Assembly: GCA_964647585.1 (NCBI GenBank)
Contig: CAZYGG010000008.1
Location: 2,643 to 66,642, forward strand
Source: an uncultured Desulfobacterales bacterium
GTDB taxonomy: Bacteria; Desulfobacterota; Desulfobacteria; Desulfobacterales; CAJINA01
Reading direction: 5' to 3'
DNA length: 64,000 nucleotides
Made by a program: the position numbers and the translations under genes. The notes under the pieces are model-generated. The model did not search any database. It was not told where the DNA came from and saw nothing but the letters and a program-made list of their open reading frames with translations. Positions 1 through 64,000 of the stretch are shown here, piece after piece. Position 1 is the stretch's first letter. Every line of letters begins with the position of its first letter.

Positions 1-677
1 CCCTGTGAATAGAACAGGCAGTAGGCATGGTGATCGGTATAGGGGCGCTCGGTGGGGGGAATGGCCAGCCGGGCTATCACCGACCCGATGCGTATGGCTT
101 TTCCCACGGAAGTGATGAGGCCGTCACACAGCCCAAAAGTGCCGAGCCCGGCCGCATAGGCGGCGTGTCTTTCCGACCAGTTGGAACAGGGGGCCCAGGG
201 ACCCTGGTCGCTCCGGCTCCAGAATTCCGACAACATGGGCGCAACCGCCGGGATGCCCGCTGCAGCAAGTGTTGCCACCACGTGGCGCCGCAGGGCCTCG
301 TTGAACAGTTCGCCATGGTGCCGAACCCGGACCCAGCGTTCACACGGCCGTTTGTCCATGGTCGCCTGGTCCCGGCGGGTGGCAACGGTGGAGGGCAGGA
401 CCCAGCTGATCACGGTGAGCTCTTCCGGGGCAAAGGGGGCTTCATCCGGGAATGTCTTTTTAAAAAAATCAATTGGTTGCAGGTAGAAATCACCGATGTG
501 CGCCACGTATTCAGCGTACAGCGGGTCAGCGCCGCTGGAAAAACCCACCAGGGGCCGGTCAAAGGCTTTTTCATCCGATGCCCCTTTTAGAGCATTCTCC
601 TCGGAAGTAGCCACAAACGTCCTGATAACATCCGCGAGCCAACCAGCCGAGTCCGCCGGTATCTTTTGTTCCACCAC
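1..677 (-). CDS. Epoxyqueuosine reductase (QueG)-like Fe-S protein, truncated by the window edge
   Basis: Not in ORF track. Manual translation from GTG at 677 is open to the edge: MVEQKIPADS...SNWSERHAAYAAGLGTFGLCDGLIT...HAYCLFYSQ, a QueG/reductive-dehalogenase-like motif. Confidence 0.7.
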   Translation of the reverse strand, partial: MVEQKIPADSAGWLADVIRTFVATSEENALKGASDEKAFDRPLVGFSSGADPLYAEYVAHIGDFYLQPIDFFKKTFPDEAPFAPEELTVISWVLPSTVATRRDQATMDKRPCERWVRVRHHGELFNEALRRHVVATLAAAGIPAVAPMLSEFWSRSDQGPWAPCSNWSERHAAYAAGLGTFGLCDGLITSVGKAIRIGSVIARLAIPPTERPYTDHHAYCLFYSQ

Positions 678-792
678 TGTGCCCCCCTTTATCCCGAAAA
701 CTTCATGAAATATTCAGGTTATGAAAGACCTGTCCTGAAAACCTGCAAGTATTGCTCCCTTTTCGCACATGGTTTGCCTGCATACAACTAAA

Positions 793-948
793 TAGTGTCC
801 ATCCAGAAATTCAAGGTTTCAGGATGGAGCTACTGGCTCTTAGCGGTTAGCAATCAGGTAATATCTTGTATTTTAACGATTTATCTAAAAGCTAAGGGCT
901 AAAAGCGAACACCTTCCATCCATGATTTCCAATCATGGATGGACACTA
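793..948. mobile_element. MITE-like element family A, copy 1
   Basis: Terminal inverted repeats TAGTGTCCATCCA / TGGATGGACACTA; similar copy at 1102-1258; no coding capacity. Confidence 0.75.
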
Positions 949-1101
949 AATAATTGGCCGCCCTTGTTCCTGTTTTTCTCTGTGAGTCTTAAAAGGGACA
1001 GGTTCAAATCGGAATTGTTCGTAGCCGCAGGATATTGAGTTGACGGTATCCCCCAAAGGGTATACTTTCCCCTTTCGTGTCCGCCCGCTGCACTTGATAA
1101 A

Positions 1102-1258
1102 TAGTCCCCATCCATAAATCCAAGATTTCAGGATGGAGCTATTCGCCGTTAGCGGTTAGCAATTAGGTAATACCTTGTAGTTTAAAAGTTTTACCTGAAA
1201 CCTAATGGCTAAAAGCGAACACCTTTCATCTGTGATTTCCAATCATGGATGGACACTA
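1102..1258. mobile_element. MITE-like element family A, copy 2
   Basis: TAGTCCCCATCCA...TGGATGGACACTA; aligns along its length with 793-948. Confidence 0.75.
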
Positions 1259-1281
1259 AATATTCGAGAATTGCGCGACCT

Positions 1282-2013
1282 ATGCCAGACGATCATAAAA
1301 CAGCTCCCTTTCCGGGGGTCGCCCTGCCCCCGCTCATTCCCGGCCGGCTTGTAAAACGCTATAAACGTTTTCTGGCGGATGTTGTCCTCGACGACGGCCG
1401 TGAGGTAACCGCCCATTGCCCCAATTCAGGTCGCATGATTGCCTGCAGCGACCCGGGAAGTCCGGTTTTCCTGTCGTATCACGACAATCCCAAACGAAAA
1501 CTCAAATACACGTGGGAATTGATCAAAATGCCCGCATCCCTGGTGGGGGTCAACACCCTTTTGCCCAATCGCCTTGTGGCCCACGCCATTGAAAACAAGA
1601 TGGTGAGTGAACTGAGTGGGTACACCGACATCCAGCGAGAGGTAAAGGTAGGCGACCACTCGCGCCTGGACATCCGGTTGCGTTCCCGGGAAAAAGGCAC
1701 CTGCTATGTCGAAGTCAAAAATTGCACCCTGGTGGAAGACGGCCTGGCCCGGTTTCCGGACGCGGTCACCGCGCGCGGGCGCAAACACCTCGTCGAACTC
1801 GGCCGACTGGTGGGGGAAGGTCACCGGGCCGTCATGTTTTTCCTTATCCAGCGAATGGACGCGACGCTTTTTCAGCCGGCCGATGATATTGATCCCGAGT
1901 ACGGCCGTGAACTCAGAAAGGCCCATGCCGCGGGAGTGGAAATCATGGCCTATGACGTTAAAATCGACCTTGCCGCGATAACCCTGAACCGACCCCTGAA
2001 ATTCAAAATTTGA
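1282..2013 (+). CDS. sfsA: DNA/RNA nuclease SfsA (sugar fermentation stimulation protein)
   Basis: RYKRFLADV, AHCPNSGRM, YVEVKNCTL, FPDAVTARGRKHL motifs. Track start 1249 lies inside the MITE end, so ATG 1282 preferred. Confidence 0.9.
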   Translation: MPDDHKTAPFPGVALPPLIPGRLVKRYKRFLADVVLDDGREVTAHCPNSGRMIACSDPGSPVFLSYHDNPKRKLKYTWELIKMPASLVGVNTLLPNRLVAHAIENKMVSELSGYTDIQREVKVGDHSRLDIRLRSREKGTCYVEVKNCTLVEDGLARFPDAVTARGRKHLVELGRLVGEGHRAVMFFLIQRMDATLFQPADDIDPEYGRELRKAHAAGVEIMAYDVKIDLAAITLNRPLKFKI

Positions 2014-2088
2014 CTTTGAAATCAGATTGATATATTTAACTGAAATCTTTTGGCACGCGTACTTTTCGCATTTATTATCCGGGAATAG

Positions 2089-3441
2089 ATGAAAACCAAG
2101 ATCGCTGAAAAACTGAACAGAATTTCCGAATGCCCTGAAAACCTCACCAGGATTCTGGACAATCTCCAGGAAGGCATCATCGCGCATGACCTGGACCGCA
2201 ATATCTTTTTTTTCAACAGAACCGCTGAAATCATTACCGGTTACTCACGGGATGACGTCATAGCTCGGGACTGCCACCAGGCTTTCAGCGCCCCTTTTTG
2301 CAGCGGCGAGTGCCAATTTTGCGGAGATGCCGCCCCCCCCCCGGATACATCCAAAAAGGCCCTGACCATTACCACCAAGTCCGGTGAACAGCGCCGCATC
2401 GAGATGACCATCACCATGATGCGTGATGAGGACCAAGAACCTTTCGGGGTGCTGGCCGCTTTCAAAGACCTCACCGACCTCATCAACCTGCAGATAAAAT
2501 CCGGGGATATTCGCAGCTTCTCAAATATCATCGGCCAGGATATAAAAATGCTGCAGGTATTCCAGCAAATTAAAGATGTCGCGGCCTATGACTACCCCGT
2601 ACACGTTTACGGGCAAACCGGAACCGGTAAGGAACTGGTTGCTTCCGCGATTCACAATGAAAGCCCGCGCTCGGGCGAACCTTTTGTCCCCATAAACTGC
2701 GGTGCCTTGCCGGAAAGCCTGATCGAAAGCGAACTGTTCGGTCACGTAAAAGGGTCCTTTTCCGGGGCCATCCGTGACAAGAAGGGCCGTTTCGAACTGG
2801 CCGACAAAGGAACCATCTTCCTGGATGAAGTCGCCGAACTTTCCAAACTGATGCAGGTGAAGCTGCTGCGTTTTTTACAGGACGGTACCTTCGAAAGGGT
2901 GGGCGGCGAAAGGACCCAAAAAGTGGATGTCCGGGTGATCAGCGCCACCAACAAGGACCTGATGCAGGAGATCCAGGTGGAAAGATTCCGTGAAGACCTT
3001 TACTACCGGCTCAATGTTATCCCGGTCAACCTGCCGCCCCTGCAGGAACGCCGCACGGATATTCCCCTGCTGGTATCCCACTTTCTGAAAGAGGCCGGTC
3101 GACGCAACAGCAGCCCGGTGCCCACCATTACCGATGAGGCCCTGGGCGCTCTGATGGATTATGAGTGGCCGGGCAACGTTCGCGAACTGCAAAACGCGGT
3201 TCAGTTCGCGATTGTCAAAAGTACCCGGGATATCATTAAAAAGGGGGATCTGCCGCCGGAGATTTCCCGCCTCAGATCCGGTGACATGCCAACCCAGAGC
3301 CGCTCCGGCAAACTGGACATCGAAGCCGTCCAGACGGCCTTGAAAACCACCGGGGGCAACAAGGCCAAGGCCGCCAAACTACTCGGTGTCGGCCGGGCCA
3401 CGCTGTATCGGTTTTTAGGGGCCCACGAAGATGTATTTTAA
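2089..3441 (+). CDS. Sigma54-dependent enhancer-binding protein with Cys-rich PAS domain (OrpR-like)
   Basis: PAS domain with C-X8-C-X3-C-X2-C; Walker A GQTGTGKE; ESELFGHVKGSFSGA; FLDEV; WPGNVRELQN; C-terminal Fis-type HTH. Confidence 0.9.
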   Translation: MKTKIAEKLNRISECPENLTRILDNLQEGIIAHDLDRNIFFFNRTAEIITGYSRDDVIARDCHQAFSAPFCSGECQFCGDAAPPPDTSKKALTITTKSGEQRRIEMTITMMRDEDQEPFGVLAAFKDLTDLINLQIKSGDIRSFSNIIGQDIKMLQVFQQIKDVAAYDYPVHVYGQTGTGKELVASAIHNESPRSGEPFVPINCGALPESLIESELFGHVKGSFSGAIRDKKGRFELADKGTIFLDEVAELSKLMQVKLLRFLQDGTFERVGGERTQKVDVRVISATNKDLMQEIQVERFREDLYYRLNVIPVNLPPLQERRTDIPLLVSHFLKEAGRRNSSPVPTITDEALGALMDYEWPGNVRELQNAVQFAIVKSTRDIIKKGDLPPEISRLRSGDMPTQSRSGKLDIEAVQTALKTTGGNKAKAAKLLGVGRATLYRFLGAHEDVF

Positions 3442-3500
3442 CTGACTTGAGGGGCCGAGGGGTCAAGGATTCAAGGGGCCAAAGGTAAAACATAAAAATA

Positions 3501-3538
3501 TAAAAGCCACCCCGGAATTATTTCCGGGATGGCTTTTA
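3501..3538. terminator. Bidirectional intrinsic terminator
   Basis: TAAAAGCCACCCCGGAA / TTCCGGGATGGCTTTTA hairpin between convergent genes. Confidence 0.7.
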
Positions 3539-3583
3539 CGGTTTTGGGGTTGGATTCAAGTTTTTCAACCTTGAACCCTGATT

Positions 3584-5554
3584 TTAAGCCGCATCAATCT
3601 CTCTTCTGGCGGCCATGTCGGTGAGCACGCGCTCACGGGCCTTATCGATGCCGAGTTCCTGCCGCTTCTTGTCGATATGGGCAATCATCAAACGGGCCAT
3701 CTCGTAAGGATCAGGCGCAAAGCCCCATTTCCCAAAACCCATCTCCTCAAGGCCCCCAAACAGCAGGTTGTGGAATTTGGTGTCCTCAATGGTCGGAAAG
3801 GTCACCCCGAAAATGGTGTAAACACCGGACGCAACGAAATACTGGCCAATGGCTATCGCCTTTTCACTCATCCACTCGGGGGCCGCTCCGGCCGCGGGCA
3901 GATCGGCGATGCTTTCGCCCAGGCCACCCATTTTCACCATCTCGGTAGCTGCCAGTAAAATGCGGCTGTTATCCACACAGGCCCCCAGCCCCAGAACAGG
4001 CGGCATGCCAACCGTCTCGCACACTTCACTCAACCCGGGCCCGGCCAGAACCGCGGCCTCCGGCGAGGTCAGCCCGGCTTTGGCCAGAGCAATCTGGGAA
4101 CAGCCGGTCTGCAGGACCAGCACGTCATTTTTAATCAGCTCTTTTACAAGTTCGACATGTACCCAGTCCTGTTTGACCCGCGGGTTGGTACAGCCCACAA
4201 CCCCGGCCACACCTCGGATACGACCATTGATGACGTTATCATTCAGCGGTGCGTAAGAGCCGCGGAAAGAGCCACCCAGCATGTAATCGATGTAATCATG
4301 CGAGAAGCCATGCACCCCGGTGTTGACAATCTGTGGAATTTCAACCGGCATGGTCCGATTTTTAAACCGGCTGATGGCGCGAATAACGACATCATCCGTG
4401 CAGGCTTTTGGATCGTGTTCATCAAATTCAAGGTGGGTAGCGCCTTCAATTTTACACCTGGGATTGGTGGTAAACATCGGCGTGTTATAGCAACCGGCCA
4501 CTTTGGCCAGGCCCTGTTTGATGCACTGGATATCAACGGTAAACGCATCAACCGCTCCGGTCACCAGCACCGCTTCAGTTGACATGAAGTTACCGGCATG
4601 CGGAATACCATGGCGGACCATCATCTCTGCGCCGGAACAGCACATGCCTACCAGGTTAAGTCCCTGGGCGCCGGCATCTTTGGCCGCCTGGATCAGCGAA
4701 GGCTCATTTACCGACGCAATCATAGACTCAAACAGGTTGGGTTCATGGCCATGGACAATAATATTGACCTGGTCCTCTTTCAACACCCCCATATTGACTT
4801 CAACCGAGACGGGTACCGGGGTTCCAAAGAGAATGTCGGATATTTCCGTCGCAACCATCGATCCGCCCCACCCGTCGGCCAATGCCGTCCGGCTGCACTG
4901 CTGGACAATATTGTTGTAGTCCTGGTCCACGCCCATATGCGTGCGGTTCATCATCTCCATAATTTCGCGCATGGCTCCCCGAGGGACCAGGTCATGTTTA
5001 CGCCAAAGCTCCAGGGTTTTTTCAGGTGCCCGGCGGGCCAGGGGAATTTCACCTTCTACCTGGGTATAGGTTTTCTCCAGTTCATCACAGACAGCCAGGG
5101 CAATCTCCTGGACGCTCTTGCCCTCCATATCAATGCCCATATCGGCCGCCGTCCGCTCAAGCTTGCGCGGGTTGCGGATGGTATACTCCTTGATGTGCCC
5201 CTCGGCCACTTCCCTGAAGAGCGCCAGCATGGCCATACCATGGTCTGTATGGGAAGATGTGCCGGTGGCCACCATTCTGCCAAAGTTGCGGGCCTGGATC
5301 GTATCGATGGTCGCACCGCAAACGCCAACCTTGCCATACGGGTCTCTGGCATTGAGGCGACAGGGCCCCATGGCGCAATGCTTACAGCAGGCTGAATCCC
5401 TACCAATGGGACAGGCTTTCATATTCAGCGCCCGGTCAAAGGTTGTTTCCACACCGTCGCGCCTGGCTTTTTCAAGCATCTGCTCGGTTGCTTCACAGCT
5501 GGTCAGGGTTTTAAGATCTACTTCCTTCTTGGAAGCTTTTTTATCGATGGCCAT
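3584..5554 (-). CDS. cooS: Anaerobic Ni-Fe carbon monoxide dehydrogenase catalytic subunit
   Basis: CPIG..CCKHCAMGPC (D/B clusters), HGHEP, GMCCSG, DIQC, VVGCTN, TGCS, GACVDN, MSEKA motifs. Confidence 0.95.
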   Translation of the reverse strand: MAIDKKASKKEVDLKTLTSCEATEQMLEKARRDGVETTFDRALNMKACPIGRDSACCKHCAMGPCRLNARDPYGKVGVCGATIDTIQARNFGRMVATGTSSHTDHGMAMLALFREVAEGHIKEYTIRNPRKLERTAADMGIDMEGKSVQEIALAVCDELEKTYTQVEGEIPLARRAPEKTLELWRKHDLVPRGAMREIMEMMNRTHMGVDQDYNNIVQQCSRTALADGWGGSMVATEISDILFGTPVPVSVEVNMGVLKEDQVNIIVHGHEPNLFESMIASVNEPSLIQAAKDAGAQGLNLVGMCCSGAEMMVRHGIPHAGNFMSTEAVLVTGAVDAFTVDIQCIKQGLAKVAGCYNTPMFTTNPRCKIEGATHLEFDEHDPKACTDDVVIRAISRFKNRTMPVEIPQIVNTGVHGFSHDYIDYMLGGSFRGSYAPLNDNVINGRIRGVAGVVGCTNPRVKQDWVHVELVKELIKNDVLVLQTGCSQIALAKAGLTSPEAAVLAGPGLSEVCETVGMPPVLGLGACVDNSRILLAATEMVKMGGLGESIADLPAAGAAPEWMSEKAIAIGQYFVASGVYTIFGVTFPTIEDTKFHNLLFGGLEEMGFGKWGFAPDPYEMARLMIAHIDKKRQELGIDKARERVLTDMAARREIDAA

Positions 5555-5692
5555 AGTGGTTCCTCCGTGGGATTGTGGGATTTAGGTGACGGCAGCCGGT
5601 TATATTCCAATGGGTACCAACTTGTACGAGAGCGTCCGGTCAAATCGACCGCCAGGTTAGCGGCGGGTATTTCAATTGCCGCTTGAAATTTT

Positions 5693-5711
5693 ATTAGTAA
5701 TAGTTACTATT
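5693..5711. promoter_or_regulatory. Putative PerR/Fur-family operator
   Basis: 19-bp palindrome ATTAGTAATAGTTACTATT in the divergent cooS/glutaredoxin spacer; resembles the Desulfovibrio PerR box as recalled. Confidence 0.55.
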
Positions 5712-5719
5712 AAGACCAA

Positions 5720-5738
5720 CCTGACCGATCTTGTCAAG
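5720..5738. promoter_or_regulatory. Rrf2/IscR-like palindrome overlapping a minus-strand TTGACA -35 for cooS
   Basis: CCTGAC-CGATCTT-GTCAAG (YYGAC-N7-GTCRR). Confidence 0.4.
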
Positions 5739-6080
5739 ATAAAATGCCCCAACCGGCCCTTTTTTCACTGCCGGGGCGTGAATACTCGGGGAAAACAGGC
5801 CAAAAATGCAGAAATCGAACTCGATATCAGACAGATAGGCCGGTCATGCTGTCAGTTTGCAGTTGAATGGATCGGGCCCATTACCCCGCCGGCCCTCTCC
5901 AATCTGGCGATTACACGGCCATATCCATAAAATCACTTCATTTTATAAGACCGGGATGATACAGATTGTGAGCATGCTGCGGTTTCTTATACCAAACCCG
6001 GTGCACAACATTGACAGGCGCAGGATTGGTTTCCATTATAACCGGGTGACCGTTTGCGCAATATTTGAAAGGATAACGCC

Positions 6081-6335
6081 ATGACCGAAAAAGAAATAAA
6101 AATATTCTCGCTGAGTACCTGCAGCCACTGCAAATCAACCAAAAAACTCCTTTCCGACTGCACGGTTAAATATGATTTTGTAGATGTGGATCTGCTGGAA
6201 GGCGATGAACGCAAAGCAATCCTGGAAGATGTAAAAAAATTCAACCCCAAGTGTTCTTTTCCCACTGTTATCATAGGTGAAACAGTTATTGTCGGCTATA
6301 AGGAAGAAAAAATAAAGGAGGCGCTGGGACTCTGA
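6081..6335 (+). CDS. Glutaredoxin/NrdH-like protein
   Basis: CSHC active site, SFPTVII cis-Pro motif. Confidence 0.9.
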   Translation: MTEKEIKIFSLSTCSHCKSTKKLLSDCTVKYDFVDVDLLEGDERKAILEDVKKFNPKCSFPTVIIGETVIVGYKEEKIKEALGL

Positions 6336-6664
6336 TGGATGCAGAGACTCTTTTCGAAAAGCTGAGAAAGGTGCAGGAAGCGAAGGGTTACTATTTCAAT
6401 ACGGAAAAAGAACGGGTCATGGACCTGCTTGAAGCCCTGATCACCAACAAGGACCGCTACGGGTACATGGCCTGCCCCTGCCGCCTGGCGGCAGGCGACC
6501 GCGAAAAGGACAAGGACATTATCTGTCCCTGTGACTACCGCGAACCCGATGTACAAGAATACGGGAGCTGCTACTGCAATCTCTATGTTTCCGAAGCATG
6601 GAATGCGGGCAGCGTCAAGAAAGAGTATGTGCCGGAAAGGCGGCCGCCGGAAAAAATGTTCTAA
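6335..6664 (+). CDS. Ferredoxin-thioredoxin reductase catalytic subunit
   Basis: CPC...CPC...CYC motifs; stop/start overlap with the glutaredoxin gene. Confidence 0.9.
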   Translation: MDAETLFEKLRKVQEAKGYYFNTEKERVMDLLEALITNKDRYGYMACPCRLAAGDREKDKDIICPCDYREPDVQEYGSCYCNLYVSEAWNAGSVKKEYVPERRPPEKMF

Positions 6665-6669
6665 CAGAA

Positions 6670-6822
6670 GGATTCGAGGATTCAAGGGGTCAAGGGTTTT
6701 CAAGATCAGCACTCAACTTTCAGATGCCGCTCCCCCAACTTCAAAGAACCTAATTCGTGATGAAACCCAAAAGCTGTATTAGCATTTCACTCGGCCCCTC
6801 GAATCCTTGACCCCTTGAACCC
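6670..6822. repeat. Inverted arrays of degenerate 8-mers (GGATTCRA/GGGGTCAA)
   Basis: GGATTCGAGGATTCAAGGGGTCAAGGG and reverse-complement array ending 6822; related units at about 3447-3480 and 3550-3580. Confidence 0.6.
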
Positions 6823-6890
6823 TTCCCTTCAGATAACTTAACACTTAAAACATAACACCTAAAACCGATGAATGCGCCCCGCCGCATTCA

Positions 6891-8114
6891 TCAAAACTTA
6901 TCATACGCAATCATCTCCGGTTCGACCCCCAGGTCATCCAGCATCTTTTCCACAGCGTCCACCATCATCGGCGGTCCGCAGAGGTAGTATTCTACCTCGG
7001 TGGGGTCTTCATGCCGATCCAGGTAGTTCTCCAGCAGACATTCATGGATGTAGCCGATCAGGCCGGACCAGTTGTCTTCCGGCTCGGGTTGCGATAGGGC
7101 CACGTAGTAGCTGAAGTTTTCATACTTCGCTTCCAGCCGCTTGAACTCTTCTTCGAAAAACAGCTCCTGGATCGAGCGGGCCCCGTACCAGAACGAGATT
7201 TTCCTGTGTGTATGCACCGTCTCCAGCTGGTTGAAAATGTGCGACCGCAAGGGGGCCATACCGGCCCCACCGCCGATAAAACACATCTCCCGGTCGGTCT
7301 CCTTGGTAAAAAATTCACCGTAAGGTCCGCTGAGCGCTACCCGGTCCCCCTCTTGCAAATTGAATATAAATGAGGACCCGGCGCCGGGGGGGGCGGCGGC
7401 TTTGCCCGGCGGCGGCGTTGCGATCCGGATGGTAAAACTCAACCGCCGGTCCTCGGAGGGTGGATTGGCCAGTGAATAGGCCCTGAAAATGGGCTCCTCG
7501 ATCTTGCTTTTCAAACCCCACAGGTTAAAGCGGTCCCAGGAGGGCCGGAAACGTTCACCGATCCTGACCCGGAACTGCCCAAAGGAAAGTTCATATTCGG
7601 GAATGTCAATCTGGATATAGGCCCCGGCTTTGAAGTCAAGCCGTTCGCCCTCATCCAGTTCAAGCACCAGTTGTTTGATAAAGGTGGCCACGTTCACGTT
7701 GGAAACGACGGTGGCACCATACTTCTTGACGCTGAATATTTCATCCGGTATGCGGATCTCCAGATCATCCTTGACCTTCAACTGACAGGCCAGGTGAATA
7801 TTCGCTTTCTTCTCTTTCCGGGAAAGGTGCGCCAGTTCGGTGGGAATGAAGCCCTCGACCCCCGCCGTCACCTTGCACTTGCACATCCCGCACGACCCGC
7901 CGCCCCCGCAGGCCGAAGGGATGAAAATACCGTTGCTGGCCAGCGAGGCCAGCAGGGTTGTCCCAATGGGGGTATCGATGCTTTTTTCAGCATCCGCGTT
8001 GATGACGATCCGGCTGTCGCCCTTTTTTACAACCTTCGCCTCTACAAACAGACAGATCCCCACGAGGATCAAAATGAGGGCTGTAAATATCGTCATGCTA
8101 ATAAGATAGGTCAC
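6891..8114 (-). CDS. nqrF: Na+-translocating NADH:quinone reductase subunit F
   Basis: N-terminal TM helix, CGGGGSCGMC 2Fe-2S motif, RAYSLAN, GGGAGMAP, YLCGPPMM. Confidence 0.95.
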   Translation of the reverse strand: MTYLISMTIFTALILILVGICLFVEAKVVKKGDSRIVINADAEKSIDTPIGTTLLASLASNGIFIPSACGGGGSCGMCKCKVTAGVEGFIPTELAHLSRKEKKANIHLACQLKVKDDLEIRIPDEIFSVKKYGATVVSNVNVATFIKQLVLELDEGERLDFKAGAYIQIDIPEYELSFGQFRVRIGERFRPSWDRFNLWGLKSKIEEPIFRAYSLANPPSEDRRLSFTIRIATPPPGKAAAPPGAGSSFIFNLQEGDRVALSGPYGEFFTKETDREMCFIGGGAGMAPLRSHIFNQLETVHTHRKISFWYGARSIQELFFEEEFKRLEAKYENFSYYVALSQPEPEDNWSGLIGYIHECLLENYLDRHEDPTEVEYYLCGPPMMVDAVEKMLDDLGVEPEMIAYDKF

Positions 8115-8151
8115 TGTCTACTCCCAATCCTTGAAGTGGTTTCAAAGCCTT

Positions 8152-8760
8152 CTACAAGGTTATTCCGGAAAAAAGCATAAACCCCATGGCCATCAATCCG
8201 GTGACGATCATGGCAATACCGAAACCTTCCAGGCCCTTCGGAATGTCGGCATACCGCAGCTTGGTCCGAATGGCGGCCATGGACACGATGGCCATCAGCC
8301 AGCCGGTTCCCGAACCAACCCCGAATACCACGGACTCCAGGAAGGTGTAATTCCTCTCGATCATGAACAACGAGGTTCCCAGAATGGCACAGTTTACGGT
8401 GATCAAAGGCAAGAACACACCCAGCGCGTTGTAGAGCCCCGGTGAATAACGATCCATCACCATCTCAACCCCCTGGACCATGGCCGCGATAACCGCGATA
8501 AAGGTGATGAATTTCAAAAAACTCAGATCGACCTCGGGCAGCCCCGCCCAGGCCAGGGCGCCCGGCGCCAGGAGGTAGTGAAATACCAGCCAGTTCACCG
8601 GAGCGGTAATGGAAAGCACGAACACCACGGCAAAACCTAGACCGATGGAAGTCTCCATGTTGCGGGAGACGGCCACGAAAGAACACATCCCCAGAAAATA
8701 CGCCAGGAGGATGTTCCCGATGAATACCGAATTCAGAAATATGCTGACGAGGTTTTCCAT
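8152..8760 (-). CDS. nqrE: Na+-NQR subunit E
   Basis: [20 protein letters not shown] motifs. Confidence 0.95.
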
Positions 8761-8788
8761 TTAATGCTCCGCGTATGCTTCGCAAGCT

Positions 8789-8997
8789 AAAAGGTTGAAG
8801 ACTAAAGGCTGAAGGTTAGGGCCTAACTTCCGTTTTCAGTCCAATCGGTAACGGTATCCAAATCGAAATCGGTATCAGGGCAACCGAGAATCGCTTTTCG
8901 ATAGCGATTTCGATTTCGATCCCGATCTTGCCCATGGTTCTATCAAACAATCCGCGAACCAAGTTAAGGTTTTACTTCAGTCTTCAACCTGACAACC
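8789..8997. repeat. Nested intergenic short-unit repeats
   Basis: AGGCTGAAG-type units outside and ATCGAAATC / GATTTCGAT hexamer arrays inside, between nqrD and nqrE. Confidence 0.5.
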
Positions 8998-9615
8998 TTA
9001 TTCTTTTACCAATGACTTCTGCAGCCAGACCAGTAATCCGATGATAATGAAAGCCGCCGGCGCCAACAGCATGAATCCCATATCCTGATACCCGGCCCGG
9101 TAGAGCGCCTCCGGTACCACCTGAAAGCCGAACAGGCTGCCGGACCCCAGAAGTTCACGAATAAAGGCAACCGCGATCAGGACAATGCTGTACCCGGCGC
9201 CGCTGCCCAGACCGTCCAGAAACGAGACCCACGGCGGATTGCCCAGTGCAAACGTTTCGGCGCGCCCCATGACAATGCAATTGGTAATGATGAGACCCAC
9301 AAAGACGGAAAGCTGCTTGCTGATATCATATAAAAACGCCTTGAGAAGCTCATCCGCCAGGATGACCAGAGAGGCGATCACGATCAGTTCCACGATCATC
9401 CGGATATTCCGGGGCACCACGTTTCTCAAAGTGGAGATAATCAGGTTGGAAAAGGCTACCACCAGGGTCATGGCCAGGCCCATCACGACGGCCGTTTTCA
9501 GCTGCACAGTAACTGCCAGGGCCGAACAGATGCCCAGAGACTGAATGAAGACCGGATTGTTCTTAACAAGCGGCTCCGATAAGGCTTTGAACTCTTTGGT
9601 TGCGGTCAATTTCAT
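8998..9615 (-). CDS. nqrD: Na+-NQR subunit D
   Basis: LGICSALAVT, VGLIITNCIVMGRAE motifs. Confidence 0.95.
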   Translation of the reverse strand: MKLTATKEFKALSEPLVKNNPVFIQSLGICSALAVTVQLKTAVVMGLAMTLVVAFSNLIISTLRNVVPRNIRMIVELIVIASLVILADELLKAFLYDISKQLSVFVGLIITNCIVMGRAETFALGNPPWVSFLDGLGSGAGYSIVLIAVAFIRELLGSGSLFGFQVVPEALYRAGYQDMGFMLLAPAAFIIIGLLVWLQKSLVKE

Positions 9616-10346
9616 GGTGAGCCTGTTTTGTCGGCCGAAGCCGTATTGAGGTTGATTTTGTTATCGCGAAAATTGGCGGAGACCTTTTCGTAAGCCTGGA
9701 GGGTGTCGCGCAGGCCTTCGCTCAGAAACCGGCCGGTCAGGGTCGCGCCGCTGATGCCATCCACGAAATTGGCCTGGCTGCCCGGCGGTACCCGGCCCGC
9801 CACCTTGCCTTTGGCGATCCCTAAGGATACAAAGCGACCCTCGGGATCGACAATTTTTTTCCCGCGAAAATTATTCTGAAACCAGGCGGTCTCGATTTCC
9901 CCGCCAAGCCCCGGGGTTTCACCGTGGCTGAAAACGGTAAACCCGGCCACGGTCAGCCCGTCGTTTTCCAGCGCAAGATAGCCCTCGATTTTGCCCCAGA
10001 GCCCCCGGGAATGCACCGGCAGTATATAGGACTGGATCGCGTCGTTCTGCACATATAGAAAAAGCGGCCGCCCCTTGCCCGCGGTCGCTGTTTCCGGTCC
10101 GATGTATCCGGAAATGTCCGCCCAATAGCTTCTGATATTCTCCTGGTAGAGCTGCTCGATCTCCTCGCCGGAATAGCGCACACCCGCCTGGATCAGACCG
10201 ACGGATTTAAGAAGGTTCTTCTGGTTGTCGATCCGGATGTTATTCATCCGGTATTCCTTAAGCCCCGAAGAGGCCCCGGTGAGCAGAAGGCTGCTGATCA
10301 GCGCGGTCAGGGCGGCAAACCAGATGGATTTCAGCGTATCAGACAT
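9612..10346 (-). CDS. nqrC: Na+-NQR subunit C
   Basis: GLWG, HGETPGLGGEI, DGISGAT FMN-attachment motif. Confidence 0.95.
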   Translation of the reverse strand: MSDTLKSIWFAALTALISSLLLTGASSGLKEYRMNNIRIDNQKNLLKSVGLIQAGVRYSGEEIEQLYQENIRSYWADISGYIGPETATAGKGRPLFLYVQNDAIQSYILPVHSRGLWGKIEGYLALENDGLTVAGFTVFSHGETPGLGGEIETAWFQNNFRGKKIVDPEGRFVSLGIAKGKVAGRVPPGSQANFVDGISGATLTGRFLSEGLRDTLQAYEKVSANFRDNKINLNTASADKTGSP

Positions 10347-11511
10347 TGGGGATCCTCTTTTTAACCTTCACCTTGATTTCGAAATAGTCCAGCAGGGGGG
10401 CAAATACATTCATAAATAAAATGGCCAGCATCACCCCTTCCGGGTAGGCGGGATTGAACACCCGTATCAGGACGGTCAGGGCCCCGATCAAAAAACCGAA
10501 TATCCAGCGGGAGGTCTCCATCCCGGGAGACGATACCGGGTCGGTGGCCATGAAAACAATCCCGAAGGCAAAACCGCCCATCACCAGGTGATACAGCGGG
10601 TTCATCGCCAGCCAGACATTATCGGAACCCCCGGCAAAGAGGTTGAGAACCAACCCGGTGGCCACCACCCCGAGAACCCCGCCGACCATTATCTTGTAGC
10701 TGGCAATCCCCGTGGCAACAAGGAACATAGCGCCCACCAGGCATAACAGCGTCGAGGTCCCGCCAATACTCCCCGGGTAACTGCCGACAAGCAGGTCCTG
10801 CAGCGAATACCCGGCTGCGGTCAGCACCCCTTCCGCCTTCTGGCCCGCCTCCGCCAGCGAGATTGACGCCAGGGGCGTGGCCCCGCTCACCGCATCCGCT
10901 GCCCGGGTGCCGGCCGTCCAGACACTGTCACCGGACATGTTGGTGGGATATGCAAAAAAGATGAATGCCCGCCCGGTCAGGGCCGGATTTAGAAAGTTCC
11001 GCCCCACCCCGCCGAAAATCTCCTTGCCGATCACAATCCCGAAGGAAAAGCCCACGGCCACCTGCCACAACGGAATGGTTGGCGGCAGGGTCAGGGGAAA
11101 CAGAAGGCCGGACACCAGCAACCCCTCGCTAATGTGGTGTTTCCGGATGGAAGCAAACAGGGTTTCCCAGAAAAAGCCGACGGCGTAAGTCACCAGGATC
11201 ATCGGGACAAAGATCCAGAGGCCTTCGATAAAAATCTCCGCCCACGAAAGGCTCAGACCGGCTGCGGCCGCCGACTGATAGCCGGCATTGAAAATGCCAA
11301 AAACCGTCACCGGCAGCAGGGACAGGATAACGAACGCCATAAAACGTTTCACATCCAAAGAATCCCTCACCAGCGGGCCCTTGCGAGTGGGGATGACCGG
11401 TACGAAGAAAACAGTCTCCAGGGCCCCGAAAAAGGGTTCCAGCATGTGGAGGCGGCCGCCCTCGCTGAAATGCGGTCTCAAACTATCCAGAAAGTTGCGC
11501 AATTTTTTCAT
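10339..11511 (-). CDS. nqrB: Na+-NQR subunit B
   Basis: KEIFGGVGRNFLNPALTGRA, DAVSGAT, FMATDPVS, PEGVMLAILFMN. Confidence 0.95.
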   Translation of the reverse strand: MKKLRNFLDSLRPHFSEGGRLHMLEPFFGALETVFFVPVIPTRKGPLVRDSLDVKRFMAFVILSLLPVTVFGIFNAGYQSAAAAGLSLSWAEIFIEGLWIFVPMILVTYAVGFFWETLFASIRKHHISEGLLVSGLLFPLTLPPTIPLWQVAVGFSFGIVIGKEIFGGVGRNFLNPALTGRAFIFFAYPTNMSGDSVWTAGTRAADAVSGATPLASISLAEAGQKAEGVLTAAGYSLQDLLVGSYPGSIGGTSTLLCLVGAMFLVATGIASYKIMVGGVLGVVATGLVLNLFAGGSDNVWLAMNPLYHLVMGGFAFGIVFMATDPVSSPGMETSRWIFGFLIGALTVLIRVFNPAYPEGVMLAILFMNVFAPLLDYFEIKVKVKKRIPNV

Positions 11512-11513
11512 GT

Positions 11514-12848
11514 TCAGGCGATTTCCTTGGCGTAGGCTTCCTTGGCTTTTTTCAGAATGTCGCTGATCTCGATTTTAGACGGGCAGACAAAACTGCAAAG
11601 GCCGCATTCAACACAATCCAGCAGTCCCAGGGCCAGGGCTTCTTCGATTTCATCCGCCTCCACGGCCTTGAACGTGAACTGGGGCAGGATATCCACCGGG
11701 CACACCCGGGCGCAATAGCCGCAGTTGATGCAGGCGCGGTCCTCTCCGTTCAGGTCGCATTCCAACACCATCGGGCCGGGATTGAAAACCGACGTAAAGG
11801 CCCGCGATCGGCTGGCCTTCCGATAACCCGGCATAACAAAACCAAAAAGCTCCTTGGGGTCACCGGCCGGCATCAGCGTCAGGGCGGTTTCATAAAAACC
11901 GAGGTAGGTATCTATGGCGGTACTGTATCCATTGAATATCCCCCCGGCCACCAGGCGCAGGCCATCGGGTTCCACAGCACCGATAAGGTCGCTCAACGGG
12001 GCGCCCGCCCGGGTCAGGAGATGCTTTTTTCGACTGCTGCGCGGTCCCCCCACCGCCACCACTTTTTCAACCGGATAGACACCGCTGCGCAGGCCCGCCG
12101 ACAGGGTCAGGAGATCCTGGCCGGTGATGTACCACGCCCGGTTCTCTTGTGAAGATGTCTTTACATGATACAAAACAGTGGCCGGGTCATCCGCCGGGTA
12201 ATCCCCTTTGATCATGTGGGTGATACGGCTGTCAATTCCAGCGATACCGGTACCGCCCCCTCCGGCGGTTATCAGAACCCGGTCGGAGAGTTTTGAGAGA
12301 AGATCCAGACCATACTCAAAATCATCCTCGCGGCCTTTGAGGTACACCTGCGGATCCGGGTGAAATGGGGCCTGCGACCCGAGGCTGACAATGACCAGTG
12401 GCGGTTTCGCCGCCGGGTCGGGTATATCTTTAAAAGGTAAGGATCTGAAAAGGGGCCACAGGCTGCCGGCCAGCAGGGCATCGACCAGCTCCTGGCGATC
12501 GGCGGCCGCCACGCTTTCCGGTGAGAAGGCCGGCTGGTTCAGGGTTTCTGCCTGCTCATCCAGCTCAATGATAATTTCAGTGACGACTCTGCGCGGGCCA
12601 TAGCTGATTGCGGCCACTCGGCCTGACCCCGGGGAGGGAAAGGTTATCCGGGGATTGCGTTTATCCTCGCAAAGGGGCGCCCCGGCCAGTACCCGGTCCC
12701 CTTCTTTCACCTTCAGCCTGGGTTTGACAAACGGTATTTTGTCCGGGTGGAACCCAACTTTTGAAGGGGGCGGGAGGATTTCAAGGTCAGCAGACGGGCT
12801 GCCCGCCAGGTTCAGGTCGTAGCCATTCTTGACAGTTACAGTAACCAT
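11514..12848 (-). CDS. nqrA: Na+-NQR subunit A with C-terminal 2x[4Fe-4S] motifs
   Basis: Start MVTVTVKNGYDLNLAG with GGAG RBS; KPRLKVKEGD, PSPGSG; CINCGYCARVCP and CVECGLCSFVCP. Confidence 0.88.
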   Translation of the reverse strand: MVTVTVKNGYDLNLAGSPSADLEILPPPSKVGFHPDKIPFVKPRLKVKEGDRVLAGAPLCEDKRNPRITFPSPGSGRVAAISYGPRRVVTEIIIELDEQAETLNQPAFSPESVAAADRQELVDALLAGSLWPLFRSLPFKDIPDPAAKPPLVIVSLGSQAPFHPDPQVYLKGREDDFEYGLDLLSKLSDRVLITAGGGGTGIAGIDSRITHMIKGDYPADDPATVLYHVKTSSQENRAWYITGQDLLTLSAGLRSGVYPVEKVVAVGGPRSSRKKHLLTRAGAPLSDLIGAVEPDGLRLVAGGIFNGYSTAIDTYLGFYETALTLMPAGDPKELFGFVMPGYRKASRSRAFTSVFNPGPMVLECDLNGEDRACINCGYCARVCPVDILPQFTFKAVEADEIEEALALGLLDCVECGLCSFVCPSKIEISDILKKAKEAYAKEIA

Positions 12849-13013
12849 AGAAACTCCGCTATCGCTTCCCGTTGAAATGGGGGTCGTGCATGTCCCGCCC
12901 GGCGGGATCCAAATGGCACGGCAGTGTCTTTGCTCAAATTTGGTGTCGCCCCTGCCGTCAGGGGTATGCAACTAAAAAACAGGTAACGCCGAACGCATCT
13001 CCTGTAATCTGGT

Positions 13014-13029
13014 AGCAACTATCATGCCG
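13014..13029 (-). promoter_or_regulatory. Sigma54-type promoter of the nqr operon
   Basis: CGGCAT-GATAG-TTGCT on the minus strand. Confidence 0.6.
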
Positions 13030-13164
13030 ATTTTCATAACAGATGCAGCCGACCGGGTGTTGTTTTAAATAATCTCAGACGACATTTTTTGGATGCTTTT
13101 TTCCCCCGGTATATGGTAATAAGGTTGTAATATAGAAATTGAAAAAGGTACAAGGAGAATCTCG

Positions 13165-13374
13165 ATGAGTGAAACTACCAAAAAAATCAAACAGGTGTGC
13201 GAATGTGAAAATTGCGGCAATGAGGCTGAGATGGTGGTCACCTGCACGCTTGAGGATGAAAGCCCGGCCGCCGATGCACCCGCCCACGAACACAAACACC
13301 AACCGGGGAAGGTCAAAGGGACCGCCACATGCACAAGTTGCGGCAATGAAGCCGACATGTGGGTGGACCTGTAG
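13165..13374 (+). CDS. Small Cys-rich zinc-ribbon-like protein
   Basis: AAGGAG RBS; internal repeat CENCGNEAEM / CTSCGNEADM. Confidence 0.75.
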   Translation: MSETTKKIKQVCECENCGNEAEMVVTCTLEDESPAADAPAHEHKHQPGKVKGTATCTSCGNEADMWVDL

Positions 13375-13504
13375 CAGGCCCGTAAACAGTCCGTGCAACC
13401 AATGACGGCTCCCGTGCCTGTGGCACTTCAGGCTTGACACGGGCCCTTTTTTCATTTTAGGGATCAGGTTAAGACTGGCTCAATCGGAGTCGGTATTGAA
13501 GAGT

Positions 13505-13630
13505 CCCCTGCAGCCAACTGCAGGGAATGTTCTGCCGTTCGACAGTGCTTCGCAGCCCCGTTAAGGGATTCTGCTTTATTTTCAGATGCGCTCGCTAACC
13601 CCGCAGCAAGCTGCGGGGAATGCGCTCGCT
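13505..13630. repeat. Paired REP-like palindromes
   Basis: CCCCTGCAGCCAACTGCAGGGAAT and CCCCGCAGCAAGCTGCGGGGAAT; ATGCGCTCGCT direct repeat flanks the second. Confidence 0.6.
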
Positions 13631-13655
13631 GATTCGGTCCAAGAGGGCATTGGCT

Positions 13656-14066
13656 TTGGAAGTACAGAAAAATATGCGGATGACCCGCCAGAGAGCGGTT
13701 ATTCTTGAAGAATTGCGAAATTCCGAGGCACACCCCAGTGCGGACGAGCTGTACCAGATGGTTCGCAAGCGGCTGCCCCGGATCAGTCTGGGAACGGTGT
13801 ATCGCAACCTTGAAATCCTGGCCGAACTGGGTGAAATCCAGAAACTGGAGTTGAGTGGTGCGCTGAAAAGATATGACGGCCACCCCCACCGGCACTACCA
13901 CATCCGCTGCGTTCGGTGTGACACGGTGATCAACGCGCCGATTGCGCCGTTGAACCAGCTCGAAGACGAGCTTTACGAAACAACTGTTTTCGAGATCATT
14001 GGGCATAACCTTGAATTCACCGGATTGTGCCCGGCCTGTTCGCGGGATCAGGAAAAGGCCTCATAG
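13656..14066 (+). CDS. Fur-family repressor, probably PerR
   Basis: TRQRAVILE, HPSADELY, SLGTVYRNL, HYHIRCVRC, C-terminal CPAC; start uncertain (TTG 13656 or ATG 13674). Confidence 0.85.
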   Translation: MEVQKNMRMTRQRAVILEELRNSEAHPSADELYQMVRKRLPRISLGTVYRNLEILAELGEIQKLELSGALKRYDGHPHRHYHIRCVRCDTVINAPIAPLNQLEDELYETTVFEIIGHNLEFTGLCPACSRDQEKAS

Positions 14067-14153
14067 CGTTCGATCCACACGATCCGGCCAAATCTCAAAA
14101 TATCGAAAAGCTGATTTCGTACCATCTTCCCCATCACAAATTATAGAAATCCC

Positions 14154-14203
14154 TGTATTGCGATACACTTGTGTATCAGTAGTCGACGAGACAAAACCGT
14201 CCC
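14154..14203. promoter_or_regulatory. Putative enhancer (tandem UAS) upstream of citrate synthase
   Basis: GATACA-CTTG-TGTATC at 14162-14177 and degenerate GAGACA-AAAC-CGTCCC at 14188-14203. Confidence 0.55.
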
Positions 14204-14311
14204 CCGCATAAGTTTGCTTGTCCGCAGGCCCCCTAAATTTTTTTATATGTATATTCAATAGGTTAAATTGTTTTGTAAGGATTGGGGGTTTATCGCGACC
14301 AACTGACAGGG

Positions 14312-14327
14312 TGGCACGGAATTTGAA
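14312..14327 (+). promoter_or_regulatory. Sigma54-type promoter (TTGA -12 variant)
   Basis: TGGCAC-GGAAT-TTGAA. Confidence 0.55.
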
Positions 14328-14453
14328 TTATAAGGTTGACAGTTAGCATCTCCACTGTTCAACAGGATAATGATCCCGTTGCCGTAGCCTGCCCCCGGGC
14401 AGCCCGGCTCCTCCGGAGAGAGCGGGTAAACCCATTAAAATTTGAGGTGAACC

Positions 14454-15632
14454 ATGGAAGAATGCGGAATTGTCCAAAACACCGGCTTAAGAGGCGTTAC
14501 CATTGCCAGCACAAAAATCAGCGACGTGGATGGCCAAAAGGGCAAACTGGTCTACAGGGGCTATCTGGCCAAAGACCTGGCCGGAAACATCACGTTCGAG
14601 GAAGTTGCCTTTCTGCTCCTATATGAAAAATTACCGGACCAGGCGGAACTGTCGGCCTTCGCGGATGAGCTTGCCAAAAACAGGGATCTGCCACAGAATA
14701 TTTTTGCCGCGATGGCGGGTTTCCCAAAAGATGCCCTTCCCATGGATGTACTCCAGGCCGTGGTCCCCATGCTGGCCCATCACGATCCGGGGGTAAATGA
14801 ACACTCCCAGGAAAGCGCCCTTGCAATCGCCATCAAGCTGATCGCCAAGTTCCCCGCTATCGTGGCGGCCTGGGAACGCATCCGCAACGGCAAGGCCCCC
14901 GTTGATCCGGATCCGGCTCTCGGGCACGCGGCCAATTTCTTTTACATGCTGACCGGCGAAGTCCCGGATGCAGACCTGGCCGGCTTTTTTGATACGGCCC
15001 TGGTGCTGCATGCGGAGCACTCTTTTAACGCTTCTACTTTTGCCGCCCGCGAGGTCGCCTCCACCAAGGCTCACATGTATGCCTCGGTCGCCGCGGCAGT
15101 CGGTTCGCTTTCGGGCCCCCTGCATGGCGGCGCCAACACCCGGGTCATGCTCATGCTCCAGGATATCGGATCGGCAGATAAGGTAGAGGCCTATGTCCAG
15201 AACATATTGGACACCGGCGGGGTTATCATGGGACTCGGTCACGCCGTCTACCAGACCGACGACCCCCGGGCCCACATCCTGGCCCCCATGTCAAAAACCC
15301 TGGGTGAACGGGCCGGGGATACCACCTGGTACGATCTCTCCAAAAAACTCGAGATGGTGGGCAAGCAGGCCTTCAAAGAGAAAAAGGGACGGGAAATTTA
15401 TGTGAATGTCGATTTCTACAGTGCCTCACTCTACTACTACATGGGCATCGCTCCAGATCAGTTCACGCCGATATTTGCCATTTCCCGAATCGCGGGATGG
15501 GCCGCCCACGTGATCGAAGAGCAATTCGGTGGCGCTGCGGCCAAACCGGCCCTGTACCGACCGGAGTCCGATTATGTTGGCGATTACTGCGGACCGGACG
15601 AGTGTACGTTTGTACCGGTTGATGACCGTTGA
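14454..15632 (+). CDS. gltA: Si-citrate synthase (citrate/2-methylcitrate synthase family)
   Basis: LHAEHSFNAST, GPLHGGAN, MGLGHAVY..DPR, NVDFYS motifs. Confidence 0.9.
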   Translation: MEECGIVQNTGLRGVTIASTKISDVDGQKGKLVYRGYLAKDLAGNITFEEVAFLLLYEKLPDQAELSAFADELAKNRDLPQNIFAAMAGFPKDALPMDVLQAVVPMLAHHDPGVNEHSQESALAIAIKLIAKFPAIVAAWERIRNGKAPVDPDPALGHAANFFYMLTGEVPDADLAGFFDTALVLHAEHSFNASTFAAREVASTKAHMYASVAAAVGSLSGPLHGGANTRVMLMLQDIGSADKVEAYVQNILDTGGVIMGLGHAVYQTDDPRAHILAPMSKTLGERAGDTTWYDLSKKLEMVGKQAFKEKKGREIYVNVDFYSASLYYYMGIAPDQFTPIFAISRIAGWAAHVIEEQFGGAAAKPALYRPESDYVGDYCGPDECTFVPVDDR

Positions 15633-15672
15633 TCGATATTATGCCGGTTGACGAAAATTTTTTCTGTTTGCG

Positions 15673-15763
15673 TGTCACTCTGAACGTAGTGAAGAGTCCC
15701 CTTCGGGTTAAGGCCATACCGCATTGTCAGGGATTCTTCGTCGTTTCACTCCTCAGAATGACG
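15673..15763 (+). repeat. 91-bp palindromic repeat family B, copy 1
   Basis: TGTCACTCTGAACGTAGTGAAGAGTCCC...GGGATTCTTCGTCGTTTCACTCCTCAGAATGAC. Confidence 0.85.
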
Positions 15764-15821
15764 TCATAGAGTAATCGGAGCCTAATTTTGGCAACAGGCT
15801 CAGTATATAGGAGAATAGAAG

Positions 15822-17420
15822 ATGGAAGTAGCCCAGGATGAAGAGATCAGAAGAATTCAACTTGAACTGGAGAAGACGCTGTCCCAAATCGAACGGGAGA
15901 TCCCGATCTATCTTTATACAAAACCAGGTGTAAATGACGTTTTCAGCGATGCGGCCCGCCAGGGCATCCGGTTTTTCAGGCAGTTGACGGACCGGGTCAA
16001 GCTGCGTGAATTTGATCTTGGCCATGCAACGGCCACCGAACTGGGGGTGCAAAGCTCACCGACCATCGTTTTCGACCCCGACAACTACAATATCCAGTGG
16101 CAGGGCGCGCCCATGGGGGAAGAAGCCAAAATTTTTCTCGAAGCCCTGCTGCGCATCGGCACCCAAAAAGCCGGCCTAAACGAACAGTCCGCCGCTGTTC
16201 TCGCAAAAATAGACGGCCCCCGGAACATCAAGGTCTTTGTGAGCCCCTCCTGCCCGTACTGCCCGCAGCAGGCGCTCAACGCACTCAAGGCCGCGGTGGG
16301 CAAACCGGACCTGATCTCTCTGCAGATTATCGACATCCAGGCCAATCCGGACCTGGCCGACCAATATTCCGCCCAATCGGTACCCCAGACGTTTGCCGAT
16401 GATATCCTGATTGCCATGGGTGCCCAGACCGAAGAACTTTTCATGGCCTCACTTGACAAGATGGAACAGCAGACCGTCTTCATTCCGGAGACCGATGCGG
16501 AAGAAATCACCACGGACCTGGTCATCGTCGGCGGTGGCCCGGCCGGTCTCAGCGCCGGGATTTATGCGGCCCGCAGCGGCCTGGACAGTGTCATCCTCGA
16601 AAAGGGCGTTTTGGGCGGCCAGGTGGCCCTCACCCCGGTGGTTGAAAACTACCCGGGCATGAAGCAGGTGGGCGGCAAAACCCTGGTGGACATCATGGTC
16701 ACCCATGCGCTGGAATACGTGAACATCTTTCCCGGAGAGGAGGTAGTCGCCATTCAACCGGGTGAACCGATCCTGGTGCAGACCAGCCGACGGAAATTCT
16801 GGACAAAATCCGTCCTGCTCACTACCGGTGCAAACCACCGCCATCTCGGGGTCCCCGGTGAAAACCGCTACTCCGGCCGCGGGGTCAGTTACTGCGCCAC
16901 CTGTGACGGGCCGCTTTTCAAAGGCCGCAAAGTGCTGATGGTAGGCGGCGGTAACAGTGCGGTCACCGAAGCCCTGCACCTGAAAAACATGGGCGTGGAT
17001 GTTACCATCGTCCATCGCCGCGACCAGCTTAAAGCCCAAAAAGTCCTGGTCGACAAGCTGCCGGAAAACGGCATCGACGTCATCTTTAATCACCAGGTCG
17101 TCAGCATCGATGGCAACGGCATCATTGAAAAAGCAGTCCTCCGTGAAACGGACACCGGTAAAACCAGGGAAGTCCCGGTCAACGGTGTGTTCATGGCCAT
17201 CGGTTACGAACCGTCTACGGGCCTGGCCGACAAACTCGGTCTGGAACTCACGGATGAAGGCTATATCAAGCATGACAACTTTCGGACAAATATCCCCGGC
17301 ATCTACACGGCCGGCGATGTTGCCGGCGGGTACAAACAGATTGTCACCGCCGCCGGGCAGGGATCGGAAGCGGCCCTGACCGTGTTCGAAGACATCATCA
17401 ACCCTTACTGGAAAAACTGA
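15822..17420 (+). CDS. Thioredoxin reductase with N-terminal thioredoxin-fold domains (AhpF-like)
   Basis: CPYC in N-terminal part; GGGPAG, GVSYCATCDG, GGGNSA, TAGD. Confidence 0.9.
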   Translation: MEVAQDEEIRRIQLELEKTLSQIEREIPIYLYTKPGVNDVFSDAARQGIRFFRQLTDRVKLREFDLGHATATELGVQSSPTIVFDPDNYNIQWQGAPMGEEAKIFLEALLRIGTQKAGLNEQSAAVLAKIDGPRNIKVFVSPSCPYCPQQALNALKAAVGKPDLISLQIIDIQANPDLADQYSAQSVPQTFADDILIAMGAQTEELFMASLDKMEQQTVFIPETDAEEITTDLVIVGGGPAGLSAGIYAARSGLDSVILEKGVLGGQVALTPVVENYPGMKQVGGKTLVDIMVTHALEYVNIFPGEEVVAIQPGEPILVQTSRRKFWTKSVLLTTGANHRHLGVPGENRYSGRGVSYCATCDGPLFKGRKVLMVGGGNSAVTEALHLKNMGVDVTIVHRRDQLKAQKVLVDKLPENGIDVIFNHQVVSIDGNGIIEKAVLRETDTGKTREVPVNGVFMAIGYEPSTGLADKLGLELTDEGYIKHDNFRTNIPGIYTAGDVAGGYKQIVTAAGQGSEAALTVFEDIINPYWKN

Positions 17421-17902
17421 TGGAACCCAAAAGCGTGGATTCAACCAGTGTCATCATGTCACACATGATGCTCCCACCGGACGCCAATCCGGTGGGTATT
17501 GTCCACGGCGGTGTCGTCATGAAGGCCATCGACGATGCCGCGGGGGTGGTGGCGGTACGGCATTCAGGCGGCCACGCGGTCACCGCTTCCATCGACCGAC
17601 TCGATTTCCACCACCCGGCCTTTATCGGGAACCTGCTGACGGTCAAGGCTTCCATGAACCTGACCGGCGCCACCTCCATGGAAATCGGCGCCCGGGTTGA
17701 AACCGAAGACCCGGTCTCAGGAGTCGTAAAGCATACCGCTTCCGCCTACCTGACCTTTGTCGCCCTGGATGAAAACAACCGCCCGCGCAAAATCCCGGGG
17801 ATCATCCCCACGACCGAAGAACAAAAACGGCGCCACTGCGAGGCCATTGCCCGCCGGAAAGACCGTCTTGCAAAGAGGACTCAAAAGAAGTCCTGCCGGT
17901 AA
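17420..17902 (+). CDS. Acyl-CoA thioesterase (hotdog fold)
   Basis: DANPVGIVHGG..D motif, AYLTFVALD. Confidence 0.9.
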   Translation: MEPKSVDSTSVIMSHMMLPPDANPVGIVHGGVVMKAIDDAAGVVAVRHSGGHAVTASIDRLDFHHPAFIGNLLTVKASMNLTGATSMEIGARVETEDPVSGVVKHTASAYLTFVALDENNRPRKIPGIIPTTEEQKRRHCEAIARRKDRLAKRTQKKSCR

Positions 17903-17970
17903 ACCGAACAGGCGCAATCCGGGGTGTATGCGGCCCGCGTGTTTCCCTTTAAAAACTTGCAAAGGTCAAA

Positions 17971-20112
17971 ATGAAAAATACAAAAGCCAAAATAGTAGTG
18001 CTCCTGTTGATTGCCCTCGCGGTAGCGCTGTTTTTCATTTTCGACCTGCAACGGTTTCTCACCCTGGAATCCATCAAAGCCCACCAGCACGATTTCGAGG
18101 GTTTCTATCAGGACCACAGCACCGTGACAATCGCCGTCTACATGGTGATTTATATCCTTGTGACGGCCATGTCCCTGCCGGGTGCCACAGTCATGAGTCT
18201 GGCCGGCGGCGCTCTTTTCGGCCTGGTAACCGGGACCATCATGGTCTCTTTTGCCAGCACCATCGGCGCCACCCTGGCCTTTTTGCTCTCCCGGTTTCTT
18301 TTTAGAGATTCCATTCAAAAAAAATTTGGTGACAAGCTGGAAAATATCAACCAGGGCATCGCCAAAGACGGCAACTTTTACCTTTTTACACTCCGGCTGG
18401 TCCCGGTCTTCCCCTTTTTCATGATCAATGTGGTCATGGGGCTGACGCCCATCAAAACCCTTTCGTTCTATTGGGTAAGCCAGGTCGGCATGCTGCCGGG
18501 CACCATTGTCTACCTCAACGCGGGCACGCAGCTGGGCAAGCTGGAATCCGCCGCAGGCATTCTCTCGCCGGCCATCATTTTCTCTTTTGCCCTGCTCGGC
18601 ATATTTCCCCTGGTGGCCCGCAAAGCCGTTGACTACCTGAAAGCACGTAAAGTCTACGCCGGCCACGCCCGCCCGAAGCAATATGACTACAACCTGGCCG
18701 TCATCGGGGCTGGTTCGGCCGGCCTGGTGGCCGCCTATATTGCCGCCGCGGTCAAAGCCCGGGTCGCGCTGATTGAAAAGGATAAAATGGGAGGTGACTG
18801 TCTCAATACCGGCTGCGTCCCCAGTAAATCCCTGATCAGGAGTGCCAAAGTCCGCTCGTATGTGAACCGGGCCCGTGAGTTCGGATTCAAAGAGGGCCGG
18901 ATGACCTATGATTTTGCCCGGGTCATGGAGCGGGTCCAGGCCGTCGTCGCAAAAGTAGCGCCCCATGATTCCGTCGAGCGCTATACGCAATTGGGGGTGG
19001 ACTGTATCCAGGGTGCCGCCCGGCTGGTCAGCCCCTGGGAAGTATCGGTCAACGGTAATCGTATCTCGGCCCGCAGCATCGTCATCGCCACCGGCGGCCG
19101 GCCTTTTATTCCCCCCATTCCCGGTCTCGATAAGATCAAGTATTATACCTCGGATACCATCTGGGATATCCGGCAGCGTCCCGGCAAGATGGTGGTTCTC
19201 GGAGGCGGGCCCATCGGGTGTGAACTGGCCCAGGCCTTCAACCGCCTGGACGTCGACACCACCCAGGTACAGCTGCACGACTACCTAATGCCACGCGAGG
19301 ATACGGAAATATCTCAGATGGTCGCCGATAAATTCCGCACCGAAGGCATCCAGGTCCTGACCGGACACCGGGCCACTGAAATCGTTACGGATGAATCCGG
19401 TCAGAGGCTTATCTGTGCAGCCGGTAAAAAAGAAATTGTGATTCCCTTTGACACGCTCCTGGTGGCGGTCGGCCGTACGGCCAACGTGAGCGGCTTCGGC
19501 CTCAAAGAAATGGGGGTTCAGGTCTCCCCGGCAGGCACCATCGCCGCCGATGGTTTTTTACGCACCAATTTCCCAAACATTTTCTGCTCGGGGGATGTAG
19601 CCGGGCCTTACCAGTTTACCCACACGGCCGCCCACCAGTCGTGGTACGCCGCCGTCAATGCCCTTTTTGGAAAGTTCAAGAAGTTCCGGGTGGACTACCG
19701 GGTCATCCCGTGGTCCACCTTTACGGACCCCGAAGTGGCACGGGTCGGGCTCAACGAAAAAGAGGCCCTTGAAAAAAACATCGACTACGAAGTCACCCGG
19801 TACGGGATTGACGATCTCGACCGGGCCATCGCCGATTCAGAGGATCATGGCGTGGTAAAGGTGCTCACCCGGCCCGGCAGTGACAAGATCCTGGGGGTTA
19901 CCATTGTGGGGCCCCACGCAAGTGATATTATCGCGGAGTATGTCCTGGCCATGAAACACGGCCTGGGGTTGAATAAGATCCTGGGGACCATTCATATTTA
20001 TCCGACCCTTGCGGAAGCCAATAAGTACGCCGCGGGCGAATGGAAAAAAGCACACGCACCGGAAAAATTACTCGGGTGGGTGGAAAAGTATCACAACTGG
20101 ATGCGCAATTAG
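17971..20112 (+). CDS. TVP38/DedA membrane domain fused to pyridine nucleotide-disulfide oxidoreductase
   Basis: LRLVPVFPF DedA motif; GAGSAG, GGDCLNTGCVPSK, HIYPTLAE. Confidence 0.9.
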   Translation: MKNTKAKIVVLLLIALAVALFFIFDLQRFLTLESIKAHQHDFEGFYQDHSTVTIAVYMVIYILVTAMSLPGATVMSLAGGALFGLVTGTIMVSFASTIGATLAFLLSRFLFRDSIQKKFGDKLENINQGIAKDGNFYLFTLRLVPVFPFFMINVVMGLTPIKTLSFYWVSQVGMLPGTIVYLNAGTQLGKLESAAGILSPAIIFSFALLGIFPLVARKAVDYLKARKVYAGHARPKQYDYNLAVIGAGSAGLVAAYIAAAVKARVALIEKDKMGGDCLNTGCVPSKSLIRSAKVRSYVNRAREFGFKEGRMTYDFARVMERVQAVVAKVAPHDSVERYTQLGVDCIQGAARLVSPWEVSVNGNRISARSIVIATGGRPFIPPIPGLDKIKYYTSDTIWDIRQRPGKMVVLGGGPIGCELAQAFNRLDVDTTQVQLHDYLMPREDTEISQMVADKFRTEGIQVLTGHRATEIVTDESGQRLICAAGKKEIVIPFDTLLVAVGRTANVSGFGLKEMGVQVSPAGTIAADGFLRTNFPNIFCSGDVAGPYQFTHTAAHQSWYAAVNALFGKFKKFRVDYRVIPWSTFTDPEVARVGLNEKEALEKNIDYEVTRYGIDDLDRAIADSEDHGVVKVLTRPGSDKILGVTIVGPHASDIIAEYVLAMKHGLGLNKILGTIHIYPTLAEANKYAAGEWKKAHAPEKLLGWVEKYHNWMRN

Positions 20113-20280
20113 TGTTTGTTCACAAAAGGCATCTTTTGGCCCAGAGCAGCGTTTTCGCTCTTGTGAGATAATGGCGGAGCCAGTCAAGCTCTTTCGACAT
20201 AGCGTCTGCTATGCCTGCGGTCTCAAAAGCCCTCAAGCCTTGCTCTGAACCAAAAGCTACCCTTTGTGAACGAACACTGA
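20110..20280. mobile_element. MITE-like element, family C variant
   Basis: TIRs TAGTGTTTGTTCACAAA / TTTGTGAACGAACACTG; internal hairpin CGACATAG..CTATGCCTGCGGT. Confidence 0.65.
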
Positions 20281-20291
20281 CTCAATAGAAT

Positions 20292-20408
20292 TATCGAAAT
20301 CACCATCGGGACCGGTATCGCCATCGGGATCGGGATCAGAAGGCGTTCCATGCCAAATGAAAAAACTTCGGTTTTCGATTTCGATACCGATACCGATTTT
20401 GATACCGA
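20292..20408. repeat. Inverted hexamer arrays (ATCGRR / YYCGAT)
   Basis: ATCGAAATCACCATCGGGACCGGTATCG... and ...TTCGATTTCGATACCGATACCGAT. Confidence 0.55.
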
Positions 20409-20435
20409 ATAATGAGGTAAACAAGGGAGAAAAAA

Positions 20436-20768
20436 ATGGACACCTACTACAACCCGGCCGACCTGGCGAAATTTGGGGAAATTGGTAAAGACGCCCCGGA
20501 GCTGGCCAAAAAGTTTTTTGACTACTACGAGTCTGTTTTTACCGAAGGCGACCTTACGGAAAGGGAAAAAGCCCTCATCGGACTGGCCGTGGCGCATGCG
20601 GTCCAGTGCCCCTACTGCATAGACGCCTATACCAACAACTGCCTTGAAAAAGGGTCCAACCTGTCCGAAATGACCGAGGCTGTACACGTCGTCAACGCGA
20701 TCAGGGGCGGCGCCTCCCTGGTGCATGGCGTCCAGATGCGCAACATTGCTGAAAAGCTTTCCATGTAA
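20436..20768 (+). CDS. AhpD/carboxymuconolactone decarboxylase-family peroxidase-like protein (arsS-associated type)
   Basis: REKALIGLAVAHAVQCPYCIDAY, IRGGASLVHGVQM. Confidence 0.9.
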   Translation: MDTYYNPADLAKFGEIGKDAPELAKKFFDYYESVFTEGDLTEREKALIGLAVAHAVQCPYCIDAYTNNCLEKGSNLSEMTEAVHVVNAIRGGASLVHGVQMRNIAEKLSM

Positions 20769-20885
20769 CCAGAATCAGGCTGATAGCCTGTACGTATCTA
20801 GGCTGTAGGCAAACCGGGAAAAATCAGCGGCCGGGAGCCTTCAGCCCGCGGTCTGAGAATCCGGATAGAAGCAGGAGCCGTAACC

Positions 20886-21857
20886 ATGGCGGAAAAGCAG
20901 TCAAATATACCTTTCAGCGCAACGTTGCAAAAGCATGGCATCAAGTTTAAGCGGTTGGAGACCCAGGTGCTCCAGGTGAATGTGGGCCTGCTGTGCAACC
21001 AGTTTTGCAAACATTGCCACCTTGACGCCGGCCCCGGACGTACTGAAGTCATGGACCGTAATACCATGGACGCCGTGGTTGCCTACGCCGGGCGAGCCGA
21101 TTGCAAAGCTATTGATATTACCGGCGGCGCACCGGAACTCGTACCGGGCATTGCCGGCTTTGTGCAGCGTCTGGCGCCTCTGGCACCCCGGATTATCTTC
21201 CGGTCAAACCTCTCTGCCCTGAATGAACAGGTGCAGGCGCCCCTGGTTGAGACCCTGGTCAGCAATAAAGTGGTCATCACCGCGTCCTTTCCCTCTATCA
21301 ACGCGGCCCAGACGGATAACCAGCGCGGCCGGGGTATCTTTGATAAAAGTGTCGCGGCCCTGCAGGAACTCAACCGCCGCGGCTACGGCAAAGCGGACAC
21401 CGGCCTGGAACTCAACCTGGTCTCCAACCCTTCCGGGGCATTCCTGCCCCAGGGCCAGGAGCATGCGCAAAAACGCTTTCGCCAAGTCCTGCATAAAAAA
21501 TACGGTATTGTTTTCAATAGCCTGTTCGCCTTTGCCAATGTGCCTCTGGGACGTTTTCGGGACTGGCTTGAAAAGTCCGGGAACCTGGAAAGCTATATTG
21601 AAAAGCTGGCCGGCAATTTCAACCCCTGTGCCGTGGACGGCCTGATGTGCCGCAGCCAGGTTGCCGTATCGTGGGAAGGACATCTGTATGACTGCGATTT
21701 CAACCTGGCCGCCGGTCTGCCGCTGGGGGGCAAAAAAATACATGTTTCTGAACTGGAGAAAGCGCCCGCCAAAGACAGCGCCATCTCCGTCGCTGACTAT
21801 TGTTATACCTGTACTGCCGGCGCGGGGTTTACCTGAGGTGGGGCCATTGATGCCTGA
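20886..21857 (+). CDS. arsS: ArsS-type radical SAM selenoprotein (Sec at UGA 21834-21836)
   Basis: CNQFCKHC, DITGGAPE, YDCDFN; C-terminus CYTCTAGAGFT-U-GGAIDA parallels family ending C.GCTAG.GSSCGG; hairpin 21851-21866. Confidence 0.85.
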
Positions 21858-21870
21858 GTTCAGGCAAAAG

Positions 21871-22010
21871 AGACTATCTCAACAAAGCTTTTTGCACCAA
21901 TCTCTGCGTTGGGTGCTCAGTTCCAATCCTCGAAATACATGGTGTATTCCTCCGGTTCGAACTGAGCAGCCGCCTTGACCTTGAAGCAAAACTCTCTGTT
22001 GAGATAGCCT
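21871..22010. mobile_element. MITE-like element family C
   Basis: TIRs CTATCTCAACA / TGTTGAGATAG; internal motifs shared in inverted orientation with 62929-63101. Confidence 0.7.
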
Positions 22011-22036
22011 CTTTAACATTATCAAGGAGAACTGAA

Positions 22037-22510
22037 ATGAAAAACGTTCTGACTGTTGGAAAAAAGGCCCCGGCATTCAAGCTGGAAGATAGTGACGGAA
22101 AGGTTACCGCCCTGGCGGATTTCAAAGGCAAATGGATGGTGCTTTATTTCTATCCCAAAGACAACACATCCGGCTGAACCAACGAAGCCAAAGATTTCAC
22201 GGGATTGAAATCAAAATTCAAAAAGGCCAACGCCGTCGTTATAGGCATCAGCCCCGATTCAGTCAAAACGCATACCAATTTCATGAAAAAGCATGATCTC
22301 GACCTTACCCTGCTCAGCGATCCTGAGCATACGGCCCTTACGGCCTATGGTGCCTGGCAGCTTAAAAAGATGTATGGCCGCGAATATATGGGCGTGGTCC
22401 GGTCAACCGTGCTGATCGACCCGGAGGGAACGGTCAGGCACACCTGGTCCAAAGTCAAGGTCAAGGGGCATGCGGATCAGGTATTGGAGAAACTGCGGGA
22501 ACTGAAATGA
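22037..22510 (+). CDS. bcp: BCP/PrxQ peroxiredoxin selenoprotein (Sec47, UGA 22175-22177)
   Basis: AAGGAG RBS; VLYFYPKDNTSG-U-TNEA equals the PxxxTxxC peroxidatic motif; in frame with track ORF 22205-22510; hairpin 22193-22212. Confidence 0.9.
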
Positions 22511-22527
22511 ATCAATATCAAACAGCC

Positions 22528-22618
22528 TGTCACTCTGAGCGTAGCGAAGAGTCCCCCACATGCGAAGGTTGTGCTCAATTGTAAGGGATTCTTCGAAGCT
22601 ACGCTCCTCAGAATGACA
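22528..22618 (+). repeat. 91-bp palindromic repeat family B, copy 2
   Basis: TGTCACTCTGAGCGTAGCGAAGAGTCCC...CTCAGAATGACA. Confidence 0.85.
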
Positions 22619-22671
22619 AAAAGTTGGCGAGATGGATATATCTTTAACGGTACCTTATTCTGGTAGACGTT

Positions 22672-23133
22672 TTAGTCGCCCATCTCGGCCATGTGATCAT
22701 CGTAAATCGTTTCAAGAATGTTCTTATGCTTGGCCTCTTCCTGGGCCAGGAACTTGCAAGCCTTGATAAACTGCTCGTCTTCGACCTTGCCGGCAATGTC
22801 GTTGTAGAACTGCAGGGCCTGCTCTTCTCTTTTCATCGCCAGCCTCAAGATATCGACATAGGCCATCCCCGGTTCATAGGTCAGTTCGGTCATATAATTG
22901 CTTCTTTTGATATCCGGAATCCACTTATAATCATAGGCTTCCAGTTTTTCGACATTGCTGCCCAGATCGGCGAACAACGCTTCGTGCTTGCGCTCTTCCA
23001 GGGCGAAATCGGCAAAAGTCTTTTTGGCTACCGAAAATTTCTCTTTCTTGCTCAGCGTTTCATAAAATTCAGCCGCCTCTCTCTCTTTCTCCACAGCATA
23101 GGCAATAATGTCTTCAATCGTTTTGAAATCCAT
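22672..23133 (-). CDS. Ferritin-like (rubrerythrin family) diiron protein
   Basis: Two E..EExxH units (EERKH, EEAKH). Confidence 0.85.
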   Translation of the reverse strand: MDFKTIEDIIAYAVEKEREAAEFYETLSKKEKFSVAKKTFADFALEERKHEALFADLGSNVEKLEAYDYKWIPDIKRSNYMTELTYEPGMAYVDILRLAMKREEQALQFYNDIAGKVEDEQFIKACKFLAQEEAKHKNILETIYDDHMAEMGD

Positions 23134-23441
23134 TTTAGATCTCCCATTCTTTCAACGGTTAGTAAGCTTGGAATTCGTTTTAAACCTCACCCCAGTCTCC
23201 ATCTCCGGGCGGCCCGTCCGGAAAGGTCTGAAACCACTTCCGGCATTGCAGATTACACTCAAAAAAGGTGCCCGTCAACTGCCCGGATGGTGCCGGTATC
23301 TTCTGGCAATAATCTGCTAACAAATTACGCCCAAAAAAGCAAACAGGCACAAATCTTGTATATTAACTGTAAAGTAAATTCAATCGATAACAGCATGCCC
23401 GCGGGCGTTGCAACAGCGGAGCGGGCATCGGGGAGGCAACC

Positions 23442-23594
23442 ATGCTGACTACTTTTCTGACCGTCGTGACAATTTTACTGTCCCTCTTGCTTTTCGCATT
23501 TCGGTCCGCTTTCAGCCGGCCTGCCCGCCGGGAAACCGTTTATGTCTGCGACACCTGCAACTCGCGCGATTGCGTGTGCCGCGAGAAACTTTGA
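23442..23594 (+). CDS. 50-aa membrane-anchored Cys-rich microprotein
   Basis: Not in track; GGGAGG RBS; [50 protein letters not shown]. Confidence 0.6.
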
Positions 23595-23620
23595 TCTGCA
23601 GACCCCATAAGGAGAAGACC

Positions 23621-23824
23621 ATGAGTATAGATCGCATAGTCCTGGGCGTCGCGGGCGCCATGATCCTGTTTTCACTCTTGCTGTCCTTCATTCACAGCCC
23701 CTACTGGCTGTGGTTCACGGCTTTCGTAGGCGCCAATCTGCTGCAATCTTCATTTACCGGCTTTTGCCCACTGGCGATCATCCTGAAAACATTCGGGGTA
23801 AAACCGGGTAACGCTTTTGAGTAG
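23621..23824 (+). CDS. DUF2892/YgaP-family membrane protein
   Basis: AGGAG RBS; [18 protein letters not shown] motif. Confidence 0.85.
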
Positions 23825-23865
23825 GGTCGCATTTAAAAACCAGGCCCCCGGTAAATTCCATATAA

Positions 23866-23901
23866 AAGACCGGGCGCGGCAACGCTGTCGTGCCCGGTCT
23901 T
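23866..23901. terminator. Bidirectional terminator
   Basis: AAGACCGGGCGCGGCA / TGTCGTGCCCGGTCTT hairpin between convergent genes. Confidence 0.6.
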
Positions 23902-23957
23902 GGTGTATGTACTAACACGGGTACCTGCCACAGTAACAGATTGCATTTGTATCAGAT

Positions 23958-24311
23958 CTAATTCCAGTTAAGCTCTTTCTGCAGCCAGGCTTTCACGTCC
24001 CCTTCGGGTGCAAACACCCCCTTGAGGTTGCCGTATTCACCCTTGAAAACCTTCTCGATCCTGGCCGGCATCCGGATGGTAGCCATCTCTTCCGCCTCTT
24101 CCGAGTTCCGCCGCATGAGATAGATGACCGGCTCCTTCCAGGTATTGACAACGAAATAGTACGATTCATCGTCCTTGGATTTTATCAGGTTGCTGCCCAG
24201 GGCCGGATTATTGCCCCATTCCAAGTACATCGTCACCGCATCCTCCGGAGTCATATCCCAGCTGATGGCATTGACCAGGTCCATATTGTTTCTTATATCA
24301 TCAAGTGTCAT
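23958..24311 (-). CDS. DVU0772-family protein
   Basis: WDMTPEDAVTMYLEWGNN and SYYFVVNTW motifs; GAGGTG RBS before ATG 24311. Confidence 0.75.
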   Translation of the reverse strand: MTLDDIRNNMDLVNAISWDMTPEDAVTMYLEWGNNPALGSNLIKSKDDESYYFVVNTWKEPVIYLMRRNSEEAEEMATIRMPARIEKVFKGEYGNLKGVFAPEGDVKAWLQKELNWN

Positions 24312-24377
24312 CGTATCACCTCGCAAATAAGGGATAAAGTTTTTCATAATCTAAGCCCGCTGTGCTATTTGTCAAAA

Positions 24378-24393
24378 AGCAACAAGCATGCCA
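24378..24393 (-). promoter_or_regulatory. Sigma54-type promoter
   Basis: TGGCAT-GCTTG-TTGCT on the minus strand. Confidence 0.7.
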
Positions 24394-24487
24394 CCGGTGA
24401 ACCTGCCCCCCCTGGCGGTCCACCGGCGATAAAACCGCAACAATAGACGCATATCCGCCTGAAAACGTTCCAACAAGAGTTTCGGGA

Positions 24488-24511
24488 TGTCTCGCGAGAC
24501 ATAACTGTATC
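24488..24511. promoter_or_regulatory. Putative shared enhancer (UAS)
   Basis: TGTCTC-GC-GAGACA-TAAC-TGTATC about 100 bp from each divergent promoter. Confidence 0.6.
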
Positions 24512-24617
24512 ACCCCCTAAAGGGCCTTTTGAGCCGCAATTTCGTCAATGTAAAGGCAAACCGCCCCGACCCTGCGTCGGGCGCGCCCTCCGACAGGCTG
24601 TATTCAGTGCGGCAAGT

Positions 24618-24633
24618 TGGCATGAATCTTGGA
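24618..24633 (+). promoter_or_regulatory. Possible sigma54-type promoter (weak -12)
   Basis: TGGCAT-GAATC-TTGGA. Confidence 0.4.
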
Positions 24634-24737
24634 AACTATTTAAAAAAACATAAAAAATTGCTACGGTATGGATCGTTGTCCCGGATTAATTATGTGCCGG
24701 TCGGGTCCGGCCCGGCCGCGATAGTCCAACAGGCTCC

Positions 24738-25529
24738 ATGAATCCGTCTAAAAAAATAGCAGCGCTCATTTCTGATGGTTTGAAAATCATCCTCTTTGTG
24801 GCAGCCGTGGTGTGGCTGTTCACCTTCGGAACCCGCAACCTCGATTACAACTGGCAGTGGTACCGGGTTGCGGAATATCTGTTTACCTTCGACCTGGGCC
24901 GGCTTGAAGCAGGCCCCTTAATCTCCGGTCTTCTGATTACCCTGAAAATCTCCGCCGTCAGCCTGGTCCTCTCAACGCTGATCGGACTGGCGGCCGCCCT
25001 GATGCGGATGTCTGCCTCACCCACAGCCCGGCTCCTCTCCCGCTGCTACCTGGAAGTCATCCGGAACACACCTCTGCTTGTCCAGTTGTTTTTTATCTAC
25101 TTCGTCCTGGCGCCGATCCTGGGCTTTGAACGTTTTTCGGCCGCGGTCCTGGCCCTCAGCCTATTTGAAGGCGCCTACGCCTCAGAAATCTTCAGGGCCG
25201 GCATCGTCGCCGTTGCCAGCACACAATGGGAAGGGGCCTTCAGCCTGGGGCTCAGTCGCTGGCAGGTATACCGGCTCGTCATCCTGCCCCAGGCCATCCG
25301 GAAGATGCTGCCGCCGTTGACCGGTCAGGCCGTGTCCCTGGTAAAAGATTCCGCCCTGGTCAGCACCATTGCCATTTACGACCTGACCATGCGGGGCCAG
25401 GAGATTATCGCCGAGACATACCTGGTCTTTGAAATCTGGTTTACCATTGCGGTTGTGTACCTTATCCTTACAATCAGCCTCTCTACGTTTGCGGCTGCTA
25501 TGGAAAAATATTTCACCATAAAAACATGA
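24738..25529 (+). CDS. Polar amino acid ABC transporter permease
   Basis: RNTPLLVQ, AYASEIFRAGI, ILPQAIR, LVKDSAL. Confidence 0.92.
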   Translation: MNPSKKIAALISDGLKIILFVAAVVWLFTFGTRNLDYNWQWYRVAEYLFTFDLGRLEAGPLISGLLITLKISAVSLVLSTLIGLAAALMRMSASPTARLLSRCYLEVIRNTPLLVQLFFIYFVLAPILGFERFSAAVLALSLFEGAYASEIFRAGIVAVASTQWEGAFSLGLSRWQVYRLVILPQAIRKMLPPLTGQAVSLVKDSALVSTIAIYDLTMRGQEIIAETYLVFEIWFTIAVVYLILTISLSTFAAAMEKYFTIKT

Positions 25530-25558
25530 TGCATTGCTAATCGAATAAGGAGATCCCC

Positions 25559-26374
25559 ATGACACTTCGAAAAATCGTTATTCTGGTAATGATTCTGGCT
25601 GTCCCGGTCCTGTTCGCACCGCCCCTGGTTGCGGGTGATGCACCCACCAGCACCGTGGAAAAGGTCTTGCAGAAAGGGGTGCTGAAAGTCGGCATGTCCA
25701 CGTTTGTCCCCTGGGCCATGAAAGATAAAACCGGAAAGCTTATCGGTTTCGAAATAGATGTTGCCCGTCGGCTGGCCGAGGATATGGGCGTGGATATCAA
25801 ATTCGTACCCACAAAATGGTCCGGCATCATTCCCGCCCTGATGACCGGGAAATTCGATGTCATCATCGGCGGAATGGGCATTTTACCCAAAAGAAATCTC
25901 AAGGTAAATTTTACCATCCCCTATGATAACACCGGCATGTCCATGGTCGCGCACAGTCAAAAAGCGGCGGGACTGAATAAACTTGCGGATTTCAACAAGC
26001 CGGACATCATCATTGCGGCGCGGCTGGGGTCCACGGCGGTCACCGCCACCAAGAAATACCTGCCCAAAGCCAAACTCAGACTTTTTGATGATGAATCCCA
26101 GGCCTACCAGGAACTGGCCAACGGCCGGGTTCACGCGGTTGTAGGCAGCGCTCCGACTCCGGCCTTCCAGGCCCTAAAGTATCCTGATCGGCTGTATCTC
26201 CCGCTCAAAGCGCCCTTCACCCGCGAACCGATCGGGTTTGCGGTAAAGAAAGGGGATCACGACACCCTGAATTTTTTCAACAACTGGATCCGGGTGGTCA
26301 CTGCCGAAGGCTGGATCGCTGAACGCAAACAGTACTGGTTTCGGACCAAGGACTGGGAAAAGCTGATTAAGTAG
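25559..26374 (+). CDS. Polar amino acid ABC transporter substrate-binding protein (family 3)
   Basis: Signal peptide; GFEIDVA, WSGIIPALMTGKFD. Confidence 0.92.
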   Translation: MTLRKIVILVMILAVPVLFAPPLVAGDAPTSTVEKVLQKGVLKVGMSTFVPWAMKDKTGKLIGFEIDVARRLAEDMGVDIKFVPTKWSGIIPALMTGKFDVIIGGMGILPKRNLKVNFTIPYDNTGMSMVAHSQKAAGLNKLADFNKPDIIIAARLGSTAVTATKKYLPKAKLRLFDDESQAYQELANGRVHAVVGSAPTPAFQALKYPDRLYLPLKAPFTREPIGFAVKKGDHDTLNFFNNWIRVVTAEGWIAERKQYWFRTKDWEKLIK

Positions 26375-26514
26375 GGAATCCCATCGCAGCTAACCAGTTC
26401 CTGAGAGGCTCTCAAAAGCACGGTGACCGGAACTCACAGGTACAAAAAAATGGGATTCAGGGGTTTAGGCTGAAGGCTTTTAGACTGAAGCAATTTCCAA
26501 AAATATGTTCCGAA

Positions 26515-27441
26515 ATGAAAAAGATGGCTCCCACCAGTTCATACGCAAAAGGCAGACAAACCGGGTGGCCGGATATCATCCTGCTGCTGCTGGTTGCCAC
26601 CGGTGTTGTCTGGATCTTTGTGAAAGTAAAGGTCAACCTTCAGTACAACTGGAATTGGGGTATCATCCCCCAATACCTCTTGCTGCGGGACCCGCAATCG
26701 GGCGCCCTGATTCCGGGGCTGATCATGCAGGGCATGCTGGTAACGATCCGGGTGAGCCTGTGGGCCTCCGTCCTGGCACTGTTTATCGGGACGATCATGG
26801 GCCTTTTCAGGGTGAGCGCCAGCCGCTTCCGGCGATTTCTGGGCTGGGCCTATGTCGAGTTGATCCGCAACATGCCCATCCTGGTGTGGGTCTTCATTGT
26901 CTATTACTTTCTAAGCGACCAGATGTTCCAGTTGCTGGACCTTGAGGCCCGCATACAGCAAAGCACCCCAAAGACCCTGGCGATGACCTCCGTCCTTTTC
27001 GGCGACCCGGAACGGCTGCCGTCATTTCTGGCCGGGGTGGTGGCCCTGGCCCTGTATGAAGGCGCCTACATCACCGAAATCGTACGCGCCGGAATCCAGT
27101 CCGTGGACAAAGGCCAGTGGGAAGCCGCCTTTTCCGTGGGCCTCTCCCCTTTCAAGCGTATGCGCCTGGTCATTATGCCCCAGGCTGTCACCCGGATATT
27201 GCCGCCGCTGGCCGGCCAATTCATTTCAACCATCAAGGATTCATCCATTATCTCGATTATCTCCATCCAGGAACTCACCTTCCAGGGTATGGAACTGATG
27301 TCCGCCGCCCTGATTACCTTTGAGGTGTGGATTACCGTGATGCTGTTATATCTTATCCTGTGCCTGGGCTGCTCCCTGGTTGTCTCCTATCTTGAAGAAC
27401 GTTTGGGTAGAAAATTCATTCAATCACCTGCTACGCTTTAG
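26515..27441 (+). CDS. Polar amino acid ABC transporter permease
   Basis: AYITEIVRAGI, GQWEAA, MPQA, IKDSS. Confidence 0.92.
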   Translation: MKKMAPTSSYAKGRQTGWPDIILLLLVATGVVWIFVKVKVNLQYNWNWGIIPQYLLLRDPQSGALIPGLIMQGMLVTIRVSLWASVLALFIGTIMGLFRVSASRFRRFLGWAYVELIRNMPILVWVFIVYYFLSDQMFQLLDLEARIQQSTPKTLAMTSVLFGDPERLPSFLAGVVALALYEGAYITEIVRAGIQSVDKGQWEAAFSVGLSPFKRMRLVIMPQAVTRILPPLAGQFISTIKDSSIISIISIQELTFQGMELMSAALITFEVWITVMLLYLILCLGCSLVVSYLEERLGRKFIQSPATL

Positions 27442-27468
27442 GTTTATATATTTGGATTAAAACGAAAG

Positions 27469-27519
27469 ACGCCGGATACCGCTTTGAATTCAAAGCAGGG
27501 TATCCGGCGTTGGTTTTTT
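27469..27519. terminator. Intrinsic terminator
   Basis: ACGCCGGATACC...GGTATCCGGCGT followed by a T-rich tract. Confidence 0.65.
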
Positions 27520-27591
27520 GGTGGAACACTAAGTTTAAAGCTTAACTTTCGAGTTTCATGTAGAAAGCAAGCCCGAAAGTTCGGTTAAAAC

Positions 27592-29007
27592 CTATGAAGC
27601 ATAAATGGAACACTTACGCACCGCCATGGCCGCCTCCTGCAGGGCCTCCGCAAAGGTGGGGTGGCCGTGTACCGTCCGGGCGATATCTTCTGAACTGGCT
27701 CCGAACTCCATGGCCAGGACACCCTCGGCAATCATATCCGCCGCCCGGGGACCGATAATGTGTATCCCCAGGATCCGGTCGGTCTTGCCGTGGGCAATGA
27801 GTTTCACGAAACCGTCCGTCTCCCCCATACAGCGGGCCCGACCAGCACCCGAGAAAGGATAGCTCCCCACGCAATAGGGAATCTCACGTTCTTTAACCTG
27901 CTCTTCGGTCAACCCCACCGCGGCCACCTCCGGCCAGGTGTATATCACTGAAGGTATTGTGTCGTAATTGACCTCGCCGGCCCGACCGGCCATACACTCC
28001 ACGGCCGCAATTCCTTCGGCAGAAGCCTTGTGCGCCAGGGCCGGCCCGGCTATCAGGTCTCCGATGGCGTAAACACCCGCAACACTGGTACGGTAGGTTT
28101 CATCCACGCTGACCAGGCCGGTGCGGCTGTCAGTGTCGACCCCGGCGGCTTCCAACCCCAACCCCGTAGTAAGGGGCCGGCGTCCCACGCTGACCAGCAG
28201 GCGGTCAAAGTTCAGGGTCTCTTCTTTTTCATTCTTGCCGACCACGGAAACCGCAACCGACCCGCCCTTGACCCGGGCCCCGGCCACTTTTGTATTGGTG
28301 AGGAAGGTAAACCCCTGTTTGCGCAGGAGCCGATCCAGGGAGCGCCCCACCTGGCCGTCCAGCAGGGCTGCAATCCGGGGCAGCATTTCTATAACGGTCA
28401 CCTTAGCGCCCAGCCGGCGCCAGACAGATCCCAGTTCCAAACCGATATAACCGCCGCCGACAATGCCCAGGTGTTTGGGAACGTGTTTAAAACTCAATGC
28501 CCCGGTTGAATCCACAATCCGGCTGCCATCGAACTCCAGCCCCGGCACTTCCACCGGCACGCTGCCGGTGGCCAGCAGGATATTCCCGGCGCTGACTTTT
28601 TTCGCGCGGCCCTTGCCCTTTTTGATGGTCACCTGGCCATCACCGGCCAGGCTGCCGGTTCCCTGGAGAATCTCGATACCGTTACCTTCCAGCAACTGAC
28701 GGACGTTATCGGTCAAATCGCTGACGACCTTGTCCTTGCGGGCCATCATCGTTTTCAGATCCAGAGAAACTTTGCCGGTCTTGATACCGTACTCAGACAG
28801 GCGGTCGGCAGCCAGGTGGTAATATTCACTCGCATCTAAAAGCGCCTTGCTGGGGATACAGCCCACGTTGAGGCAGACCCCGCCCAATCGGTCACCTTTT
28901 TCCACAACCGCTGTTTGCATACCGAGCTGGGCGGCCCTGACAGCCGCCACGTAACCACCCGGCCCTGAGCCGATAATGACCAGATCATAGTGTTGTTTCG
29001 CGGCCAT
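27592..29007 (-). CDS. lpdA: Dihydrolipoyl dehydrogenase (E3)
   Basis: GSGPGG, GGVCLNVGCIPSK, HPTFAE. Confidence 0.95.
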   Translation of the reverse strand: MAAKQHYDLVIIGSGPGGYVAAVRAAQLGMQTAVVEKGDRLGGVCLNVGCIPSKALLDASEYYHLAADRLSEYGIKTGKVSLDLKTMMARKDKVVSDLTDNVRQLLEGNGIEILQGTGSLAGDGQVTIKKGKGRAKKVSAGNILLATGSVPVEVPGLEFDGSRIVDSTGALSFKHVPKHLGIVGGGYIGLELGSVWRRLGAKVTVIEMLPRIAALLDGQVGRSLDRLLRKQGFTFLTNTKVAGARVKGGSVAVSVVGKNEKEETLNFDRLLVSVGRRPLTTGLGLEAAGVDTDSRTGLVSVDETYRTSVAGVYAIGDLIAGPALAHKASAEGIAAVECMAGRAGEVNYDTIPSVIYTWPEVAAVGLTEEQVKEREIPYCVGSYPFSGAGRARCMGETDGFVKLIAHGKTDRILGIHIIGPRAADMIAEGVLAMEFGASSEDIARTVHGHPTFAEALQEAAMAVRKCSIYAS

Positions 29008-29009
29008 GA

Positions 29010-30260
29010 TTACACCTCCAGGAGAATACGTTCCGGGTTTTCCATGTATTCTTTCACCCGTTTGAGAAAAGTCACCGCCCCTTTACCATCCACAATTCTG
29101 TGGTCGTAGCTCAGAGCGACGTACATCATCGGGCGGATCACGATCTCGTCATCCACCACCACCGGCCGTTTTTCGATCTTATGCATGCCCAGAATACCGC
29201 TCTGGGGAGTGTTGAGAATCGGGGTGCTCAGCAAAGAGCCGTAAACCCCGCCGTTGCTGACCGTGAAGGTACCCCCTTCCAGGTCAGCCAGCTCCAGCCG
29301 GTTTTCCCTGATCTTGCCCACATAGTCCACAATCGCCTGTTCCACCTGGGCAAAGTTCATGCGCTCGGCATGGCGGATGACAGGCACCACCAGGCCCTTT
29401 TTAGCACCGATGGCCACCCCGATATGCTGATAGTGGTGATAGACGAAGTCATCGCCATCCACAAAGGCGTTAATCTCGGGTATCTCTTTAAGGGCTTCCA
29501 CGCAGGCCTTGATAAAAAAGGACATGAAACCCAGTGAAACCCCGTGCCGGTCGGCAAAGGCCTGTTTGTATTGGGATCGGATGGCCATGGACCGGCTCAT
29601 GTCAATTTCGTTGAAGGTCGTCAGCATGGCGGTGTTCTGCCGCGACTCCAGCAGCCGTTCAGCGATGCGCTTTCTAATCGGCGACATGGCTTTGCGGACT
29701 TCCAGGGGCTGGCCCTGCTCCGGCAGACACTCCTGTTCTCCGGGCGACGGCAGCGCTTCCGGGATTCCGGCCGGAGCCTTTTCCAGGTAGAGCAAAACAT
29801 CACCTTTGCTGATCCGGCCGCCCGGCCCGGTGCCCGGTATCAGGGAGGCATCCAGGTTCTTCTCCCGGATCAGTCGTCTTACCGATGGCGCCAGCTGATC
29901 GCCGCCCGCCGGAGCGGGAGCCGGCGTGGCTGTCGCTGGTACGGGTTCGGGCGCCGGGGCCGGGGCTGGTTCTTCAGCCTTCGCCGGGGCCGCTTGTTCC
30001 GGTTGGACCGCTGGCGCAGTTACCTCGCCCTCTACCGGTGTAATCGTGCCGACCACGGCGCCGATGGCCACGGTTTCGCCCTCGGGCACCGTAATGGCGA
30101 CAATACCCCGGGTTTCGGCCACTACCTCCAGGGTCACCTTGTCGGTTTCGATGACCAGCAGGGGCTCATCGACCTCCACTGTATCACCATCCTGTTTGAA
30201 CCACTCGGCCAGCACCGCCTCCTGCACCGATTCACCCACACTGGGAATTACGATATCCAT
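29010..30260 (-). CDS. sucB: 2-oxoglutarate dehydrogenase E2 succinyltransferase
   Basis: ETDKV lipoyl motif, E3-binding domain, YDHRIVDG. Confidence 0.95.
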   Translation of the reverse strand: MDIVIPSVGESVQEAVLAEWFKQDGDTVEVDEPLLVIETDKVTLEVVAETRGIVAITVPEGETVAIGAVVGTITPVEGEVTAPAVQPEQAAPAKAEEPAPAPAPEPVPATATPAPAPAGGDQLAPSVRRLIREKNLDASLIPGTGPGGRISKGDVLLYLEKAPAGIPEALPSPGEQECLPEQGQPLEVRKAMSPIRKRIAERLLESRQNTAMLTTFNEIDMSRSMAIRSQYKQAFADRHGVSLGFMSFFIKACVEALKEIPEINAFVDGDDFVYHHYQHIGVAIGAKKGLVVPVIRHAERMNFAQVEQAIVDYVGKIRENRLELADLEGGTFTVSNGGVYGSLLSTPILNTPQSGILGMHKIEKRPVVVDDEIVIRPMMYVALSYDHRIVDGKGAVTFLKRVKEYMENPERILLEV

Positions 30261-30327
30261 AATATCCTACTCCTAGTTTGTTTACAGGTATAAATAGAGT
30301 CAATCCCTGCATAATAATTCACCGCCT

Positions 30328-30418
30328 TGTCACTCTGAGCGTAGCGAAGAGTCCCCAACAAAAGAAGGTAACCTTTCATTGTGGGGGATTCTTCGTCGCT
30401 TCGCTCCTCAGAATGACA
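30328..30418 (+). repeat. 91-bp palindromic repeat family B, copy 3
   Basis: Same consensus, between sucA and sucB. Confidence 0.85.
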
Positions 30419-30468
30419 ATCACCTGGCAATTATCCGATTTCGCCAACCGAAATGCCATAAGCTGGTT

Positions 30469-33198
30469 TTATTTTATGACTGCCCCCACGGCCTCGTCCA
30501 GCACTGCCGCCTGTTCTCTTTTATAAATGGCCGGGAACCCGGTTGCCGGGCTGGACGACGCCTTGCGGCCAATGTAGTCCGGCCGTTTGGTGGACGCCTC
30601 CTCGATCAACGGCTCCACGAATCGCCAGGCCCCCATGTTGGCCGGCTCTTCCTGCACCCAGATCAGCTTGTATCTTTTTCCCAACCCTGGCAGGGCCTTT
30701 TGCAACTGCGCCCCGGGAAAAGGGTAAATCTGCTCCAGGCGGATGATGACCGTATCGGTCAAACCGAGTTGGGTTCTTCTTTCCAGGAGCTGGTAATAGA
30801 GCTTGCCACTGCAGAGCAGCACCCGTTTCACGGAAGTCTGCCCGGCATCATCCACCAGTACCGGCTTGAAGGTGCCGGAAGTAAGCTCCCGGGTCTGCGA
30901 CACGGCCAGCGGGTGGCGTAACAGGCTTTTGGGGGTCAGAACCACCAGCGGCAGCCGGTGTCTGGATACCACCTGGCGCCGCAGCAGGTGAAAGTATTGC
31001 GCGGGCGTGGTGGGGTTGCAAACCTGCATGTTATCATCGGCACACAGCTGTAAAAAGCGCTCGGGACGGGCGCTGGAATGTTCCGGCCCCATCCCCTCCA
31101 TCCCGTGCGGCAACAGCAGGACCAGCCCGGAAAGCCGTTGCCACTTGGACTGACCGCTGGCAAAGAAAAGATCGATAATCGCCTGGGCGGTGTTGATAAA
31201 ATCTCCAAACTGGGCCTCCCAGATCACCAGACCTTCCGGACGAATCATGGCGTAACCGTATTCAAACCCGAGGACCCCGTACTCGGACAGGTGACTGTTG
31301 TAAACGTCAAACCGGCCCTGGCCCTCGTCTATATGGTTCAAAGGGGTATACCCTGCGCCGGTCTGGGAATCGAAAAGCACGCAGTGCCGCTGGCTGAAGG
31401 TTCCCCGGCGCACATCCTGGCCGCTGAGCCGGATGGGCCGCCCCTGTTTTAAAATGGACGCAAACGCCAGGCTCTCGGCATTGGCCCAATCAATTCCTTT
31501 GCCCGCCTTCACCGTGTCAGCCCGTTTGTCCAGGCCCCGTTTCACCTTTCGATTGATCGCGAACCCGTCAGGCGTTTTGGCCAGGCGGGTCGCCAGGGAC
31601 ACCAGTTCTCTCCCTTTCACGCTGGTGGCCGGGTGCTTGAAAGAAAACCGACCGTGGAACCCGTCCCAATTTTCAAAAAACCGGTCTTCCGGGAAAAGAC
31701 AGGTGCTGTCTTTTATGTCCGCGTAATCCTGCTCGAGTCGCCGGCTCAACGGGTCTGCGATTCCGGCCAGGTCCTTTTTCGAGATGATCTTCTCCGCCAG
31801 CAACGTTTCAGCGTAAGCATCATTCAGGGCCGGCCGGGTTTTGATACGGGCATACATCAGCGGCTGGGTAAAATAGGGGTCATCGCCCTCATTGTGACCG
31901 AAGCGCCGGTAGCAAACCAGGTCAATCACCACGTCTTTGTTAAACGTCCGCCGGTAGGCCTCAGCCAGCCTGGCAACATGAACCACCGCTTCGGGGTCCT
32001 CTCCGTGCACATGAAAGATCGGGACCATCAACATCTTGGCGACATCGGTGGAGTAGCGGGTAGAACGCGCGTCTTCAGGCAGCGTGGTATATCCGATCTG
32101 GTTGTTGATAATGACATGGATCGTACCGCCGGTGCGATATCCTTCCAGGGCAGACATGTTGAGGGTTTCGGCAACGACCCCCTGACCTGCAAAAGCCGCG
32201 TCACCGTGAAGACACACCGGCATAATTTTGGTGAAACCCACCTGCGGGTCATCCGTTTCAAGTTCCTGCCTGGCCCGGGCAATCCCCTCGACAACCGGAT
32301 CAACCGCTTCAAGATGACTCGGGTTGTTCACCAGGTACATCCGGAGGTTGTGGCCGCCGGTGGTAACGATATCCGCCAGGTAGCCATTGTGATATTTGAC
32401 ATCGCCGGCACCCACCAGCTGATCCGGATCGTAGCAGCTCTCAAATTCAGCGAATATTTCCGAATAGGGTCTTTCCAGAACATTTGTCTGAACGTTGAGC
32501 CGGCCCCGGTGGGCCATGCCGAGTATGATCTGGCCGACCCCGTTTTCAGCAGCGGTTTCCGTCAAGGCATCCAAAAAAGGAATCAGGGCGTCGCCCCCCT
32601 CCAGTGAAAATCGGGTAACGCCGGCGTACTTCTTGTTGAGAAAACCTTCAAATCCGGTCGACTGGACCAGTTTTTCAAGAATTTTTTGTTTTTCCGCGGG
32701 GCTGAAGGCCGTCCGGTTTCGGGCCGGCTCCATCCGCTCCTGCAGCCAGAGCCGTTCCGCCGGATCCTGAAGGTGCATGTATTCGACCCCGATTGAGCGA
32801 CAATAGGTCTCTTTTAAGGCCTGGATGATATCCTTGAGGGTGGCATCGGTCTTGAAAAGGGTTTCCGGAGCGATAAAGCGGCTGTCCAGTTCTTCGAGAG
32901 ACAGGCCGAAAGCGTCCAGGTCAAGCAGGGGGTGTTCGGTGGGGCAGGCGCTCAGGGGATCCATACAGGCCAGCAGGTGGCCGATATCCCGATACCGGTA
33001 AATCAGCGCGGCCACCTCAGCCTGGTTGGCCGCCTGGCCTCGCACCGGTTCACCCGGTCCACCCAGATTCCCCGCGTAGGCAATCTCGAATCCTTTGAAA
33101 AAATGCTGCCAGTCCGGGGAAACGGAGTCGGGATCCGCCTTCCACTTTTCATACTGGGCTTCGTAATAATCGATATTCAGGGTCTCATCCTGTTTCAT
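30469..33198 (-). CDS. sucA: 2-oxoglutarate dehydrogenase E1
   Basis: RFSLEGG, GMAHRGRLN, GDVKYH, HGDAAFAGQG, WEAQFGDF, GPEHSSARPERFLQ. Confidence 0.97.
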   Translation of the reverse strand: MKQDETLNIDYYEAQYEKWKADPDSVSPDWQHFFKGFEIAYAGNLGGPGEPVRGQAANQAEVAALIYRYRDIGHLLACMDPLSACPTEHPLLDLDAFGLSLEELDSRFIAPETLFKTDATLKDIIQALKETYCRSIGVEYMHLQDPAERLWLQERMEPARNRTAFSPAEKQKILEKLVQSTGFEGFLNKKYAGVTRFSLEGGDALIPFLDALTETAAENGVGQIILGMAHRGRLNVQTNVLERPYSEIFAEFESCYDPDQLVGAGDVKYHNGYLADIVTTGGHNLRMYLVNNPSHLEAVDPVVEGIARARQELETDDPQVGFTKIMPVCLHGDAAFAGQGVVAETLNMSALEGYRTGGTIHVIINNQIGYTTLPEDARSTRYSTDVAKMLMVPIFHVHGEDPEAVVHVARLAEAYRRTFNKDVVIDLVCYRRFGHNEGDDPYFTQPLMYARIKTRPALNDAYAETLLAEKIISKKDLAGIADPLSRRLEQDYADIKDSTCLFPEDRFFENWDGFHGRFSFKHPATSVKGRELVSLATRLAKTPDGFAINRKVKRGLDKRADTVKAGKGIDWANAESLAFASILKQGRPIRLSGQDVRRGTFSQRHCVLFDSQTGAGYTPLNHIDEGQGRFDVYNSHLSEYGVLGFEYGYAMIRPEGLVIWEAQFGDFINTAQAIIDLFFASGQSKWQRLSGLVLLLPHGMEGMGPEHSSARPERFLQLCADDNMQVCNPTTPAQYFHLLRRQVVSRHRLPLVVLTPKSLLRHPLAVSQTRELTSGTFKPVLVDDAGQTSVKRVLLCSGKLYYQLLERRTQLGLTDTVIIRLEQIYPFPGAQLQKALPGLGKRYKLIWVQEEPANMGAWRFVEPLIEEASTKRPDYIGRKASSSPATGFPAIYKREQAAVLDEAVGAVIK

Positions 33199-33441
33199 CC
33201 GTCGTCCCTCATCAATAGAGGACCGTTTGCTGGTCCTCTGCCCGGTTGCGGGTATGCTGCTGATCGAACGGCCAGGGTGTCAGGCCGCTGTGGAATTATT
33301 CTGAAAGAGGTTTTGTTACTGGAAGCTTTTACAAAACATATCGGTATCGTAGCAGCTTGTAAAGATATAAAGAAACCTGGCCCTTTGGGCCAGGTTTCAG
33401 GTTGACAGGCTGTAGGCCTTTAGGCTGAAGGAAAATTCGTA

Positions 33442-33540
33442 AATCCAGAATCATGAATATAGCTATTGGCTCTTAGCGGTTCTGTACAACCTTGGTTTTT
33501 ATCTATTTCATCTATAATTGCCAATCATGGATAGAGACTA
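33442..33540. repeat. Degenerate family A MITE remnant
   Basis: AGCTATTGGCTCTTAGCGGTT and CCAATCATGGATAGAGACTA match 793-948; nested between AGGCTG(T/A)AG-type arrays. Confidence 0.55.
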
Positions 33541-33584
33541 CCTAACAGTCTTCAGCCTACAGCCTAAACACCTGTACGCATCGT

Positions 33585-33803
33585 TCAATCCTTTCCGGGC
33601 CAGGGTTGATCCCGGTCAGCCACATGATAGCAAAACCGGTCCCACTCGAATTCCTTGAGGCTGATAGGGCACTTGAGCTTGACCTTCCTTGCCGTTACCC
33701 CAACGACCTCCCAGTCACCTTTGCGGGGACCGTCGGCGATATTGATCTTCTGGCCCGCCTCAAACGGAAAGGGGCTGAATATGTTTACCTTGTGCTGTGC
33801 CAT
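33585..33803 (-). CDS. Small hypothetical protein
   Basis: AAGGAG RBS; 72 aa; same strand as neighbours. Confidence 0.7.
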   Translation of the reverse strand: MAQHKVNIFSPFPFEAGQKINIADGPRKGDWEVVGVTARKVKLKCPISLKEFEWDRFCYHVADRDQPWPGKD

Positions 33804-33867
33804 TTCTACTCCTTACGATTTAACGGGCTCATTCTTGGATTAACGACTCCTGCCGGCGCTTTTACCC

Positions 33868-33958
33868 TGTCACTCTGAGCGAAGCGAAGAGTCCCTTTCA
33901 CGTTGAAGTTGTCTTACATTGTGGGGGATTCTTCGTCGCTGCACTCCTCAGGATGACA
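33868..33958 (+). repeat. 91-bp palindromic repeat family B, copy 4
   Basis: Same consensus and length. Confidence 0.85.
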
Positions 33959-34008
33959 GTAAAATCAAAAAAGTTATATGTTATCCGGGCTGTTTCCCGT
34001 TAAACGCA

Positions 34009-34830
34009 TCAAGTCTCACATAACAGCTGCCGGAGCCGCTCACTGAGAAACATGATTGATTCAATGTCCAGGTGGTCGGTTATGGTTTCGTCAAACAGGA
34101 ACTTGGCCATCGGTTCGAATCCGTCTTCCGGGTCTTCATCCCAGAACATCAGGGTGACCGGCACCCGGGGAAGGGGTTGAAAATAGAAATTCAGGCCGGA
34201 TGATTCCCGGTCATCGGTCCGTTCCTCGCCACCGATAGCCGCCGCCGACGCTTTTAGTTCGTCCGCCTTTCCCCGGAAACGTTGTATCAGGGGTGTCTCA
34301 ACCTGTTCGATCATCGACTTGATTTTTGAGACAGTGTTGGGGAACTCCACAAAGCCTTTCCATTTCCCGGAAGGCTCACGGCGTCCCCCCTGGGCCATGT
34401 GGTTGTAAATGAACACCTGTTCATAGCGGGTCAGTTCGGAACCATCTTTTTTACTGATTGAATCTGCATCTATGAAAAGGGCAGAGGTAAAATAGGGAAG
34501 TTCCAGGCAAATGGTCTCAGCACGGGTGCCCAAACGGCCCCCGATTCGGTCGGGCAGGTCTTCAATCCGCATGGATGTCGCTCTCTGGCGCGCCCACGCC
34601 AGTGCGTCGGCGGCATTATCCCGCTTGGTCCAGCGTCCCTCTTTGTATTGCTGTTCAAGTTCCGGTTTGCATTCGGCGAGCTGGTCCGCCTCCACATGGG
34701 GACACCCCCCGAGGTCATGTTTATCAGCGACCACTTTACTGGCAAACGCCAGGCAGGTGGGCGCCCCGCAATCACCGCAATTGGTCTTCGGCAACACATC
34801 ACGATAAAGATCTACCACGGAAAGCGCCAT
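34009..34830 (-). CDS. Fe-S domain plus DUF3786 protein
   Basis: LPKTNCGDCGAPTCLAFA..CP N-terminal domain; PLPRVPVTLMFW.D.ED..FD C-terminal domain. Confidence 0.85.
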   Translation of the reverse strand: MALSVVDLYRDVLPKTNCGDCGAPTCLAFASKVVADKHDLGGCPHVEADQLAECKPELEQQYKEGRWTKRDNAADALAWARQRATSMRIEDLPDRIGGRLGTRAETICLELPYFTSALFIDADSISKKDGSELTRYEQVFIYNHMAQGGRREPSGKWKGFVEFPNTVSKIKSMIEQVETPLIQRFRGKADELKASAAAIGGEERTDDRESSGLNFYFQPLPRVPVTLMFWDEDPEDGFEPMAKFLFDETITDHLDIESIMFLSERLRQLLCET

Positions 34831-34832
34831 AT

Positions 34833-35288
34833 CTACCACACCTCCGGATACCCGATATCCACGAAGGCCTTTTCCATTTTGTTTTTGTGCCCCTTTTCCA
34901 TGGTGGCCAAATCCTCAAAGACCTTCTTTTTATCAGGATCGTCACAGGCCGCCGCCATTTGCAGGTACTGGTTCATGGCGTCTTCCTCATTTTTCATGGC
35001 CAGGGCAATGGCATCGGCCGGTTTCATCTCCATGGAAAGCTCTGGCTTTTCAATCGTTTCGGCCACCTTGAAGTCAACCGAATCCCGGAAATACTGTTTG
35101 ATGCTCTCACTGTTAAGGATTTTTTCCAGAATCCGCTTGTGCCCCCTCTCGTCATCAGCCAGTTCGGCGAACATTTTCTTTAGATAAGGGTCTTCAACTT
35201 TATCCGACGCCTCCTGGTAAAACAGACTTGCTGCGATTTCCTCGCCTATGGCCATTTCGACAATTTTTTTATACTCCTGCAGTTCCAT
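34833..35288 (-). CDS. Ferritin-like (rubrerythrin family) protein
   Basis: DERGH and MEKGH ExxH motifs; start ATG 35288. Confidence 0.85.
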   Translation of the reverse strand: MELQEYKKIVEMAIGEEIAASLFYQEASDKVEDPYLKKMFAELADDERGHKRILEKILNSESIKQYFRDSVDFKVAETIEKPELSMEMKPADAIALAMKNEEDAMNQYLQMAAACDDPDKKKVFEDLATMEKGHKNKMEKAFVDIGYPEVW

Positions 35289-35378
35289 AACCTTCCCCCT
35301 TTCGAATGGCATCCGGGTTATCGATAGTTGTGCGGTGTATTTTCTGAAAAATGGTACTGATAAATATTGAGAAAAGAC

Positions 35379-35394
35379 TGCAATCTCCATGCCA
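35379..35394 (-). promoter_or_regulatory. Sigma54-type promoter
   Basis: TGGCAT-GGAGA-TTGCA on the minus strand. Confidence 0.7.
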
Positions 35395-35444
35395 CCCCGG
35401 GAACAATCCTGTTGCGCTCTCCAATTGATACCAGAGACCTTATC

Positions 35445-35460
35445 TGGTATGGGTTTTGCT
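35445..35460 (+). promoter_or_regulatory. Sigma54-type promoter
   Basis: TGGTAT-GGGTT-TTGCT. Confidence 0.6.
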
Positions 35461-35516
35461 ACATAAAAACCTCAGCCAGATCTAATATTACTAAAACCTA
35501 ATAAGTGAGGTCCCCC

Positions 35517-36356
35517 ATGCGTTGGAAACAGTTCTTTACCCCTGTGGAGTCCGTGGATTCCGGACAAGCCAGAGAGATGATGGCCAAAACCGCCACCGGT
35601 GACATGACGATTCTGGATGTCCGCCAGCCAAGCGAATACAGTGCCGGCCACATCCCCGGCGCAACCCTGATCCCCCTGCCCCAGTTAGGGGACCGGCTTT
35701 CGGAACTGGACCGGCAAAAGCCGCTGATGGTTTACTGAGCGGTCGGCGGCCGCAGCCGGGTTGCTGCGCAGATGCTGGCCGGGAAAGGCTTTGCGAATAT
35801 CTATAACCTCGCCGGGGGCATACGGGCTTTTGATGGTACTGCTGCGGTCGGTTCCCAGGACCTTGGCCTGGCTCTCTTCGCAGGCAAGGAATCCGGGCCG
35901 GAAGCACTGCTGGTAGCCTTTGGCCTGGAAACCGGCCTCAAGGAATTCTACGCCACCCAGGCAAATGCGGCCGCCGCTCCAGAAGTGAAGGCGCTGTTCA
36001 ACAAGTTGGGTAGCATTGAGGTAAAACACCAGGACAGGCTCGTTGAGGAGTACAACCGGCTTACCGGCAAAACCGCAACCCGGGAGGAACTGGAAACGCT
36101 GACATCCGGCCCGGATATGGAAGGCGGCCTCACTACGGAAGAATACATGAACCTTTTCAATCCTGATCTGGAATCGGTGGTGGATATCGTCTCGATCGCC
36201 ATATCCATCGAGGGCCAGGCCTTAGATCTTTACATGCGCGCTGCAGCGGACAGCAGTGATGAAGAGGGCCGCCATATGCTGACGCAAATGGCCGATGAGG
36301 AAAAAACCCATATGGCCCTGCTGGGAGATCTGCTGGATGAAGTATTGGCCACATGA
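35517..36356 (+). CDS. Rhodanese-ferritin/rubrerythrin fusion selenoprotein (Sec74, UGA 35736-35738)
   Basis: LDVRQPSEY..GHIPGA, VY-U-AVGGRS active loop, NLAGGI; track ORFs 35505 and 35772 share one frame; EVKH and EKTH; hairpin 35751-35768. Confidence 0.88.
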
Positions 36357-36441
36357 ACATAAGGTTGTATTTGGGTTCAGGGGTTTGCATTCACTCCCTC
36401 ACCGGGTACGGGGAACCGACAAGACTTCATTCGAGGACACT

Positions 36442-37548
36442 ATGCAAAAACGACTTGTTTTAATCGGCGCGGGGCATGCCCACATGGTCACGCTCAAGAA
36501 CCTGCAGCAGTTCGTGGAACGGGGATACGCGGTAACCGTCGTCGGCCCGTCAGCAGATCACTACTACTCGGGTATGGGGCCGGGCATGCTCGGTAAAACC
36601 TATAGACCGGGGGAGATCCGGTTTGCCGTAAAAAAGATGACCGAAACCAGGGGGGGAATATTCGTCACAGGCAAGGCCCAAAGCCTGGACCCGGACCGCA
36701 AGATTATCCGGCTGGAAGACGGACAGGAAATCCCCTACGATGTGGCCTCCTGCAACGCGGGCAGCTACGTCCCCGGCCTGGAAGGCCTGAATGAATCCGA
36801 GAACATCTTTGCCGTCAAACCCATCGAAAGGCTTCAGCAAGCCCAGAAAAAGATTATTCAGCTCGGTGAAAACGGATCCGGCCGCATCGCCATCATCGGC
36901 GGCGGCGCCTCGTCGGTGGAAGTGGCCGGCAACGTCGTAGCCCTGCTGCAAAAACACGGTCTCAAAGGTGTTTCGGTGAAGATCTTCGCCGGCAAAGGCC
37001 TAATGTCACGGTTCCCCGCCTGGATCGGCCGGCACGCGGAAAAATCCCTGTCCGCTCGGGGGGTAAAAATCCACAGAGGCAGCTACGTCTCAGGGATGGC
37101 CGGCGGCGAGGTCTCCCTGGAATCCGGCGAAACCCACCCGGCCGACCTGATCTTTCTGGCCCGGGGCGTAAAACCATCCCGGATGTTCGCTGACTCAAAC
37201 CTGCCCACCGGCCCTGACGGCGGCCTGCTGGTCAACCAATACCTGCAGTGCACCCAGTACCCGGAGCTTTTCGGGGGTGGCGACTGTATCTATTTTGAAG
37301 ACGATCCGCTGGACAAAGTGGGGGTCTACGCCGTGCGCCAGAACCCGGTCCTCTTTGCCAACCTCATGGCCGCCCTGGAAGGCAGCCCGCTGCAGCCCTT
37401 TGATCCGGGCGGCAACTACCTGCTCATTTTCAATCTCGGCGACGGCACCGGCATACTCAGCAAGGGATTCTGGCGTCTCACCGGCAAAATGGCCTTTAAA
37501 ATCAAGGATTACATCGACCGGAAATTCATAACGGCGTTTCAGGAGTAA
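36442..37548 (+). CDS. FAD-dependent pyridine nucleotide oxidoreductase (NDH-2 / SelD N-terminal domain-like)
   Basis: GAGHAH, YSGMGPG, GGGASSVE, GGGDC, KVGVYAVRQ, KDYIDRKF. Confidence 0.85.
   Translation: MQKRLVLIGAGHAHMVTLKNLQQFVERGYAVTVVGPSADHYYSGMGPGMLGKTYRPGEIRFAVKKMTETRGGIFVTGKAQSLDPDRKIIRLEDGQEIPYDVASCNAGSYVPGLEGLNESENIFAVKPIERLQQAQKKIIQLGENGSGRIAIIGGGASSVEVAGNVVALLQKHGLKGVSVKIFAGKGLMSRFPAWIGRHAEKSLSARGVKIHRGSYVSGMAGGEVSLESGETHPADLIFLARGVKPSRMFADSNLPTGPDGGLLVNQYLQCTQYPELFGGGDCIYFEDDPLDKVGVYAVRQNPVLFANLMAALEGSPLQPFDPGGNYLLIFNLGDGTGILSKGFWRLTGKMAFKIKDYIDRKFITAFQE
37390..37514 (+). repeat. Direct repeat copy 1 (3' part of the oxidoreductase gene)
   Basis: Matches 40181-40304 with 2 substitutions and a 1-nt indel. 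Confidence 0.9.
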
Positions 37549-37597
37549 GTGCCCCGCATGGTATCTCAATACGGCATTCATCAAACAAAGGACTGCT

Positions 37598-40132
37598 ATG
37601 GAGCCTGTCTCCTATAAAACCAAGTTTGCCCTATTAGGCGCAGTGCTCGTTCCCTGCTTTGGCCAGATTGCCTTACATGGCACCGGTTATGAATATGACT
37701 TTCAGCGGTACCTGGTTCCCTTTTTTGTCGGTGCTATGGCCGGCGGCTTGATCGGCTTTATGAAAGATAAGTGGCTTCTATCAAATAAGGATCTGAACGC
37801 CACAAACGCCGCCCTGGAAAATAAGATCTACGAAAAAAATCAGGTGGAAAATGCGCTGCGGGAAAGCGAAACCACGCAACGTCTATTGATGGAAAATCTG
37901 CCTGCCGGTGCCATTGTTGTCGACCCGGTAACCCGCACTATTGAGAGCGCGAATGAAGCCGCCGCGGTGTTGTTCGGTGCTTCCCGGCATGAGATCATTG
38001 GGCATCGCTGCCACGCCTATATATGCCCTGCAGAAGAAGGGGCTTGTCCCATCTGTGATCTGGAACAGGAAGTAGACAATTCGGTACGGGAGATACTTTG
38101 CGCAGATGGTAGCCGGCGCCCAGTTCTTAAATCTGTTAAGCAGATACAAATACTCGGTCAAGAAAAACTACTGGAATGCTTTGTAGACATCACTGAACGT
38201 AAGCAGGTGGAAGAGGCGCTGCGGGAAAGTAAGGAATATCAGCAAAGCCTTTTCCGGGCAGCCCCAACGGGTATCGGGTTTGTTATCAATCGTGTTTTCC
38301 AGCAAGTTAACGAGCAGATTTGCGAAATGACGGGTTATTCTGAAGAGGAACTCGTTGGACAGAGTGCCAGGTTACTTTATCTAAATGACGAAGACTTCGA
38401 GTATGTGGGCCGGGAGACGTACAAGCAGATAAGCGAACATTGCACCGGAACTGTGGAGACACGCTGGAAACAAAAGGACGGCCGTACTATTGACGTTTTA
38501 CTCAGTTCTACCCCCATGGATCTCAACGACCTGTCAAAGGGAGTCACTTTCACTGCGCTTGATATCACCGAGCGCAAGCGGGCCGAAGAGGCCTTGCGTA
38601 CATTTCACGAAAAATTCCTCACCGTTTTGGACAGTATTGACGCTAACGTGTATGTGGCCGACATGGTTACCCACGAAGTACTATTTATGAATAAAAAGAT
38701 GGGTGAGGTTTTTGGCCGGGATATGGTTGGGAAATTGTGCTGGGAAGTTTTTAGAGGCGCGTCGGGCCCCTGCCGAGATTGCACCAATAATCAATTATTA
38801 GATGAAAAAGGAATGCCCGCAGAGGTTTGCACCTGGCATGGCAGAAATCCGATTACCGGGAAATGGTACATTAACCATGATCGCGCCATCGAGTGGGCAG
38901 ATGGGCGTCTGGTCAGACTCCAGGTAGCAACCGACATCACCGACCTCAAATTGATGGAACAACAGGTTCAGCAATCCCAAAAATTCGAGGCAATCGGAAC
39001 GCTTGCAGGCGGTATTGCCCACGATTTTAACAATCTATTAATGGGAATCCAGGGCAGGATTTCACTCTTAGCGGGAGAGCTCAAGTCACATTCGGCCCGG
39101 GAACATACCCACGCCATTGAGGACTACGTTCGCAGCGCAACTGACCTGACCAATCAGCTTTTAGGCTTGGCCCGGGGTGGAAAATACCAGGTCAAGCCCA
39201 TCGATTTAAATGCATTGATACGCAGCAGCGCAAACATGTTTGGGCGCACCAAAAAAGAAATCCGGATCTACACCGAAATAGATGACGCCCCTCTGTCCGT
39301 AGAGGTCGACCAGGGTCAGATCGAACAGGTTTTATTGAACTTGTATGTGAACGCCTGGCAGGCGATGCCGGAGGGCGGGGAGCTGCATTTAGCTACCCAG
39401 ATTGTAACGCTCGACGATTACTACGTTAAAGCATATAACGCAAAACCCGGGCGCTATGCAAAGGCATCCATAGCTGATACCGGGATCGGCATGGAGAAAA
39501 ATATACAACAGCAGGTTTTCGATCCTTTTTTCACGACCAAGGAAAAAGGTCGGGGGACTGGGTTGGGGTTGGCATCGGCCTATGGCATCATCAAGAATCA
39601 TGATGGCGTTATTACCGTAGACAGCAAAGTTGGACACGGAACCACATTCGCTATCTATCTGCCTTTGTCAGATAAAATGCCCCCCCAGGAAGTACCCGCA
39701 TATGAGGCCCTCATCAACGGTACGGAAAAACTTCTTCTGGTTGACGATGAAGCCATGATTCTCGAGGTCGCGCAGGCAATGCTGGAAAGATTAGGCTACC
39801 AGGTCTTAACCGCGGATAGTGGCCAGGAGGCATTAAATGTAATTCATAAAAGCGACGCTGAAATCGATCTGGTCATACTTGATCTCATTATGCCCGACCT
39901 TGATGGTGGCAAAGTGTTCGACCAGATTAAAGAAATTCACCCGGAAATACCGATCTTGCTTTCAAGCGGATATGCAATCAATGGCCAGGCTAATGCAATC
40001 ATGCAAAGAGGCTGCAACGGATTCATCCAGAAACCATTCAATATCGCAGCGCTTTCCCAAAAAGTTCGTGAAGTTCTGGATGGGGCCAAAAAACAGCTCA
40101 AAGACAGTGGGAACAAAAAGGATGACAGCTAA
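37598..40132 (+). CDS. Multi-PAS hybrid sensor histidine kinase with receiver domain
   Basis: Two N-terminal TM segments, three PAS domains, AHDFNN, NAWQAM, DTGIG, PFFTTK..GTGLGL, receiver VDDE..LDLIMP..KP. Confidence 0.93.
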   Translation: MEPVSYKTKFALLGAVLVPCFGQIALHGTGYEYDFQRYLVPFFVGAMAGGLIGFMKDKWLLSNKDLNATNAALENKIYEKNQVENALRESETTQRLLMENLPAGAIVVDPVTRTIESANEAAAVLFGASRHEIIGHRCHAYICPAEEGACPICDLEQEVDNSVREILCADGSRRPVLKSVKQIQILGQEKLLECFVDITERKQVEEALRESKEYQQSLFRAAPTGIGFVINRVFQQVNEQICEMTGYSEEELVGQSARLLYLNDEDFEYVGRETYKQISEHCTGTVETRWKQKDGRTIDVLLSSTPMDLNDLSKGVTFTALDITERKRAEEALRTFHEKFLTVLDSIDANVYVADMVTHEVLFMNKKMGEVFGRDMVGKLCWEVFRGASGPCRDCTNNQLLDEKGMPAEVCTWHGRNPITGKWYINHDRAIEWADGRLVRLQVATDITDLKLMEQQVQQSQKFEAIGTLAGGIAHDFNNLLMGIQGRISLLAGELKSHSAREHTHAIEDYVRSATDLTNQLLGLARGGKYQVKPIDLNALIRSSANMFGRTKKEIRIYTEIDDAPLSVEVDQGQIEQVLLNLYVNAWQAMPEGGELHLATQIVTLDDYYVKAYNAKPGRYAKASIADTGIGMEKNIQQQVFDPFFTTKEKGRGTGLGLASAYGIIKNHDGVITVDSKVGHGTTFAIYLPLSDKMPPQEVPAYEALINGTEKLLLVDDEAMILEVAQAMLERLGYQVLTADSGQEALNVIHKSDAEIDLVILDLIMPDLDGGKVFDQIKEIHPEIPILLSSGYAINGQANAIMQRGCNGFIQKPFNIAALSQKVREVLDGAKKQLKDSGNKKDDS

Positions 40133-40180
40133 TGACTGTCCAGTGAAACCACGCTGAACCCGGGTCTGGAAGATAAACCC

Positions 40181-40304
40181 CTGCAGCCCTTTGATCCGGG
40201 CGGCAACTACCTGCTCATTTTCAATCTCGGCGACGGTACCGGCATACTCGCAAGGGATTCTGGCGTCTCACCGGCAAAACGGCCTTTAAAATCAAGGATT
40301 ACAT
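40181..40304 (+). pseudogene. Direct repeat copy 2: frameshifted fragment of the oxidoreductase 3' end
   Basis: See 37390-37514; ends immediately before the cydD TTG. Confidence 0.85.
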
Positions 40305-42101
40305 TTGAAAGAATCATACGATCAAAGCACTGATGCGAAGACCGGGCTGCGCTGGCTGTTTAAACAACTAATGCCGGTAAAGGGTTGGATCGGGCTGTCC
40401 GTCGGGCTGGGTCTGGGCAGCGGTCTGCTGCTCATTGTACAGGCCGGATTTTTAGCACGCATTATCCACGGAGCGGTGGTCGACGGGAAGAGTCGGGAAA
40501 CACTCTGGCCATTTTTTGCGGCGCTTGTCGGCATTTACCTGGTCAGAGCGCTCCTCGCCTGGGGCCGTGAAGTCTCAGGCTTCGAGGCCAGTGCAAAAAT
40601 ACGACGGCAAGTCCGTTCAACCCTGATGGCCCATATCACCCGGCTCGGTCCGGCCTATGTGACCGGCCGGAATACCGGAGCCCTGGCCAGCACCGTTATG
40701 GAACAGGTGGAAGGGCTGCACGGTTTTTTTGCCCACTACCTCCCGCAAATGGCCCTGGCCATCATGATCCCCGCCGCCATTTTGACCTTTGTCTTTCCGG
40801 TCAGCTGGGCAGCCGGCGGTCTTCTCATGGTCACCGCCCCGTTGATTCCGTTTTTCATGGTACTGGTCGGCATGGGGGCGGAAAGTGTCAGTCAACGCAA
40901 CTTTCAGGCACTGTCACGCATGAGTGCTCACTTTCTGGATACACTGCAGGGCCTGCCTACCTTAAAATTGTTCTACAAAAGCCGTGATGCAGAAAAGACC
41001 GTTGCCCGGGTGTCACGCGACTATCGAAAACGGACCATGCGCGTGCTGCGTATCGCCTTTTTCTCTTCGGCGGTCCTGGAGTTTTTCAGCGCAATCGCCA
41101 TCGCCCTGGTCGCGGTATATCTCGGGATGACCTATCTGGGTTACTATCACTTCGGCACCTGGGGACAGACCCTGACCCTCTCCGGGGGAATTTTCATCCT
41201 GCTGCTGGCCCCTGAATTCTATCTGCCCCTCAGGGAGCTGGGCACCCATTACCACGCGCGGGCCGAGGCCGTCGGAGCCGCCCAGGAAATCCTCAAGGTA
41301 TTGGCTGTGCCGGTGCCGGGCGGCCCCGACAAACCGGTGGTTTTCGAACCATCCGACGCTGTCGCGCTCTGTTTCAAAGATGTACACCTGGCATATGACG
41401 GGGGCCGGCGGCCGGCGTTGAACGGCATCAGCTTCACAATGAACGCCGGAGAGAAACTCGCCCTGGTTGGCGAGAGCGGTGCCGGAAAGACAACCGTGCT
41501 CGATCTGCTGCTCGGGTTTCTCCAGCCAGACCAGGGACAGATAACGGCCAACGGGATATCCGCAGACCGCCTGGACCCGGCCAGCCGGCGCCAATCCATG
41601 TCCTGGATCGGTCAGGATCCCACCCTTTTTTACGGAAGCATCCGGGACAACATCCGCATGGGGCGGCCGGATGCCTCGGAGGGTGCCGTGGTTGACGCTG
41701 CCCGGTTGGCGCGAGTGCTGGATTTCACCCAGGCCCTTTCCCAGGGCCTGGATACGGTGATCGGGGAGCGTGGGTACGGCCTGTCCCGGGGGCAAGCCCA
41801 GCGCATCGCACTGGCACGGGCCTTTTTAAAACGGGCACCGGTCCTGCTGCTGGACGAACCCACCGCCGGCCTGGACGTGGAAAATGAACATCTGGTTCTG
41901 GGGGCTTTGGAAAAATTGTCTGCCAGCCGAACCGTGCTGACCGTGACCCACCGCATGGCGGATGTGGAAAAGGCTGATCGGATTCTGGTCATGTCCAGGG
42001 GCCGGATTGTGGAACAGGGCACCTTTGCCGGATTGAGCGCGGCCGGTGGCGTGTTCTACCGGTTGGCGAACCAGCTAAATGAGGAGGAGGGGCATGGCTA
42101 G
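40305..42101 (+). CDS. cydD: Thiol reductant/heme ABC exporter CydD
   Basis: LLAPEFYLPLRELGTHYHA, GESGAGKT, LSRGQAQR, LLDEPT. Confidence 0.93.
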   Translation: MKESYDQSTDAKTGLRWLFKQLMPVKGWIGLSVGLGLGSGLLLIVQAGFLARIIHGAVVDGKSRETLWPFFAALVGIYLVRALLAWGREVSGFEASAKIRRQVRSTLMAHITRLGPAYVTGRNTGALASTVMEQVEGLHGFFAHYLPQMALAIMIPAAILTFVFPVSWAAGGLLMVTAPLIPFFMVLVGMGAESVSQRNFQALSRMSAHFLDTLQGLPTLKLFYKSRDAEKTVARVSRDYRKRTMRVLRIAFFSSAVLEFFSAIAIALVAVYLGMTYLGYYHFGTWGQTLTLSGGIFILLLAPEFYLPLRELGTHYHARAEAVGAAQEILKVLAVPVPGGPDKPVVFEPSDAVALCFKDVHLAYDGGRRPALNGISFTMNAGEKLALVGESGAGKTTVLDLLLGFLQPDQGQITANGISADRLDPASRRQSMSWIGQDPTLFYGSIRDNIRMGRPDASEGAVVDAARLARVLDFTQALSQGLDTVIGERGYGLSRGQAQRIALARAFLKRAPVLLLDEPTAGLDVENEHLVLGALEKLSASRTVLTVTHRMADVEKADRILVMSRGRIVEQGTFAGLSAAGGVFYRLANQLNEEEGHG

Positions 42102-43890
42102 CCGCTACCAGGAGCTCGGCCCGTTTATCCGCCTGTTAAAATCCCACCGGAAAAGGATGCTGGTGGGCATCCTTCTAGGACTGGTAGCCGTTGGTTCTGC
42201 CGTGGGCCTGTTGTCATTGGCGGGCTGGTTCCTGACTGCTGCAGCTATTGCGTCACTATCCGCTGCCGGCACCTGGCAGTTCAATTTCTTTTTGCCGAGT
42301 ATCGGAGTCCGCCTGTTTGCCTTTGGTCGCACCCTGGCACGCTATGGCGAACGGGTCGTCAACCACGATACGACTTTCAGAATACTTGAAAACCTCCGGG
42401 TGTGGTTCTACCGTCATATCGAACCACTGGCGCCGGCCTGCCTGTCTAGATATCGCAGCGGCGACATTCTCAACCGGCTCGTAGAAGACATCGACACCCT
42501 GGACAACCTTTATGTACGCGTCCTGTCTCCTTCGGCCGCCTTCCTGGCTGTGTCTGTGCTGCTTTGCGGGCTTCTATGGCTGTTCGATCCGGCCATCGCG
42601 GTTGTCGCCCTGGCGTTTCTGGCGGTTGCCGGCGGTATGGTTCCGTATGCCGCCGCATGGCTCGGTGCGGAAACCGGTCGCAGACTTGGTCGCCAGAGCG
42701 CCGGGCTGCGGGTGCGCATCGTGGAGGGACTGCAGGGGCTGCCGGAACTGCTGGTGTACGGGGCGCAGGTGCGCCACCTGGAAGCGATCCGCCAGGATGC
42801 CGATGAGCTCATGGCCGCCCAGCGCCGCATGAGCCACATCACAGGATTCACCAGTACGCTGATTACCCTCCTATCCGGGCTTGCCGTCACTTTCACGCTG
42901 TATCTCGGCGTGGACCGCATCGATATGGCCGCCGAGTATGGCGGGGCTGTGCTCACCCTCGTGGCCCTGGCTGTCATGGCTTCGTATGAGGCCGTCTGGC
43001 CGCTGCCCACAGCCTTTCAATTTTTGGGTAGAACCCGTGAGGCCGGCCGCCGTCTGGTGGAAATCGTAGCGGCGGAGCCGGCTGTACGCTACCCGGGGAA
43101 GTCCGGATCCGTTCCGAAGCAATCCGGTTTAACATTCGAAAATGTCAGCTTTCGCTATGCTGAAAAAGCCCCCCTTGTCCTGGATAGCCTGAATTTTCAG
43201 GCGGAGGCAGGGCGCCGGGTAGCCGTATTGGGGACAACGGGTTCAGGTAAAACCACGCTCGTGAATCTGCTGGTAAGGTTCTGGGAACCAACTGCGGGCC
43301 GCATCTGCATCGACGGTGTGGATATACGGTCACTGGGTGAAGCGGACCTGCGCCGGAGTATTTCCGTGGTGTCCCAGCAAGCTCACATTTTCAGCACCAG
43401 CCTGCGGAACAACCTGCGCATGGCCCGCGCCGATGCCACGGATGCCGACCTGAGAGAAGCACTGGCGGCGGCCCAACTGCTGTCGTTCGTCGACAGCCTG
43501 CCGGACGGCCTGGACACCTGGGTCGGAGAGGCGGGTAAGTTGCTTTCCGGCGGGCAGGCCCGGCGGCTGGCCGTGGCCCGGGCCTTTGTTCACGATGCGC
43601 CGATCTGGGTCTTGGATGAACCTACCGAAGGGCTGGACCGGGTGACGGAAAGGCGGCTGATGCAGGCCATAATGGAACGGACAGTGGGGAAAACCGTGGT
43701 GCTGATCACCCATCGAATGGTCGACATTCACCGCATGGACGAATCCATCCTGATCGAAAACGGCCGCATCGCCGCCCGGGGACGCCACGCCGCCCTTCTG
43801 CCACACAACCCGAGATACCGACGCTTCTGGGGGTACCCTCCGACAGAATCCCCACCTGCCGGTAAGAATGATCAAACGCTCTCCAGCTAA
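42094..43890 (+). CDS. cydC: Thiol reductant/heme ABC exporter CydC
   Basis: RTLARYGERVVNHD, GTTGSGKT, LSGGQARR; ATG 42094 with GGAGG RBS. Confidence 0.93.
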   Translation: MASRYQELGPFIRLLKSHRKRMLVGILLGLVAVGSAVGLLSLAGWFLTAAAIASLSAAGTWQFNFFLPSIGVRLFAFGRTLARYGERVVNHDTTFRILENLRVWFYRHIEPLAPACLSRYRSGDILNRLVEDIDTLDNLYVRVLSPSAAFLAVSVLLCGLLWLFDPAIAVVALAFLAVAGGMVPYAAAWLGAETGRRLGRQSAGLRVRIVEGLQGLPELLVYGAQVRHLEAIRQDADELMAAQRRMSHITGFTSTLITLLSGLAVTFTLYLGVDRIDMAAEYGGAVLTLVALAVMASYEAVWPLPTAFQFLGRTREAGRRLVEIVAAEPAVRYPGKSGSVPKQSGLTFENVSFRYAEKAPLVLDSLNFQAEAGRRVAVLGTTGSGKTTLVNLLVRFWEPTAGRICIDGVDIRSLGEADLRRSISVVSQQAHIFSTSLRNNLRMARADATDADLREALAAAQLLSFVDSLPDGLDTWVGEAGKLLSGGQARRLAVARAFVHDAPIWVLDEPTEGLDRVTERRLMQAIMERTVGKTVVLITHRMVDIHRMDESILIENGRIAARGRHAALLPHNPRYRRFWGYPPTESPPAGKNDQTLSS

Positions 43891-43945
43891 GCGTAAACCC
43901 GCAAAACAGCGAAAAAAAATTCTTGACAGATTGGCGGCCAAATTA

Positions 43946-43970
43946 TATTGGACTAAAAGTATCCTATTTA
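43946..43970. promoter_or_regulatory. Possible Rrf2 autoregulatory site downstream of TTGACA (43923)
   Basis: Imperfect palindrome TATTGGACTAAAAGTATCCTATTTA. Confidence 0.35.
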
Positions 43971-44116
43971 TCTTGTATATTATGTTTGATTAGAGTGTTT
44001 TCATAATTTCGTGGCCCGACTGATCGGGCTTTGTTTCGATACATTACCTGTAGATTGAGTGAAAAGATGGGCATCCGGGGTGTTGTGAATTTGTCGTATA
44101 AATATGTGGGATATAC

Positions 44117-44554
44117 ATGCGTCTAACAAGAGCCGGTGAATATGCGGTGCGCTGCGCACTCTACCTCTCCTATCAGGGCGAAGGTGTGACCACGAGCCGC
44201 AGAGAAATCGCCCGGGTCATGGACATCCCGAATCAATTCCTGAGCAAAATTGCCCCGCAGCTGGCCAAAGCGCAAATTATCGAAATCATTCAGGGGGCCA
44301 AGGGCGGCTACCGGCTGATCATATCCCCGGACAAGCTGACCATGCTGGACGTGGTGGAAGCTGTTATCGGCGAGATTTTTCTGAACGACTGCGTCCTGCG
44401 GCCCGAATCGTGTCAACGCGCCCCAGCTTGCTCGGCCCACCAGGTCTGGGACAAAGCTCGGAATCAGCTCCGAAACACTCTCAGGCAGACCAGTTTCAAG
44501 CAAATGCTCGAAGATGAGAGCTGCGGCCAGGATCAACTGAAAACGCCGCGATAA
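44117..44554 (+). CDS. Rrf2-family transcriptional regulator
   Basis: EYAVR, QGAKGGYRL, C-X5-C-X5-C-X2-H putative Fe-S ligands. Confidence 0.92.
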   Translation: MRLTRAGEYAVRCALYLSYQGEGVTTSRREIARVMDIPNQFLSKIAPQLAKAQIIEIIQGAKGGYRLIISPDKLTMLDVVEAVIGEIFLNDCVLRPESCQRAPACSAHQVWDKARNQLRNTLRQTSFKQMLEDESCGQDQLKTPR

Positions 44555-44651
44555 CGACCGGCGCTGTATAAATTCCGAAACAGGAAAAAATTTTTATTGT
44601 ATATCGTTCCGCAAAACGAACGGAATAAATTATCGTCAAGGAGGGAAGTTT

Positions 44652-46016
44652 ATGGATGCGCTACTTTTATCGAGAATCCAGTTTGCGACCACAACTATGT
44701 TCCATTTCCTGTTTGTCCCTTTGACCCTGGGACTCTCGTTTATAATGGCATACATGGAGACCAAATATGTCAAAACAGGGGACGAGATGTACCTGAAGAT
44801 GACCAAATTCTGGGGCAAACTGTTTCTCATAAATTTTGCCGTGGGGGTGGTCACCGGCATCACCCTCGAGTTTCAGTTTGGAACCAACTGGTCTCTCTAC
44901 TCCGCCTATGTAGGGGATATTTTTGGTTCCCTGCTGGCAATTGAGGCAACCGCCACATTTTTCCTGGAATCCACCATGATCGGTGTCTGGATTTTCGGGT
45001 GGAAAAAGCTGTCGAAAAAGGCGCACGCCGCAGTGATGTGGCTGGTGTTTTTGGGCTCCAACCTTTCGGCCGTATGGATATTGATCGTCAACGCCTGGAT
45101 GCAGAGTCCCGTCGGCTTTACCATGCGCGACGGCAGAGCGGAGCTCGTCGATTTTGGTGCCGTCATCACCCAAAAATTTGCCATTGTTAAGTTCATCCAC
45201 ACAGCCAGCTCCGCTTACACCCTGGCGGCTTTCTTCGTCATGGGTATCAGCGCCTACCATCTGCTCAAGAAAAAGAATGTCGAATTCTTTACCCGTTCGT
45301 TTCGCATCGGACTGGGTTTCGCCCTCATCTTTTCTTTGACAGTTTTCATCATGGGGGACTTGAACGGCGTGGTGGTCGGTGAAAAACAACCGACCAAACT
45401 GGCAGCCATGGAGTCTCTCTGGGAAACCCAGAGAAAAGCGCCGGTTTACATGTTTGCATGGCCGGACCCGGAAAACGAGCGCAATGCCGTTGAAATCGGG
45501 GCCATTCCCGGTCTGCTCAGCTTTCTGATCTTTCACGACATCAATGCAGAGGTCCGCGGTCTCAATGACTTCCCCAAAGATGAACGCCCGCCAGTCCTGC
45601 TGACATCCTTTGCCTTCAAGGGCATGGTGGGCATCGGGGTAATTTTAATCCTGCTGCCCATAATCGGCTGGATTAAACGGAAAAAACTGCTTGAAAACCC
45701 ACTGTATCTGAAGATCATGATGTTTGCCATCCCATTGCCCTATCTTGCGATCCAGCTGGGTTGGATCGTGACTGAATTCGGCCGCCAGCCCTGGATCGTC
45801 TACGGCCTGATGAAGACTTCGCAGGGGGTTTCGCCCGTGCCCCCCCACCAGGTGTTTATTTCCCTGGGCGGTTTTATTCTGGTATACAGCATCCTGGGTC
45901 TGGCAGGGTTTTCCCTTATTACCAAATATGCCAAGCAGGGACCGGATCCCGATAGCGAAGATGCGGCGGATGATGCCATCGCCGGCGATGGAGACGCGCA
46001 ACCGGCAGTGTCCTGA
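44652..46016 (+). CDS. cydA: Cytochrome bd quinol oxidase subunit I
   Basis: FHFLFVPLT, EFQFGTNW, QPTKLAAME, EFGRQPW. Confidence 0.96.
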   Translation: MDALLLSRIQFATTTMFHFLFVPLTLGLSFIMAYMETKYVKTGDEMYLKMTKFWGKLFLINFAVGVVTGITLEFQFGTNWSLYSAYVGDIFGSLLAIEATATFFLESTMIGVWIFGWKKLSKKAHAAVMWLVFLGSNLSAVWILIVNAWMQSPVGFTMRDGRAELVDFGAVITQKFAIVKFIHTASSAYTLAAFFVMGISAYHLLKKKNVEFFTRSFRIGLGFALIFSLTVFIMGDLNGVVVGEKQPTKLAAMESLWETQRKAPVYMFAWPDPENERNAVEIGAIPGLLSFLIFHDINAEVRGLNDFPKDERPPVLLTSFAFKGMVGIGVILILLPIIGWIKRKKLLENPLYLKIMMFAIPLPYLAIQLGWIVTEFGRQPWIVYGLMKTSQGVSPVPPHQVFISLGGFILVYSILGLAGFSLITKYAKQGPDPDSEDAADDAIAGDGDAQPAVS

Positions 46017-46089
46017 ACCGATACCAGCGACCAGCTAAAGCGTAAGCTAACAACAATAATGATAACTATGAGAATAGTAGGAGAATAAA

Positions 46090-47106
46090 ATGGCTTTACA
46101 AACAACATGGTTCTTTCTTTGGGGACTCATTTGGGCGCTCTTTTTCATGACCGGCGGTTACGACCTCGGTATCGGCAGTCTTTACCCGTTCCTTGGCAAA
46201 ACCGAGCAGGACAAACGGATGATGATCAATGCCAAAGGCCCCCTGTGGGACGGTAATCAGGTGTGGCTGCTCACAGCGGGCGGGGTGACATTTGCCGCCT
46301 TCCCGCTAGTATACGCCACCATGTTTTCAACCCTGTATGCCGCCTTGATGTTGATCCTTTTCGCACTGATCATTCGGGGGGTTTCCTTTGAATTTCGCCA
46401 TCAACTCGATGATCCCCGCTGGACCAAGGTCTGGGACACCTGTATTTTCATCGGCAGTATCGCGCCGGCCATTCTTTTCGGTGTGGCGTTCGCCAATATT
46501 TTTCAAGGCATCCCCTTCGACGGAAAGGGTATTTACCAGGGTACGCTGTTTACACTTTTGAATCCTTACGGCCTGCTGGGCGGCGTACTGTTTCTGCTGC
46601 TGTTCATGCAGCACGGCGCATTGTGGCTGGCCATCAGAACCACCGGCGATCTTCAAAAGCGGGCCGTAGGCACTGCCAAGATCCTGTGGCCGGTGCTGCT
46701 GGTGGTTGCCGTGATTTTCCTGATAGCCAGCTGGTTTGCCACCAACCTGTATGAAAACTATCTGGCCCACCCGGCATTTTTCCTGGTCATTGTTCTGGCG
46801 GTAGCCGGGCTCCTCCTGGCCAGGCTGTTTGTGGCCAAGCAGGCCTATTTCAAAGCCTGGTTCGCCTCGGCCCTGACCATCATCGGCTGCACATTTTTCG
46901 GCGTGGTCGGGTTGTTCCCGAGCCTGTTTCCATCGAGCATCAACCCGCGGTTCAATTTGACCGCGTTCAATGCCTCGTCCAGCCCGCTGACGCTGAAGAT
47001 CATGTTGACGGTGGTTGTTATATTCGTACCCATCGTGCTTGCATATCAGATCTGGGCTTACAATCTGTTTAAAACCAAGGTGGAAAAAGAAGACCTGGTC
47101 TACTAA
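46090..47106 (+). CDS. cydB: Cytochrome bd quinol oxidase subunit II
   Basis: GYDLGIG, GPLWDGNQVW, RGVSFEFR. Confidence 0.96.
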   Translation: MALQTTWFFLWGLIWALFFMTGGYDLGIGSLYPFLGKTEQDKRMMINAKGPLWDGNQVWLLTAGGVTFAAFPLVYATMFSTLYAALMLILFALIIRGVSFEFRHQLDDPRWTKVWDTCIFIGSIAPAILFGVAFANIFQGIPFDGKGIYQGTLFTLLNPYGLLGGVLFLLLFMQHGALWLAIRTTGDLQKRAVGTAKILWPVLLVVAVIFLIASWFATNLYENYLAHPAFFLVIVLAVAGLLLARLFVAKQAYFKAWFASALTIIGCTFFGVVGLFPSLFPSSINPRFNLTAFNASSSPLTLKIMLTVVVIFVPIVLAYQIWAYNLFKTKVEKEDLVY

Positions 47107-47120
47107 CATTAAAATATCAA

Positions 47121-47159
47121 AAAGGGGTGAAATCCAGTGCGGGTTTCACCCTTTTCTTT
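47121..47159 (+). terminator. Intrinsic terminator after cydB
   Basis: GGGTGAAATCC / GGGTTTCACCC hairpin followed by T tract. Confidence 0.65.
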
Positions 47160-47328
47160 GCCCCAAATATCCTTGCCCCACCTGATGCCACGACCACTAT
47201 TCCTCGGTTTCCAGGATCTATTGAAAACTGCACAATATTGCGCGGCAATAAACGACTGCTCAATCGCAGGGATGTACCGAATTTGCAGCGAGACATTTTT
47301 TGGGTTTGATTGACTATAAAAACTCGCT

Positions 47329-47967
47329 TTACGCAAGTACATATTTTCTTAACTTATCCACCGTTATCCTGCGCATCAACCGTCCGGTTCTTTCCAGCTT
47401 TCTGGCATTCTCCCGGTAGAATTCCAGGCATCTTGCGGCCAGGGAGATCACTTCATCATCGCCAAGGCCGTCACCCATGACGTCACCTATACGGGGCACG
47501 CCGCCGCCGTTGCCGCCGAAAACCAGGGTCCAGCCCTTTTTCATTCCAAATATGCCGATGTCACGGATATAGCCTTCGCAGCAGTTCATGGCGCAACCGG
47601 AAATGCCTACCTTTGTTTTGGCGGGCAGAGGGATGTTAAATAATGCCTTTTCCACCTTCCGGCCCAAGGCAAAAGGGTCCTTTCTGCCGTATTTACACCA
47701 TTTCACTCCCGGACAGGCCTGGATGTAATGTATGCCCACCGGTTTTTGCGGGCCCCCTATCTGCCCCATCTCCCGCCAGACTTTTTCGGCAACCTCCGGC
47801 GAATGTCCGCCGATGGCAATTCGTTGTGCCCCGGTCAGTTTTAGAAATGGGATGTCATGTTTTCTGATAATTGCCGCAACCTGTTCCAGGTAACCAGGGG
47901 TAACTAAACCCATTGGCGGGCCGGGGAGGACATCGTAATTCTTGTTCTTGCGATCGTTTTTTTTCAT
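47329..47967 (-). CDS. Nitrite/sulfite reductase 4Fe-4S domain protein
   Basis: KLTGAQRI, ACPGVKWC, KTKVGISGCAMNC, DIGIFG. Confidence 0.8.
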   Translation of the reverse strand: MKKNDRKNKNYDVLPGPPMGLVTPGYLEQVAAIIRKHDIPFLKLTGAQRIAIGGHSPEVAEKVWREMGQIGGPQKPVGIHYIQACPGVKWCKYGRKDPFALGRKVEKALFNIPLPAKTKVGISGCAMNCCEGYIRDIGIFGMKKGWTLVFGGNGGGVPRIGDVMGDGLGDDEVISLAARCLEFYRENARKLERTGRLMRRITVDKLRKYVLA

Positions 47968-48013
47968 TGCTAAGCTTTCGAAAAGGTTTTCAGTTTAATC
48001 TGATTGTAGCCGC

Positions 48014-49525
48014 CTACTTCGTTCTTTTCACAATCCCGGCAGCCACAAGGTAGCCCAGTACGCAGCCACTTTCCAAGTCTAAGAGCGTTTGGGCCTCATC
48101 ATCATAGATTGCACCGATACCGCAGGCGCCCAACCCCAGCGCGGTCGCCCCGAGATAAACCAACTGCCCGAGGAAACCGGCCTGGATCATGGCGTAGCGG
48201 TACCCCCGCGGACCGCAGGTTTCATCCAGCTGCCCCGGATTCAGCATAAAGAGGAAATGCACACCGGCATTTTTCAGCCAGTCCTGGTTCAAGCAGACAG
48301 CCGCCATTGGTGAACTAAGCTGCCCCGGGGAAATAAGGGCGTATTGCCGGGTCTGCGGGTCCAGCAGATAAAAGCCCGGTGCAACCCCCTCGATAGCACC
48401 GGCCACAAATCCCAGCGATAGATACCGCCCCGCGGGCGGCCCCATGACAAGGCCGCCAGTGAGGGCCGCGCTCAGCAGGGACAGCAGGTTTCTAAACCTG
48501 TCCCCGGGGATATCAAGGGGTATAAAATTTCGGGAAGACCGGCGGTGCACCATGGTCCTGGCAAGCGGATCACTGCCTGCGGGCCAGTCTGCCTGACCAA
48601 CCGACTGCCACTTTTCCGGCACCGGAACCGCAGCAGGCGGACCCGGGAAATCAGTGGCTGCCAGACCACCCTGTCCGGGAACTTCGGCTGCCTGCATCTG
48701 CTCTATCTCAGGATACGCGGTTTCCCGATCCGATACCCGCGAAGCGGATAGAATTTCCCCGGCAAGCGCCGGGATCTTTTCCGGGTTGACGAAGGCATCC
48801 TTTTGCCAGACATCCGGGCAACCCGCATCCAGCCTGGCAACCCCGGCTTCCCGGTGACTATCCAACCCCAGTAAAAGACCGGTGGCGGCATCGTCGAGAT
48901 CATAGGTTATTTCAGAAATCAACTTTTGTGATTTCAAGACAAGGGCCAGGTTCCCCAGAAGATGTCCGGTGTCCAGTAACACGTAGCGGTAGGCCCGGGC
49001 GCGATACTTCCACGCACTGCGGTAGGGGATCCCGGTAATATAAAGTGACAGGGCCAGCCCTTTTTCTGAATTCTGCCCCAGGAACCCGGCAATATCCGCA
49101 CCCCTGATCTGCTTCAGCGAAAAGTCAATCACACTGAAATAGTACAGGCCCGGATCCAGCCCATCAACCGCATAGGCCGCAATATAGATTTCACAGGGAT
49201 AAAGTGCTCCGGCGGATGGCGCGCTGCGGTAGTTGAACGTCTCCTGGGGATAACGCACCGCGGCGGTAATACCGTAACTCAAACCCAGCAGGGCGGCCAG
49301 TTTGGCGAGGGTCATTTTTTTGGTCGCGGGCAGGCTTGCAGGTCCATCCGACATAATATCCCAGAGGGACTGCTCTCCCGCAGTCACACCTTTTGCGGGC
49401 AGCGGGATGGATGCGGCGTTCGGATAGCGCTTGTACAAATCCGGCCGGTGGTCCCAGTCCAGGGCGTGGCCCGTCATCCGCCGCCGGTGATAGGATGTCA
49501 GATTATGATAGTCTTTACCATTCAT
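48014..49525 (-). CDS. SagB/ThcOx-family two-domain nitroreductase-like protein
   Basis: RSAPSAGALYPCE, WKYRARAYRY..LDTGH, RRSSRNF. Confidence 0.85.
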   Translation of the reverse strand: MNGKDYHNLTSYHRRRMTGHALDWDHRPDLYKRYPNAASIPLPAKGVTAGEQSLWDIMSDGPASLPATKKMTLAKLAALLGLSYGITAAVRYPQETFNYRSAPSAGALYPCEIYIAAYAVDGLDPGLYYFSVIDFSLKQIRGADIAGFLGQNSEKGLALSLYITGIPYRSAWKYRARAYRYVLLDTGHLLGNLALVLKSQKLISEITYDLDDAATGLLLGLDSHREAGVARLDAGCPDVWQKDAFVNPEKIPALAGEILSASRVSDRETAYPEIEQMQAAEVPGQGGLAATDFPGPPAAVPVPEKWQSVGQADWPAGSDPLARTMVHRRSSRNFIPLDIPGDRFRNLLSLLSAALTGGLVMGPPAGRYLSLGFVAGAIEGVAPGFYLLDPQTRQYALISPGQLSSPMAAVCLNQDWLKNAGVHFLFMLNPGQLDETCGPRGYRYAMIQAGFLGQLVYLGATALGLGACGIGAIYDDEAQTLLDLESGCVLGYLVAAGIVKRTK

Positions 49526-49538
49526 TGGGCACCTGCCC

Positions 49539-50576
49539 TTATTTCACATACTCGTCGCGCAGCATCTCCGACAACTGCCGCACCACGGCAAACGCTTTTT
49601 CCACGGTTTCCGCGCCATCGGGGTTTACCAGGCAACAGGTGGCCGGTGAAAGCAATCCCTGGGCAATCAGCATCTCCTTATCCACCCCGTGGTGATAAAG
49701 CGTATCCCACACCTGCTCCAGTTTGTCTTTCAGGGTCTTAATAGACTCGGCCTCGAAAGGTTCAATGTTGGTGGGCACGATGCCCCAGGCGATAACGCCG
49801 CCTTTTTCCAGAAAACGTTTGACCGCACCCGCATACGCTCCGAACACCAGGCCATTGCTGAAGACATCCAGGGAGAGGATATCAAGGTCAAGAGAGAGCA
49901 TGAACTCCCAGTCCGGATTCCCGCACAGGTGAATACCCCGGGGCCGTTTGATCCCGGTAAAAAACGCTTCAAGATCCGTTTTCGCCTTCATGCTGTCATA
50001 ACCGGAAAGCGCACTGAAAATAAATTGGAGCCCGGGTTCATCTACAAACATGAAGGCGTTGCGATTCAGCTGCGCCAGCCGGTCAAGCTGCACATTGATC
50101 CGACGGGCCATGAATTCAAACATGTAAGGCCGAATCGTGTCGTCAAACAGGATCGGCCGTTCATCCTGGTCCAGCACGTTGAGACCGAAACTTACCGGCC
50201 CTTCGAGCTGGCCGCGTATGGCGGGCCGGTTCTCTAAATCCAGGGCCAGGAACCGATGATAGACCTCTGAATATCCGGGACTGATGTCGAAGAAGTCGGG
50301 GTTGTCTTCGTTAGCGGCAGCCGTCTCATACGCCTCCATGAAACGGTCCATGGAAAACGACAGCTTACGGTTGTCCAGGTCCAGGACGATCCCCGGAAAA
50401 TTCTCGGAGGCCTGAACGTACATGTCTTCGTAATAGCTCAGGTTCGGCAGCTGGGGCCAGAAAGGAATGTCCATGGAAAGCGCCGTTTCAAGCGCCCGGT
50501 CCCCGTCCTTATGCGGCATGACGGCCATGGCAGTCGTTAAGAAGTTGCCTGGTATTGACGCGGCTGATGCTGGCAT
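49539..50576 (-). CDS. Cobalamin-independent methionine synthase C-terminal-like protein
   Basis: PFWPQLP, FVDEP, GIHLCG, WGIVPT, SPATCC; start ATG 50576. Confidence 0.7.
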   Translation of the reverse strand: MPASAASIPGNFLTTAMAVMPHKDGDRALETALSMDIPFWPQLPNLSYYEDMYVQASENFPGIVLDLDNRKLSFSMDRFMEAYETAAANEDNPDFFDISPGYSEVYHRFLALDLENRPAIRGQLEGPVSFGLNVLDQDERPILFDDTIRPYMFEFMARRINVQLDRLAQLNRNAFMFVDEPGLQFIFSALSGYDSMKAKTDLEAFFTGIKRPRGIHLCGNPDWEFMLSLDLDILSLDVFSNGLVFGAYAGAVKRFLEKGGVIAWGIVPTNIEPFEAESIKTLKDKLEQVWDTLYHHGVDKEMLIAQGLLSPATCCLVNPDGAETVEKAFAVVRQLSEMLRDEYVK

Positions 50577-50625
50577 AGTGACTCCCGGGGCAAAGCCCGT
50601 TTGGTGGTTTGTTTTTAAAAGTGTA

Positions 50626-51528
50626 CTAATTGCCGAAGAGGTCCTCAAGAGCTGCCGCCGCACCGGGAAACTGGAAATCGAATCTGGCTTCCTGCAACCG
50701 GTCCGGTACCGCCCGCTGACTGCTTAAAAGCGTATTGCCCATCTCCCCCAGCAACAGCCGGAGCATGAAAGCCGGTGCGGGCATAACGGCGGGTCGGCCG
50801 AGGCTTTTTCCCAGTGTCCGGGCAAAATCGACATTTCTGACTTGCCCGGGAGCGACGAAATTAAACGGGCCGCTAAGATCTTCCCGGGAGATGAGAAACT
50901 CAATGGCCCCGATCAGGTCAGACATATGAATCCAGGGGAACCAGTGCCGGCCGTTTCCCACGGGGCCGCCGGCAAACATCCGGAAAGCGGGTACCATCTT
51001 GCCCAGCGCTCCGCCGCCGGATGCCAGCACAACACCGAAACGCATCAGGGCTACCCGGGCACCGCTTTTCTCCGCCTGCCGGGCTTCGTTTTCCCAGTCA
51101 CTGGCTAAGGATGCAAGGAAATCAGCGCCGACGGGTGTATCCTCCGTAAGGATATCATCCCCCCGGCTGCCGTAGAGCCCCACGGCCGAGGTGCTCAGAA
51201 ATACACTGTCGCAATCCGGCGGCAAGGCCGTAACCAGATTCCGGGTGGTTAGAATCCGGCTGGCCTGCATCTGTTTTTTATACGCTTTGGTCCACCGCTT
51301 GAAAATCGTTCTACCAGCCAGGTTTACGATAACATCGGCTTTGGGCACCGCCGCCTGCCAGGGGCCCGGTTGGGTTGTATCGGCACTGACCCAGGTAAAC
51401 CCGGCATGCTGCGCCAGAAAGTGGTCGCGTGAGGTTCCGATGCCGGTAACCTGCCGGTTTTTATCTATCATCGCCTGGCTCAAGTGGCTGCCCACAAACC
51501 CGGATGCACCCGTGATGAGAACATGCAT
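50626..51528 (-). CDS. TIGR01777/YfcH-family NAD-dependent epimerase
   Basis: ITGASGFVG, NLAG, SAVGLYG, PWIH, GPFN. Confidence 0.9.
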   Translation of the reverse strand: MHVLITGASGFVGSHLSQAMIDKNRQVTGIGTSRDHFLAQHAGFTWVSADTTQPGPWQAAVPKADVIVNLAGRTIFKRWTKAYKKQMQASRILTTRNLVTALPPDCDSVFLSTSAVGLYGSRGDDILTEDTPVGADFLASLASDWENEARQAEKSGARVALMRFGVVLASGGGALGKMVPAFRMFAGGPVGNGRHWFPWIHMSDLIGAIEFLISREDLSGPFNFVAPGQVRNVDFARTLGKSLGRPAVMPAPAFMLRLLLGEMGNTLLSSQRAVPDRLQEARFDFQFPGAAAALEDLFGN

Positions 51529-51529
51529 G

Positions 51530-51982
51530 TCAGTTCCCTCCCGCGAGATAATTAAGATGCCGCTCTATTTCCGGCTTTGGGGGGGCTCCGGGAATCGTGT
51601 TCACCAGGCGGCCACCGTTGAAAAACAGCAGGGTGGGCACACTTAAAACATTGAACCGCGATGAAATCAGCGGGTTCTGGTCGACATTCAGCTTGGCGAT
51701 TTTTACAACACCGGCAAATTCCGAGGCCAACTGGTTCAGTATCGGGGCCATCTGTTTGCAGGGGCCGCACCAGGGCGCCCAGCAATCCAGCATCACCGGC
51801 CCGGGGAAAGCGGTAATTTCCTCGTTGAAGGTCGCATCCGTCACCGTGAGCGGACCGGTCGCGGCCGACGGCAGGGATGCCTGGCATTTGCCGCACACCG
51901 GCTTGTCGGCAAGCCGTTCCCCTGGCACCCGGTTGCGGGTTCCACACTTGTTGCATCGCAAAATTCTATCTCCAGTTCCCAT
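51530..51982 (-). CDS. trxC: Thioredoxin 2 with zinc finger
   Basis: CNKC...CGKC plus WCGPC. Confidence 0.92.
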   Translation of the reverse strand: MGTGDRILRCNKCGTRNRVPGERLADKPVCGKCQASLPSAATGPLTVTDATFNEEITAFPGPVMLDCWAPWCGPCKQMAPILNQLASEFAGVVKIAKLNVDQNPLISSRFNVLSVPTLLFFNGGRLVNTIPGAPPKPEIERHLNYLAGGN

Positions 51983-52063
51983 TTGTCCTCCCGGTTCAGA
52001 AGTCGCAAGTTTTCCGCGGACGGGTTGCCGCTCACGCCGGGCAACCGGTCTGGCTGATACAAA

Positions 52064-52110
52064 TACAAATTACATGCCATATGTATTATTTTTTTGGCAT
52101 AAGGTTTGCG
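52064..52110. promoter_or_regulatory. Back-to-back sigma54-type promoters
   Basis: Plus strand TGGCAT-AAGGT-TTGCG (52095-52110); minus strand TGGCAT-GTAAT-TTGTA (52064-52079, weaker). Confidence 0.6.
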
Positions 52111-52191
52111 TAGAAAATGCCCATGAGTCTATCCGGCAACAACCCGATAGACAATACTCTCTAACCAACTTATGAACGCGGGAGGTTTAAA

Positions 52192-52398
52192 ATGGCAAAG
52201 AAACGGTATAAGATCAAATCGGCCTGTCCCCAGTGCGGATGCAGTTATCTCACCACCCTGTCTGCCGAGGAGATAAAGGCTAAATACCCGGATGTTGAGA
52301 ATGTTCATCTCGAGTGCGGCGAATGCATGCTCGAGTATGAAACTAAAATGGCCGAAGCCTGCCCCGAATGGGATGACGAATGCAAATTAAAAGAGTAA
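52192..52398 (+). CDS. Small Cys-rich zinc-ribbon-like protein
   Basis: GGAGG RBS; CPQCGC, CGEC, C-X6-C. Confidence 0.75.
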   Translation: MAKKRYKIKSACPQCGCSYLTTLSAEEIKAKYPDVENVHLECGECMLEYETKMAEACPEWDDECKLKE

Positions 52399-52524
52399 AC
52401 AGATAGTTACAACTAATTGATTCCTATATAATTTTACTTGAAACACCCCGATACATTGTGCCATAATAACCGATCAGTACCGGTCTCATCAAATTATACA
52501 TGTTTTCAGGAAAGGAACCGATCA

Positions 52525-53001
52525 ATGAGTTACGATTTTAACGCAGACGACATTTTTGAAATGGCCGAACAAATGGAACGCAACGGGGCAACCTTTTACC
52601 GTGACGCCGCCAGTTCGGTCGATGATAGCGCAATCAAAGAGTTCCTCCTGGAATTCGCGGCCATGGAGGACGAACACGAGAAAACATTCAGCGCACTAAG
52701 GAAGGAATTGACCGCGGCTGAAAAGACCCCGACGGTTTTTGACCCCAACAACGAATCAGCCCTGTACTTGAAAGCCCTGGCCGACACCCGGGTGTTTTTT
52801 AAGAAAGAAATCGACACTTCGACTGTCGAAGGTATTTTCAAGAGTGCCATTACAGCTGAAAAAGACTCCATCGTCTTCTACCTGGGTATGAAAGACCTCG
52901 TGCCGGGAGCCCTTGGCAAAGACAAAATGGATGGCATTATAAAAGAGGAAATGGGGCACATTAAGGTTTTAAGCCAGAAGCTCGCCGCGCATAAAAAGTA
53001 A
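52525..53001 (+). CDS. Ferritin-like (rubrerythrin family) protein
   Basis: MEDEH and EEMGH motifs; AAGGA RBS. Confidence 0.85.
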   Translation: MSYDFNADDIFEMAEQMERNGATFYRDAASSVDDSAIKEFLLEFAAMEDEHEKTFSALRKELTAAEKTPTVFDPNNESALYLKALADTRVFFKKEIDTSTVEGIFKSAITAEKDSIVFYLGMKDLVPGALGKDKMDGIIKEEMGHIKVLSQKLAAHKK

Positions 53002-53009
53002 CGCATGAG

Positions 53010-53140
53010 TGTGAAGTGACTAAAGTGATCTAAAGTTGATGAGTCGCTTCGCTCCGCTGGTTTTTATCCAATCAGCAGAATACCTTAACTTTAGATCACT
53101 TCAAACTTTAGCTCACTTTAGGCACTCACCTCAAACTTTA
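53010..53140. repeat. Inverted arrays of CTAAAGT / ACTTTAG units
   Basis: GACTAAAGTGATCTAAAGTT and AACTTTAGATCACTT...CACTTTAGGCACT. Confidence 0.55.
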
Positions 53141-53276
53141 ACGGCGTAGCCAATTATCTCAGACCTGCCCCTGAGGACTATGTTTTTAAGGGTGGAATAG
53201 ACACCCACCAGCCGGTTTCCCCAAAACAGTTTGGGGAAACCGGAACTGCCTCACACCCGAAACCGCCTCAAACACT

Positions 53277-53292
53277 GAGACACACTTGTCTC
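53277..53292. promoter_or_regulatory. Putative enhancer (UAS) upstream of nifUS
   Basis: GAGACA-CACT-TGTCTC. Confidence 0.55.
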
Positions 53293-53365
53293 AAAAAGTC
53301 TCTATTTCTCTGTCCCAAACCTTTATACAGGTCTCAAAACCGCCCATTACACATGGCTGCTGGGA

Positions 53366-53381
53366 TGGCACGAAAATTGAT
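53366..53381 (+). promoter_or_regulatory. Sigma54-type promoter (TTGA variant)
   Basis: TGGCAC-GAAAA-TTGAT. Confidence 0.5.
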
Positions 53382-53555
53382 GGTAGCTTGTACAGGGTAG
53401 TTGCAAAAAGAGTGTGCCTGACGACCCTGCCCCTGTCCGGCTGGACAGTGCGCAACAGGCTGGAACCGTTGAGAGTCTGCCTTGACATTACCACTTTGTG
53501 GTATATATTCATGTACCCAAAACAACAGTCATTTTTCCGGTCCAAAGGAGGAACA

Positions 53556-54383
53556 ATGTGGGATTACACTGAAAAAGTAAAAGAACATTTCCTGAATCCG
53601 CGTAATGTCGGTTTCATCGAAAACGCCGACGGTATCGGTGAGGTCGGTTCCATGGCGTGCGGCGACGCCCTGAAACTGACTTTTAAACTCGACGATAAAG
53701 AAAAAATCAGCGACGCTAAATTCCAGACTTTCGGCTGTGCCAGCGCCATTGCATCTTCTTCAGCGCTGACTGAGATCATCAAGGGCCTCTCTCTCGATGA
53801 AGCCATGCAGGTTACCAATGACGAAATCGCTCAATACCTGGGCGGGCTGCCCAAGCAGAAAATGCACTGCTCGGTGCTGGGCCGGGATGCCCTCGAAAAA
53901 GCCATCTCCTACTATCGGGGTGAACCCGATAAAAAGGTCGAAGGTGAAATCGTGTGTGAGTGTTTTGGCATCACCAACCTGGATATCCGGCGCGCCGTCT
54001 CGGAAAACGGTTTAAAGAGCGTGGAAGACGTCACCGATTACGTCAAAGCCGGCGGCGGCTGCGGCAATTGCCATGATAAAATTGAAGCGATTATCGCCGA
54101 AGTGACCGGTACAGCCATAGAAGCGGAACCCAAACGCCGTGTCCTTACCAATATTCAAAAAATCCGGTTAGTTGAAGAAACGCTTGAACGTGAGATCAAA
54201 CCGGTGCTGAAAAAAGACGGCGGTGATATCGAACTGGTGGATCTGGACGGGAACCGAATCCTGGTCAAACTCCACGGGCGCTGCAGCACCTGTGCCGCCT
54301 CCCAGGTAACCCTGAAAGACTATGTCCAGGCCAAAATCCAGGAACTTGTGTCTCCGGAACTTGAAGTGGAAGAGGTGCAATAA
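53556..54383 (+). CDS. nifU: Fe-S cluster assembly scaffold NifU
   Basis: IscU domain (ACGD, FGCASA, MHCS), BFD-like CEC..CGNC, Nfu domain CSTC; GGAGG RBS before ATG 53556. Confidence 0.95.
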   Translation: MWDYTEKVKEHFLNPRNVGFIENADGIGEVGSMACGDALKLTFKLDDKEKISDAKFQTFGCASAIASSSALTEIIKGLSLDEAMQVTNDEIAQYLGGLPKQKMHCSVLGRDALEKAISYYRGEPDKKVEGEIVCECFGITNLDIRRAVSENGLKSVEDVTDYVKAGGGCGNCHDKIEAIIAEVTGTAIEAEPKRRVLTNIQKIRLVEETLEREIKPVLKKDGGDIELVDLDGNRILVKLHGRCSTCAASQVTLKDYVQAKIQELVSPELEVEEVQ

Positions 54384-55552
54384 TGAAAACGATCTATGTC
54401 GATAACAATGCGACCACCATGGTGGCTCCCCGGGTCGTAGAGACGATGCTGCCCTACTTCTCGGAATTGTACGGGAATCCTTCCAGTATGCACAATTTTG
54501 GCGGCAAGGTCGGCGGGGCTATTGAGGAGGCCCGCAAAAAAGTAGCCGCATTGATTAACGCGTCCGCCAGTGAGATTGTTTTCACCAGCTGCGGTACCGA
54601 AAGCGACAGTACCGCCATCAAGGCCGTGCTGGCCGCCAACCCCGACAAACGCCATCTTGTAACCTCGCGGGTAGAACACCCGGCCATCAAGAACCTGTAT
54701 GAACAGCTGGCCTCCCAGGGATACCGGACAACTTTTGTACCGGTAAATGCCGACGGCGAACTTGACCTGGACTATCTTTATGACAACCTGACCGATGGTA
54801 CCGCCATTGTCAGTATCATGTGGGCCAACAATGAAACCGGCGTGATCTTCCCGGTCGAGGAGATTGCCGCAGAGGTCAGGAAACGAGGCATTGCTTTTCA
54901 TACCGACAGCGTGCAGGCCGCCGGCAAAGTCCCCATCGATGTAAAGGCCGCACCCATTGACATGCTCTCGCTTTCCGGGCACAAGCTGCACGCCCCCAAG
55001 GGCGTCGGCGTGCTCTATGTTCGTAAAGGCACCCGCTTTTCACCCTTTCTGGTCGGAGGTCACCAGGAAGGCGGACGCCGGGGCGGCACCGAAAATGTCG
55101 CATCCATTGTTGGGCTGGGTACGGCCGCTGAGCTTGCCGGTGAGGAGCTGGCAAACGGCAGCATCGACCGGATGGCTGCATTGCGGGATCGTCTGGAGAA
55201 AGGTCTTTTGGAAAGTGTGCCCCGATCCATGGTGAACGGCACTGTTAAAAGCCGCCTGCCCAACACCACCAGCATCAGCTTTGAATATGTGGAAGGTGAA
55301 GCGATCCTGCTGATGATGGACCAGTTGGGCATCTGTGCCTCTTCGGGCAGCGCGTGCACCTCGGGCTCCCTGGAGCCGTCCCATGTCTTAAGGGCCATGG
55401 GAGTACCGTTCACGGCAGCCCACGGCTCTATCCGCTATAGCCTCAGCACGTTCAACACCGAGGAAGAAATCGACTATATTGTGGCAAACATGCCCCCCGT
55501 CATCGACCGGCTGCGGCAAATGTCCCCCTTCTGGGAGCAGAACGCCGGTTAA
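54383..55552 (+). CDS. nifS: Cysteine desulfurase NifS
   Basis: DNNATT, SGHKLHAPKG, SSGSACTS. Confidence 0.95.
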   Translation: MKTIYVDNNATTMVAPRVVETMLPYFSELYGNPSSMHNFGGKVGGAIEEARKKVAALINASASEIVFTSCGTESDSTAIKAVLAANPDKRHLVTSRVEHPAIKNLYEQLASQGYRTTFVPVNADGELDLDYLYDNLTDGTAIVSIMWANNETGVIFPVEEIAAEVRKRGIAFHTDSVQAAGKVPIDVKAAPIDMLSLSGHKLHAPKGVGVLYVRKGTRFSPFLVGGHQEGGRRGGTENVASIVGLGTAAELAGEELANGSIDRMAALRDRLEKGLLESVPRSMVNGTVKSRLPNTTSISFEYVEGEAILLMMDQLGICASSGSACTSGSLEPSHVLRAMGVPFTAAHGSIRYSLSTFNTEEEIDYIVANMPPVIDRLRQMSPFWEQNAG

Positions 55553-55897
55553 GTCCTCGCCGGCAGCTGCGTCCCCTGCCCGTCTGATGCCCGGTGTCCG
55601 CATGGGATACCGGGCATTTGCAGTCAGGTTTTCAGGCCGAAGGCTGAAGGCAGAATAGAACATGTGTCTCATGATACGCTTATGTACCACCTAACCAAGC
55701 CCCGACGTCGTCAATAAGATAATATCAGAATTTCAGACATTTATACCACGCAAACCCCTTTGAACGATTCCCTCGGCACTATTTTTTGTATCGTAAAAAC
55801 CCGCTTAATTCGCCATATGGGTGCCCGCGGGTTTCCGGCGATCCACAAACGCTCATAATATTCTGTTTTAACTGTATTTATTCAAGGGCCTCAATAT

Positions 55898-55913
55898 TGG
55901 CATATATATTGAA
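55898..55913 (+). promoter_or_regulatory. Sigma54-type promoter (TTGA variant)
   Basis: TGGCAT-ATATA-TTGAA; degenerate UAS at 55665-55688. Confidence 0.5.
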
Positions 55914-56064
55914 ATATAGTTTCCAGAAAAATCACGTTCGTTATATTTTTCGTTCAGGTGCGACTAAAAACCTGAATGAACAGATACCCGCTCCCGCCGG
56001 GCAAGGCGGGAATTTTCAAACCCATAACGATATTTTCAACACGTAGCGACGTGAATTATTCACC

Positions 56065-56301
56065 ATGTCAGACCCGGAAGGAGAACGCCCTTTGAAGCCC
56101 TGCGATGAAAACATCATGAAGACAATTATGCTGACGGATCAGATGCTGGCACTGGCAGATCAGGGCGACGCCCAGAGTGAGGATGCGGGTTGCGGCATCC
56201 TATACGGGATTATGCGCGATTCCGCGTACAAAATCCTGAAACTGGCAGAACAGGAGAAGCAAAAACATATCAACAAGGGCTGGTGGCGTGATCGCTGCTG
56301 A
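56065..56301 (+). CDS. Small hypothetical protein
   Basis: 78-aa helical ORF directly upstream of rubrerythrin; start uncertain. Confidence 0.65.
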   Translation: MSDPEGERPLKPCDENIMKTIMLTDQMLALADQGDAQSEDAGCGILYGIMRDSAYKILKLAEQEKQKHINKGWWRDRC

Positions 56302-56355
56302 AAAGGCCCCATTTAAATATGAAACCCTAAAACTACCATACAAGGAGAAAAACGA

Positions 56356-56931
56356 ATGCCAACACTTAAGGGCAGTCAGACAGAAAAAAACTTATTAGGA
56401 TCCTTTGCAGGCGAATCGCAGGCCCGCAACCGCTACACCTTTTTTGCCAGCAAAGCCAAGAAAGACGGTTATGTACAGATTGCAGATATTTTTACAGAGA
56501 CCGCGAACCAGGAAAAAGAGCATGCCAAACGCTTTTTTAAACAGCTGGAAGGCGGCGAAGTAGAAATCTCCGCTGGATTTCCGGCCGGGGTTATCGGATC
56601 CACTCTGGATAACCTGAAAGCCTCCGCAGCCGGGGAACACTTTGAGTGGTCCGAGCTATATCCCAGTTTTGCCAAGGTGGCCCGGGAAGAAGGCTTTGAG
56701 GCGGCCGCCGTTATCTGGGAAATGATTTCCAATGCCGAAAAACAGCATGAAAAACGGTACGTGGAACTGGCCGGCAATATCGAAGCCGACCAGGTCTTCA
56801 AAAGAGCGCAGAGCGTGGTCTGGCGCTGCCGCAACTGCGGTTACGTACATGAAGGCCCGACCGCACCGGAAATGTGCCCGGCCTGTGCCCATCCCCAGGC
56901 CCACTTTGAACTGCTCGGAGAAAACTGGTAG
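56356..56931 (+). CDS. rbr: Rubrerythrin
   Basis: FAGESQARNRY, QEKEHA, EKQHE, C-terminal CRNCG..CPAC. Confidence 0.96.
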   Translation: MPTLKGSQTEKNLLGSFAGESQARNRYTFFASKAKKDGYVQIADIFTETANQEKEHAKRFFKQLEGGEVEISAGFPAGVIGSTLDNLKASAAGEHFEWSELYPSFAKVAREEGFEAAAVIWEMISNAEKQHEKRYVELAGNIEADQVFKRAQSVVWRCRNCGYVHEGPTAPEMCPACAHPQAHFELLGENW

Positions 56932-56975
56932 GCCCGTTAACCTGTTTTAAATCAAACGAATATTAGGAGGAGTCC

Positions 56976-57350
56976 ATGGCTGAAAGATATGAAGTTTATA
57001 AATGCGACGTATGCGGCAACATTGTGGAAGTTTTAAACGGCGGCGGCGGCGAACTGGTTTGCTGCGGTCAGGCCATGAACCAGCTCACTGAAAATACGGT
57101 GGACGCAGCCAAGGAAAAACATGTCCCCGTAGTCGAGACGGTCGACGGCGGCTACAAAGTCAAGGTGGGCGAAGTGCCCCACCCCATGGAAGAAAAACAC
57201 CTCATCCAGTGGATCGAACTGATCGCGGACGGGACCATCTATCGGAAATACCTGGAACCCGGCGCGGTTCCGGAAGCGGTCTTCAGCGTCAGTGCTTCAG
57301 ACGTAACGGCCCGCGAATACTGCAACCTGCACGGGTTGTGGAAAGCCTGA
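56976..57350 (+). CDS. dfx: Desulfoferrodoxin (2Fe superoxide reductase)
   Basis: CDVCG..CCG, EKHVP, HPM..H, CNLHG. Confidence 0.96.
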
Positions 57351-57472
57351 TGGACAAGACAGCCGGATATTCGCCGGGTTACGGCACCCCGGCTTAGAAA
57401 GACGGCAGGGCCGCCGATTTACAGGCGGCCACTGACCGTATTCACTTGAAACCTGACAACAAGGAGGCAACC

Positions 57473-57628
57473 ATGGCCAGCTGGAAATGCCAGAATTGCG
57501 GTTATACTTTTGAAAAAGATGCTCCTCCCGAAGCGTGCCCCTCCTGCAAGGAGAAGTGCGAGTTCGTGGACAATACCTGCTACACGCCCGATTGTGTCCC
57601 GGGAGGGACCGATCCCAGAATAAAGTAA
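57473..57628 (+). CDS. Rubredoxin-like small protein
   Basis: WKCQNCGY...CPSC plus extra C..CYTPDC; GGAGG RBS. Confidence 0.8.
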   Translation: MASWKCQNCGYTFEKDAPPEACPSCKEKCEFVDNTCYTPDCVPGGTDPRIK

Positions 57629-57640
57629 CGGAGATAAAAA

Positions 57641-58075
57641 ATGTCTAAAGTACTGATCGTTTATGCGAGCCGATCCGGCGAGACCGAAAAGATGGCCAAT
57701 ATCATTGCCGAAGGTGTTCGCTTCAGCGGTAACGAAGCCGCGGTAAAAAGTGTCAAGGATATCGGTTCCGAGAATGATACGGATGAATATGATGCTCTGG
57801 TTCTGGGATCCGCCACCTATCACGGCGATATGATCCAGCCAATGAAGACCCTTTTGTTCTTGCTGGAAAAAGCGGCTCTGGAAGGCAAGCCCGGGGGCGC
57901 TTTCGGGGCGTTCGGTTGGAGCGGAGAGGCGCCGGACAGGATCTTCGACACCATGAAACACATCTATAAGATGGACATGGTCAGCGGCGCCCTGCGACTC
58001 AAGTCCACTTACATCGGCGGCGGCATCACCATGGCCCAGGATTACGGCAAGGAAATCGCTGCAAAACTTGGGTAA
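57641..58075 (+). CDS. Flavodoxin-domain protein
   Basis: YASRSGETEKMA, LGSATY, AFGWSGEA. Confidence 0.9.
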   Translation: MSKVLIVYASRSGETEKMANIIAEGVRFSGNEAAVKSVKDIGSENDTDEYDALVLGSATYHGDMIQPMKTLLFLLEKAALEGKPGGAFGAFGWSGEAPDRIFDTMKHIYKMDMVSGALRLKSTYIGGGITMAQDYGKEIAAKLG

Positions 58076-58194
58076 ACCACCCGGGAACGGGTGGCTCTAA
58101 AGGGCACATCCCAGTACCGGTGCCCGGGTTTTGCTACTTTCCCTGCAAGCCAGGGGTTGCATCCAGAACAATCAAACAGCGTAAGGAGAATATC

Positions 58195-58380
58195 ATGTCT
58201 ACGCCTCAACATTGCCCAGGCTTTGAAAATTTTAAGAACCTGCAGTCCTTTACCTGCAAATGCGGTGAATGTAATGAGTCAGTGGAAATTTTCTCTGACG
58301 AATTCGATAAGCCCCATAAGTGTAAAAAGTGCGGCGCCCAGATTAATTTTGCCGAGTGCACCCTGGAAGCAGGTACCTGA
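58195..58380 (+). CDS. Small Cys-rich zinc-ribbon-like protein
   Basis: AAGGAG RBS; CPG, CKCGEC, EIFSDE, CKKCG. Confidence 0.75.
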   Translation: MSTPQHCPGFENFKNLQSFTCKCGECNESVEIFSDEFDKPHKCKKCGAQINFAECTLEAGT

Positions 58381-58613
58381 TAATCCGCAGCGTCAGCCCG
58401 AGATGCCTTGGCACGGACCTTTTGACAGGGAGGTCGCCGGGCTGACCACGTTTAAAATAGTCATACAACCACCCGGCCGTTCCATTCCCTGGAAAGGTTC
58501 GCCTTATTGCCGCCAGCTCGTCCGGCCGGTCAATAATCAGGAGATTTTACTGTAGCTTTGTATCGAAATACGGTATTGGACTATAACTTATCTCAATGTC
58601 GGGAGTGAAATTC

Positions 58614-58967
58614 ATGTTCAAAAAGATTGCCTTGGTAATGGTTGCCCTGCTGGGACTGGGACTACTGGTCTCGGGGGGTACGGTGGGATCAGCAAATAAC
58701 GGGGCGGAAGAGATGATGCTCGAAGGCGGCTCCCGCGGTAAAGTACCCTTTCCGCATCGTACGCACCAAAAAGTGCTGGGGGACTGCAACCAGTGCCACG
58801 ATATTTTCCCACAGGAAACAGGCGCCATTACGCGGCTTAAAAAGGCCGGTGATTTGAAAAAGAAACAGGTCATGAACAAAAGCTGTGTCAAGTGCCATAA
58901 GTCCATGAAAAAGAGCGGCAGCAAAGCTGGTCCGACAACCTGTTCCAAGTGTCATGTCAGAGGATAA
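58614..58967 (+). CDS. Periplasmic triheme cytochrome c (c3/c7 family)
   Basis: Signal peptide; FPHRTH; CNQCH, CVKCH, CSKCH. Confidence 0.88.
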   Translation: MFKKIALVMVALLGLGLLVSGGTVGSANNGAEEMMLEGGSRGKVPFPHRTHQKVLGDCNQCHDIFPQETGAITRLKKAGDLKKKQVMNKSCVKCHKSMKKSGSKAGPTTCSKCHVRG

Positions 58968-58971
58968 AAAC

Positions 58972-59553
58972 ATGTTCGTAGTAGGCCTCCAGGGCAGTCC
59001 CCGGAAAAAAGGCAACACGGATTACCTGCTTGACCGGTTTCTGGAGCAGGCCGCCTCTTTGGGTGCCGAGACGTTTAAAATTCAGGTGGCCCAAAAAAAC
59101 ATCCTGCCCTGTATCGGCTGCAACAGCTGTATGAAAACCGGGCAGTGTGTCATCCAGACAGATGATATGTTTGCGGAAATCTATCCGCTCCTGCAAAAGG
59201 CCAACGTCATTGTAGCCGCCACGCCTGTCTTTTTTTATGGGCCGACCGCCCAGCTGAAAGCCCTGATCGACCGGTCGCAGGCGCTCTGGTCACGTAAATA
59301 CGCGCTTAAAATCGAAGATCCGCTGGCTGCAACCCGGAAGGGGTTCTTATTGTCGGTGGGAGCCACCGGCGGCAAGCAGCTCTTTGATGCCATCAAGCTG
59401 ATTGCAAAGTATTTCTTCGATGCGGCCGGTGCCAGTTTCCAGGGCTCCCTGATATTCAGACAGGTGGACCACGCCGGTGAATTGGAAAGCCTGCCGGGCC
59501 ACCGGGAAAAAATTGATGCAAGTGTGCGTGAACTGTTTGCGCCCGAAAGATAA
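58972..59553 (+). CDS. Iron-sulfur flavoprotein / NADPH-dependent FMN reductase family
   Basis: GSPRKKGNT, CIGCNSC-X5-C, TPVFF. Confidence 0.88.
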   Translation: MFVVGLQGSPRKKGNTDYLLDRFLEQAASLGAETFKIQVAQKNILPCIGCNSCMKTGQCVIQTDDMFAEIYPLLQKANVIVAATPVFFYGPTAQLKALIDRSQALWSRKYALKIEDPLAATRKGFLLSVGATGGKQLFDAIKLIAKYFFDAAGASFQGSLIFRQVDHAGELESLPGHREKIDASVRELFAPER

Positions 59554-59595
59554 AACATAGAATCTGTCTCAAAAAACGGAATAAGGAGAACCTGT

Positions 59596-59775
59596 ATGGC
59601 TAACCCGGAAGAAATCTACCAGTGTCAAACTGCTAATTGCGGCTATATGTATAATCCGGACAAGGGTGACCGAAAAGGTAAAATTAAAAAGGGGACCGCT
59701 TTTGAGGATTTACCCGATGACTGGAAATGCCCGGTCTGCGGTGCCAGTAAAAAAGCGTTTAAACCCCTTGCCTGA
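59596..59775 (+). CDS. Rubredoxin, C-X4-C variant
   Basis: Not in track; [25 protein letters not shown]...[15 protein letters not shown]. Confidence 0.92.
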
Positions 59776-59902
59776 CTGGAGGCTGTCCGCTGATCGACTG
59801 GTAAGGACTTGAAAATTATTTTCAAATAATTATTTTAACGCGTGGTATCACCATAAACCGAATTGAAGCAACCAAATTACAATCTCATAACAGGAGGAAC
59901 CC

Positions 59903-60064
59903 ATGGATAAGTATGTATGTACACTCTGCGGCTATGTTTACGACCCGGCGCAAGGCGACCCTGACAATGATGTAGCCCCCGGAACCAAGTGGGAAGATGT
60001 ACCCGAAGACTGGGAGTGCCCGGTCTGCGGCGCGGCCAAAGAAGATTTTGAAAAAGAAGAATAG
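59903..60064 (+). CDS. Rubredoxin
   Basis: Not in track; [19 protein letters not shown]...[12 protein letters not shown]; GGAGG RBS. Confidence 0.95.
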
Positions 60065-60170
60065 CCCGGTATCCGCCGACTGCGGATGCCGACCGGAGGA
60101 TACAACTGTCAGGGCCGGTGGAAACCGGCCCAATTATGAACAAACCCAACCGTAAAATCCCGAGGAACCT

Positions 60171-61358
60171 ATGGAACCGATCAAAATTGCCGAGAACATA
60201 TACAGCGTCGGCGTGAACGACTGGAATATCCGTGATTTTCACGGCTACTCGACCCACCTGGGTACCAGCTATAACGCCTTTTTAATTCTGGACGAAAAGA
60301 ATGTTCTCATTGATACCGTCAAAGAAGGCTTTTCCAAGGAACTGATCAGCAACATTGCCAATATTATCGATCCGCAAGAGATCGACATCGTCATCAGCAA
60401 CCACACGGAAATGGACCACACCGGCTCCCTGCCGCATGTGATGCACCGGGTCGGCGAACAAAAACCGCTCTACTGCTCCAAAATGGGGCTGAAGAACCTG
60501 CAGCGCCATTTTCCCAACAATTGGAATTATCATGCCGTTGAAAATGGGGAAACGCTCAACATCGGCAAGCGGACCCTGACATTCATGGAAACCCGGATGC
60601 TCCACTGGCCGGACAGCATGTTCACGTATTTGAACGAAGACAAGATCCTGTTCTCCAGCGATGCTTTCGGGCAGCACTATGCCGGCAACGAGGTCTTCGA
60701 CGATCAAACCGAAGACGCCATCATGCTGCATGCCAAGAAGTATTTTGCCAACATCCTGATGCTCTATTCGAAAAAAACCATCAAGCTGATCAACAAGGTC
60801 GTCGAGATGGGGCTCGAGCTTGACATGATTTGCCCGGATCACGGGATCATCTGGCGCGAGGATCCGAGCCGGATCATCAATGCCTACGCCCGCTGGTGCG
60901 AGGCCGAACCGGAAAAAAGGGCGGTCGTGATCTATGACACCATGTGGCACAGCACTGAAAAAATGGCCAATGCCATCGTGGCTGGCCTCTACGATGCCGG
61001 GGTGGAAGCCCGCCCGTTTAATATCCGCAAATCGGATCGTAGCGACATCATGACCGAAGTGCTGGACGCCAAGGCCATCGTGGTGGGTTCACCGACTCTG
61101 AACAACCAGATGTTTCCGAGTGTGGCCGATATGCTAACCTATATGAAGGGGCTCAAACCCCAGAACAAGATCGGGGCCGCCTTCGGGTCCTACGGCTGGA
61201 GCGGGGAATCCGTCAAGTACGTGACCAAGGAGCTGGAGGACATGAAGTTCGATATACCGGTCAAGGGCCTCAAGGTCCAGTACGTACCGGGCGAAGATGC
61301 CATCGGGCAGTGTGTGGACTTCGGCCGGGAAATTGGCAAGGCCGTAATGGCCGCCTAA
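60171..61358 (+). CDS. fprA: Flavodiiron protein (rubredoxin:oxygen/NO oxidoreductase)
   Basis: NHTEMDH, HWPD, SSDAFG, PDHG plus flavodoxin domain. Confidence 0.95.
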   Translation: MEPIKIAENIYSVGVNDWNIRDFHGYSTHLGTSYNAFLILDEKNVLIDTVKEGFSKELISNIANIIDPQEIDIVISNHTEMDHTGSLPHVMHRVGEQKPLYCSKMGLKNLQRHFPNNWNYHAVENGETLNIGKRTLTFMETRMLHWPDSMFTYLNEDKILFSSDAFGQHYAGNEVFDDQTEDAIMLHAKKYFANILMLYSKKTIKLINKVVEMGLELDMICPDHGIIWREDPSRIINAYARWCEAEPEKRAVVIYDTMWHSTEKMANAIVAGLYDAGVEARPFNIRKSDRSDIMTEVLDAKAIVVGSPTLNNQMFPSVADMLTYMKGLKPQNKIGAAFGSYGWSGESVKYVTKELEDMKFDIPVKGLKVQYVPGEDAIGQCVDFGREIGKAVMAA

Positions 61359-61438
61359 CAATGGGATTGTAGAATCCAGAAGGCATGGTGCGTCATTCAC
61401 TATCTGAAACGCCATGCCTTTTTTATGCGGAGATAATC

Positions 61439-61627
61439 ATGAAAAAGCCGTTTGTTGATATGGCGGCCTGCACCCTCTGCGGCGGCTGCATCGAGGTCTG
61501 CCCGCAGGTGTTTTCGGAAAATGAATTCGGTCATATTGAAGTGGCCGACATGGACACGTACCCCGAAGATGAGGTCAACGAGGCCATCAAGTACTGTCCG
61601 GAAGACTGCATTATCTGGGAGGAGTAA
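61439..61627 (+). CDS. Monocluster ferredoxin
   Basis: CTLCGGCIEVCP...CPEDCI; GGAG RBS. Confidence 0.9.
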   Translation: MKKPFVDMAACTLCGGCIEVCPQVFSENEFGHIEVADMDTYPEDEVNEAIKYCPEDCIIWEE

Positions 61628-61629
61628 GC

Positions 61630-61989
61630 ATGCATACCGAGTCAAAGAGGGCCGCCCTGTTTGTGTTCAACGGCGACCCCATGTGTTTCATCCACGTCCT
61701 GCTCAACGGCCTTGACCTGGCGGAAAACGGCTATGACGTAAAACTGGTCATCGAAGGTTCGGCAACAAAATTGATCCCCGGCCTGGACGAAACCGGCAAC
61801 CCGCAGCACCGCCTGTGGCAGAGCGTAAAAGAAAAAGGCCTGGTGGAAGGCGTCTGCAAGGCCTGCGCCACCAAGACGGGCGTGCTGGATGCCTGCGAGC
61901 AGCAGGGCCTGAGCCTGCTCGGCGATATGTCCGGACACCCGGCCATGTCCGCCTACCTGGATAGAGGCTTCGATCTGATTACTTTCTAG
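61630..61989 (+). CDS. DsrE-like protein
   Basis: MCFIHVLLN, VIEGSA, VCKACA. Confidence 0.75.
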   Translation: MHTESKRAALFVFNGDPMCFIHVLLNGLDLAENGYDVKLVIEGSATKLIPGLDETGNPQHRLWQSVKEKGLVEGVCKACATKTGVLDACEQQGLSLLGDMSGHPAMSAYLDRGFDLITF

Positions 61990-62007
61990 AAATGTTTTCC
62001 GATGTTA

Positions 62008-62098
62008 TGTCACTCTGAGCGGAGCGAAGAGTCTCCCACATGCACAGGCTACCTTTCATCGAAGGGGATTCTTCGTCGCTACGCTCCTCAGAATGACA
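62008..62098 (+). repeat. 91-bp palindromic repeat family B, copy 5
   Basis: Same consensus and length. Confidence 0.85.
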
Positions 62099-62178
62099 GA
62101 TAGGCATGTCAGAACAATATTTTGACGATAGTTATAATTTGATTTTCCCTTCAACCTTCAACCTTCCACCGGAACACT

Positions 62179-62841
62179 ATGCATAACCGGGCGCTTAAAA
62201 AAATGGTGCGGGAACTGCTGCTCCGGGAAGAGATGGATGCGGTGCTCGGACAGCTGTATACCCTGAACTTGCGCCGGGTCATTAATCCCCTGTTCTCGTT
62301 TTTCTGCAGCGGGGATGAGCTGCTGCGCTGGCGGGCCATCACGGCCGCCGGTGCGATCATCTCTAAAATGGCCCAGCGGAGGGTCGAAGACGCCCGGGTC
62401 ATGATGCGGCGGCTCATGTGGACCCTTAACGACGAGTCAGGCGGCATCGGCTGGGGCTCGCCCGAGGCCATGGGTGAAACCATGGCCCGCAGCGCCGTAC
62501 TTACCAAAGAGTATGCCGCCATACTTGCCTCCTACCTGAATCCCGCCGGCAATTATCTTGAACATGAAATACTGCAGCGCGGCGTATTGTGGGGGGCCAG
62601 CCGACTGGCCCGCCGCCGCGGAGCCGCAGCCGCAAGGACAGCGCCCTTTCTGGGGGCCTTCATGGAATCAGACGATCCCGTTCACCGGGGACTGGCAGCC
62701 CGGTGCGCCCGGGCACTGGCGCCATTCGCCGCCGTCCCGATCCCGCAGCATATTCTCGAAGATGAGACTATCATCAGGCTTTACTCCGACGAAAAGTTCC
62801 TGGATATCCCCATATGCAGACTGGCCACCGACGATATCTAA
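62179..62841 (+). CDS. DVU0298-like HEAT-repeat protein
   Basis: RRLMWTLNDESGGIGWGSPEAMGE motif. Confidence 0.75.
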   Translation: MHNRALKKMVRELLLREEMDAVLGQLYTLNLRRVINPLFSFFCSGDELLRWRAITAAGAIISKMAQRRVEDARVMMRRLMWTLNDESGGIGWGSPEAMGETMARSAVLTKEYAAILASYLNPAGNYLEHEILQRGVLWGASRLARRRGAAAARTAPFLGAFMESDDPVHRGLAARCARALAPFAAVPIPQHILEDETIIRLYSDEKFLDIPICRLATDDI

Positions 62842-62928
62842 AATGAATTCAAATCTTAAAACAACCGATCACACCTTCGACCTGACCAACATTAGAAGCG
62901 GTTGAAAAATTTGAGTATATAGAGTATT

Positions 62929-63101
62929 TAGAACCCATCTCAAAGAACGGATTTTGGTTCCCCGCAAAAAGCGCGCGGGATCTGTGACAAAATACGGCGG
63001 CCACGAATATCAAACCGGAGGAATACTCCAGTATTTCGAGAATTTGATATGAGCGCCCAACGCCGAGTTGGGGCCAAAAGACTTTTTTGAGATGGGTTAT
63101 A
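62929..63101. mobile_element. MITE-like element family C
   Basis: TIRs AACCCATCTCAAA / TTTGAGATGGGTT with TA ends; internal AACCGGAGGAATAC..GTATTTCGAG. Confidence 0.7.
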
Positions 63102-63136
63102 ATCAGGCTACGGAAGCAAACCCGGAGGATGTGAAA

Positions 63137-64000
63137 GTGGGAAAAAGCCAGACGACCTTGAAGCTTGTGTGTGTGTTTCTGATCATTTTGTCAGCCGCCG
63201 TTCAAGTAAAATCAGCCCAAGCCGGTGAACCGGCTATCCAGGGCCCCCTGTCGCTGGCCGAAGCCATCGCCATCGCCAACAAGGGCAACTTCGACCTGGC
63301 CATGGCTGCCCACCGCATCGAAAGTGCCGCAGCCGTCATCAAAAAGGCCCAATCGGCGTTCTACCCCCTGGTGGGGATATCCCTTGAATACATGCAGGCA
63401 GACGCACCGTCCCAGTATCTCTTCAAGACCATCGATCAACGCAAATTTGAACCAGGCACCGACTTTAACCAGCCCGGCTGGTTTGAAAACTGGGAAACCG
63501 GCGCCGTGGCCGAATTGAACCTTTACAACGGCAACCGGGACCGGCTCGGTGTCCAGATAGCTGAATCGGAAAAAAAATACCGGCAATCCGCCCGCAATGA
63601 GATCGCCAACGGCATCCGGATGGCGGTTATCCAAGCCTGGTATAACATTCTCGCCAGTGGTGACTACGTGGATATCTCCAATGAATCCCTGGAAACCATT
63701 GCCGCCCAGTTTGATATTATGAAGGTCCGTTACCGGGCCGGCGGCGCCCTTAAATCGGACCTGCTTCGCCTGGAAGTAAGGCTGGCCCTGGCCAAAGAAG
63801 AGGTGGTGCGCAGCAAGAATCGCCTGGAAATTTCCAAGACGGCGCTGGCCGGCGCCATGGGGCTCGATCCGGATATCAAACTGGAATTGAAAGAAGAGTC
63901 CAGTGTCCCTTTGATGGTCCCCCCAACGTATGACGAAGGCCTGACCATGGCGCTCTCCCTGCGGCCGGAAATCCGAAAAATTCGGGAAAAGGTATTTCAG
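63137..64000 (+). CDS. TolC-family outer membrane protein, truncated by the window edge
   Basis: Not in track; GGAGG RBS, signal peptide, LSLAEAIAIANKGN..AQSAFYP; frame open to the edge. Confidence 0.85.
   Translation, partial: MGKSQTTLKLVCVFLIILSAAVQVKSAQAGEPAIQGPLSLAEAIAIANKGNFDLAMAAHRIESAAAVIKKAQSAFYPLVGISLEYMQADAPSQYLFKTIDQRKFEPGTDFNQPGWFENWETGAVAELNLYNGNRDRLGVQIAESEKKYRQSARNEIANGIRMAVIQAWYNILASGDYVDISNESLETIAAQFDIMKVRYRAGGALKSDLLRLEVRLALAKEEVVRSKNRLEISKTALAGAMGLDPDIKLELKEESSVPLMVPPTYDEGLTMALSLRPEIRKIREKVFQ

Follow-up and report, generated by a model that had tools for sequence, protein, structure and literature searches.

Sequence evidence for a candidate sigma-54-dependent oxygen-defence regulon with a shared palindromic enhancer and a putative PAS-domain activator in an uncultured Desulfobacterales bacterium

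Oxygen-defence genes of Desulfovibrio are mainly described as being under PerR/Fur-type repression, in which the repressor is released at sigma-70 promoters. The DNA analysed here, a 64-kb stretch from an uncultured Desulfobacterales bacterium (the window), raises the question of whether such genes can be activated through sigma-54 and, if so, by which protein. An earlier note had reported ten -24/-12 promoter motifs and an associated palindrome in this stretch, and had proposed an undescribed regulon served by an activator encoded at 2089. What it had observed (palindrome count, placement, promoters) was confirmed; of its interpretation, the enhancer/sigma-54 pairing, the conservation and the candidate activator stood, whereas the extension to all ten promoters did not. 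From the sequence comparisons below, we consider it moderately likely that a sigma-54-dependent oxygen/redox-defence regulon with a shared enhancer operates here, with the 2089-3441 protein as candidate activator.

All ten -24/-12 motifs were present. Eight satisfied the strict pattern TGGYAYN5TTGH, and those at 24618 (TTGG) and 13015 (CGGC) matched it only with one mismatch. The window contained 12 strict matches against 1.58 +/- 1.16 expected, a number reached in 0 of 100 shuffles, and this stretch of the contig ranked first for density among 202 sliding 64-kb windows across the genome (11-12 matches vs a mean of 2.7). The genome also carries rpoN.

The palindrome, GAKACA-N4-TGTMTC (pattern GAKACANNNNTGTMTC), matched exactly at 14162, 24496 and 53277 in the whole window, while none of 100 dinucleotide-preserving shuffles of the window held any match (0 expected vs 3 seen). 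All three copies were intergenic and upstream of a -24/-12 promoter, the distance from palindrome start to promoter start being 150 bp (14162), 122 and 118 bp (24496, a divergent pair) and 89 bp (53277). The whole genome (4,150,688 bases, 147 contigs) totalled four exact copies; the fourth, at 4111 of contig C5, lies within a 244-aa ORF and is about what chance would give. By reading, this ORF resembles a putative response regulator.

The putative enhancer is built of TGTMTC/GAKACA half-sites around a core T-GAKACA-N4-TGTMTC-A, usually with a further half-site 2 bp off and often another about 10 bp beyond. The extra TGTMTY half-site noticed earlier before three copies was found again as TGTATT at 14154 and TGTCTC at 24488 and 55665, each 2 bp before the core; none precedes the 53277 palindrome. 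Two degenerate copies, at 14188 and 55673, do exist, with a promoter-like site 124 and 225 bp downstream, respectively. Taken alone they fall within chance, as 2-mismatch intergenic matches of this kind numbered 5 for the real pattern vs 2 for the reversed control, and it is the conservation of the orthologous sites that supports them. In total, five -24/-12 promoters have an enhancer region 89-233 bp upstream, and there are four such regions:

14154..14177, enhancer A, main site: TGTATT-GC-GATACA-CTTG-TGTATC, three half-sites
14188..14203, enhancer A, second degenerate palindrome: GAGACA-AAAC-CGTCCC, 2 mismatches, centre 26 bp from the first
14253..14265, plus strand, IHF-like site between enhancer A and the promoter: ATTCAATAGGTTA, 1 mismatch vs WATCAANNNNTTR
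14312..14326, plus strand, -24/-12 promoter of the gltA operon: TGGCACGGAATTTGA
14454..20112, plus strand, gltA operon of four genes (Pfam)
14454-15632, plus strand, citrate synthase gltA (Pfam)
15822-17420, plus strand, AhpF-type thioredoxin-domain/pyridine-nucleotide disulfide reductase (Pfam)
17420-17902, plus strand, thioesterase (Pfam)
17971-20112, plus strand, VTT-domain-disulfide reductase fusion (Pfam)
23958..24347, minus strand, DVU0772-family protein of 129 aa, first gene after the minus-strand promoter (NCBIfam NF045682, 112.5 bits)
24379..24393, minus strand, -24/-12 promoter facing the DVU0772-family gene: TGGCATGCTTGTTGC
24488..24511, enhancer B, common to two divergent promoters: TGTCTC-GC-GAGACA-TAAC-TGTATC
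24618..24632, plus strand, -24/-12 promoter of the ABC operon: TGGCATGAATCTTGG
24738..27441, plus strand, amino-acid-type ABC uptake: permease, family-3 solute-binding protein, permease (Pfam)
53276..53293, enhancer C, without upstream extra half-site: T-GAGACA-CACT-TGTCTC-A
53366..53380, plus strand, -24/-12 promoter of nifUS: TGGCACGAAAATTGA
53556-54383, plus strand, nifU, Fe-S cluster assembly scaffold (Pfam; start placed by the conserved N-terminus)
54383-55552, plus strand, nifS, cysteine desulfurase (Pfam)
55665..55688, enhancer D, degenerate: TGTCTC-AT-GATACG-CTTA-TGTACC, 2 mismatches
55898..55912, plus strand, -24/-12 promoter of the rubrerythrin cluster: TGGCATATATATTGA
56065..57350, plus strand, rubrerythrin operon: 78-aa protein gene, rubrerythrin, superoxide reductase
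56065-56301, plus strand, conserved 78-aa protein, no match in NCBIfam
56356-56931, plus strand, rubrerythrin (Pfam)
56976-57350, plus strand, desulfoferrodoxin-type superoxide reductase (Pfam)

Pfam or NCBIfam confirmed the gene assignments of the earlier note, and the TTGA variant of the -12 element recurred at 14312, 53366 and 55898. Each of the four enhancer regions has counterparts in relatives. The core and flank of enhancer A are identical in the same-genus genome G002 (L039) and near-identical in G001 (L032), also of the same genus; the second gltA palindrome recurs in both, at the same offset in G002 and as GAGACA-AAGC-CGTCTC in G001. The gltA promoter is conserved before gltA in G001, G002, G003 and G022, and the order gltA then AhpF-like gene in G001-G003. 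The IHF-like site is weak evidence, because it was the sole match among five enhancer-to-promoter intervals. Enhancer B has orthologous sites in G001, G002, G003 and G019; its minus-strand promoter is conserved in the first three, its ABC-operon promoter is identical in G001 and G002 with one base different in G003, and the ABC gene order is the same in G001-G003. A palindrome lies between a ferritin-like gene and nifU in G001, G002, G036 and G023, and adjoins the DVU0772-family orthologue in 9 of 40 relatives and in G177. Before rbr-dfx orthologues, an exact palindrome occupies the position of enhancer D in 10 of 40 relatives and in G374, and the promoters are of TTGA/TTGT type. The 78-aa ORF was recovered by tblastn at 16 loci (14 distinct places), where mapped as the first gene after the promoter.

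The remaining promoters of the earlier list are the following:

13015..13029, minus strand, -24/-12-like site before nqrA: CGGCATGATAGTTGC
35380-35394, minus strand, -24/-12 promoter serving the 185-aa ferritin-like gene/DUF3786
35445-35459, plus strand, divergent partner, serving the rhodanese-ferritin-like gene
52065-52079, minus strand, -24/-12 promoter serving thioredoxin
52095-52109, plus strand, divergent partner, serving a Cys-rich 68-aa ORF and the 187-aa ferritin-like gene

At these five of the ten promoters, no enhancer copy was found in the present genome even at 2 mismatches (at nqrA, none within 330 bp, enhancer A lying 1.1 kb off), just as the earlier note had said of the nqr, 35.4-kb and 52-kb promoters. 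The enhancer-defined regulon here therefore comprises four enhancer regions and five promoters, not ten. Elsewhere the palindrome does precede orthologues of trx, of the 187-aa ferritin-like gene and of DUF3786 (in other genera), and one nqrA orthologue (L090). Both promoters of the 52-kb pair are conserved in G001 and G002, while their flanks drift.

The motif proved to be conserved in a survey of 40 same-order genomes, from which all exact palindrome loci were retrieved: 73 palindromes, whereas the reversed control gave 17. When ORFs of 150 aa or more were taken as coding, a crude screen, 45 of the 73 were intergenic, where the unmasked share in G000 would predict about 15%; the other 28 look like chance matches. 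With neighbouring genes assigned by BLASTP to the window proteins, the palindrome adjoined rbr-dfx in 10 genomes, the DVU0772-family gene in 9, gltA and nifUS in 4 each, the 187-aa ferritin-like gene in 3, CODH and cydAB in 2 each, and VTT-reductase, DUF3786 and trx-epimerase in one each. At the 42 loci (44 sites) judged to hold regulatory positions, 33 had TGGYAY-N5-TTGN 40-330 bp from the palindrome, and the -12 tetramers were TTGA 21, TTGC 10, TTGT 6 and TTGG 4. The flanks, unused in selection, showed T at -1 in 81%, plus the extra half-site. The putative enhancer is conserved before orthologues of the oxygen-defence genes throughout the order, and in a further family of the same phylum as well.

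Which protein would act through it? Two genes at the start of the window bear on this:

2089..3441, plus strand, candidate activator of 450 aa: PAS - sigma-54 AAA+ - Fis-type HTH enhancer-binding protein (Pfam, translation)
3584..5554, minus strand, monofunctional CO dehydrogenase catalytic subunit, CooS-like (Pfam Prismane; NCBIfam TIGR01702, 591 bits)

The PAS domain of the candidate carries four cysteines (C62, C71, C75, C78), conserved in 25-26 of 27 sequences. Its GAFTGA position reads GSFSGA; GAFSGA and GSFTGA are given as tolerated in PMC4641369, the double variant not being listed in the relevant part of that paper. Orthologues (55-84% identity, vs at most 43% for paralogues, about 30 of which are enhancer-binding proteins (EBPs) of the present genome) occur in at least 23 of 40 relatives. 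Regulon-adjoining sites went with activator presence in these relatives (15/2/8/15, odds ratio 14, p=0.001), and in a phylum sample of 400 genomes the exact palindrome was found in 18 of 28 with the PAS domain vs 105 of 372 without it (p=0.0002), p-values that are overstated because the surveyed relatives are kin; 41 candidates were scored per genome in the former survey and 10 in the latter, so that some activator absences are uncertain. Activator and palindrome share a contig no more than 18 kb apart in 9 relatives (10.7 kb here). The palindrome abuts the activator gene in G009 and directly follows it in G177 and G324, of another family of the phylum; in G177 the palindrome is followed in turn by DVU0772-like, rbr, dfx and trx genes. 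Eight relatives with the activator had no exact palindrome adjoining regulon genes, a 2-mismatch copy being seen in G004, and another seven orthologous activator loci, 90 kb of MAG sequence, held 1-2-mismatch variants and no exact palindrome. Co-occurrence, synteny and, in several genomes, direct adjacency make the protein that the earlier note had singled out the best candidate binder, and we consider it likely that it, and not another EBP, binds the palindrome.

It is unlikely, though worth weighing, that enhancer and sigma-54 regulon are real and the palindrome is bound by a different EBP, which might be a paralogue or, in certain genera, a variant carrying a different sensor domain, the 2089 activator then serving some other target such as the adjacent CO dehydrogenase. 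CODH is indeed found next to the activator gene more often than any other gene (12 of 26 loci), and its upstream region here shows one half-site only, with no palindrome and no good -24/-12 site. In other genera, however, the CODH gene is itself preceded by palindrome and -24/-12 site (L073, L074; genomes G012, G029 and G016), which places it in the same regulon there. The PAS-Cys4 protein was not found in G023 and G032 (94-95% complete) despite textbook sites, and in G022 a 37%-identical EBP stands between the palindrome and an orthologue-like gene (L089). The adjacent EBP of G009 has an unrelated N-terminal domain (L126), but it retains the same C-terminal HTH segment. The co-occurrence and linkage across the order and beyond speak for the PAS-Cys4 activator.

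Far less probable is a reading in which a classical sigma-70-type regulator encoded in the island, either the Fur/PerR-like protein (13620-14066) or the Rrf2 protein (44117-44554), has the palindrome for its operator and the sigma-54 promoters lie nearby by coincidence. The Fur-family gene ends 96 bp before enhancer A, an arrangement retained in G001-G003, and the Rrf2 gene precedes cydAB. Against this, the sites lie at variable distances 89-330 bp upstream of the -24/-12 elements, with clusters near 125 and 227 bp, which denotes an enhancer position and not an operator overlapping the promoter; arrays of multiple half-sites suit EBP oligomers; and the motif travels with the activator gene where a BLAST screen found no Fur/Rrf2 homologue nearby (L219, L220, L126). 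PerR and Fur boxes, moreover, are AT-rich 7-1-7 repeats, unlike GAKACA-N4-TGTMTC. Chance, or a dispersed repeat devoid of regulatory meaning, has almost nothing left to commend it: the pattern specifies only 12 positions, and the coding copy here, the random-looking share in relatives and the 2-mismatch copies would suit it, but it is contradicted by the shuffles, the reversed control and the same gene families following palindromes in differing gene orders, and the DNA around the palindromes lacks the conservation expected of a repeat.

Under the sigma-54 reading, the oxygen-defence genes are probably switched on by the 2089-3441 protein, whose sensor domain is of iron-sulfur type. Dimers of this protein would bind the half-site arrays and assemble into the usual ATPase ring, which would remodel the closed Esigma54 complex via DNA looping, and an Fe-S cluster on the PAS cysteines would read the cellular redox state or O2 and gate the ATPase. 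The predicted targets here are gltA with the AhpF-like and disulfide-reductase genes, the DVU0772-family gene, the amino-acid ABC importer, nifUS, and the 78-aa protein with rubrerythrin and superoxide reductase. The earlier note had called the regulon undescribed, and full-text literature searches brought up no description of one like it, nor is it among the 37 EBP regulons in the Desulfovibrio vulgaris tabulation of PMC4641369, as far as that part of the paper goes. If true, these anaerobes would control oxygen defence, through sigma-54 activation, in a way that has so far gone undescribed.

The proposal shares target classes (rubrerythrins, thiol reductases) with PerR/Fur control, and differs in its activator-dependent sigma-54 promoters with remote enhancers in place of repressor release; the Fur/PerR-like gene in the same island, beside the gltA enhancer, means that PerR-type repression may coexist with activation and not be replaced. 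In NorR/NifA-type systems, multiple dyads with TGT...ACA ends (GT-N7-AC and TGT-N10-ACA) lie 80-200 bp before sigma-54 promoters, and the AAA+ ATPase is gated by its sensory domain. Multiple dyad sites and a sensor-gated AAA+ activator are likewise proposed here, whereas the half-sites are spaced differently, as interlaced TGT-N8-ACA and ACA-N4-TGT, and neither sensor domain nor regulon is shared.

OrpR (DVU2106) of Desulfovibrio vulgaris Hildenborough is described in PMC8359166 as a sigma-54 activator that senses redox state through a [4Fe-4S] PAS domain and whose only targets are the two orp operons (cell division) flanking its gene. Both proteins have the PAS-AAA+-Fis-HTH architecture of one-component activators with palindromic enhancers upstream of -24/-12 promoters, and the activator is 38% identical to an OrpR orthologue over 425 residues. 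Its C62/C71/C75 align ungapped with C52/C61/C65 of OrpR (numbering of PMC8359166), the candidate [4Fe-4S] ligands; the activator could equally well carry an Fe-S cluster or lack one. The operator of OrpR, in contrast, is GGGCGYRTTTTGCGCCC, the recognition helix is not the same, C78 is a fourth conserved cysteine, and many dispersed oxygen-defence operons take the place of two flanking ones; the 2089-3441 protein is a paralogue of OrpR and not its orthologue. As OrpR is switched off by oxidation (PMC8359166), which would argue for the same behaviour here, the polarity of the regulon could go either way, and we lean slightly towards oxidation turning it on.

PexR of Myxococcus xanthus, as far as the account in PMC12754779 extends, is an H2O2-sensing EBP controlling ahpC and katB. 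There, too, antioxidant genes answer to a sigma-54 activator rather than to OxyR or PerR, through interrupted-palindrome arrays upstream of -24/-12 promoters. On that same account PexR has a Zn/Fe-binding GAF sensor domain, vs the Cys4 PAS domain here, binds CACCG-n6-CGGTG, and occurs in aerobic Myxococcota and some other phyla, vs strict anaerobes; its regulon is peroxiredoxin and catalase, whereas the one proposed here would take in rubrerythrin, superoxide reductase, Fe-S assembly, cytochrome bd and CODH.

Pfam and NCBIfam matches of its larger ORFs show the window to be an island of genes for redox functions and oxygen defence, several ferritin/rubrerythrin-like genes among them. Its main features are the following:

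2089-3441, plus strand: PAS-AAA+-HTH enhancer-binding protein (EBP), 450 aa, the sole EBP of the window (Pfam)
3584-5554, minus strand: CooS-type CO dehydrogenase, CODH (Pfam/NCBIfam)
11514-12971, minus strand: nqrA, last gene of an nqr/rnf-like operon (Pfam/NCBIfam)
13620-14066, plus strand: Fur/PerR-like gene (best NCBIfam matches are PerR models, below their cut-offs)
14454-20112, plus strand: citrate synthase, AhpF-like reductase, thioesterase and VTT-disulfide-reductase fusion (Pfam/NCBIfam)
23958-24347, minus strand: DVU0772-family gene, divergent from the amino-acid ABC genes at 24738-27441
27592-33198, minus strand: 2-oxoglutarate dehydrogenase complex, E1, E2 and E3 (Pfam/NCBIfam)
44117-47106: Rrf2 gene with cydAB (Pfam/NCBIfam)
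51530-51982, minus strand: thioredoxin (Pfam/NCBIfam)
53556-55552: nifUS (Pfam/NCBIfam)
56065-57350, plus strand: 78-aa ORF, rubrerythrin (rbr) and desulfoferrodoxin (dfx)

RpoN is encoded in the genome (PF04552 at 209.8 bits, in a 476-aa open frame of contig C13), as are about 30 EBP paralogues. Inside the oxygen-defence island of this apparent anaerobe lie a complete 2-oxoglutarate dehydrogenase complex and a citrate synthase (gltA; 14454-15632, plus strand), which may stand in, as oxygen-insensitive enzymes, for ferredoxin-dependent ones; weak -24/-12-like sites were also seen on the minus strand at 33630 and 30444.

The earlier note had described a palindrome, GAKACA-N4-TGTMTC, with flanking half-sites, degenerate copies and -24/-12 motifs, and pattern counts, shuffles and distances bore out each of these elements. 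The palindrome occurs at 14162, 24496 and 53277, with zero matches in 100 shuffles, and the whole 4.15-Mb assembly holds four copies; the fourth, inside a coding frame on another contig, is by our own estimate about what chance would yield for a self-complementary pattern of such information content. The three exact palindromes of the window are intergenic, with -24/-12 motifs 150, 122/118 and 89 bp downstream. An extra TGTMTY half-site stands 2 bp upstream of the core at 14154, 24488 and 55665, and the degenerate palindromes at 14188 and 55673 carry two mismatches each. We refer to these elements as enhancers A (14154-14177 with 14188-14203), B (24488-24511), C (53276-53293) and D (55665-55688); across all of them the distance from enhancer to promoter is 89-233 bp. 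The strict promoter pattern TGGYAY-N5-TTGH has 12 matches in the window against 1.58 expected, an eight-fold enrichment, and this stretch is the densest in such sites among 202 sliding windows of the genome, which we attribute to the oxygen-defence regulon located there. Five promoters lie next to enhancers, their -12 element often being TTGA instead of TTGC, and an IHF-like site (at most one mismatch) was found in one of the five enhancer-to-promoter intervals, at gltA alone.

Several smaller observations concern the same regions. The Fur-family gene ends 96 bp before enhancer A, an arrangement kept in three relatives (G001-G003). Short repeats of CTAAAGT / ACTTTAG-like words fill 53000-53160, between a ferritin-like gene and enhancer C, and the distance from palindrome to nifU is about 1.1 kb in the two same-genus genomes, G001 and G002, versus 0.28 kb in the window. 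The plus-strand 251-aa ORF at 22693-23448 is probably spurious; the antisense 153-aa ORF (22672-23133, minus strand) is rubrerythrin-like, its homologue comes after the DVU0772-family gene in relatives, and another match to the strict -24/-12 pattern lies at 22263 on the minus strand. Outside the window, weak two-mismatch candidates for the palindrome with a promoter-like site near them were found at C27:18218, C33:34542 and C38:10664, and two AT-rich copies with one mismatch stand 68 bp apart at C27:47115 and 47183, near which no promoter-like site was found.

The regulon proposed in the earlier note stood only in part. Its promoters at 13015 (nqrA), 35380/35445 and 52065/52095 look genuine, and the 52-kb pair is kept in both same-genus genomes while its flanks drift. 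The shared enhancer did not extend to these five, at which no copy with up to two mismatches was found in the source genome. They may be under another activator, possess very degenerate sites or, in the case of nqrA, depend on enhancer A at 1.1 kb. In one relative (G022, locus L090) divergent gltA and nqrA genes flank the palindrome, with a promoter-like site toward each.

We searched 40 same-order genomes for the palindrome, using the reversed, non-complemented pattern as a control. Conservation upstream of orthologues was confirmed, with 73 copies against 17 for the control (table sums) and the same gene families recurring. All 73 loci were checked for overlap with long ORFs, for a -24/-12-like site within 330 bp and for homologues of window proteins nearby; a crude screen with a 150-aa minimum for ORFs placed 45 copies in intergenic and 28 in coding sequence, and two of the latter (L061 and L085), located directly ahead of dfx or rbr-dfx, are probably artefacts of that screen. 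The intergenic palindromes repeatedly precede the same families despite differing gene order.

Table. Gene families beside the palindrome (number of genomes among the 40 relatives)
rbr-dfx: 10
DVU0772-family gene: 9
gltA: 4
nifUS: 4
187-aa ferritin-like gene: 3
CODH: 2
cydAB: 2
VTT-reductase, DUF3786, trx-epimerase: 1 each

From these loci a set in regulatory position was chosen by judgement (42 loci, 44 palindrome sites), 33 of which have TGGYAY-N5-TTGN 40-330 bp from the palindrome. Distances between palindrome and promoter in the relatives span 50-326 bp, mostly 110-245, with two clusters at about 110-165 and 180-245 bp. Of their 41 promoter hits, 21 have TTGA as the -12 tetramer (10 have TTGC, 6 TTGT and 4 TTGG), and therefore the TTGA variant seen earlier in the window is a trait of the family. 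An alignment of 47 cores (the 44 sites from relatives plus the three of the window), whose flanks played no part in selection, showed a T before and an A after the core in 81%, recurrence of the flanking TGTMTY half-site and, in many sites, another (AT)GAGACA some 10 bp farther along; thus, the enhancer comprises three to five half-sites arranged as an array. Variants of the GAAACA-N4-TGTTTC type (one or two mismatches) precede dfx, CODH and rbr in further species (L129, L133 and L108), implying that the half-site is unconstrained at its third position. We hold the existence of the enhancer-promoter regulon to be very probable. A tandem array of four head-to-tail 16-mers, each fitting the palindrome, was seen in a genome of another family (G212, contig C89, 6332-6395).

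The protein encoded at 2089-3441 (plus strand) is likely the activator of this regulon. It contains the AAA+ domain of EBPs (PF00158, E=1.3e-69), and the loop at the GAFTGA position reads GSFSGA, the consensus of its orthologues being GAFSGA; single variants of GAFTGA are listed as tolerated in PMC4641369, a list in which the double variant GSFSGA does not appear. Orthologues share 83-84% identity within the genus and 55-67% elsewhere, the next best hit reaching at most 43%, and were found in 23 of the 40 relatives (41 candidates scored per genome). The palindrome stands beside regulon homologues in 15 genomes with the activator and in two in which none was found, and is missing from that position in eight genomes with the activator and 15 in which none was found (odds ratio 14, Fisher p 0.001; n=40 kin genomes, 41 candidates scored per genome). 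The eight and the two count against this assignment. The eight refer to the exact palindrome; for the two exceptions, G023 and G032, which have model palindrome sites, queries with the PAS domain and with the divergent G009 protein gave best hits at paralogue level only.

Linkage points in the same direction. The activator gene and a palindrome share a contig within 18 kb in nine relatives, and are 10.7 kb apart in the window. The neighbours of the activator belong to regulon families, namely CODH in 12 of 26 loci and also the DVU0772-family gene, rbr-dfx and cydAB. Against the assignment, the CODH gene adjoining the activator in the source genome has neither a palindrome nor a good -24/-12 site upstream. 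In a phylum sample of 400 genomes, the PAS domain was found in 28 (10 candidates scored per genome), and the exact palindrome occurs in 18 of these versus 105 of the other 372 (p=0.0002, a value that ignores base composition and kinship). Among the phylum genomes, G177 has two palindromes within 0.5 kb after the activator gene, and DVU0772-like, rbr, dfx and trx genes come next; G324 has a palindrome adjoining the end of the activator gene; and rbr-dfx is preceded in G374 by two palindromes together with a TTGA promoter. An orthologue-alignment search of named genomes, built on 16 activator orthologues and on patterns that are generic AAA+ peptides, gave seven activator orthologues (57-65% identity) among the 80 loci listed, mostly titled as Desulfobacterales or deltaproteobacterial MAGs. 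No exact palindrome was present in these seven loci (90 kb) or in the 73 non-orthologous ones (1.06 Mb), and the seven, which contain degenerate palindromes only, also speak against the assignment.

The sensor domain relates the activator to OrpR (DVU2106 of Desulfovibrio vulgaris Hildenborough). Its PAS cysteines C62, C71, C75 and C78 are retained by 25-26 of the 27 orthologues compared; the outlier, from G009, shares the HTH segment but carries a different N-terminal domain. The C-x8-C-x3-C spacing is that of C52, C61 and C65 of OrpR, residues described as needed for [4Fe-4S]-based redox sensing in a protein that is active when reduced (PMC8359166). As a reference for OrpR, the published operator was searched in 400 genomes of the phylum, leading to a locus (L218) in which the operator neighbours an EBP that has cysteines at precisely 52, 61 and 65 and is flanked on one side by Mrp-like and further small genes; the loop of this EBP is GAFTDA, as listed for DVU2106 in PMC4641369. 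The activator aligns with it at 38% identity over 425 residues (BLASTP, E=9e-98), the three cysteines matching ungapped. The activator has the PAS-AAA+-HTH_8 architecture with three OrpR-type cysteines, kept in 26 of 27 orthologues. Its C78 faces a lysine in the OrpR orthologue and the recognition helices differ, and the source genome has no copy of the OrpR operator GGGCGYRTTTTGCGCCC with fewer than two mismatches. Orthology with OrpR is ruled out by the operator, the differing neighbours and an identity at paralogue level, and the 38% identity, the distinct recognition helix and the missing operator together led us to classify the activator, from its sequence, as a paralogue of OrpR with its own DNA specificity. 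Membership in the family of PexR, an EBP of Myxococcus xanthus, can be discarded, as the sensor is a PAS domain with no GAF match in Pfam and the motif differs from CACCG-n6-CGGTG.

Whether the activator binds an Fe-S cluster as a redox sensor is, on the conserved cysteines, an evenly balanced proposition. The two closest Cx8Cx3C paralogues in the genome are located one by a second CODH gene and an Mrp-like ATPase and the other by unrelated genes; the former (L207, source-genome contig C9, 31000-43000) has the same PAS motif and is divergent from the second CODH gene and the Mrp/NBP35-like ATPase gene. An association between CODH genes and this PAS class seems to recur.

What was directly observed comprises the enhancer arrays, the -24/-12 promoters, rpoN, and an EBP of suitable domain make-up that is linked to the enhancers. 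From the established working of EBPs, activator dimers bound to the half-site arrays would assemble into an ATPase ring, which would contact the closed Esigma54 complex by looping and open it; following the OrpR precedent, an Fe-S cluster in the PAS domain would report the redox state and gate the ATPase. The explanation as a whole appears reasonably probable to us. Regarding polarity, we lean slightly toward induction on oxidation or by oxygen, rather than an OrpR-like activity in the reduced state, because the regulon consists of functions for detoxification and for the rebuilding of Fe-S clusters, together with cytochrome bd and enzymes insensitive to oxygen. A more tentative and less probable reading is that aerotolerance in many Desulfobacterales, and in one or more other families of the phylum, is a programme of activator-dependent sigma-54 promoters governed by a dedicated oxidation-reading Fe-S PAS activator, a sister of OrpR with inverted logic. 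According to this reading, the reduced, cluster-bearing activator would be silent and the oxidised or cluster-free form active, and the programme would cover removal of peroxide and superoxide, cytochrome bd, Fe-S cluster rebuilding and thiol reductases, as well as a CO dehydrogenase tolerant of oxygen and TCA enzymes insensitive to it, such as citrate synthase. Public sediment metatranscriptomes contained 5-12% of the sampled words, and the four compared gave short contigs, 92-99% alike, that come from relatives, represent coding parts and revealed no transcript starts; the empty RNA bins over the two promoter regions carry no weight either way.

For strict anaerobes living at oxic-anoxic interfaces, such as marine sediments and mats, the induction of oxygen defence has mainly been described as PerR-type repression in Desulfovibrio. 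If the reading with inverted logic were true, it would put a third mode of oxidant sensing alongside OxyR/PerR and PexR, and be the first such mode in strict anaerobes. A peroxide-sensing bEBP was reported only in 2025, in aerobic myxobacteria; this protein, PexR, was presented as the first H2O2-sensing bEBP, with a GAF sensor, the CACCG-n6-CGGTG motif and a distribution mainly in Myxococcota (PMC12754779). PMC4641369 tabulates 37 EBP regulons for D. vulgaris, none of them concerned with oxygen defence; the main text of a 2025 survey of sigma-54 regulons makes no mention of rubrerythrin, superoxide or cytochrome bd (PMC12316311); and a full-text search of the literature, judged by its result lists and the articles cited above, found no description of the palindrome or the regulon. 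As no matching description was found in the literature compared, we consider the EBP subfamily, the enhancer motif and the widely conserved regulon to be new, the sigma-54/EBP scheme itself being familiar. The finding provides a defined DNA motif with a set of target operons that recur across the order and beyond, and names a candidate sensor with a testable cofactor hypothesis; therefore, oxygen sensing and response in Desulfobacterales become directly testable.

The regulon also assigns a probable role to the DVU0772 family, the 78-aa protein, the ferritin-like proteins and the CooS-type CODH. The 78-aa protein (56065-56301, plus strand) has no NCBIfam match; tblastn located homologues with 42-67% identity in 16 fetched loci (14 distinct places), and where mapped the gene directly follows a sigma-54 promoter, ahead of rbr-dfx or a ferritin-like gene. 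It may act as a partner of the regulon or its activator, or feed back on them. Small CxxC-rich ORFs were found at 13165-13374 (plus strand, 69 aa) and 52192-52398 (plus strand, 68 aa); the latter directly follows the 52095 promoter and, by DNA alignment, is conserved in both G001 and G002. The ORF that follows the 35445 promoter (35517-36356, plus strand) carries an in-frame TGA at 35736-35738, where the active-site cysteine of the rhodanese is expected (...MVY-TGA-AVGGRS...); taken as selenocysteine, this codon would, by predicted readthrough, give a single 279-aa protein with Rhodanese and Rubrerythrin domains.

Follow-up and report, generated by a model that had tools for sequence, protein, structure and literature searches.

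Introduction

Selenocysteine-containing rhodaneses of the UxxG type have already been catalogued, as proteins with a single PF00581 domain that carry Sec at the position of the catalytic Cys within a U-x-x-G motif, and they are common in Deltaproteobacteria/Thermodesulfobacteriota (PMC13188914). The predicted selenoprotein that we describe here, with U-A-V-G at this site, thus belongs to a catalogued class, whereas its C-terminal di-iron domain is not mentioned in the selenoprotein literature examined: the words "ferritin" and "diiron" have no occurrences in PMC13188914, "Rubrerythrin" is absent from that literature, and a search for papers on the fusion and on TIGR03169 found none on a Sec-rhodanese/di-iron fusion.

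Several groups of known proteins resemble parts of this system. In Npsr from Shewanella loihica (3nta/3nt6) and in CoADR-RHD/CoA-persulfide reductase (3icr, 8a56), a rhodanese is fused to a flavoprotein of the pyridine-nucleotide-disulfide-oxidoreductase fold, and this flavoprotein itself carries a catalytic Cys and binds CoA. The persulfide dioxygenase-rhodanese fusions (BpPRF, 5ve3; 3tp9; the CstB-like 3r2u) combine, as our fusion does, a rhodanese with a non-haem iron domain that is reactive towards oxygen. Lastly, the rubrerythrin/erythrin proteins (PF02915; 2fzf, 1vjx, 2qqy and the symerythrin 3sid) have, like the fusion, a four-helix bundle whose ligands follow the order E, ExxH, E, ExxH. 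Persulfide dioxygenase-rhodanese genes often adjoin a gene for a flavoprotein of the SQR fold. Among SelD fusions, the NADH-dehydrogenase-like::SelD type is the commonest (PMC4561486).

Results and Discussion

The fusion gene was found in a stretch of 64,000 nucleotides from an uncultured Desulfobacterales bacterium, which we call the window. It occupies positions 35517..36356 of the plus strand including the stop, running from an ATG at 35517, with GAGG 8 nt upstream, to a TGA stop at 36354-36356, and it contains a single in-frame TGA at 35736-35738. Translated with this TGA as U, it gives a product of 279 aa with the loop ...LMVY-U-AVGGRS..., and in this one frame Pfam recognizes Rhodanese (residues 19-105, E 6.8e-20) and Rubrerythrin (129-271, E 1.9e-8). 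The C-terminal domain has the complete E/ExxH/E/ExxH ligand set of a four-helix di-iron site, and the ligands E168-x-x-H171, E262-x-x-H265, E138 and E232 do not vary among the 57 sequences of the alignment. The loop C/U-x-x-G-G-R-S-R, which is of the sulfurtransferase type, is likewise invariant in the alignment of homologues. An earlier note on this DNA had described a UGA at the rhodanese active site, in frame with a ferritin-like domain with two ExxH motifs, in a protein without Cys; this was borne out, as the 279-aa translation contains no Cys at all. The observation of a Sec-rhodanese/di-iron fusion is confirmed at the level of sequence: the predicted protein is a single-domain rhodanese of the sulfurtransferase type, with its catalytic Cys replaced by Sec, joined to a complete four-helix di-iron site.

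In structural comparisons, the rhodanese domain came closest to those found in fusions with redox enzymes that handle persulfides. Npsr (3nt6) aligned over 95 aa with Z 16.3, rmsd 1.7 and 33% identity, and its sequence matched with E 2.4e-14; the others were CoADR-RHD, CoA-persulfide reductase and the persulfide dioxygenase-rhodanese fusions 3tp9 and 5ve3, which are among the top matches by both Foldseek and sequence. Unlike in Npsr and CoADR-RHD, the flavoprotein of the window is separate, NDH-2-like and without a redox Cys, and the rhodanese is fused instead to a di-iron domain. The persulfide dioxygenase fusions have a mono-iron site in a metallo-beta-lactamase fold, whereas the fusion described here has a di-iron four-helix bundle, a reversed domain order and anaerobe hosts. 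Its di-iron domain matched 2fzf, 2qqy and 1vjx with Z 15-16, but compared to rubrerythrins the protein lacks the rubredoxin-like FeS4 domain and any Cys, and the nearest erythrin structures come from structural genomics, for proteins of unknown function. The genome also encodes, on contig C53, a classical flavoprotein-rhodanese fusion of 580 aa. The analogy to Npsr leaves the role of the di-iron domain unexplained.

The case for selenocysteine at residue 74 (U-A-V-G-G-R-S; 35736..35738, plus strand) comes from comparison with related loci. The UGA column is occupied by Cys in 56/56 full-length homologues in the alignment. At the level of codons, TGA is found at this position in 22/41 related loci and TGC or TGT in the other 19/41; two further sets gave TGA in 15/30 and 33/80 loci, all three sets overlapping one another. 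Upstream of the UGA, Sec forms and Cys forms are equally close to the window protein (61% and 60% identity). Parsimony places eight changes between Sec and Cys on the tree, of which at least three are forced by well-supported branches, and two supported sister pairs consist of a Sec and a Cys form inside one family. Sec and Cys forms of the fusion thus interchange in the course of evolution. By its own account, the earlier note would have been refuted by homologues lacking Cys or Sec at this site or by the production of two separate proteins. Its refutation fails, because the homologues always have Cys or Sec here, and the UGA column and the homologues argue for one selenoprotein.

A SECIS-type hairpin begins 12 nt past the TGA (35751..35768, plus strand), with a 6-bp stem formed by CGCAGC (35751-35756) and GCTGCG (35763-35768) around the loop CGGGTT, and it spans the codons for R-S-R-V-A-A. 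Both its position and the near-match of its loop to that of a bcp hairpin had been pointed out before, and both hold. The Bcp-type peroxiredoxin gene is the second TGA gene of the window (TGA at 22175, AhpC-TSA E 5.8e-40, motif T-S-G-U), and its hairpin, GATTTCA-CGGGAT-TGAAATC, lies 15 nt past its TGA; similar hairpins accompany other TGA genes of the genome. By itself, the hairpin of the fusion gene is unexceptional: the 76-nt stretch folded with a z-score of 0.49 against shuffles, 139/200 of which were equally stable, and the whole window gave no Rfam matches. The weight of the case rests on comparison. In the 22 Sec forms 92.4% of the cells of the upper helix are paired, as opposed to 71.9% in the 19 Cys forms, and there are compensatory CG to AU changes in 2+2 cells. 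Pair 19-30 is A-U in 21/22 Sec but only 5/19 Cys forms (Fisher p 6.8e-6, with kin that are not independent), a retention that runs contrary to codon preference, since GCT makes up 11% of the Ala codons in the genome. The predicted lower helix is not specific to Sec, because its pairing is equal in both forms (73% and 73%).

If the TGA were instead a stop, the locus would be a broken gene or would yield two polypeptides, of 73 aa and, from Met86, of about 194 aa. In keeping with this, public gene calls list the closest relatives as proteins of 194-203 aa, the case for a selenoprotein is built from sequence, and the assembly (95% complete, 147 contigs, only 28 tRNAs detected) yielded no tRNA-Sec: the best RF01852 match, at 45.5 bits, stayed under the cut-off of 47, and the "SeC" call by ARAGORN was a poor 74-nt structure. 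We nevertheless consider a stop extremely improbable. The TGA falls exactly on the catalytic codon in 22 loci in which both halves are conserved and in frame, the hairpin is selectively kept with compensatory changes, and a product of 73 aa would be left without the active-site loop and with half of the fold missing. Furthermore, the genome has the Sec machinery, namely SelA, SelB and two SelD genes that both contain a TGA. On this comparative evidence we conclude that one gene encodes one predicted 279-aa selenoprotein, in which UGA-74 is decoded as Sec with the help of the hairpin.

Downstream of the fusion gene lies a gene for a flavoprotein of 368 aa with an NDH-2-like pyridine-nucleotide-disulfide-oxidoreductase fold (36442..37548, plus strand; Pfam Pyr_redox_2). 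Its model (pLDDT 89) points to an NDH-2/SQR/ferredoxin-reductase fold; the best matches are the NDH-2 proteins YjlD and that of Caldalkalibacillus (C. thermarum), with TMq 0.87-0.89, and there is likeness to ferredoxin and rubredoxin reductases (BphA4, 3fg2). The sole conserved Cys is C282 in GGGDC and there is no redox-active or catalytic Cys in the protein, which therefore needs an external acceptor. The flavoprotein gene directly follows the fusion gene in 34/40 loci, and in 62/77 loci with room in a second set; the fusion gene stands without it in 5/39 loci with room and in 15/77 of the second set. The conserved unit as read from these loci is the fusion gene with the gene for an NDH-2-like FAD flavoprotein, and this pairing occurs in many anaerobic bacteria.

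The earlier note had likened the flavoprotein to the N-terminal part of SelD fusions, and it does align end-to-end (2-365 of 365) with TIGR03169, "Nterm_to_SelD", though at 248 bits it stays below the curated cut-off of 310. It is conceivable that Sec/Cys74 holds a perselenide, which the SelD-type flavoprotein would reduce to selenide for selenophosphate synthetase. The relation to a family of SelD-fused proteins, the commonest type of SelD fusion, would fit this, as would the large selenoproteome of the genome (two Sec-SelD, a Sec-Prx, several Sec-rhodaneses and PrdB). Against it stand the low score and the fact that the flavoprotein is neither fused to SelD nor beside it, both selD copies being on contigs other than that of the fusion. 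SelD is found in 185/201 genomes of the order irrespective of the fusion, so that their co-occurrence is uninformative. As this role would also leave the di-iron domain without a function, and the neighbours are stress and sulfur genes with no sel genes among them, we regard it as very unlikely.

The best explanation overall, which in our judgment comes close to an even call, is that the selenoprotein fusion and the flavoprotein form a pair acting as a sulfane-sulfur redox enzyme in stress defence. More tentatively, and by analogy, the pair may be a two-component enzyme for sulfane sulfur under oxygen or sulfur stress. Sec74 would take a sulfur atom (or, less likely, selenium) from a persulfide, polysulfide or thiosulfate to give Se-S(H), and the flavoprotein would connect the fusion protein electronically with NAD(P)H or with the quinone pool. 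As a second redox site, the di-iron centre would either hand these electrons on or react with O2 or H2O2. Such a system could protect a sulfide-producing anaerobe from reactive sulfur and oxygen species upon exposure to oxygen. In this genome, the operon may now be under sigma54 control, within an oxygen-defence gene island beside cytochrome bd. The window also holds genes for a hybrid-cluster protein, an AhpF-like protein, the Sec-Prx, cydDCAB, Trx2, rubrerythrin, desulfoferrodoxin and flavodiiron proteins, and neighbours of the fusion in other genomes include DrsE_2 sulfur-carrier-like and TrxR/MerA-like genes.

The oxygen-defence island, in which cytochrome bd genes follow directly in this genus, would also suit a sulfur-free enzyme, an NAD(P)H peroxidase or oxygen reductase of the rubrerythrin type in which electrons pass from the flavoprotein to the di-iron site and on to H2O2 or O2, the rhodanese serving as a relay or sensor in place of rubredoxin. 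Rubrerythrin is the best Pfam match of the C-terminal domain, whose ligands are invariant, and the flavoprotein resembles ferredoxin/rubredoxin reductases besides NDH-2. We think this unlikely, since the invariant loop is of the sulfurtransferase type, thiols and selenols are poorly suited to relaying single electrons, and the nearest rhodanese domains handle persulfide. A sulfane-sulfur redox enzyme remains the reading that we prefer. The broader idea put forward earlier, a system coupling S/Se transfer to di-iron chemistry, would be compatible with all results here; the more specific roles suggested for it, repair of Fe-S clusters or detoxification of polysulfide or selenite, are guesses.

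The earlier note had placed the fusion at the centre of a divergent sigma54 module. A divergent ferritin-like gene and an Fe-S/DUF3786 gene are indeed there: Pfam identifies a rubrerythrin-like (erythrin) di-iron protein of 151 aa that lacks a rubredoxin domain (34833..35288, minus strand; Rubrerythrin 4.7e-21) and a protein of 276 aa that combines a PF04060 Fe-S motif at its N-terminus with DUF3786 (34009..34839, minus strand; DUF3786 4.9e-40, FeS 2.3e-13), whose gene overlaps the stop of the former by 7 nt. As a unit, the module did not hold up: in contrast to the flavoprotein gene, the rubrerythrin-like gene is found in 7/40 loci and the DUF3786 gene beside the fusion in only 2/40, both of the same genus, and additionally in L146 and L170 (the cultured Desulfosarcina alkanivorans PL12) of the named set. 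The divergent string ends with a conserved 72-aa ORF (33585..33803, minus strand) that has no match in Pfam or NCBIfam; by tblastn, it has relatives with 56-76% identity in 6/7 loci with the divergent rubrerythrin-like gene and also in L170, L136 and L150. The rubrerythrin-like protein was ruled out as a close paralogue of the di-iron domain of the fusion (BLASTP E 0.14).

The motif TGGYAYN5TTGCW occurs three times in the window against 0.26 expected, a number reached in 0/100 shuffles. One exact match, TGGTATGGGTTTTGCT (35445..35460, plus strand), lies 57 nt before the selenoprotein ATG as a sigma54-type -24/-12 element; it is absent from both same-genus loci L046 and L047 and is specific to this genome. 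Desulfosarcina-like loci have an extended -10-like TGTGTATAAT before the fusion gene instead. A second element, TGGCATGGAGATTGCA (35379..35394, minus strand), is identical in L046 and L047 and retains 10-11/11 consensus positions in 7/7 loci with the divergent gene, and an element of this kind is also present in L170, L136 and L150; it probably is the promoter that drives the rubrerythrin-like gene. The genome has rpoN, and no sigma54 activator lies near the locus, the nearest in the window being at 2089-3441.

These neighbours bear on whether the pair might be a donor for the repair or assembly of Fe-S clusters, with Sec/Cys giving sulfane sulfur, the di-iron site giving iron and the flavoprotein supplying two electrons (S0 to sulfide). 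A donor of this kind would be comparable to the RIC/YtfE proteins, which also have a di-iron site. The sulfur carrier, the labile di-iron site and the reductase would thereby all be accounted for, the Sec/Cys exchange fits a nucleophile working under oxidative stress, and many genes nearby relate to Fe-S clusters and oxidative stress, among them NifU/NifS (53286-55552) and the divergent Fe-S/DUF3786 gene. However, neither NifU/NifS nor DUF3786 is a conserved neighbour, the ligand set is that of catalytic erythrin/rubrerythrin sites, and comparisons with Pfam, NCBIfam, sequences and structures revealed no homology to RIC/YtfE or scaffold proteins, all of which makes this an unlikely role.

On the other side of the pair, outside the conserved unit, follows a gene for a hybrid histidine kinase with PAS/HisKA/HATPase/REC domains by Pfam (37598..40132, plus strand). 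It is a recent insertion: it is flanked by a direct repeat of about 140 nt of the flavoprotein 3′ end (37375-37514 and 40166-40304, 93-98% identical), and in the same-genus locus L046 cydD comes directly after the flavoprotein gene.

A predicted selenoprotein that joins a rhodanese and a di-iron domain

The fusion gene runs on the plus strand from an ATG at 35517, with a GAGG 8 nt 5′ of it, to a TGA stop at 36354-36356. Only one TGA lies in frame within it, at 35736-35738 (+), and this codon marks the catalytic residue of the loop V-Y-U-A-V-G-G-R-S-R, which is of the sulfurtransferase type. When the TGA is read as selenocysteine (Sec), the protein has 279 aa and not a single cysteine, as the earlier note had claimed. 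Pfam assigns residues 19-105 to Rhodanese (PF00581; E 6.8e-20, 71.8 bits) and residues 129-271 to Rubrerythrin (PF02915; E 1.9e-8, 35.2 bits). Both these domains and the reading frame (35517-36356) agree with the same note's view of the UGA as the rhodanese active-site residue, in frame with a ferritin-like domain. The motif U74-A-V-G77 has the pattern U-x-x-G, its Sec taking the place of the catalytic residue in the PF00581 domain.

Searching a clustered protein collection with the fusion protein gave 1847 matches among 8000 candidates scored. The closest of these matches, at 78-93% identity, are annotated as "rubrerythrin" proteins of 194-203 aa, a length that we ascribe to what a gene caller produces from the TGA form, and the next ones (53-58% identity) are about 276 aa long and have both domains. 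Public annotation breaks up or shortens the gene, so that a predicted selenoprotein present in many sulfate reducers is counted too low. When the query is aligned with 56 full-length homologues, G77, G78, R79, S80 and R81 are invariant across the 57 sequences, and so are the di-iron ligands E138, E168, H171, E232, E262 and H265 (E/ExxH/E/ExxH).

Within the same order, relatives were found in 111 of 201 genomes. The codon at the site was read by a script, since the flag for in-frame stops is misleading (locus L022 carries the flag, yet has TGC at the site). The best 30 loci are divided evenly (TGA 15, TGC/TGT 15), the motif could be located in 41 of the 42 loci of a first set (TGA 22, TGC/TGT 19), and a named set of 80 loci holds 33 TGA, 45 Cys and 2 unassigned codons, all of these being counts of related, non-independent loci from overlapping sets with one genome collection behind both. 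The earlier note had staked its reading on Cys or Sec being present at this site in homologues, and what we found is Cys in 56/56 of the aligned homologues and a TGA or Cys codon in 41/41 loci. At the level of sequence, these comparisons show that the fusion gene encodes a predicted selenoprotein whose active site is of the sulfurtransferase type and whose di-iron site is intact.

The 73 residues N-terminal of the TGA are 61% identical to the window in Sec forms and 60% in Cys forms. A maximum-likelihood tree of 41 proteins requires 8 changes between Sec and Cys (bootstrap range 8-9), at least 3 of which are forced by well-supported branches, and two supported Sec/Cys sister pairs fall within one family. 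All 19 Cys-form genomes carry selD; we discarded selD co-occurrence as evidence, because the gene is present in 185 of the 201 genomes and does not discriminate.

The hairpin downstream of the UGA codon

The hairpin CGCAGC-CGGGTT-GCTGCG (35751-35768, +) begins 12 nt 3′ of the TGA and has a stem of 6 bp, with the sequence and spacing that the earlier note had described. The likeness which that note saw to the loop of the bcp hairpin also holds (CGGGTT versus CGGGAT behind the TGA at 22175). The hairpin overlies codons that spell R-S-R-V-A-A, and since this peptide is conserved in Sec and Cys forms alike, any test of the hairpin rests on synonymous positions. In the 22 Sec forms, the stem is paired at 6/6 positions in 13 sequences, at 5/6 in 8 and at 4/6 in 1, whereas all pairs are formed in 3 of the 19 Cys forms. 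Of the cells of the upper helix, 92.4% are paired in the Sec forms as compared to 71.9% in the Cys forms. One A-U pair requires GCT, a rare codon that accounts for 11% of those for Ala in the genome's long ORFs, and this pair is kept in 21/22 Sec but 5/19 Cys forms (Fisher p 6.8e-6, calculated over related, non-independent sequences). Compensatory double changes from CG to AU occur at two stem pairs, in 2 sequences each, one of them at the cost of an Ala to Ser replacement.

The single-sequence fold of the hairpin region is no better than that of shuffles (z 0.49). Rfam at its gathering threshold gave no match across the whole window, which says little, no SECIS family being reported. We also considered a long lower helix (columns 5-13 with 38-46) as part of the SECIS and rejected it: it is 73% paired in Sec and Cys forms alike, and hence lies outside the signal.

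Selenocysteine machinery and further TGA genes of the genome

The genome has matches to SelA (612 bits) and SelB (75.4 bits) as well as two SelD genes (384 and 377 bits), both of which contain a TGA themselves, and additional TGA genes with hairpins exist in it. No tRNA-Sec above the cut-off was found in the assembly, which consists of 147 contigs, is 95% complete and yields only 28 tRNAs with ARAGORN. tRNA genes seem to be under-assembled, and in view of this fragmentation we take the missing tRNA-Sec as a gap rather than as counter-evidence. The one ARAGORN call of a "tRNA-SeC", on contig C45, was dismissed as a poor 74-nt structure adjoining a real tRNA-Glu.

The window contains a second selenoprotein gene, for a Bcp-type peroxiredoxin (22037-22510, +; AhpC-TSA, E 5.8e-40), with a TGA at 22175-22177 in the motif T-S-G-U and a hairpin (GATTTCA-CGGGAT-TGAAATC, about 22193-22212) 15 nt after it; among the catalogued selenoprotein classes, it corresponds to "Prx (Bcp) TxxU". 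Elsewhere in the genome, a rhodanese tandem pair with an in-frame TGA in the motif T-U-K-L-S-H-K-S is present in identical copies (C54:15277-16167 and C30:9918-10808), and a rhodanese gene at C16:37916-38215 has two TGAs (Y-U-M-G-Y-R-U), its U-x4-U motif resembling the catalogued TsoB form.

Relation to known proteins

Five forms of Sec-rhodanese appear in catalogues of predicted selenoproteins, and form 2 of these is defined by PF00581 and UxxG, according to excerpts of the catalogue texts (PMC13188914, PMC9312934, PMC1976440); by its domain and motif, the fusion protein fits this form 2. An excerpt of the Sargasso study places its "form 4" Sec-rhodanese in the COG2897 type (PMC1088965). The excerpts of these four texts (PMC13188914, PMC9312934, PMC1976440, PMC1088965) make no mention of a di-iron domain. 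Our literature searches, on the fusion and on TIGR03169, found no paper treating the fusion, and in the excerpts of papers that contain "rhodanese", "rubrerythrin" and "fusion" together, the terms occur separately. NCBIfam holds no model specific for the fusion, the best rhodanese selenoprotein model (NF041203) scoring 34.7 against a cut-off of 115. In the databases, the Cys forms go by the name "rhodanese-related sulfurtransferase/rubrerythrin". A protein atlas contains two-domain clusters, mostly from Thermodesulfobacteriota, and the natural Cys homologue P0016 retrieves only the family's own clusters there.

The structural model of the fusion protein (pLDDT 78, pTM 0.78) has a linker at residues 108-120 with values below 50. 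A structure search with the whole protein found no solved structure containing both domains, every match being to a single domain. The rhodanese domain is matched by that of Npsr (3nt6: Z 16.3, rmsd 1.7 over 95 aa, 33% identity; sequence match to 3nta, E 2.4e-14) and further by CoADR-RHD, CoA-persulfide reductase and persulfide dioxygenase-rhodanese fusions. The fusion protein thus shares its rhodanese subtype with Npsr and CoADR-RHD. However, these carry the rhodanese in one chain with a flavoprotein that has its own catalytic Cys, whereas here the two are encoded by separate genes. Both layouts occur in this genome, since an open frame of 580 aa at C53:19139-20602 (-) combines a pyridine-nucleotide-disulfide-oxidoreductase part with a rhodanese domain in the classical Npsr/CoADR-RHD layout.

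The bundle domain matches ferritin-like di-iron proteins of unknown function (2fzf with Z 15.9, 2qqy and 1vjx). With canonical rubrerythrin it shares the di-iron four-helix bundle with its E/ExxH/E/ExxH ligands, but canonical rubrerythrin has in addition a C-terminal rubredoxin-like Cys4 domain, while the fusion protein has no Cys and no match to RUBY_RBDX; a true rubrerythrin with such a match lies elsewhere in the window (56356-56931). One alternative would be that the fusion protein is a rubrerythrin-like peroxidase for which the flavoprotein serves as reductase. This would account for part of the anatomy, and we regard it as rather unlikely.

The flavoprotein and a possible function of the two-gene unit

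The flavoprotein gene follows at 36442-37548 (+). The earlier note likened its product to the N-terminal domain of SelD fusions, which is borne out by an alignment over the full length of TIGR03169 "Nterm_to_SelD" (2-365 of 365), albeit with 248.2 bits, below the cut-off of 310. The gene is neither fused nor adjacent to selD, as the selD copies belong to contigs C2 and C56 and the window to C8. That the unit delivers selenium to SelD would likewise explain part of the anatomy; we consider it improbable. The flavoprotein has no catalytic Cys of the Npsr kind, its one conserved cysteine being C282, which belongs to the FAD motif GGGDC (33/33 sequences). In structure, the model (pLDDT 89) comes closest to NDH-2 (best TMq 0.87-0.89), ahead of SQR (0.82-0.85) and ferredoxin reductases (0.72-0.76).

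We tentatively favour a two-component enzyme. In such an enzyme, Sec74 would hold sulfane sulfur, and the flavoprotein would connect both this sulfur and the di-iron centre with NAD(P)H or a quinone; the role might be a defence against reactive sulfur and oxygen species. Four points incline us to this reading: the kin of the rhodanese domain handle persulfides, the flavoprotein needs an external acceptor, Sec and Cys interchange as is typical of redox proteins, and the surrounding genes point the same way. Its weak point is that the analogy to Npsr leaves the role of the di-iron domain unexplained. A repair of Fe-S clusters, with sulfur, iron and electrons supplied by the three parts, would also explain part of the anatomy and is about as unlikely as the peroxidase. 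Somewhat less unlikely, though still doubtful, is an enzyme of a new type, in which a chalcogen tethered on Sec or Cys74 (Se-S or S-S) would be the substrate of the di-iron centre, which a dedicated NDH-2-like reductase recharges. Such an enzyme would be built like the multicomponent di-iron oxygenases, but its substrate would be a protein-bound persulfide, which would either be oxidised with O2 or serve to deliver sulfur together with iron and electrons for Fe-S repair. Roughly half of the lineages would then have adopted Sec for its ability to survive oxidants.

The unit that we tentatively read as a two-component enzyme is spread over 230 clusters at 50% identity (E ≤ 1e-30) and 539 confirmed loci in species-representative genomes, and its carriers include Thermodesulfobacteriota, Candidatus Scalindua and Neomarinimicrobiota. 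Judged from sequence, the window presents a catalogued kind of selenoprotein inside a widespread, uncharacterised two-gene unit. This unit joins sulfane-sulfur handling, non-haem di-iron chemistry and the SelD-fused flavoprotein family, and is of relevance to anaerobes at oxic/sulfidic boundaries. What the window adds is a putative sigma54 site before the selenoprotein gene, a kinase gene that looks recently inserted, direct adjacency to cydDCAB and a link to a cultured organism with the same layout. This organism is Desulfosarcina alkanivorans PL12 (locus L170), which has the Sec form and a complete genome, so that function can be tested directly.

Neighbouring genes

We compared the neighbourhoods of 40 loci over about 7 kb per side. 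The flavoprotein (368 aa) is encoded directly 3′ of the fusion gene in 34 of them, one of the 6 exceptions stopping at a contig edge, and in the named set it follows in 62 of the 77 loci with room for it. The earlier note had placed the fusion gene at the centre of a divergent sigma54 module. Of this, the two sigma54-type elements stand, one for each of the divergent genes, but by the neighbour counts across both sets, again of related and non-independent loci, the conserved unit consists of the fusion and flavoprotein genes: the divergent rubrerythrin-like gene (34833-35288, -) is present at 7/40 loci and the Fe-S/DUF3786 gene (34009-34839, -) at 2/40, both of the same genus. The rubrerythrin-like gene seemed to be restricted to Sec forms in the first set (7/7), but the named set gave 2 Cys and 1 Sec, and we abandoned this idea. 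The gene is also no duplicate of the di-iron domain in the fusion, a BLASTP comparison of the two giving E 0.14.

Outside the genus of the window (L048, L059, L072, L075, L079), an LPG_synthase_C-like gene (PF09924) comes behind the rubrerythrin-like gene with its predicted sigma54 promoter, after which 3 of these 5 loci have a DrsE_2 gene (PF13686), and TrxR/MerA-like genes lie nearby in other genomes. In the window's genus and in Desulfosarcina alkanivorans, DUF3786 occupies the place of the LPG_synthase_C-like gene. An ORF of 72 aa that belongs to no known family (33585-33803, -) has relatives with 56-76% identity at L046, L047, L048, L059, L075, L079, L170, L136 and L150, on the same strand and beyond the putatively sigma54-driven rubrerythrin-like gene, at varying distance. 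The spacer between this ORF and the DUF3786 gene (33803-34009) contains, by eye, a long imperfect inverted repeat (gagcgaagcgaagagtccc ... gggattcttcgtcgctgcactc), in which we see a potential terminator or repeat element.

On the other side, a direct repeat of about 140 nt (37375-37514 and 40166-40304, 93-98% identical) duplicates the 3′ end of the flavoprotein gene behind the PAS-kinase-receiver gene (37598-40132, +), directly before cydD. At the same-genus locus L046, cydD directly follows the flavoprotein gene, and the kinase gene is missing. On account of the repeat and of this absence, the hybrid kinase gene looks like a recent insertion with duplication.

Taken as a whole, the window forms an island of defence genes against oxygen and oxidants. 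Genes of this kind lie at 3584-5554, 15822-20112, 40305-47106 and 51530-61358 and encode a hybrid-cluster protein, AhpF-like and VTT-MerA-like proteins, CydDCAB, Trx2, a further rubrerythrin-like protein, NifU/NifS, rubrerythrin, desulfoferrodoxin, FMN reductase and a flavodiiron protein; the Sec-peroxiredoxin gene is also part of the island.

Sigma54-type elements and RNA-library contigs

For the -24/-12 consensus TGGCAC-N5-TTGCW (-24 GG, -12 GC), we count 3 exact matches to the pattern TGGYAYN5TTGCW over the window, where 0.26 would be expected. Two of these sit in the 229-nt intergenic region, one facing the fusion gene (35445-35460, +) and one the rubrerythrin-like gene (35379-35394, -). 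The genome has rpoN, and the sole Sigma54_activat gene seen in the window lies 32 kb off, at 2089-3441. The minus-strand element is conserved at 7/7 loci with the divergent rubrerythrin-like gene and also at the Desulfosarcina-like loci L170, L136 and L150. The plus-strand element is found neither at the two loci of the same genus (L046, L047) nor at the other 38 compared; at the Desulfosarcina-like loci, TGTGTATAAT or TGTGTATACT precedes the fusion gene in its place. An 8-bp inverted repeat (ATACCAGA-N7-TCTGGTAT, 35428-35450, +) overlaps the -24 element of the plus-strand site and could be an operator or part of a leader; its conservation does not extend to L046 or L047.

RNA data come from contigs of relatives only (90-99% alike), assembled from the RNA libraries of two sediment studies, in which carry-over of DNA is possible. 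With this proviso, record 10 of X17 spans the place of the UGA (35515-36035), though the codon there is not displayed, and record 19 of X18 joins the fusion and flavoprotein genes. The promoter region (35331-35451) is not covered by these contigs, which proves nothing. The third exact sigma54-type element, TGGCATGCTTGTTGCT, is located at 24378-24393 (-), upstream of an ORF of 129 aa without a Pfam match (23958-24347).
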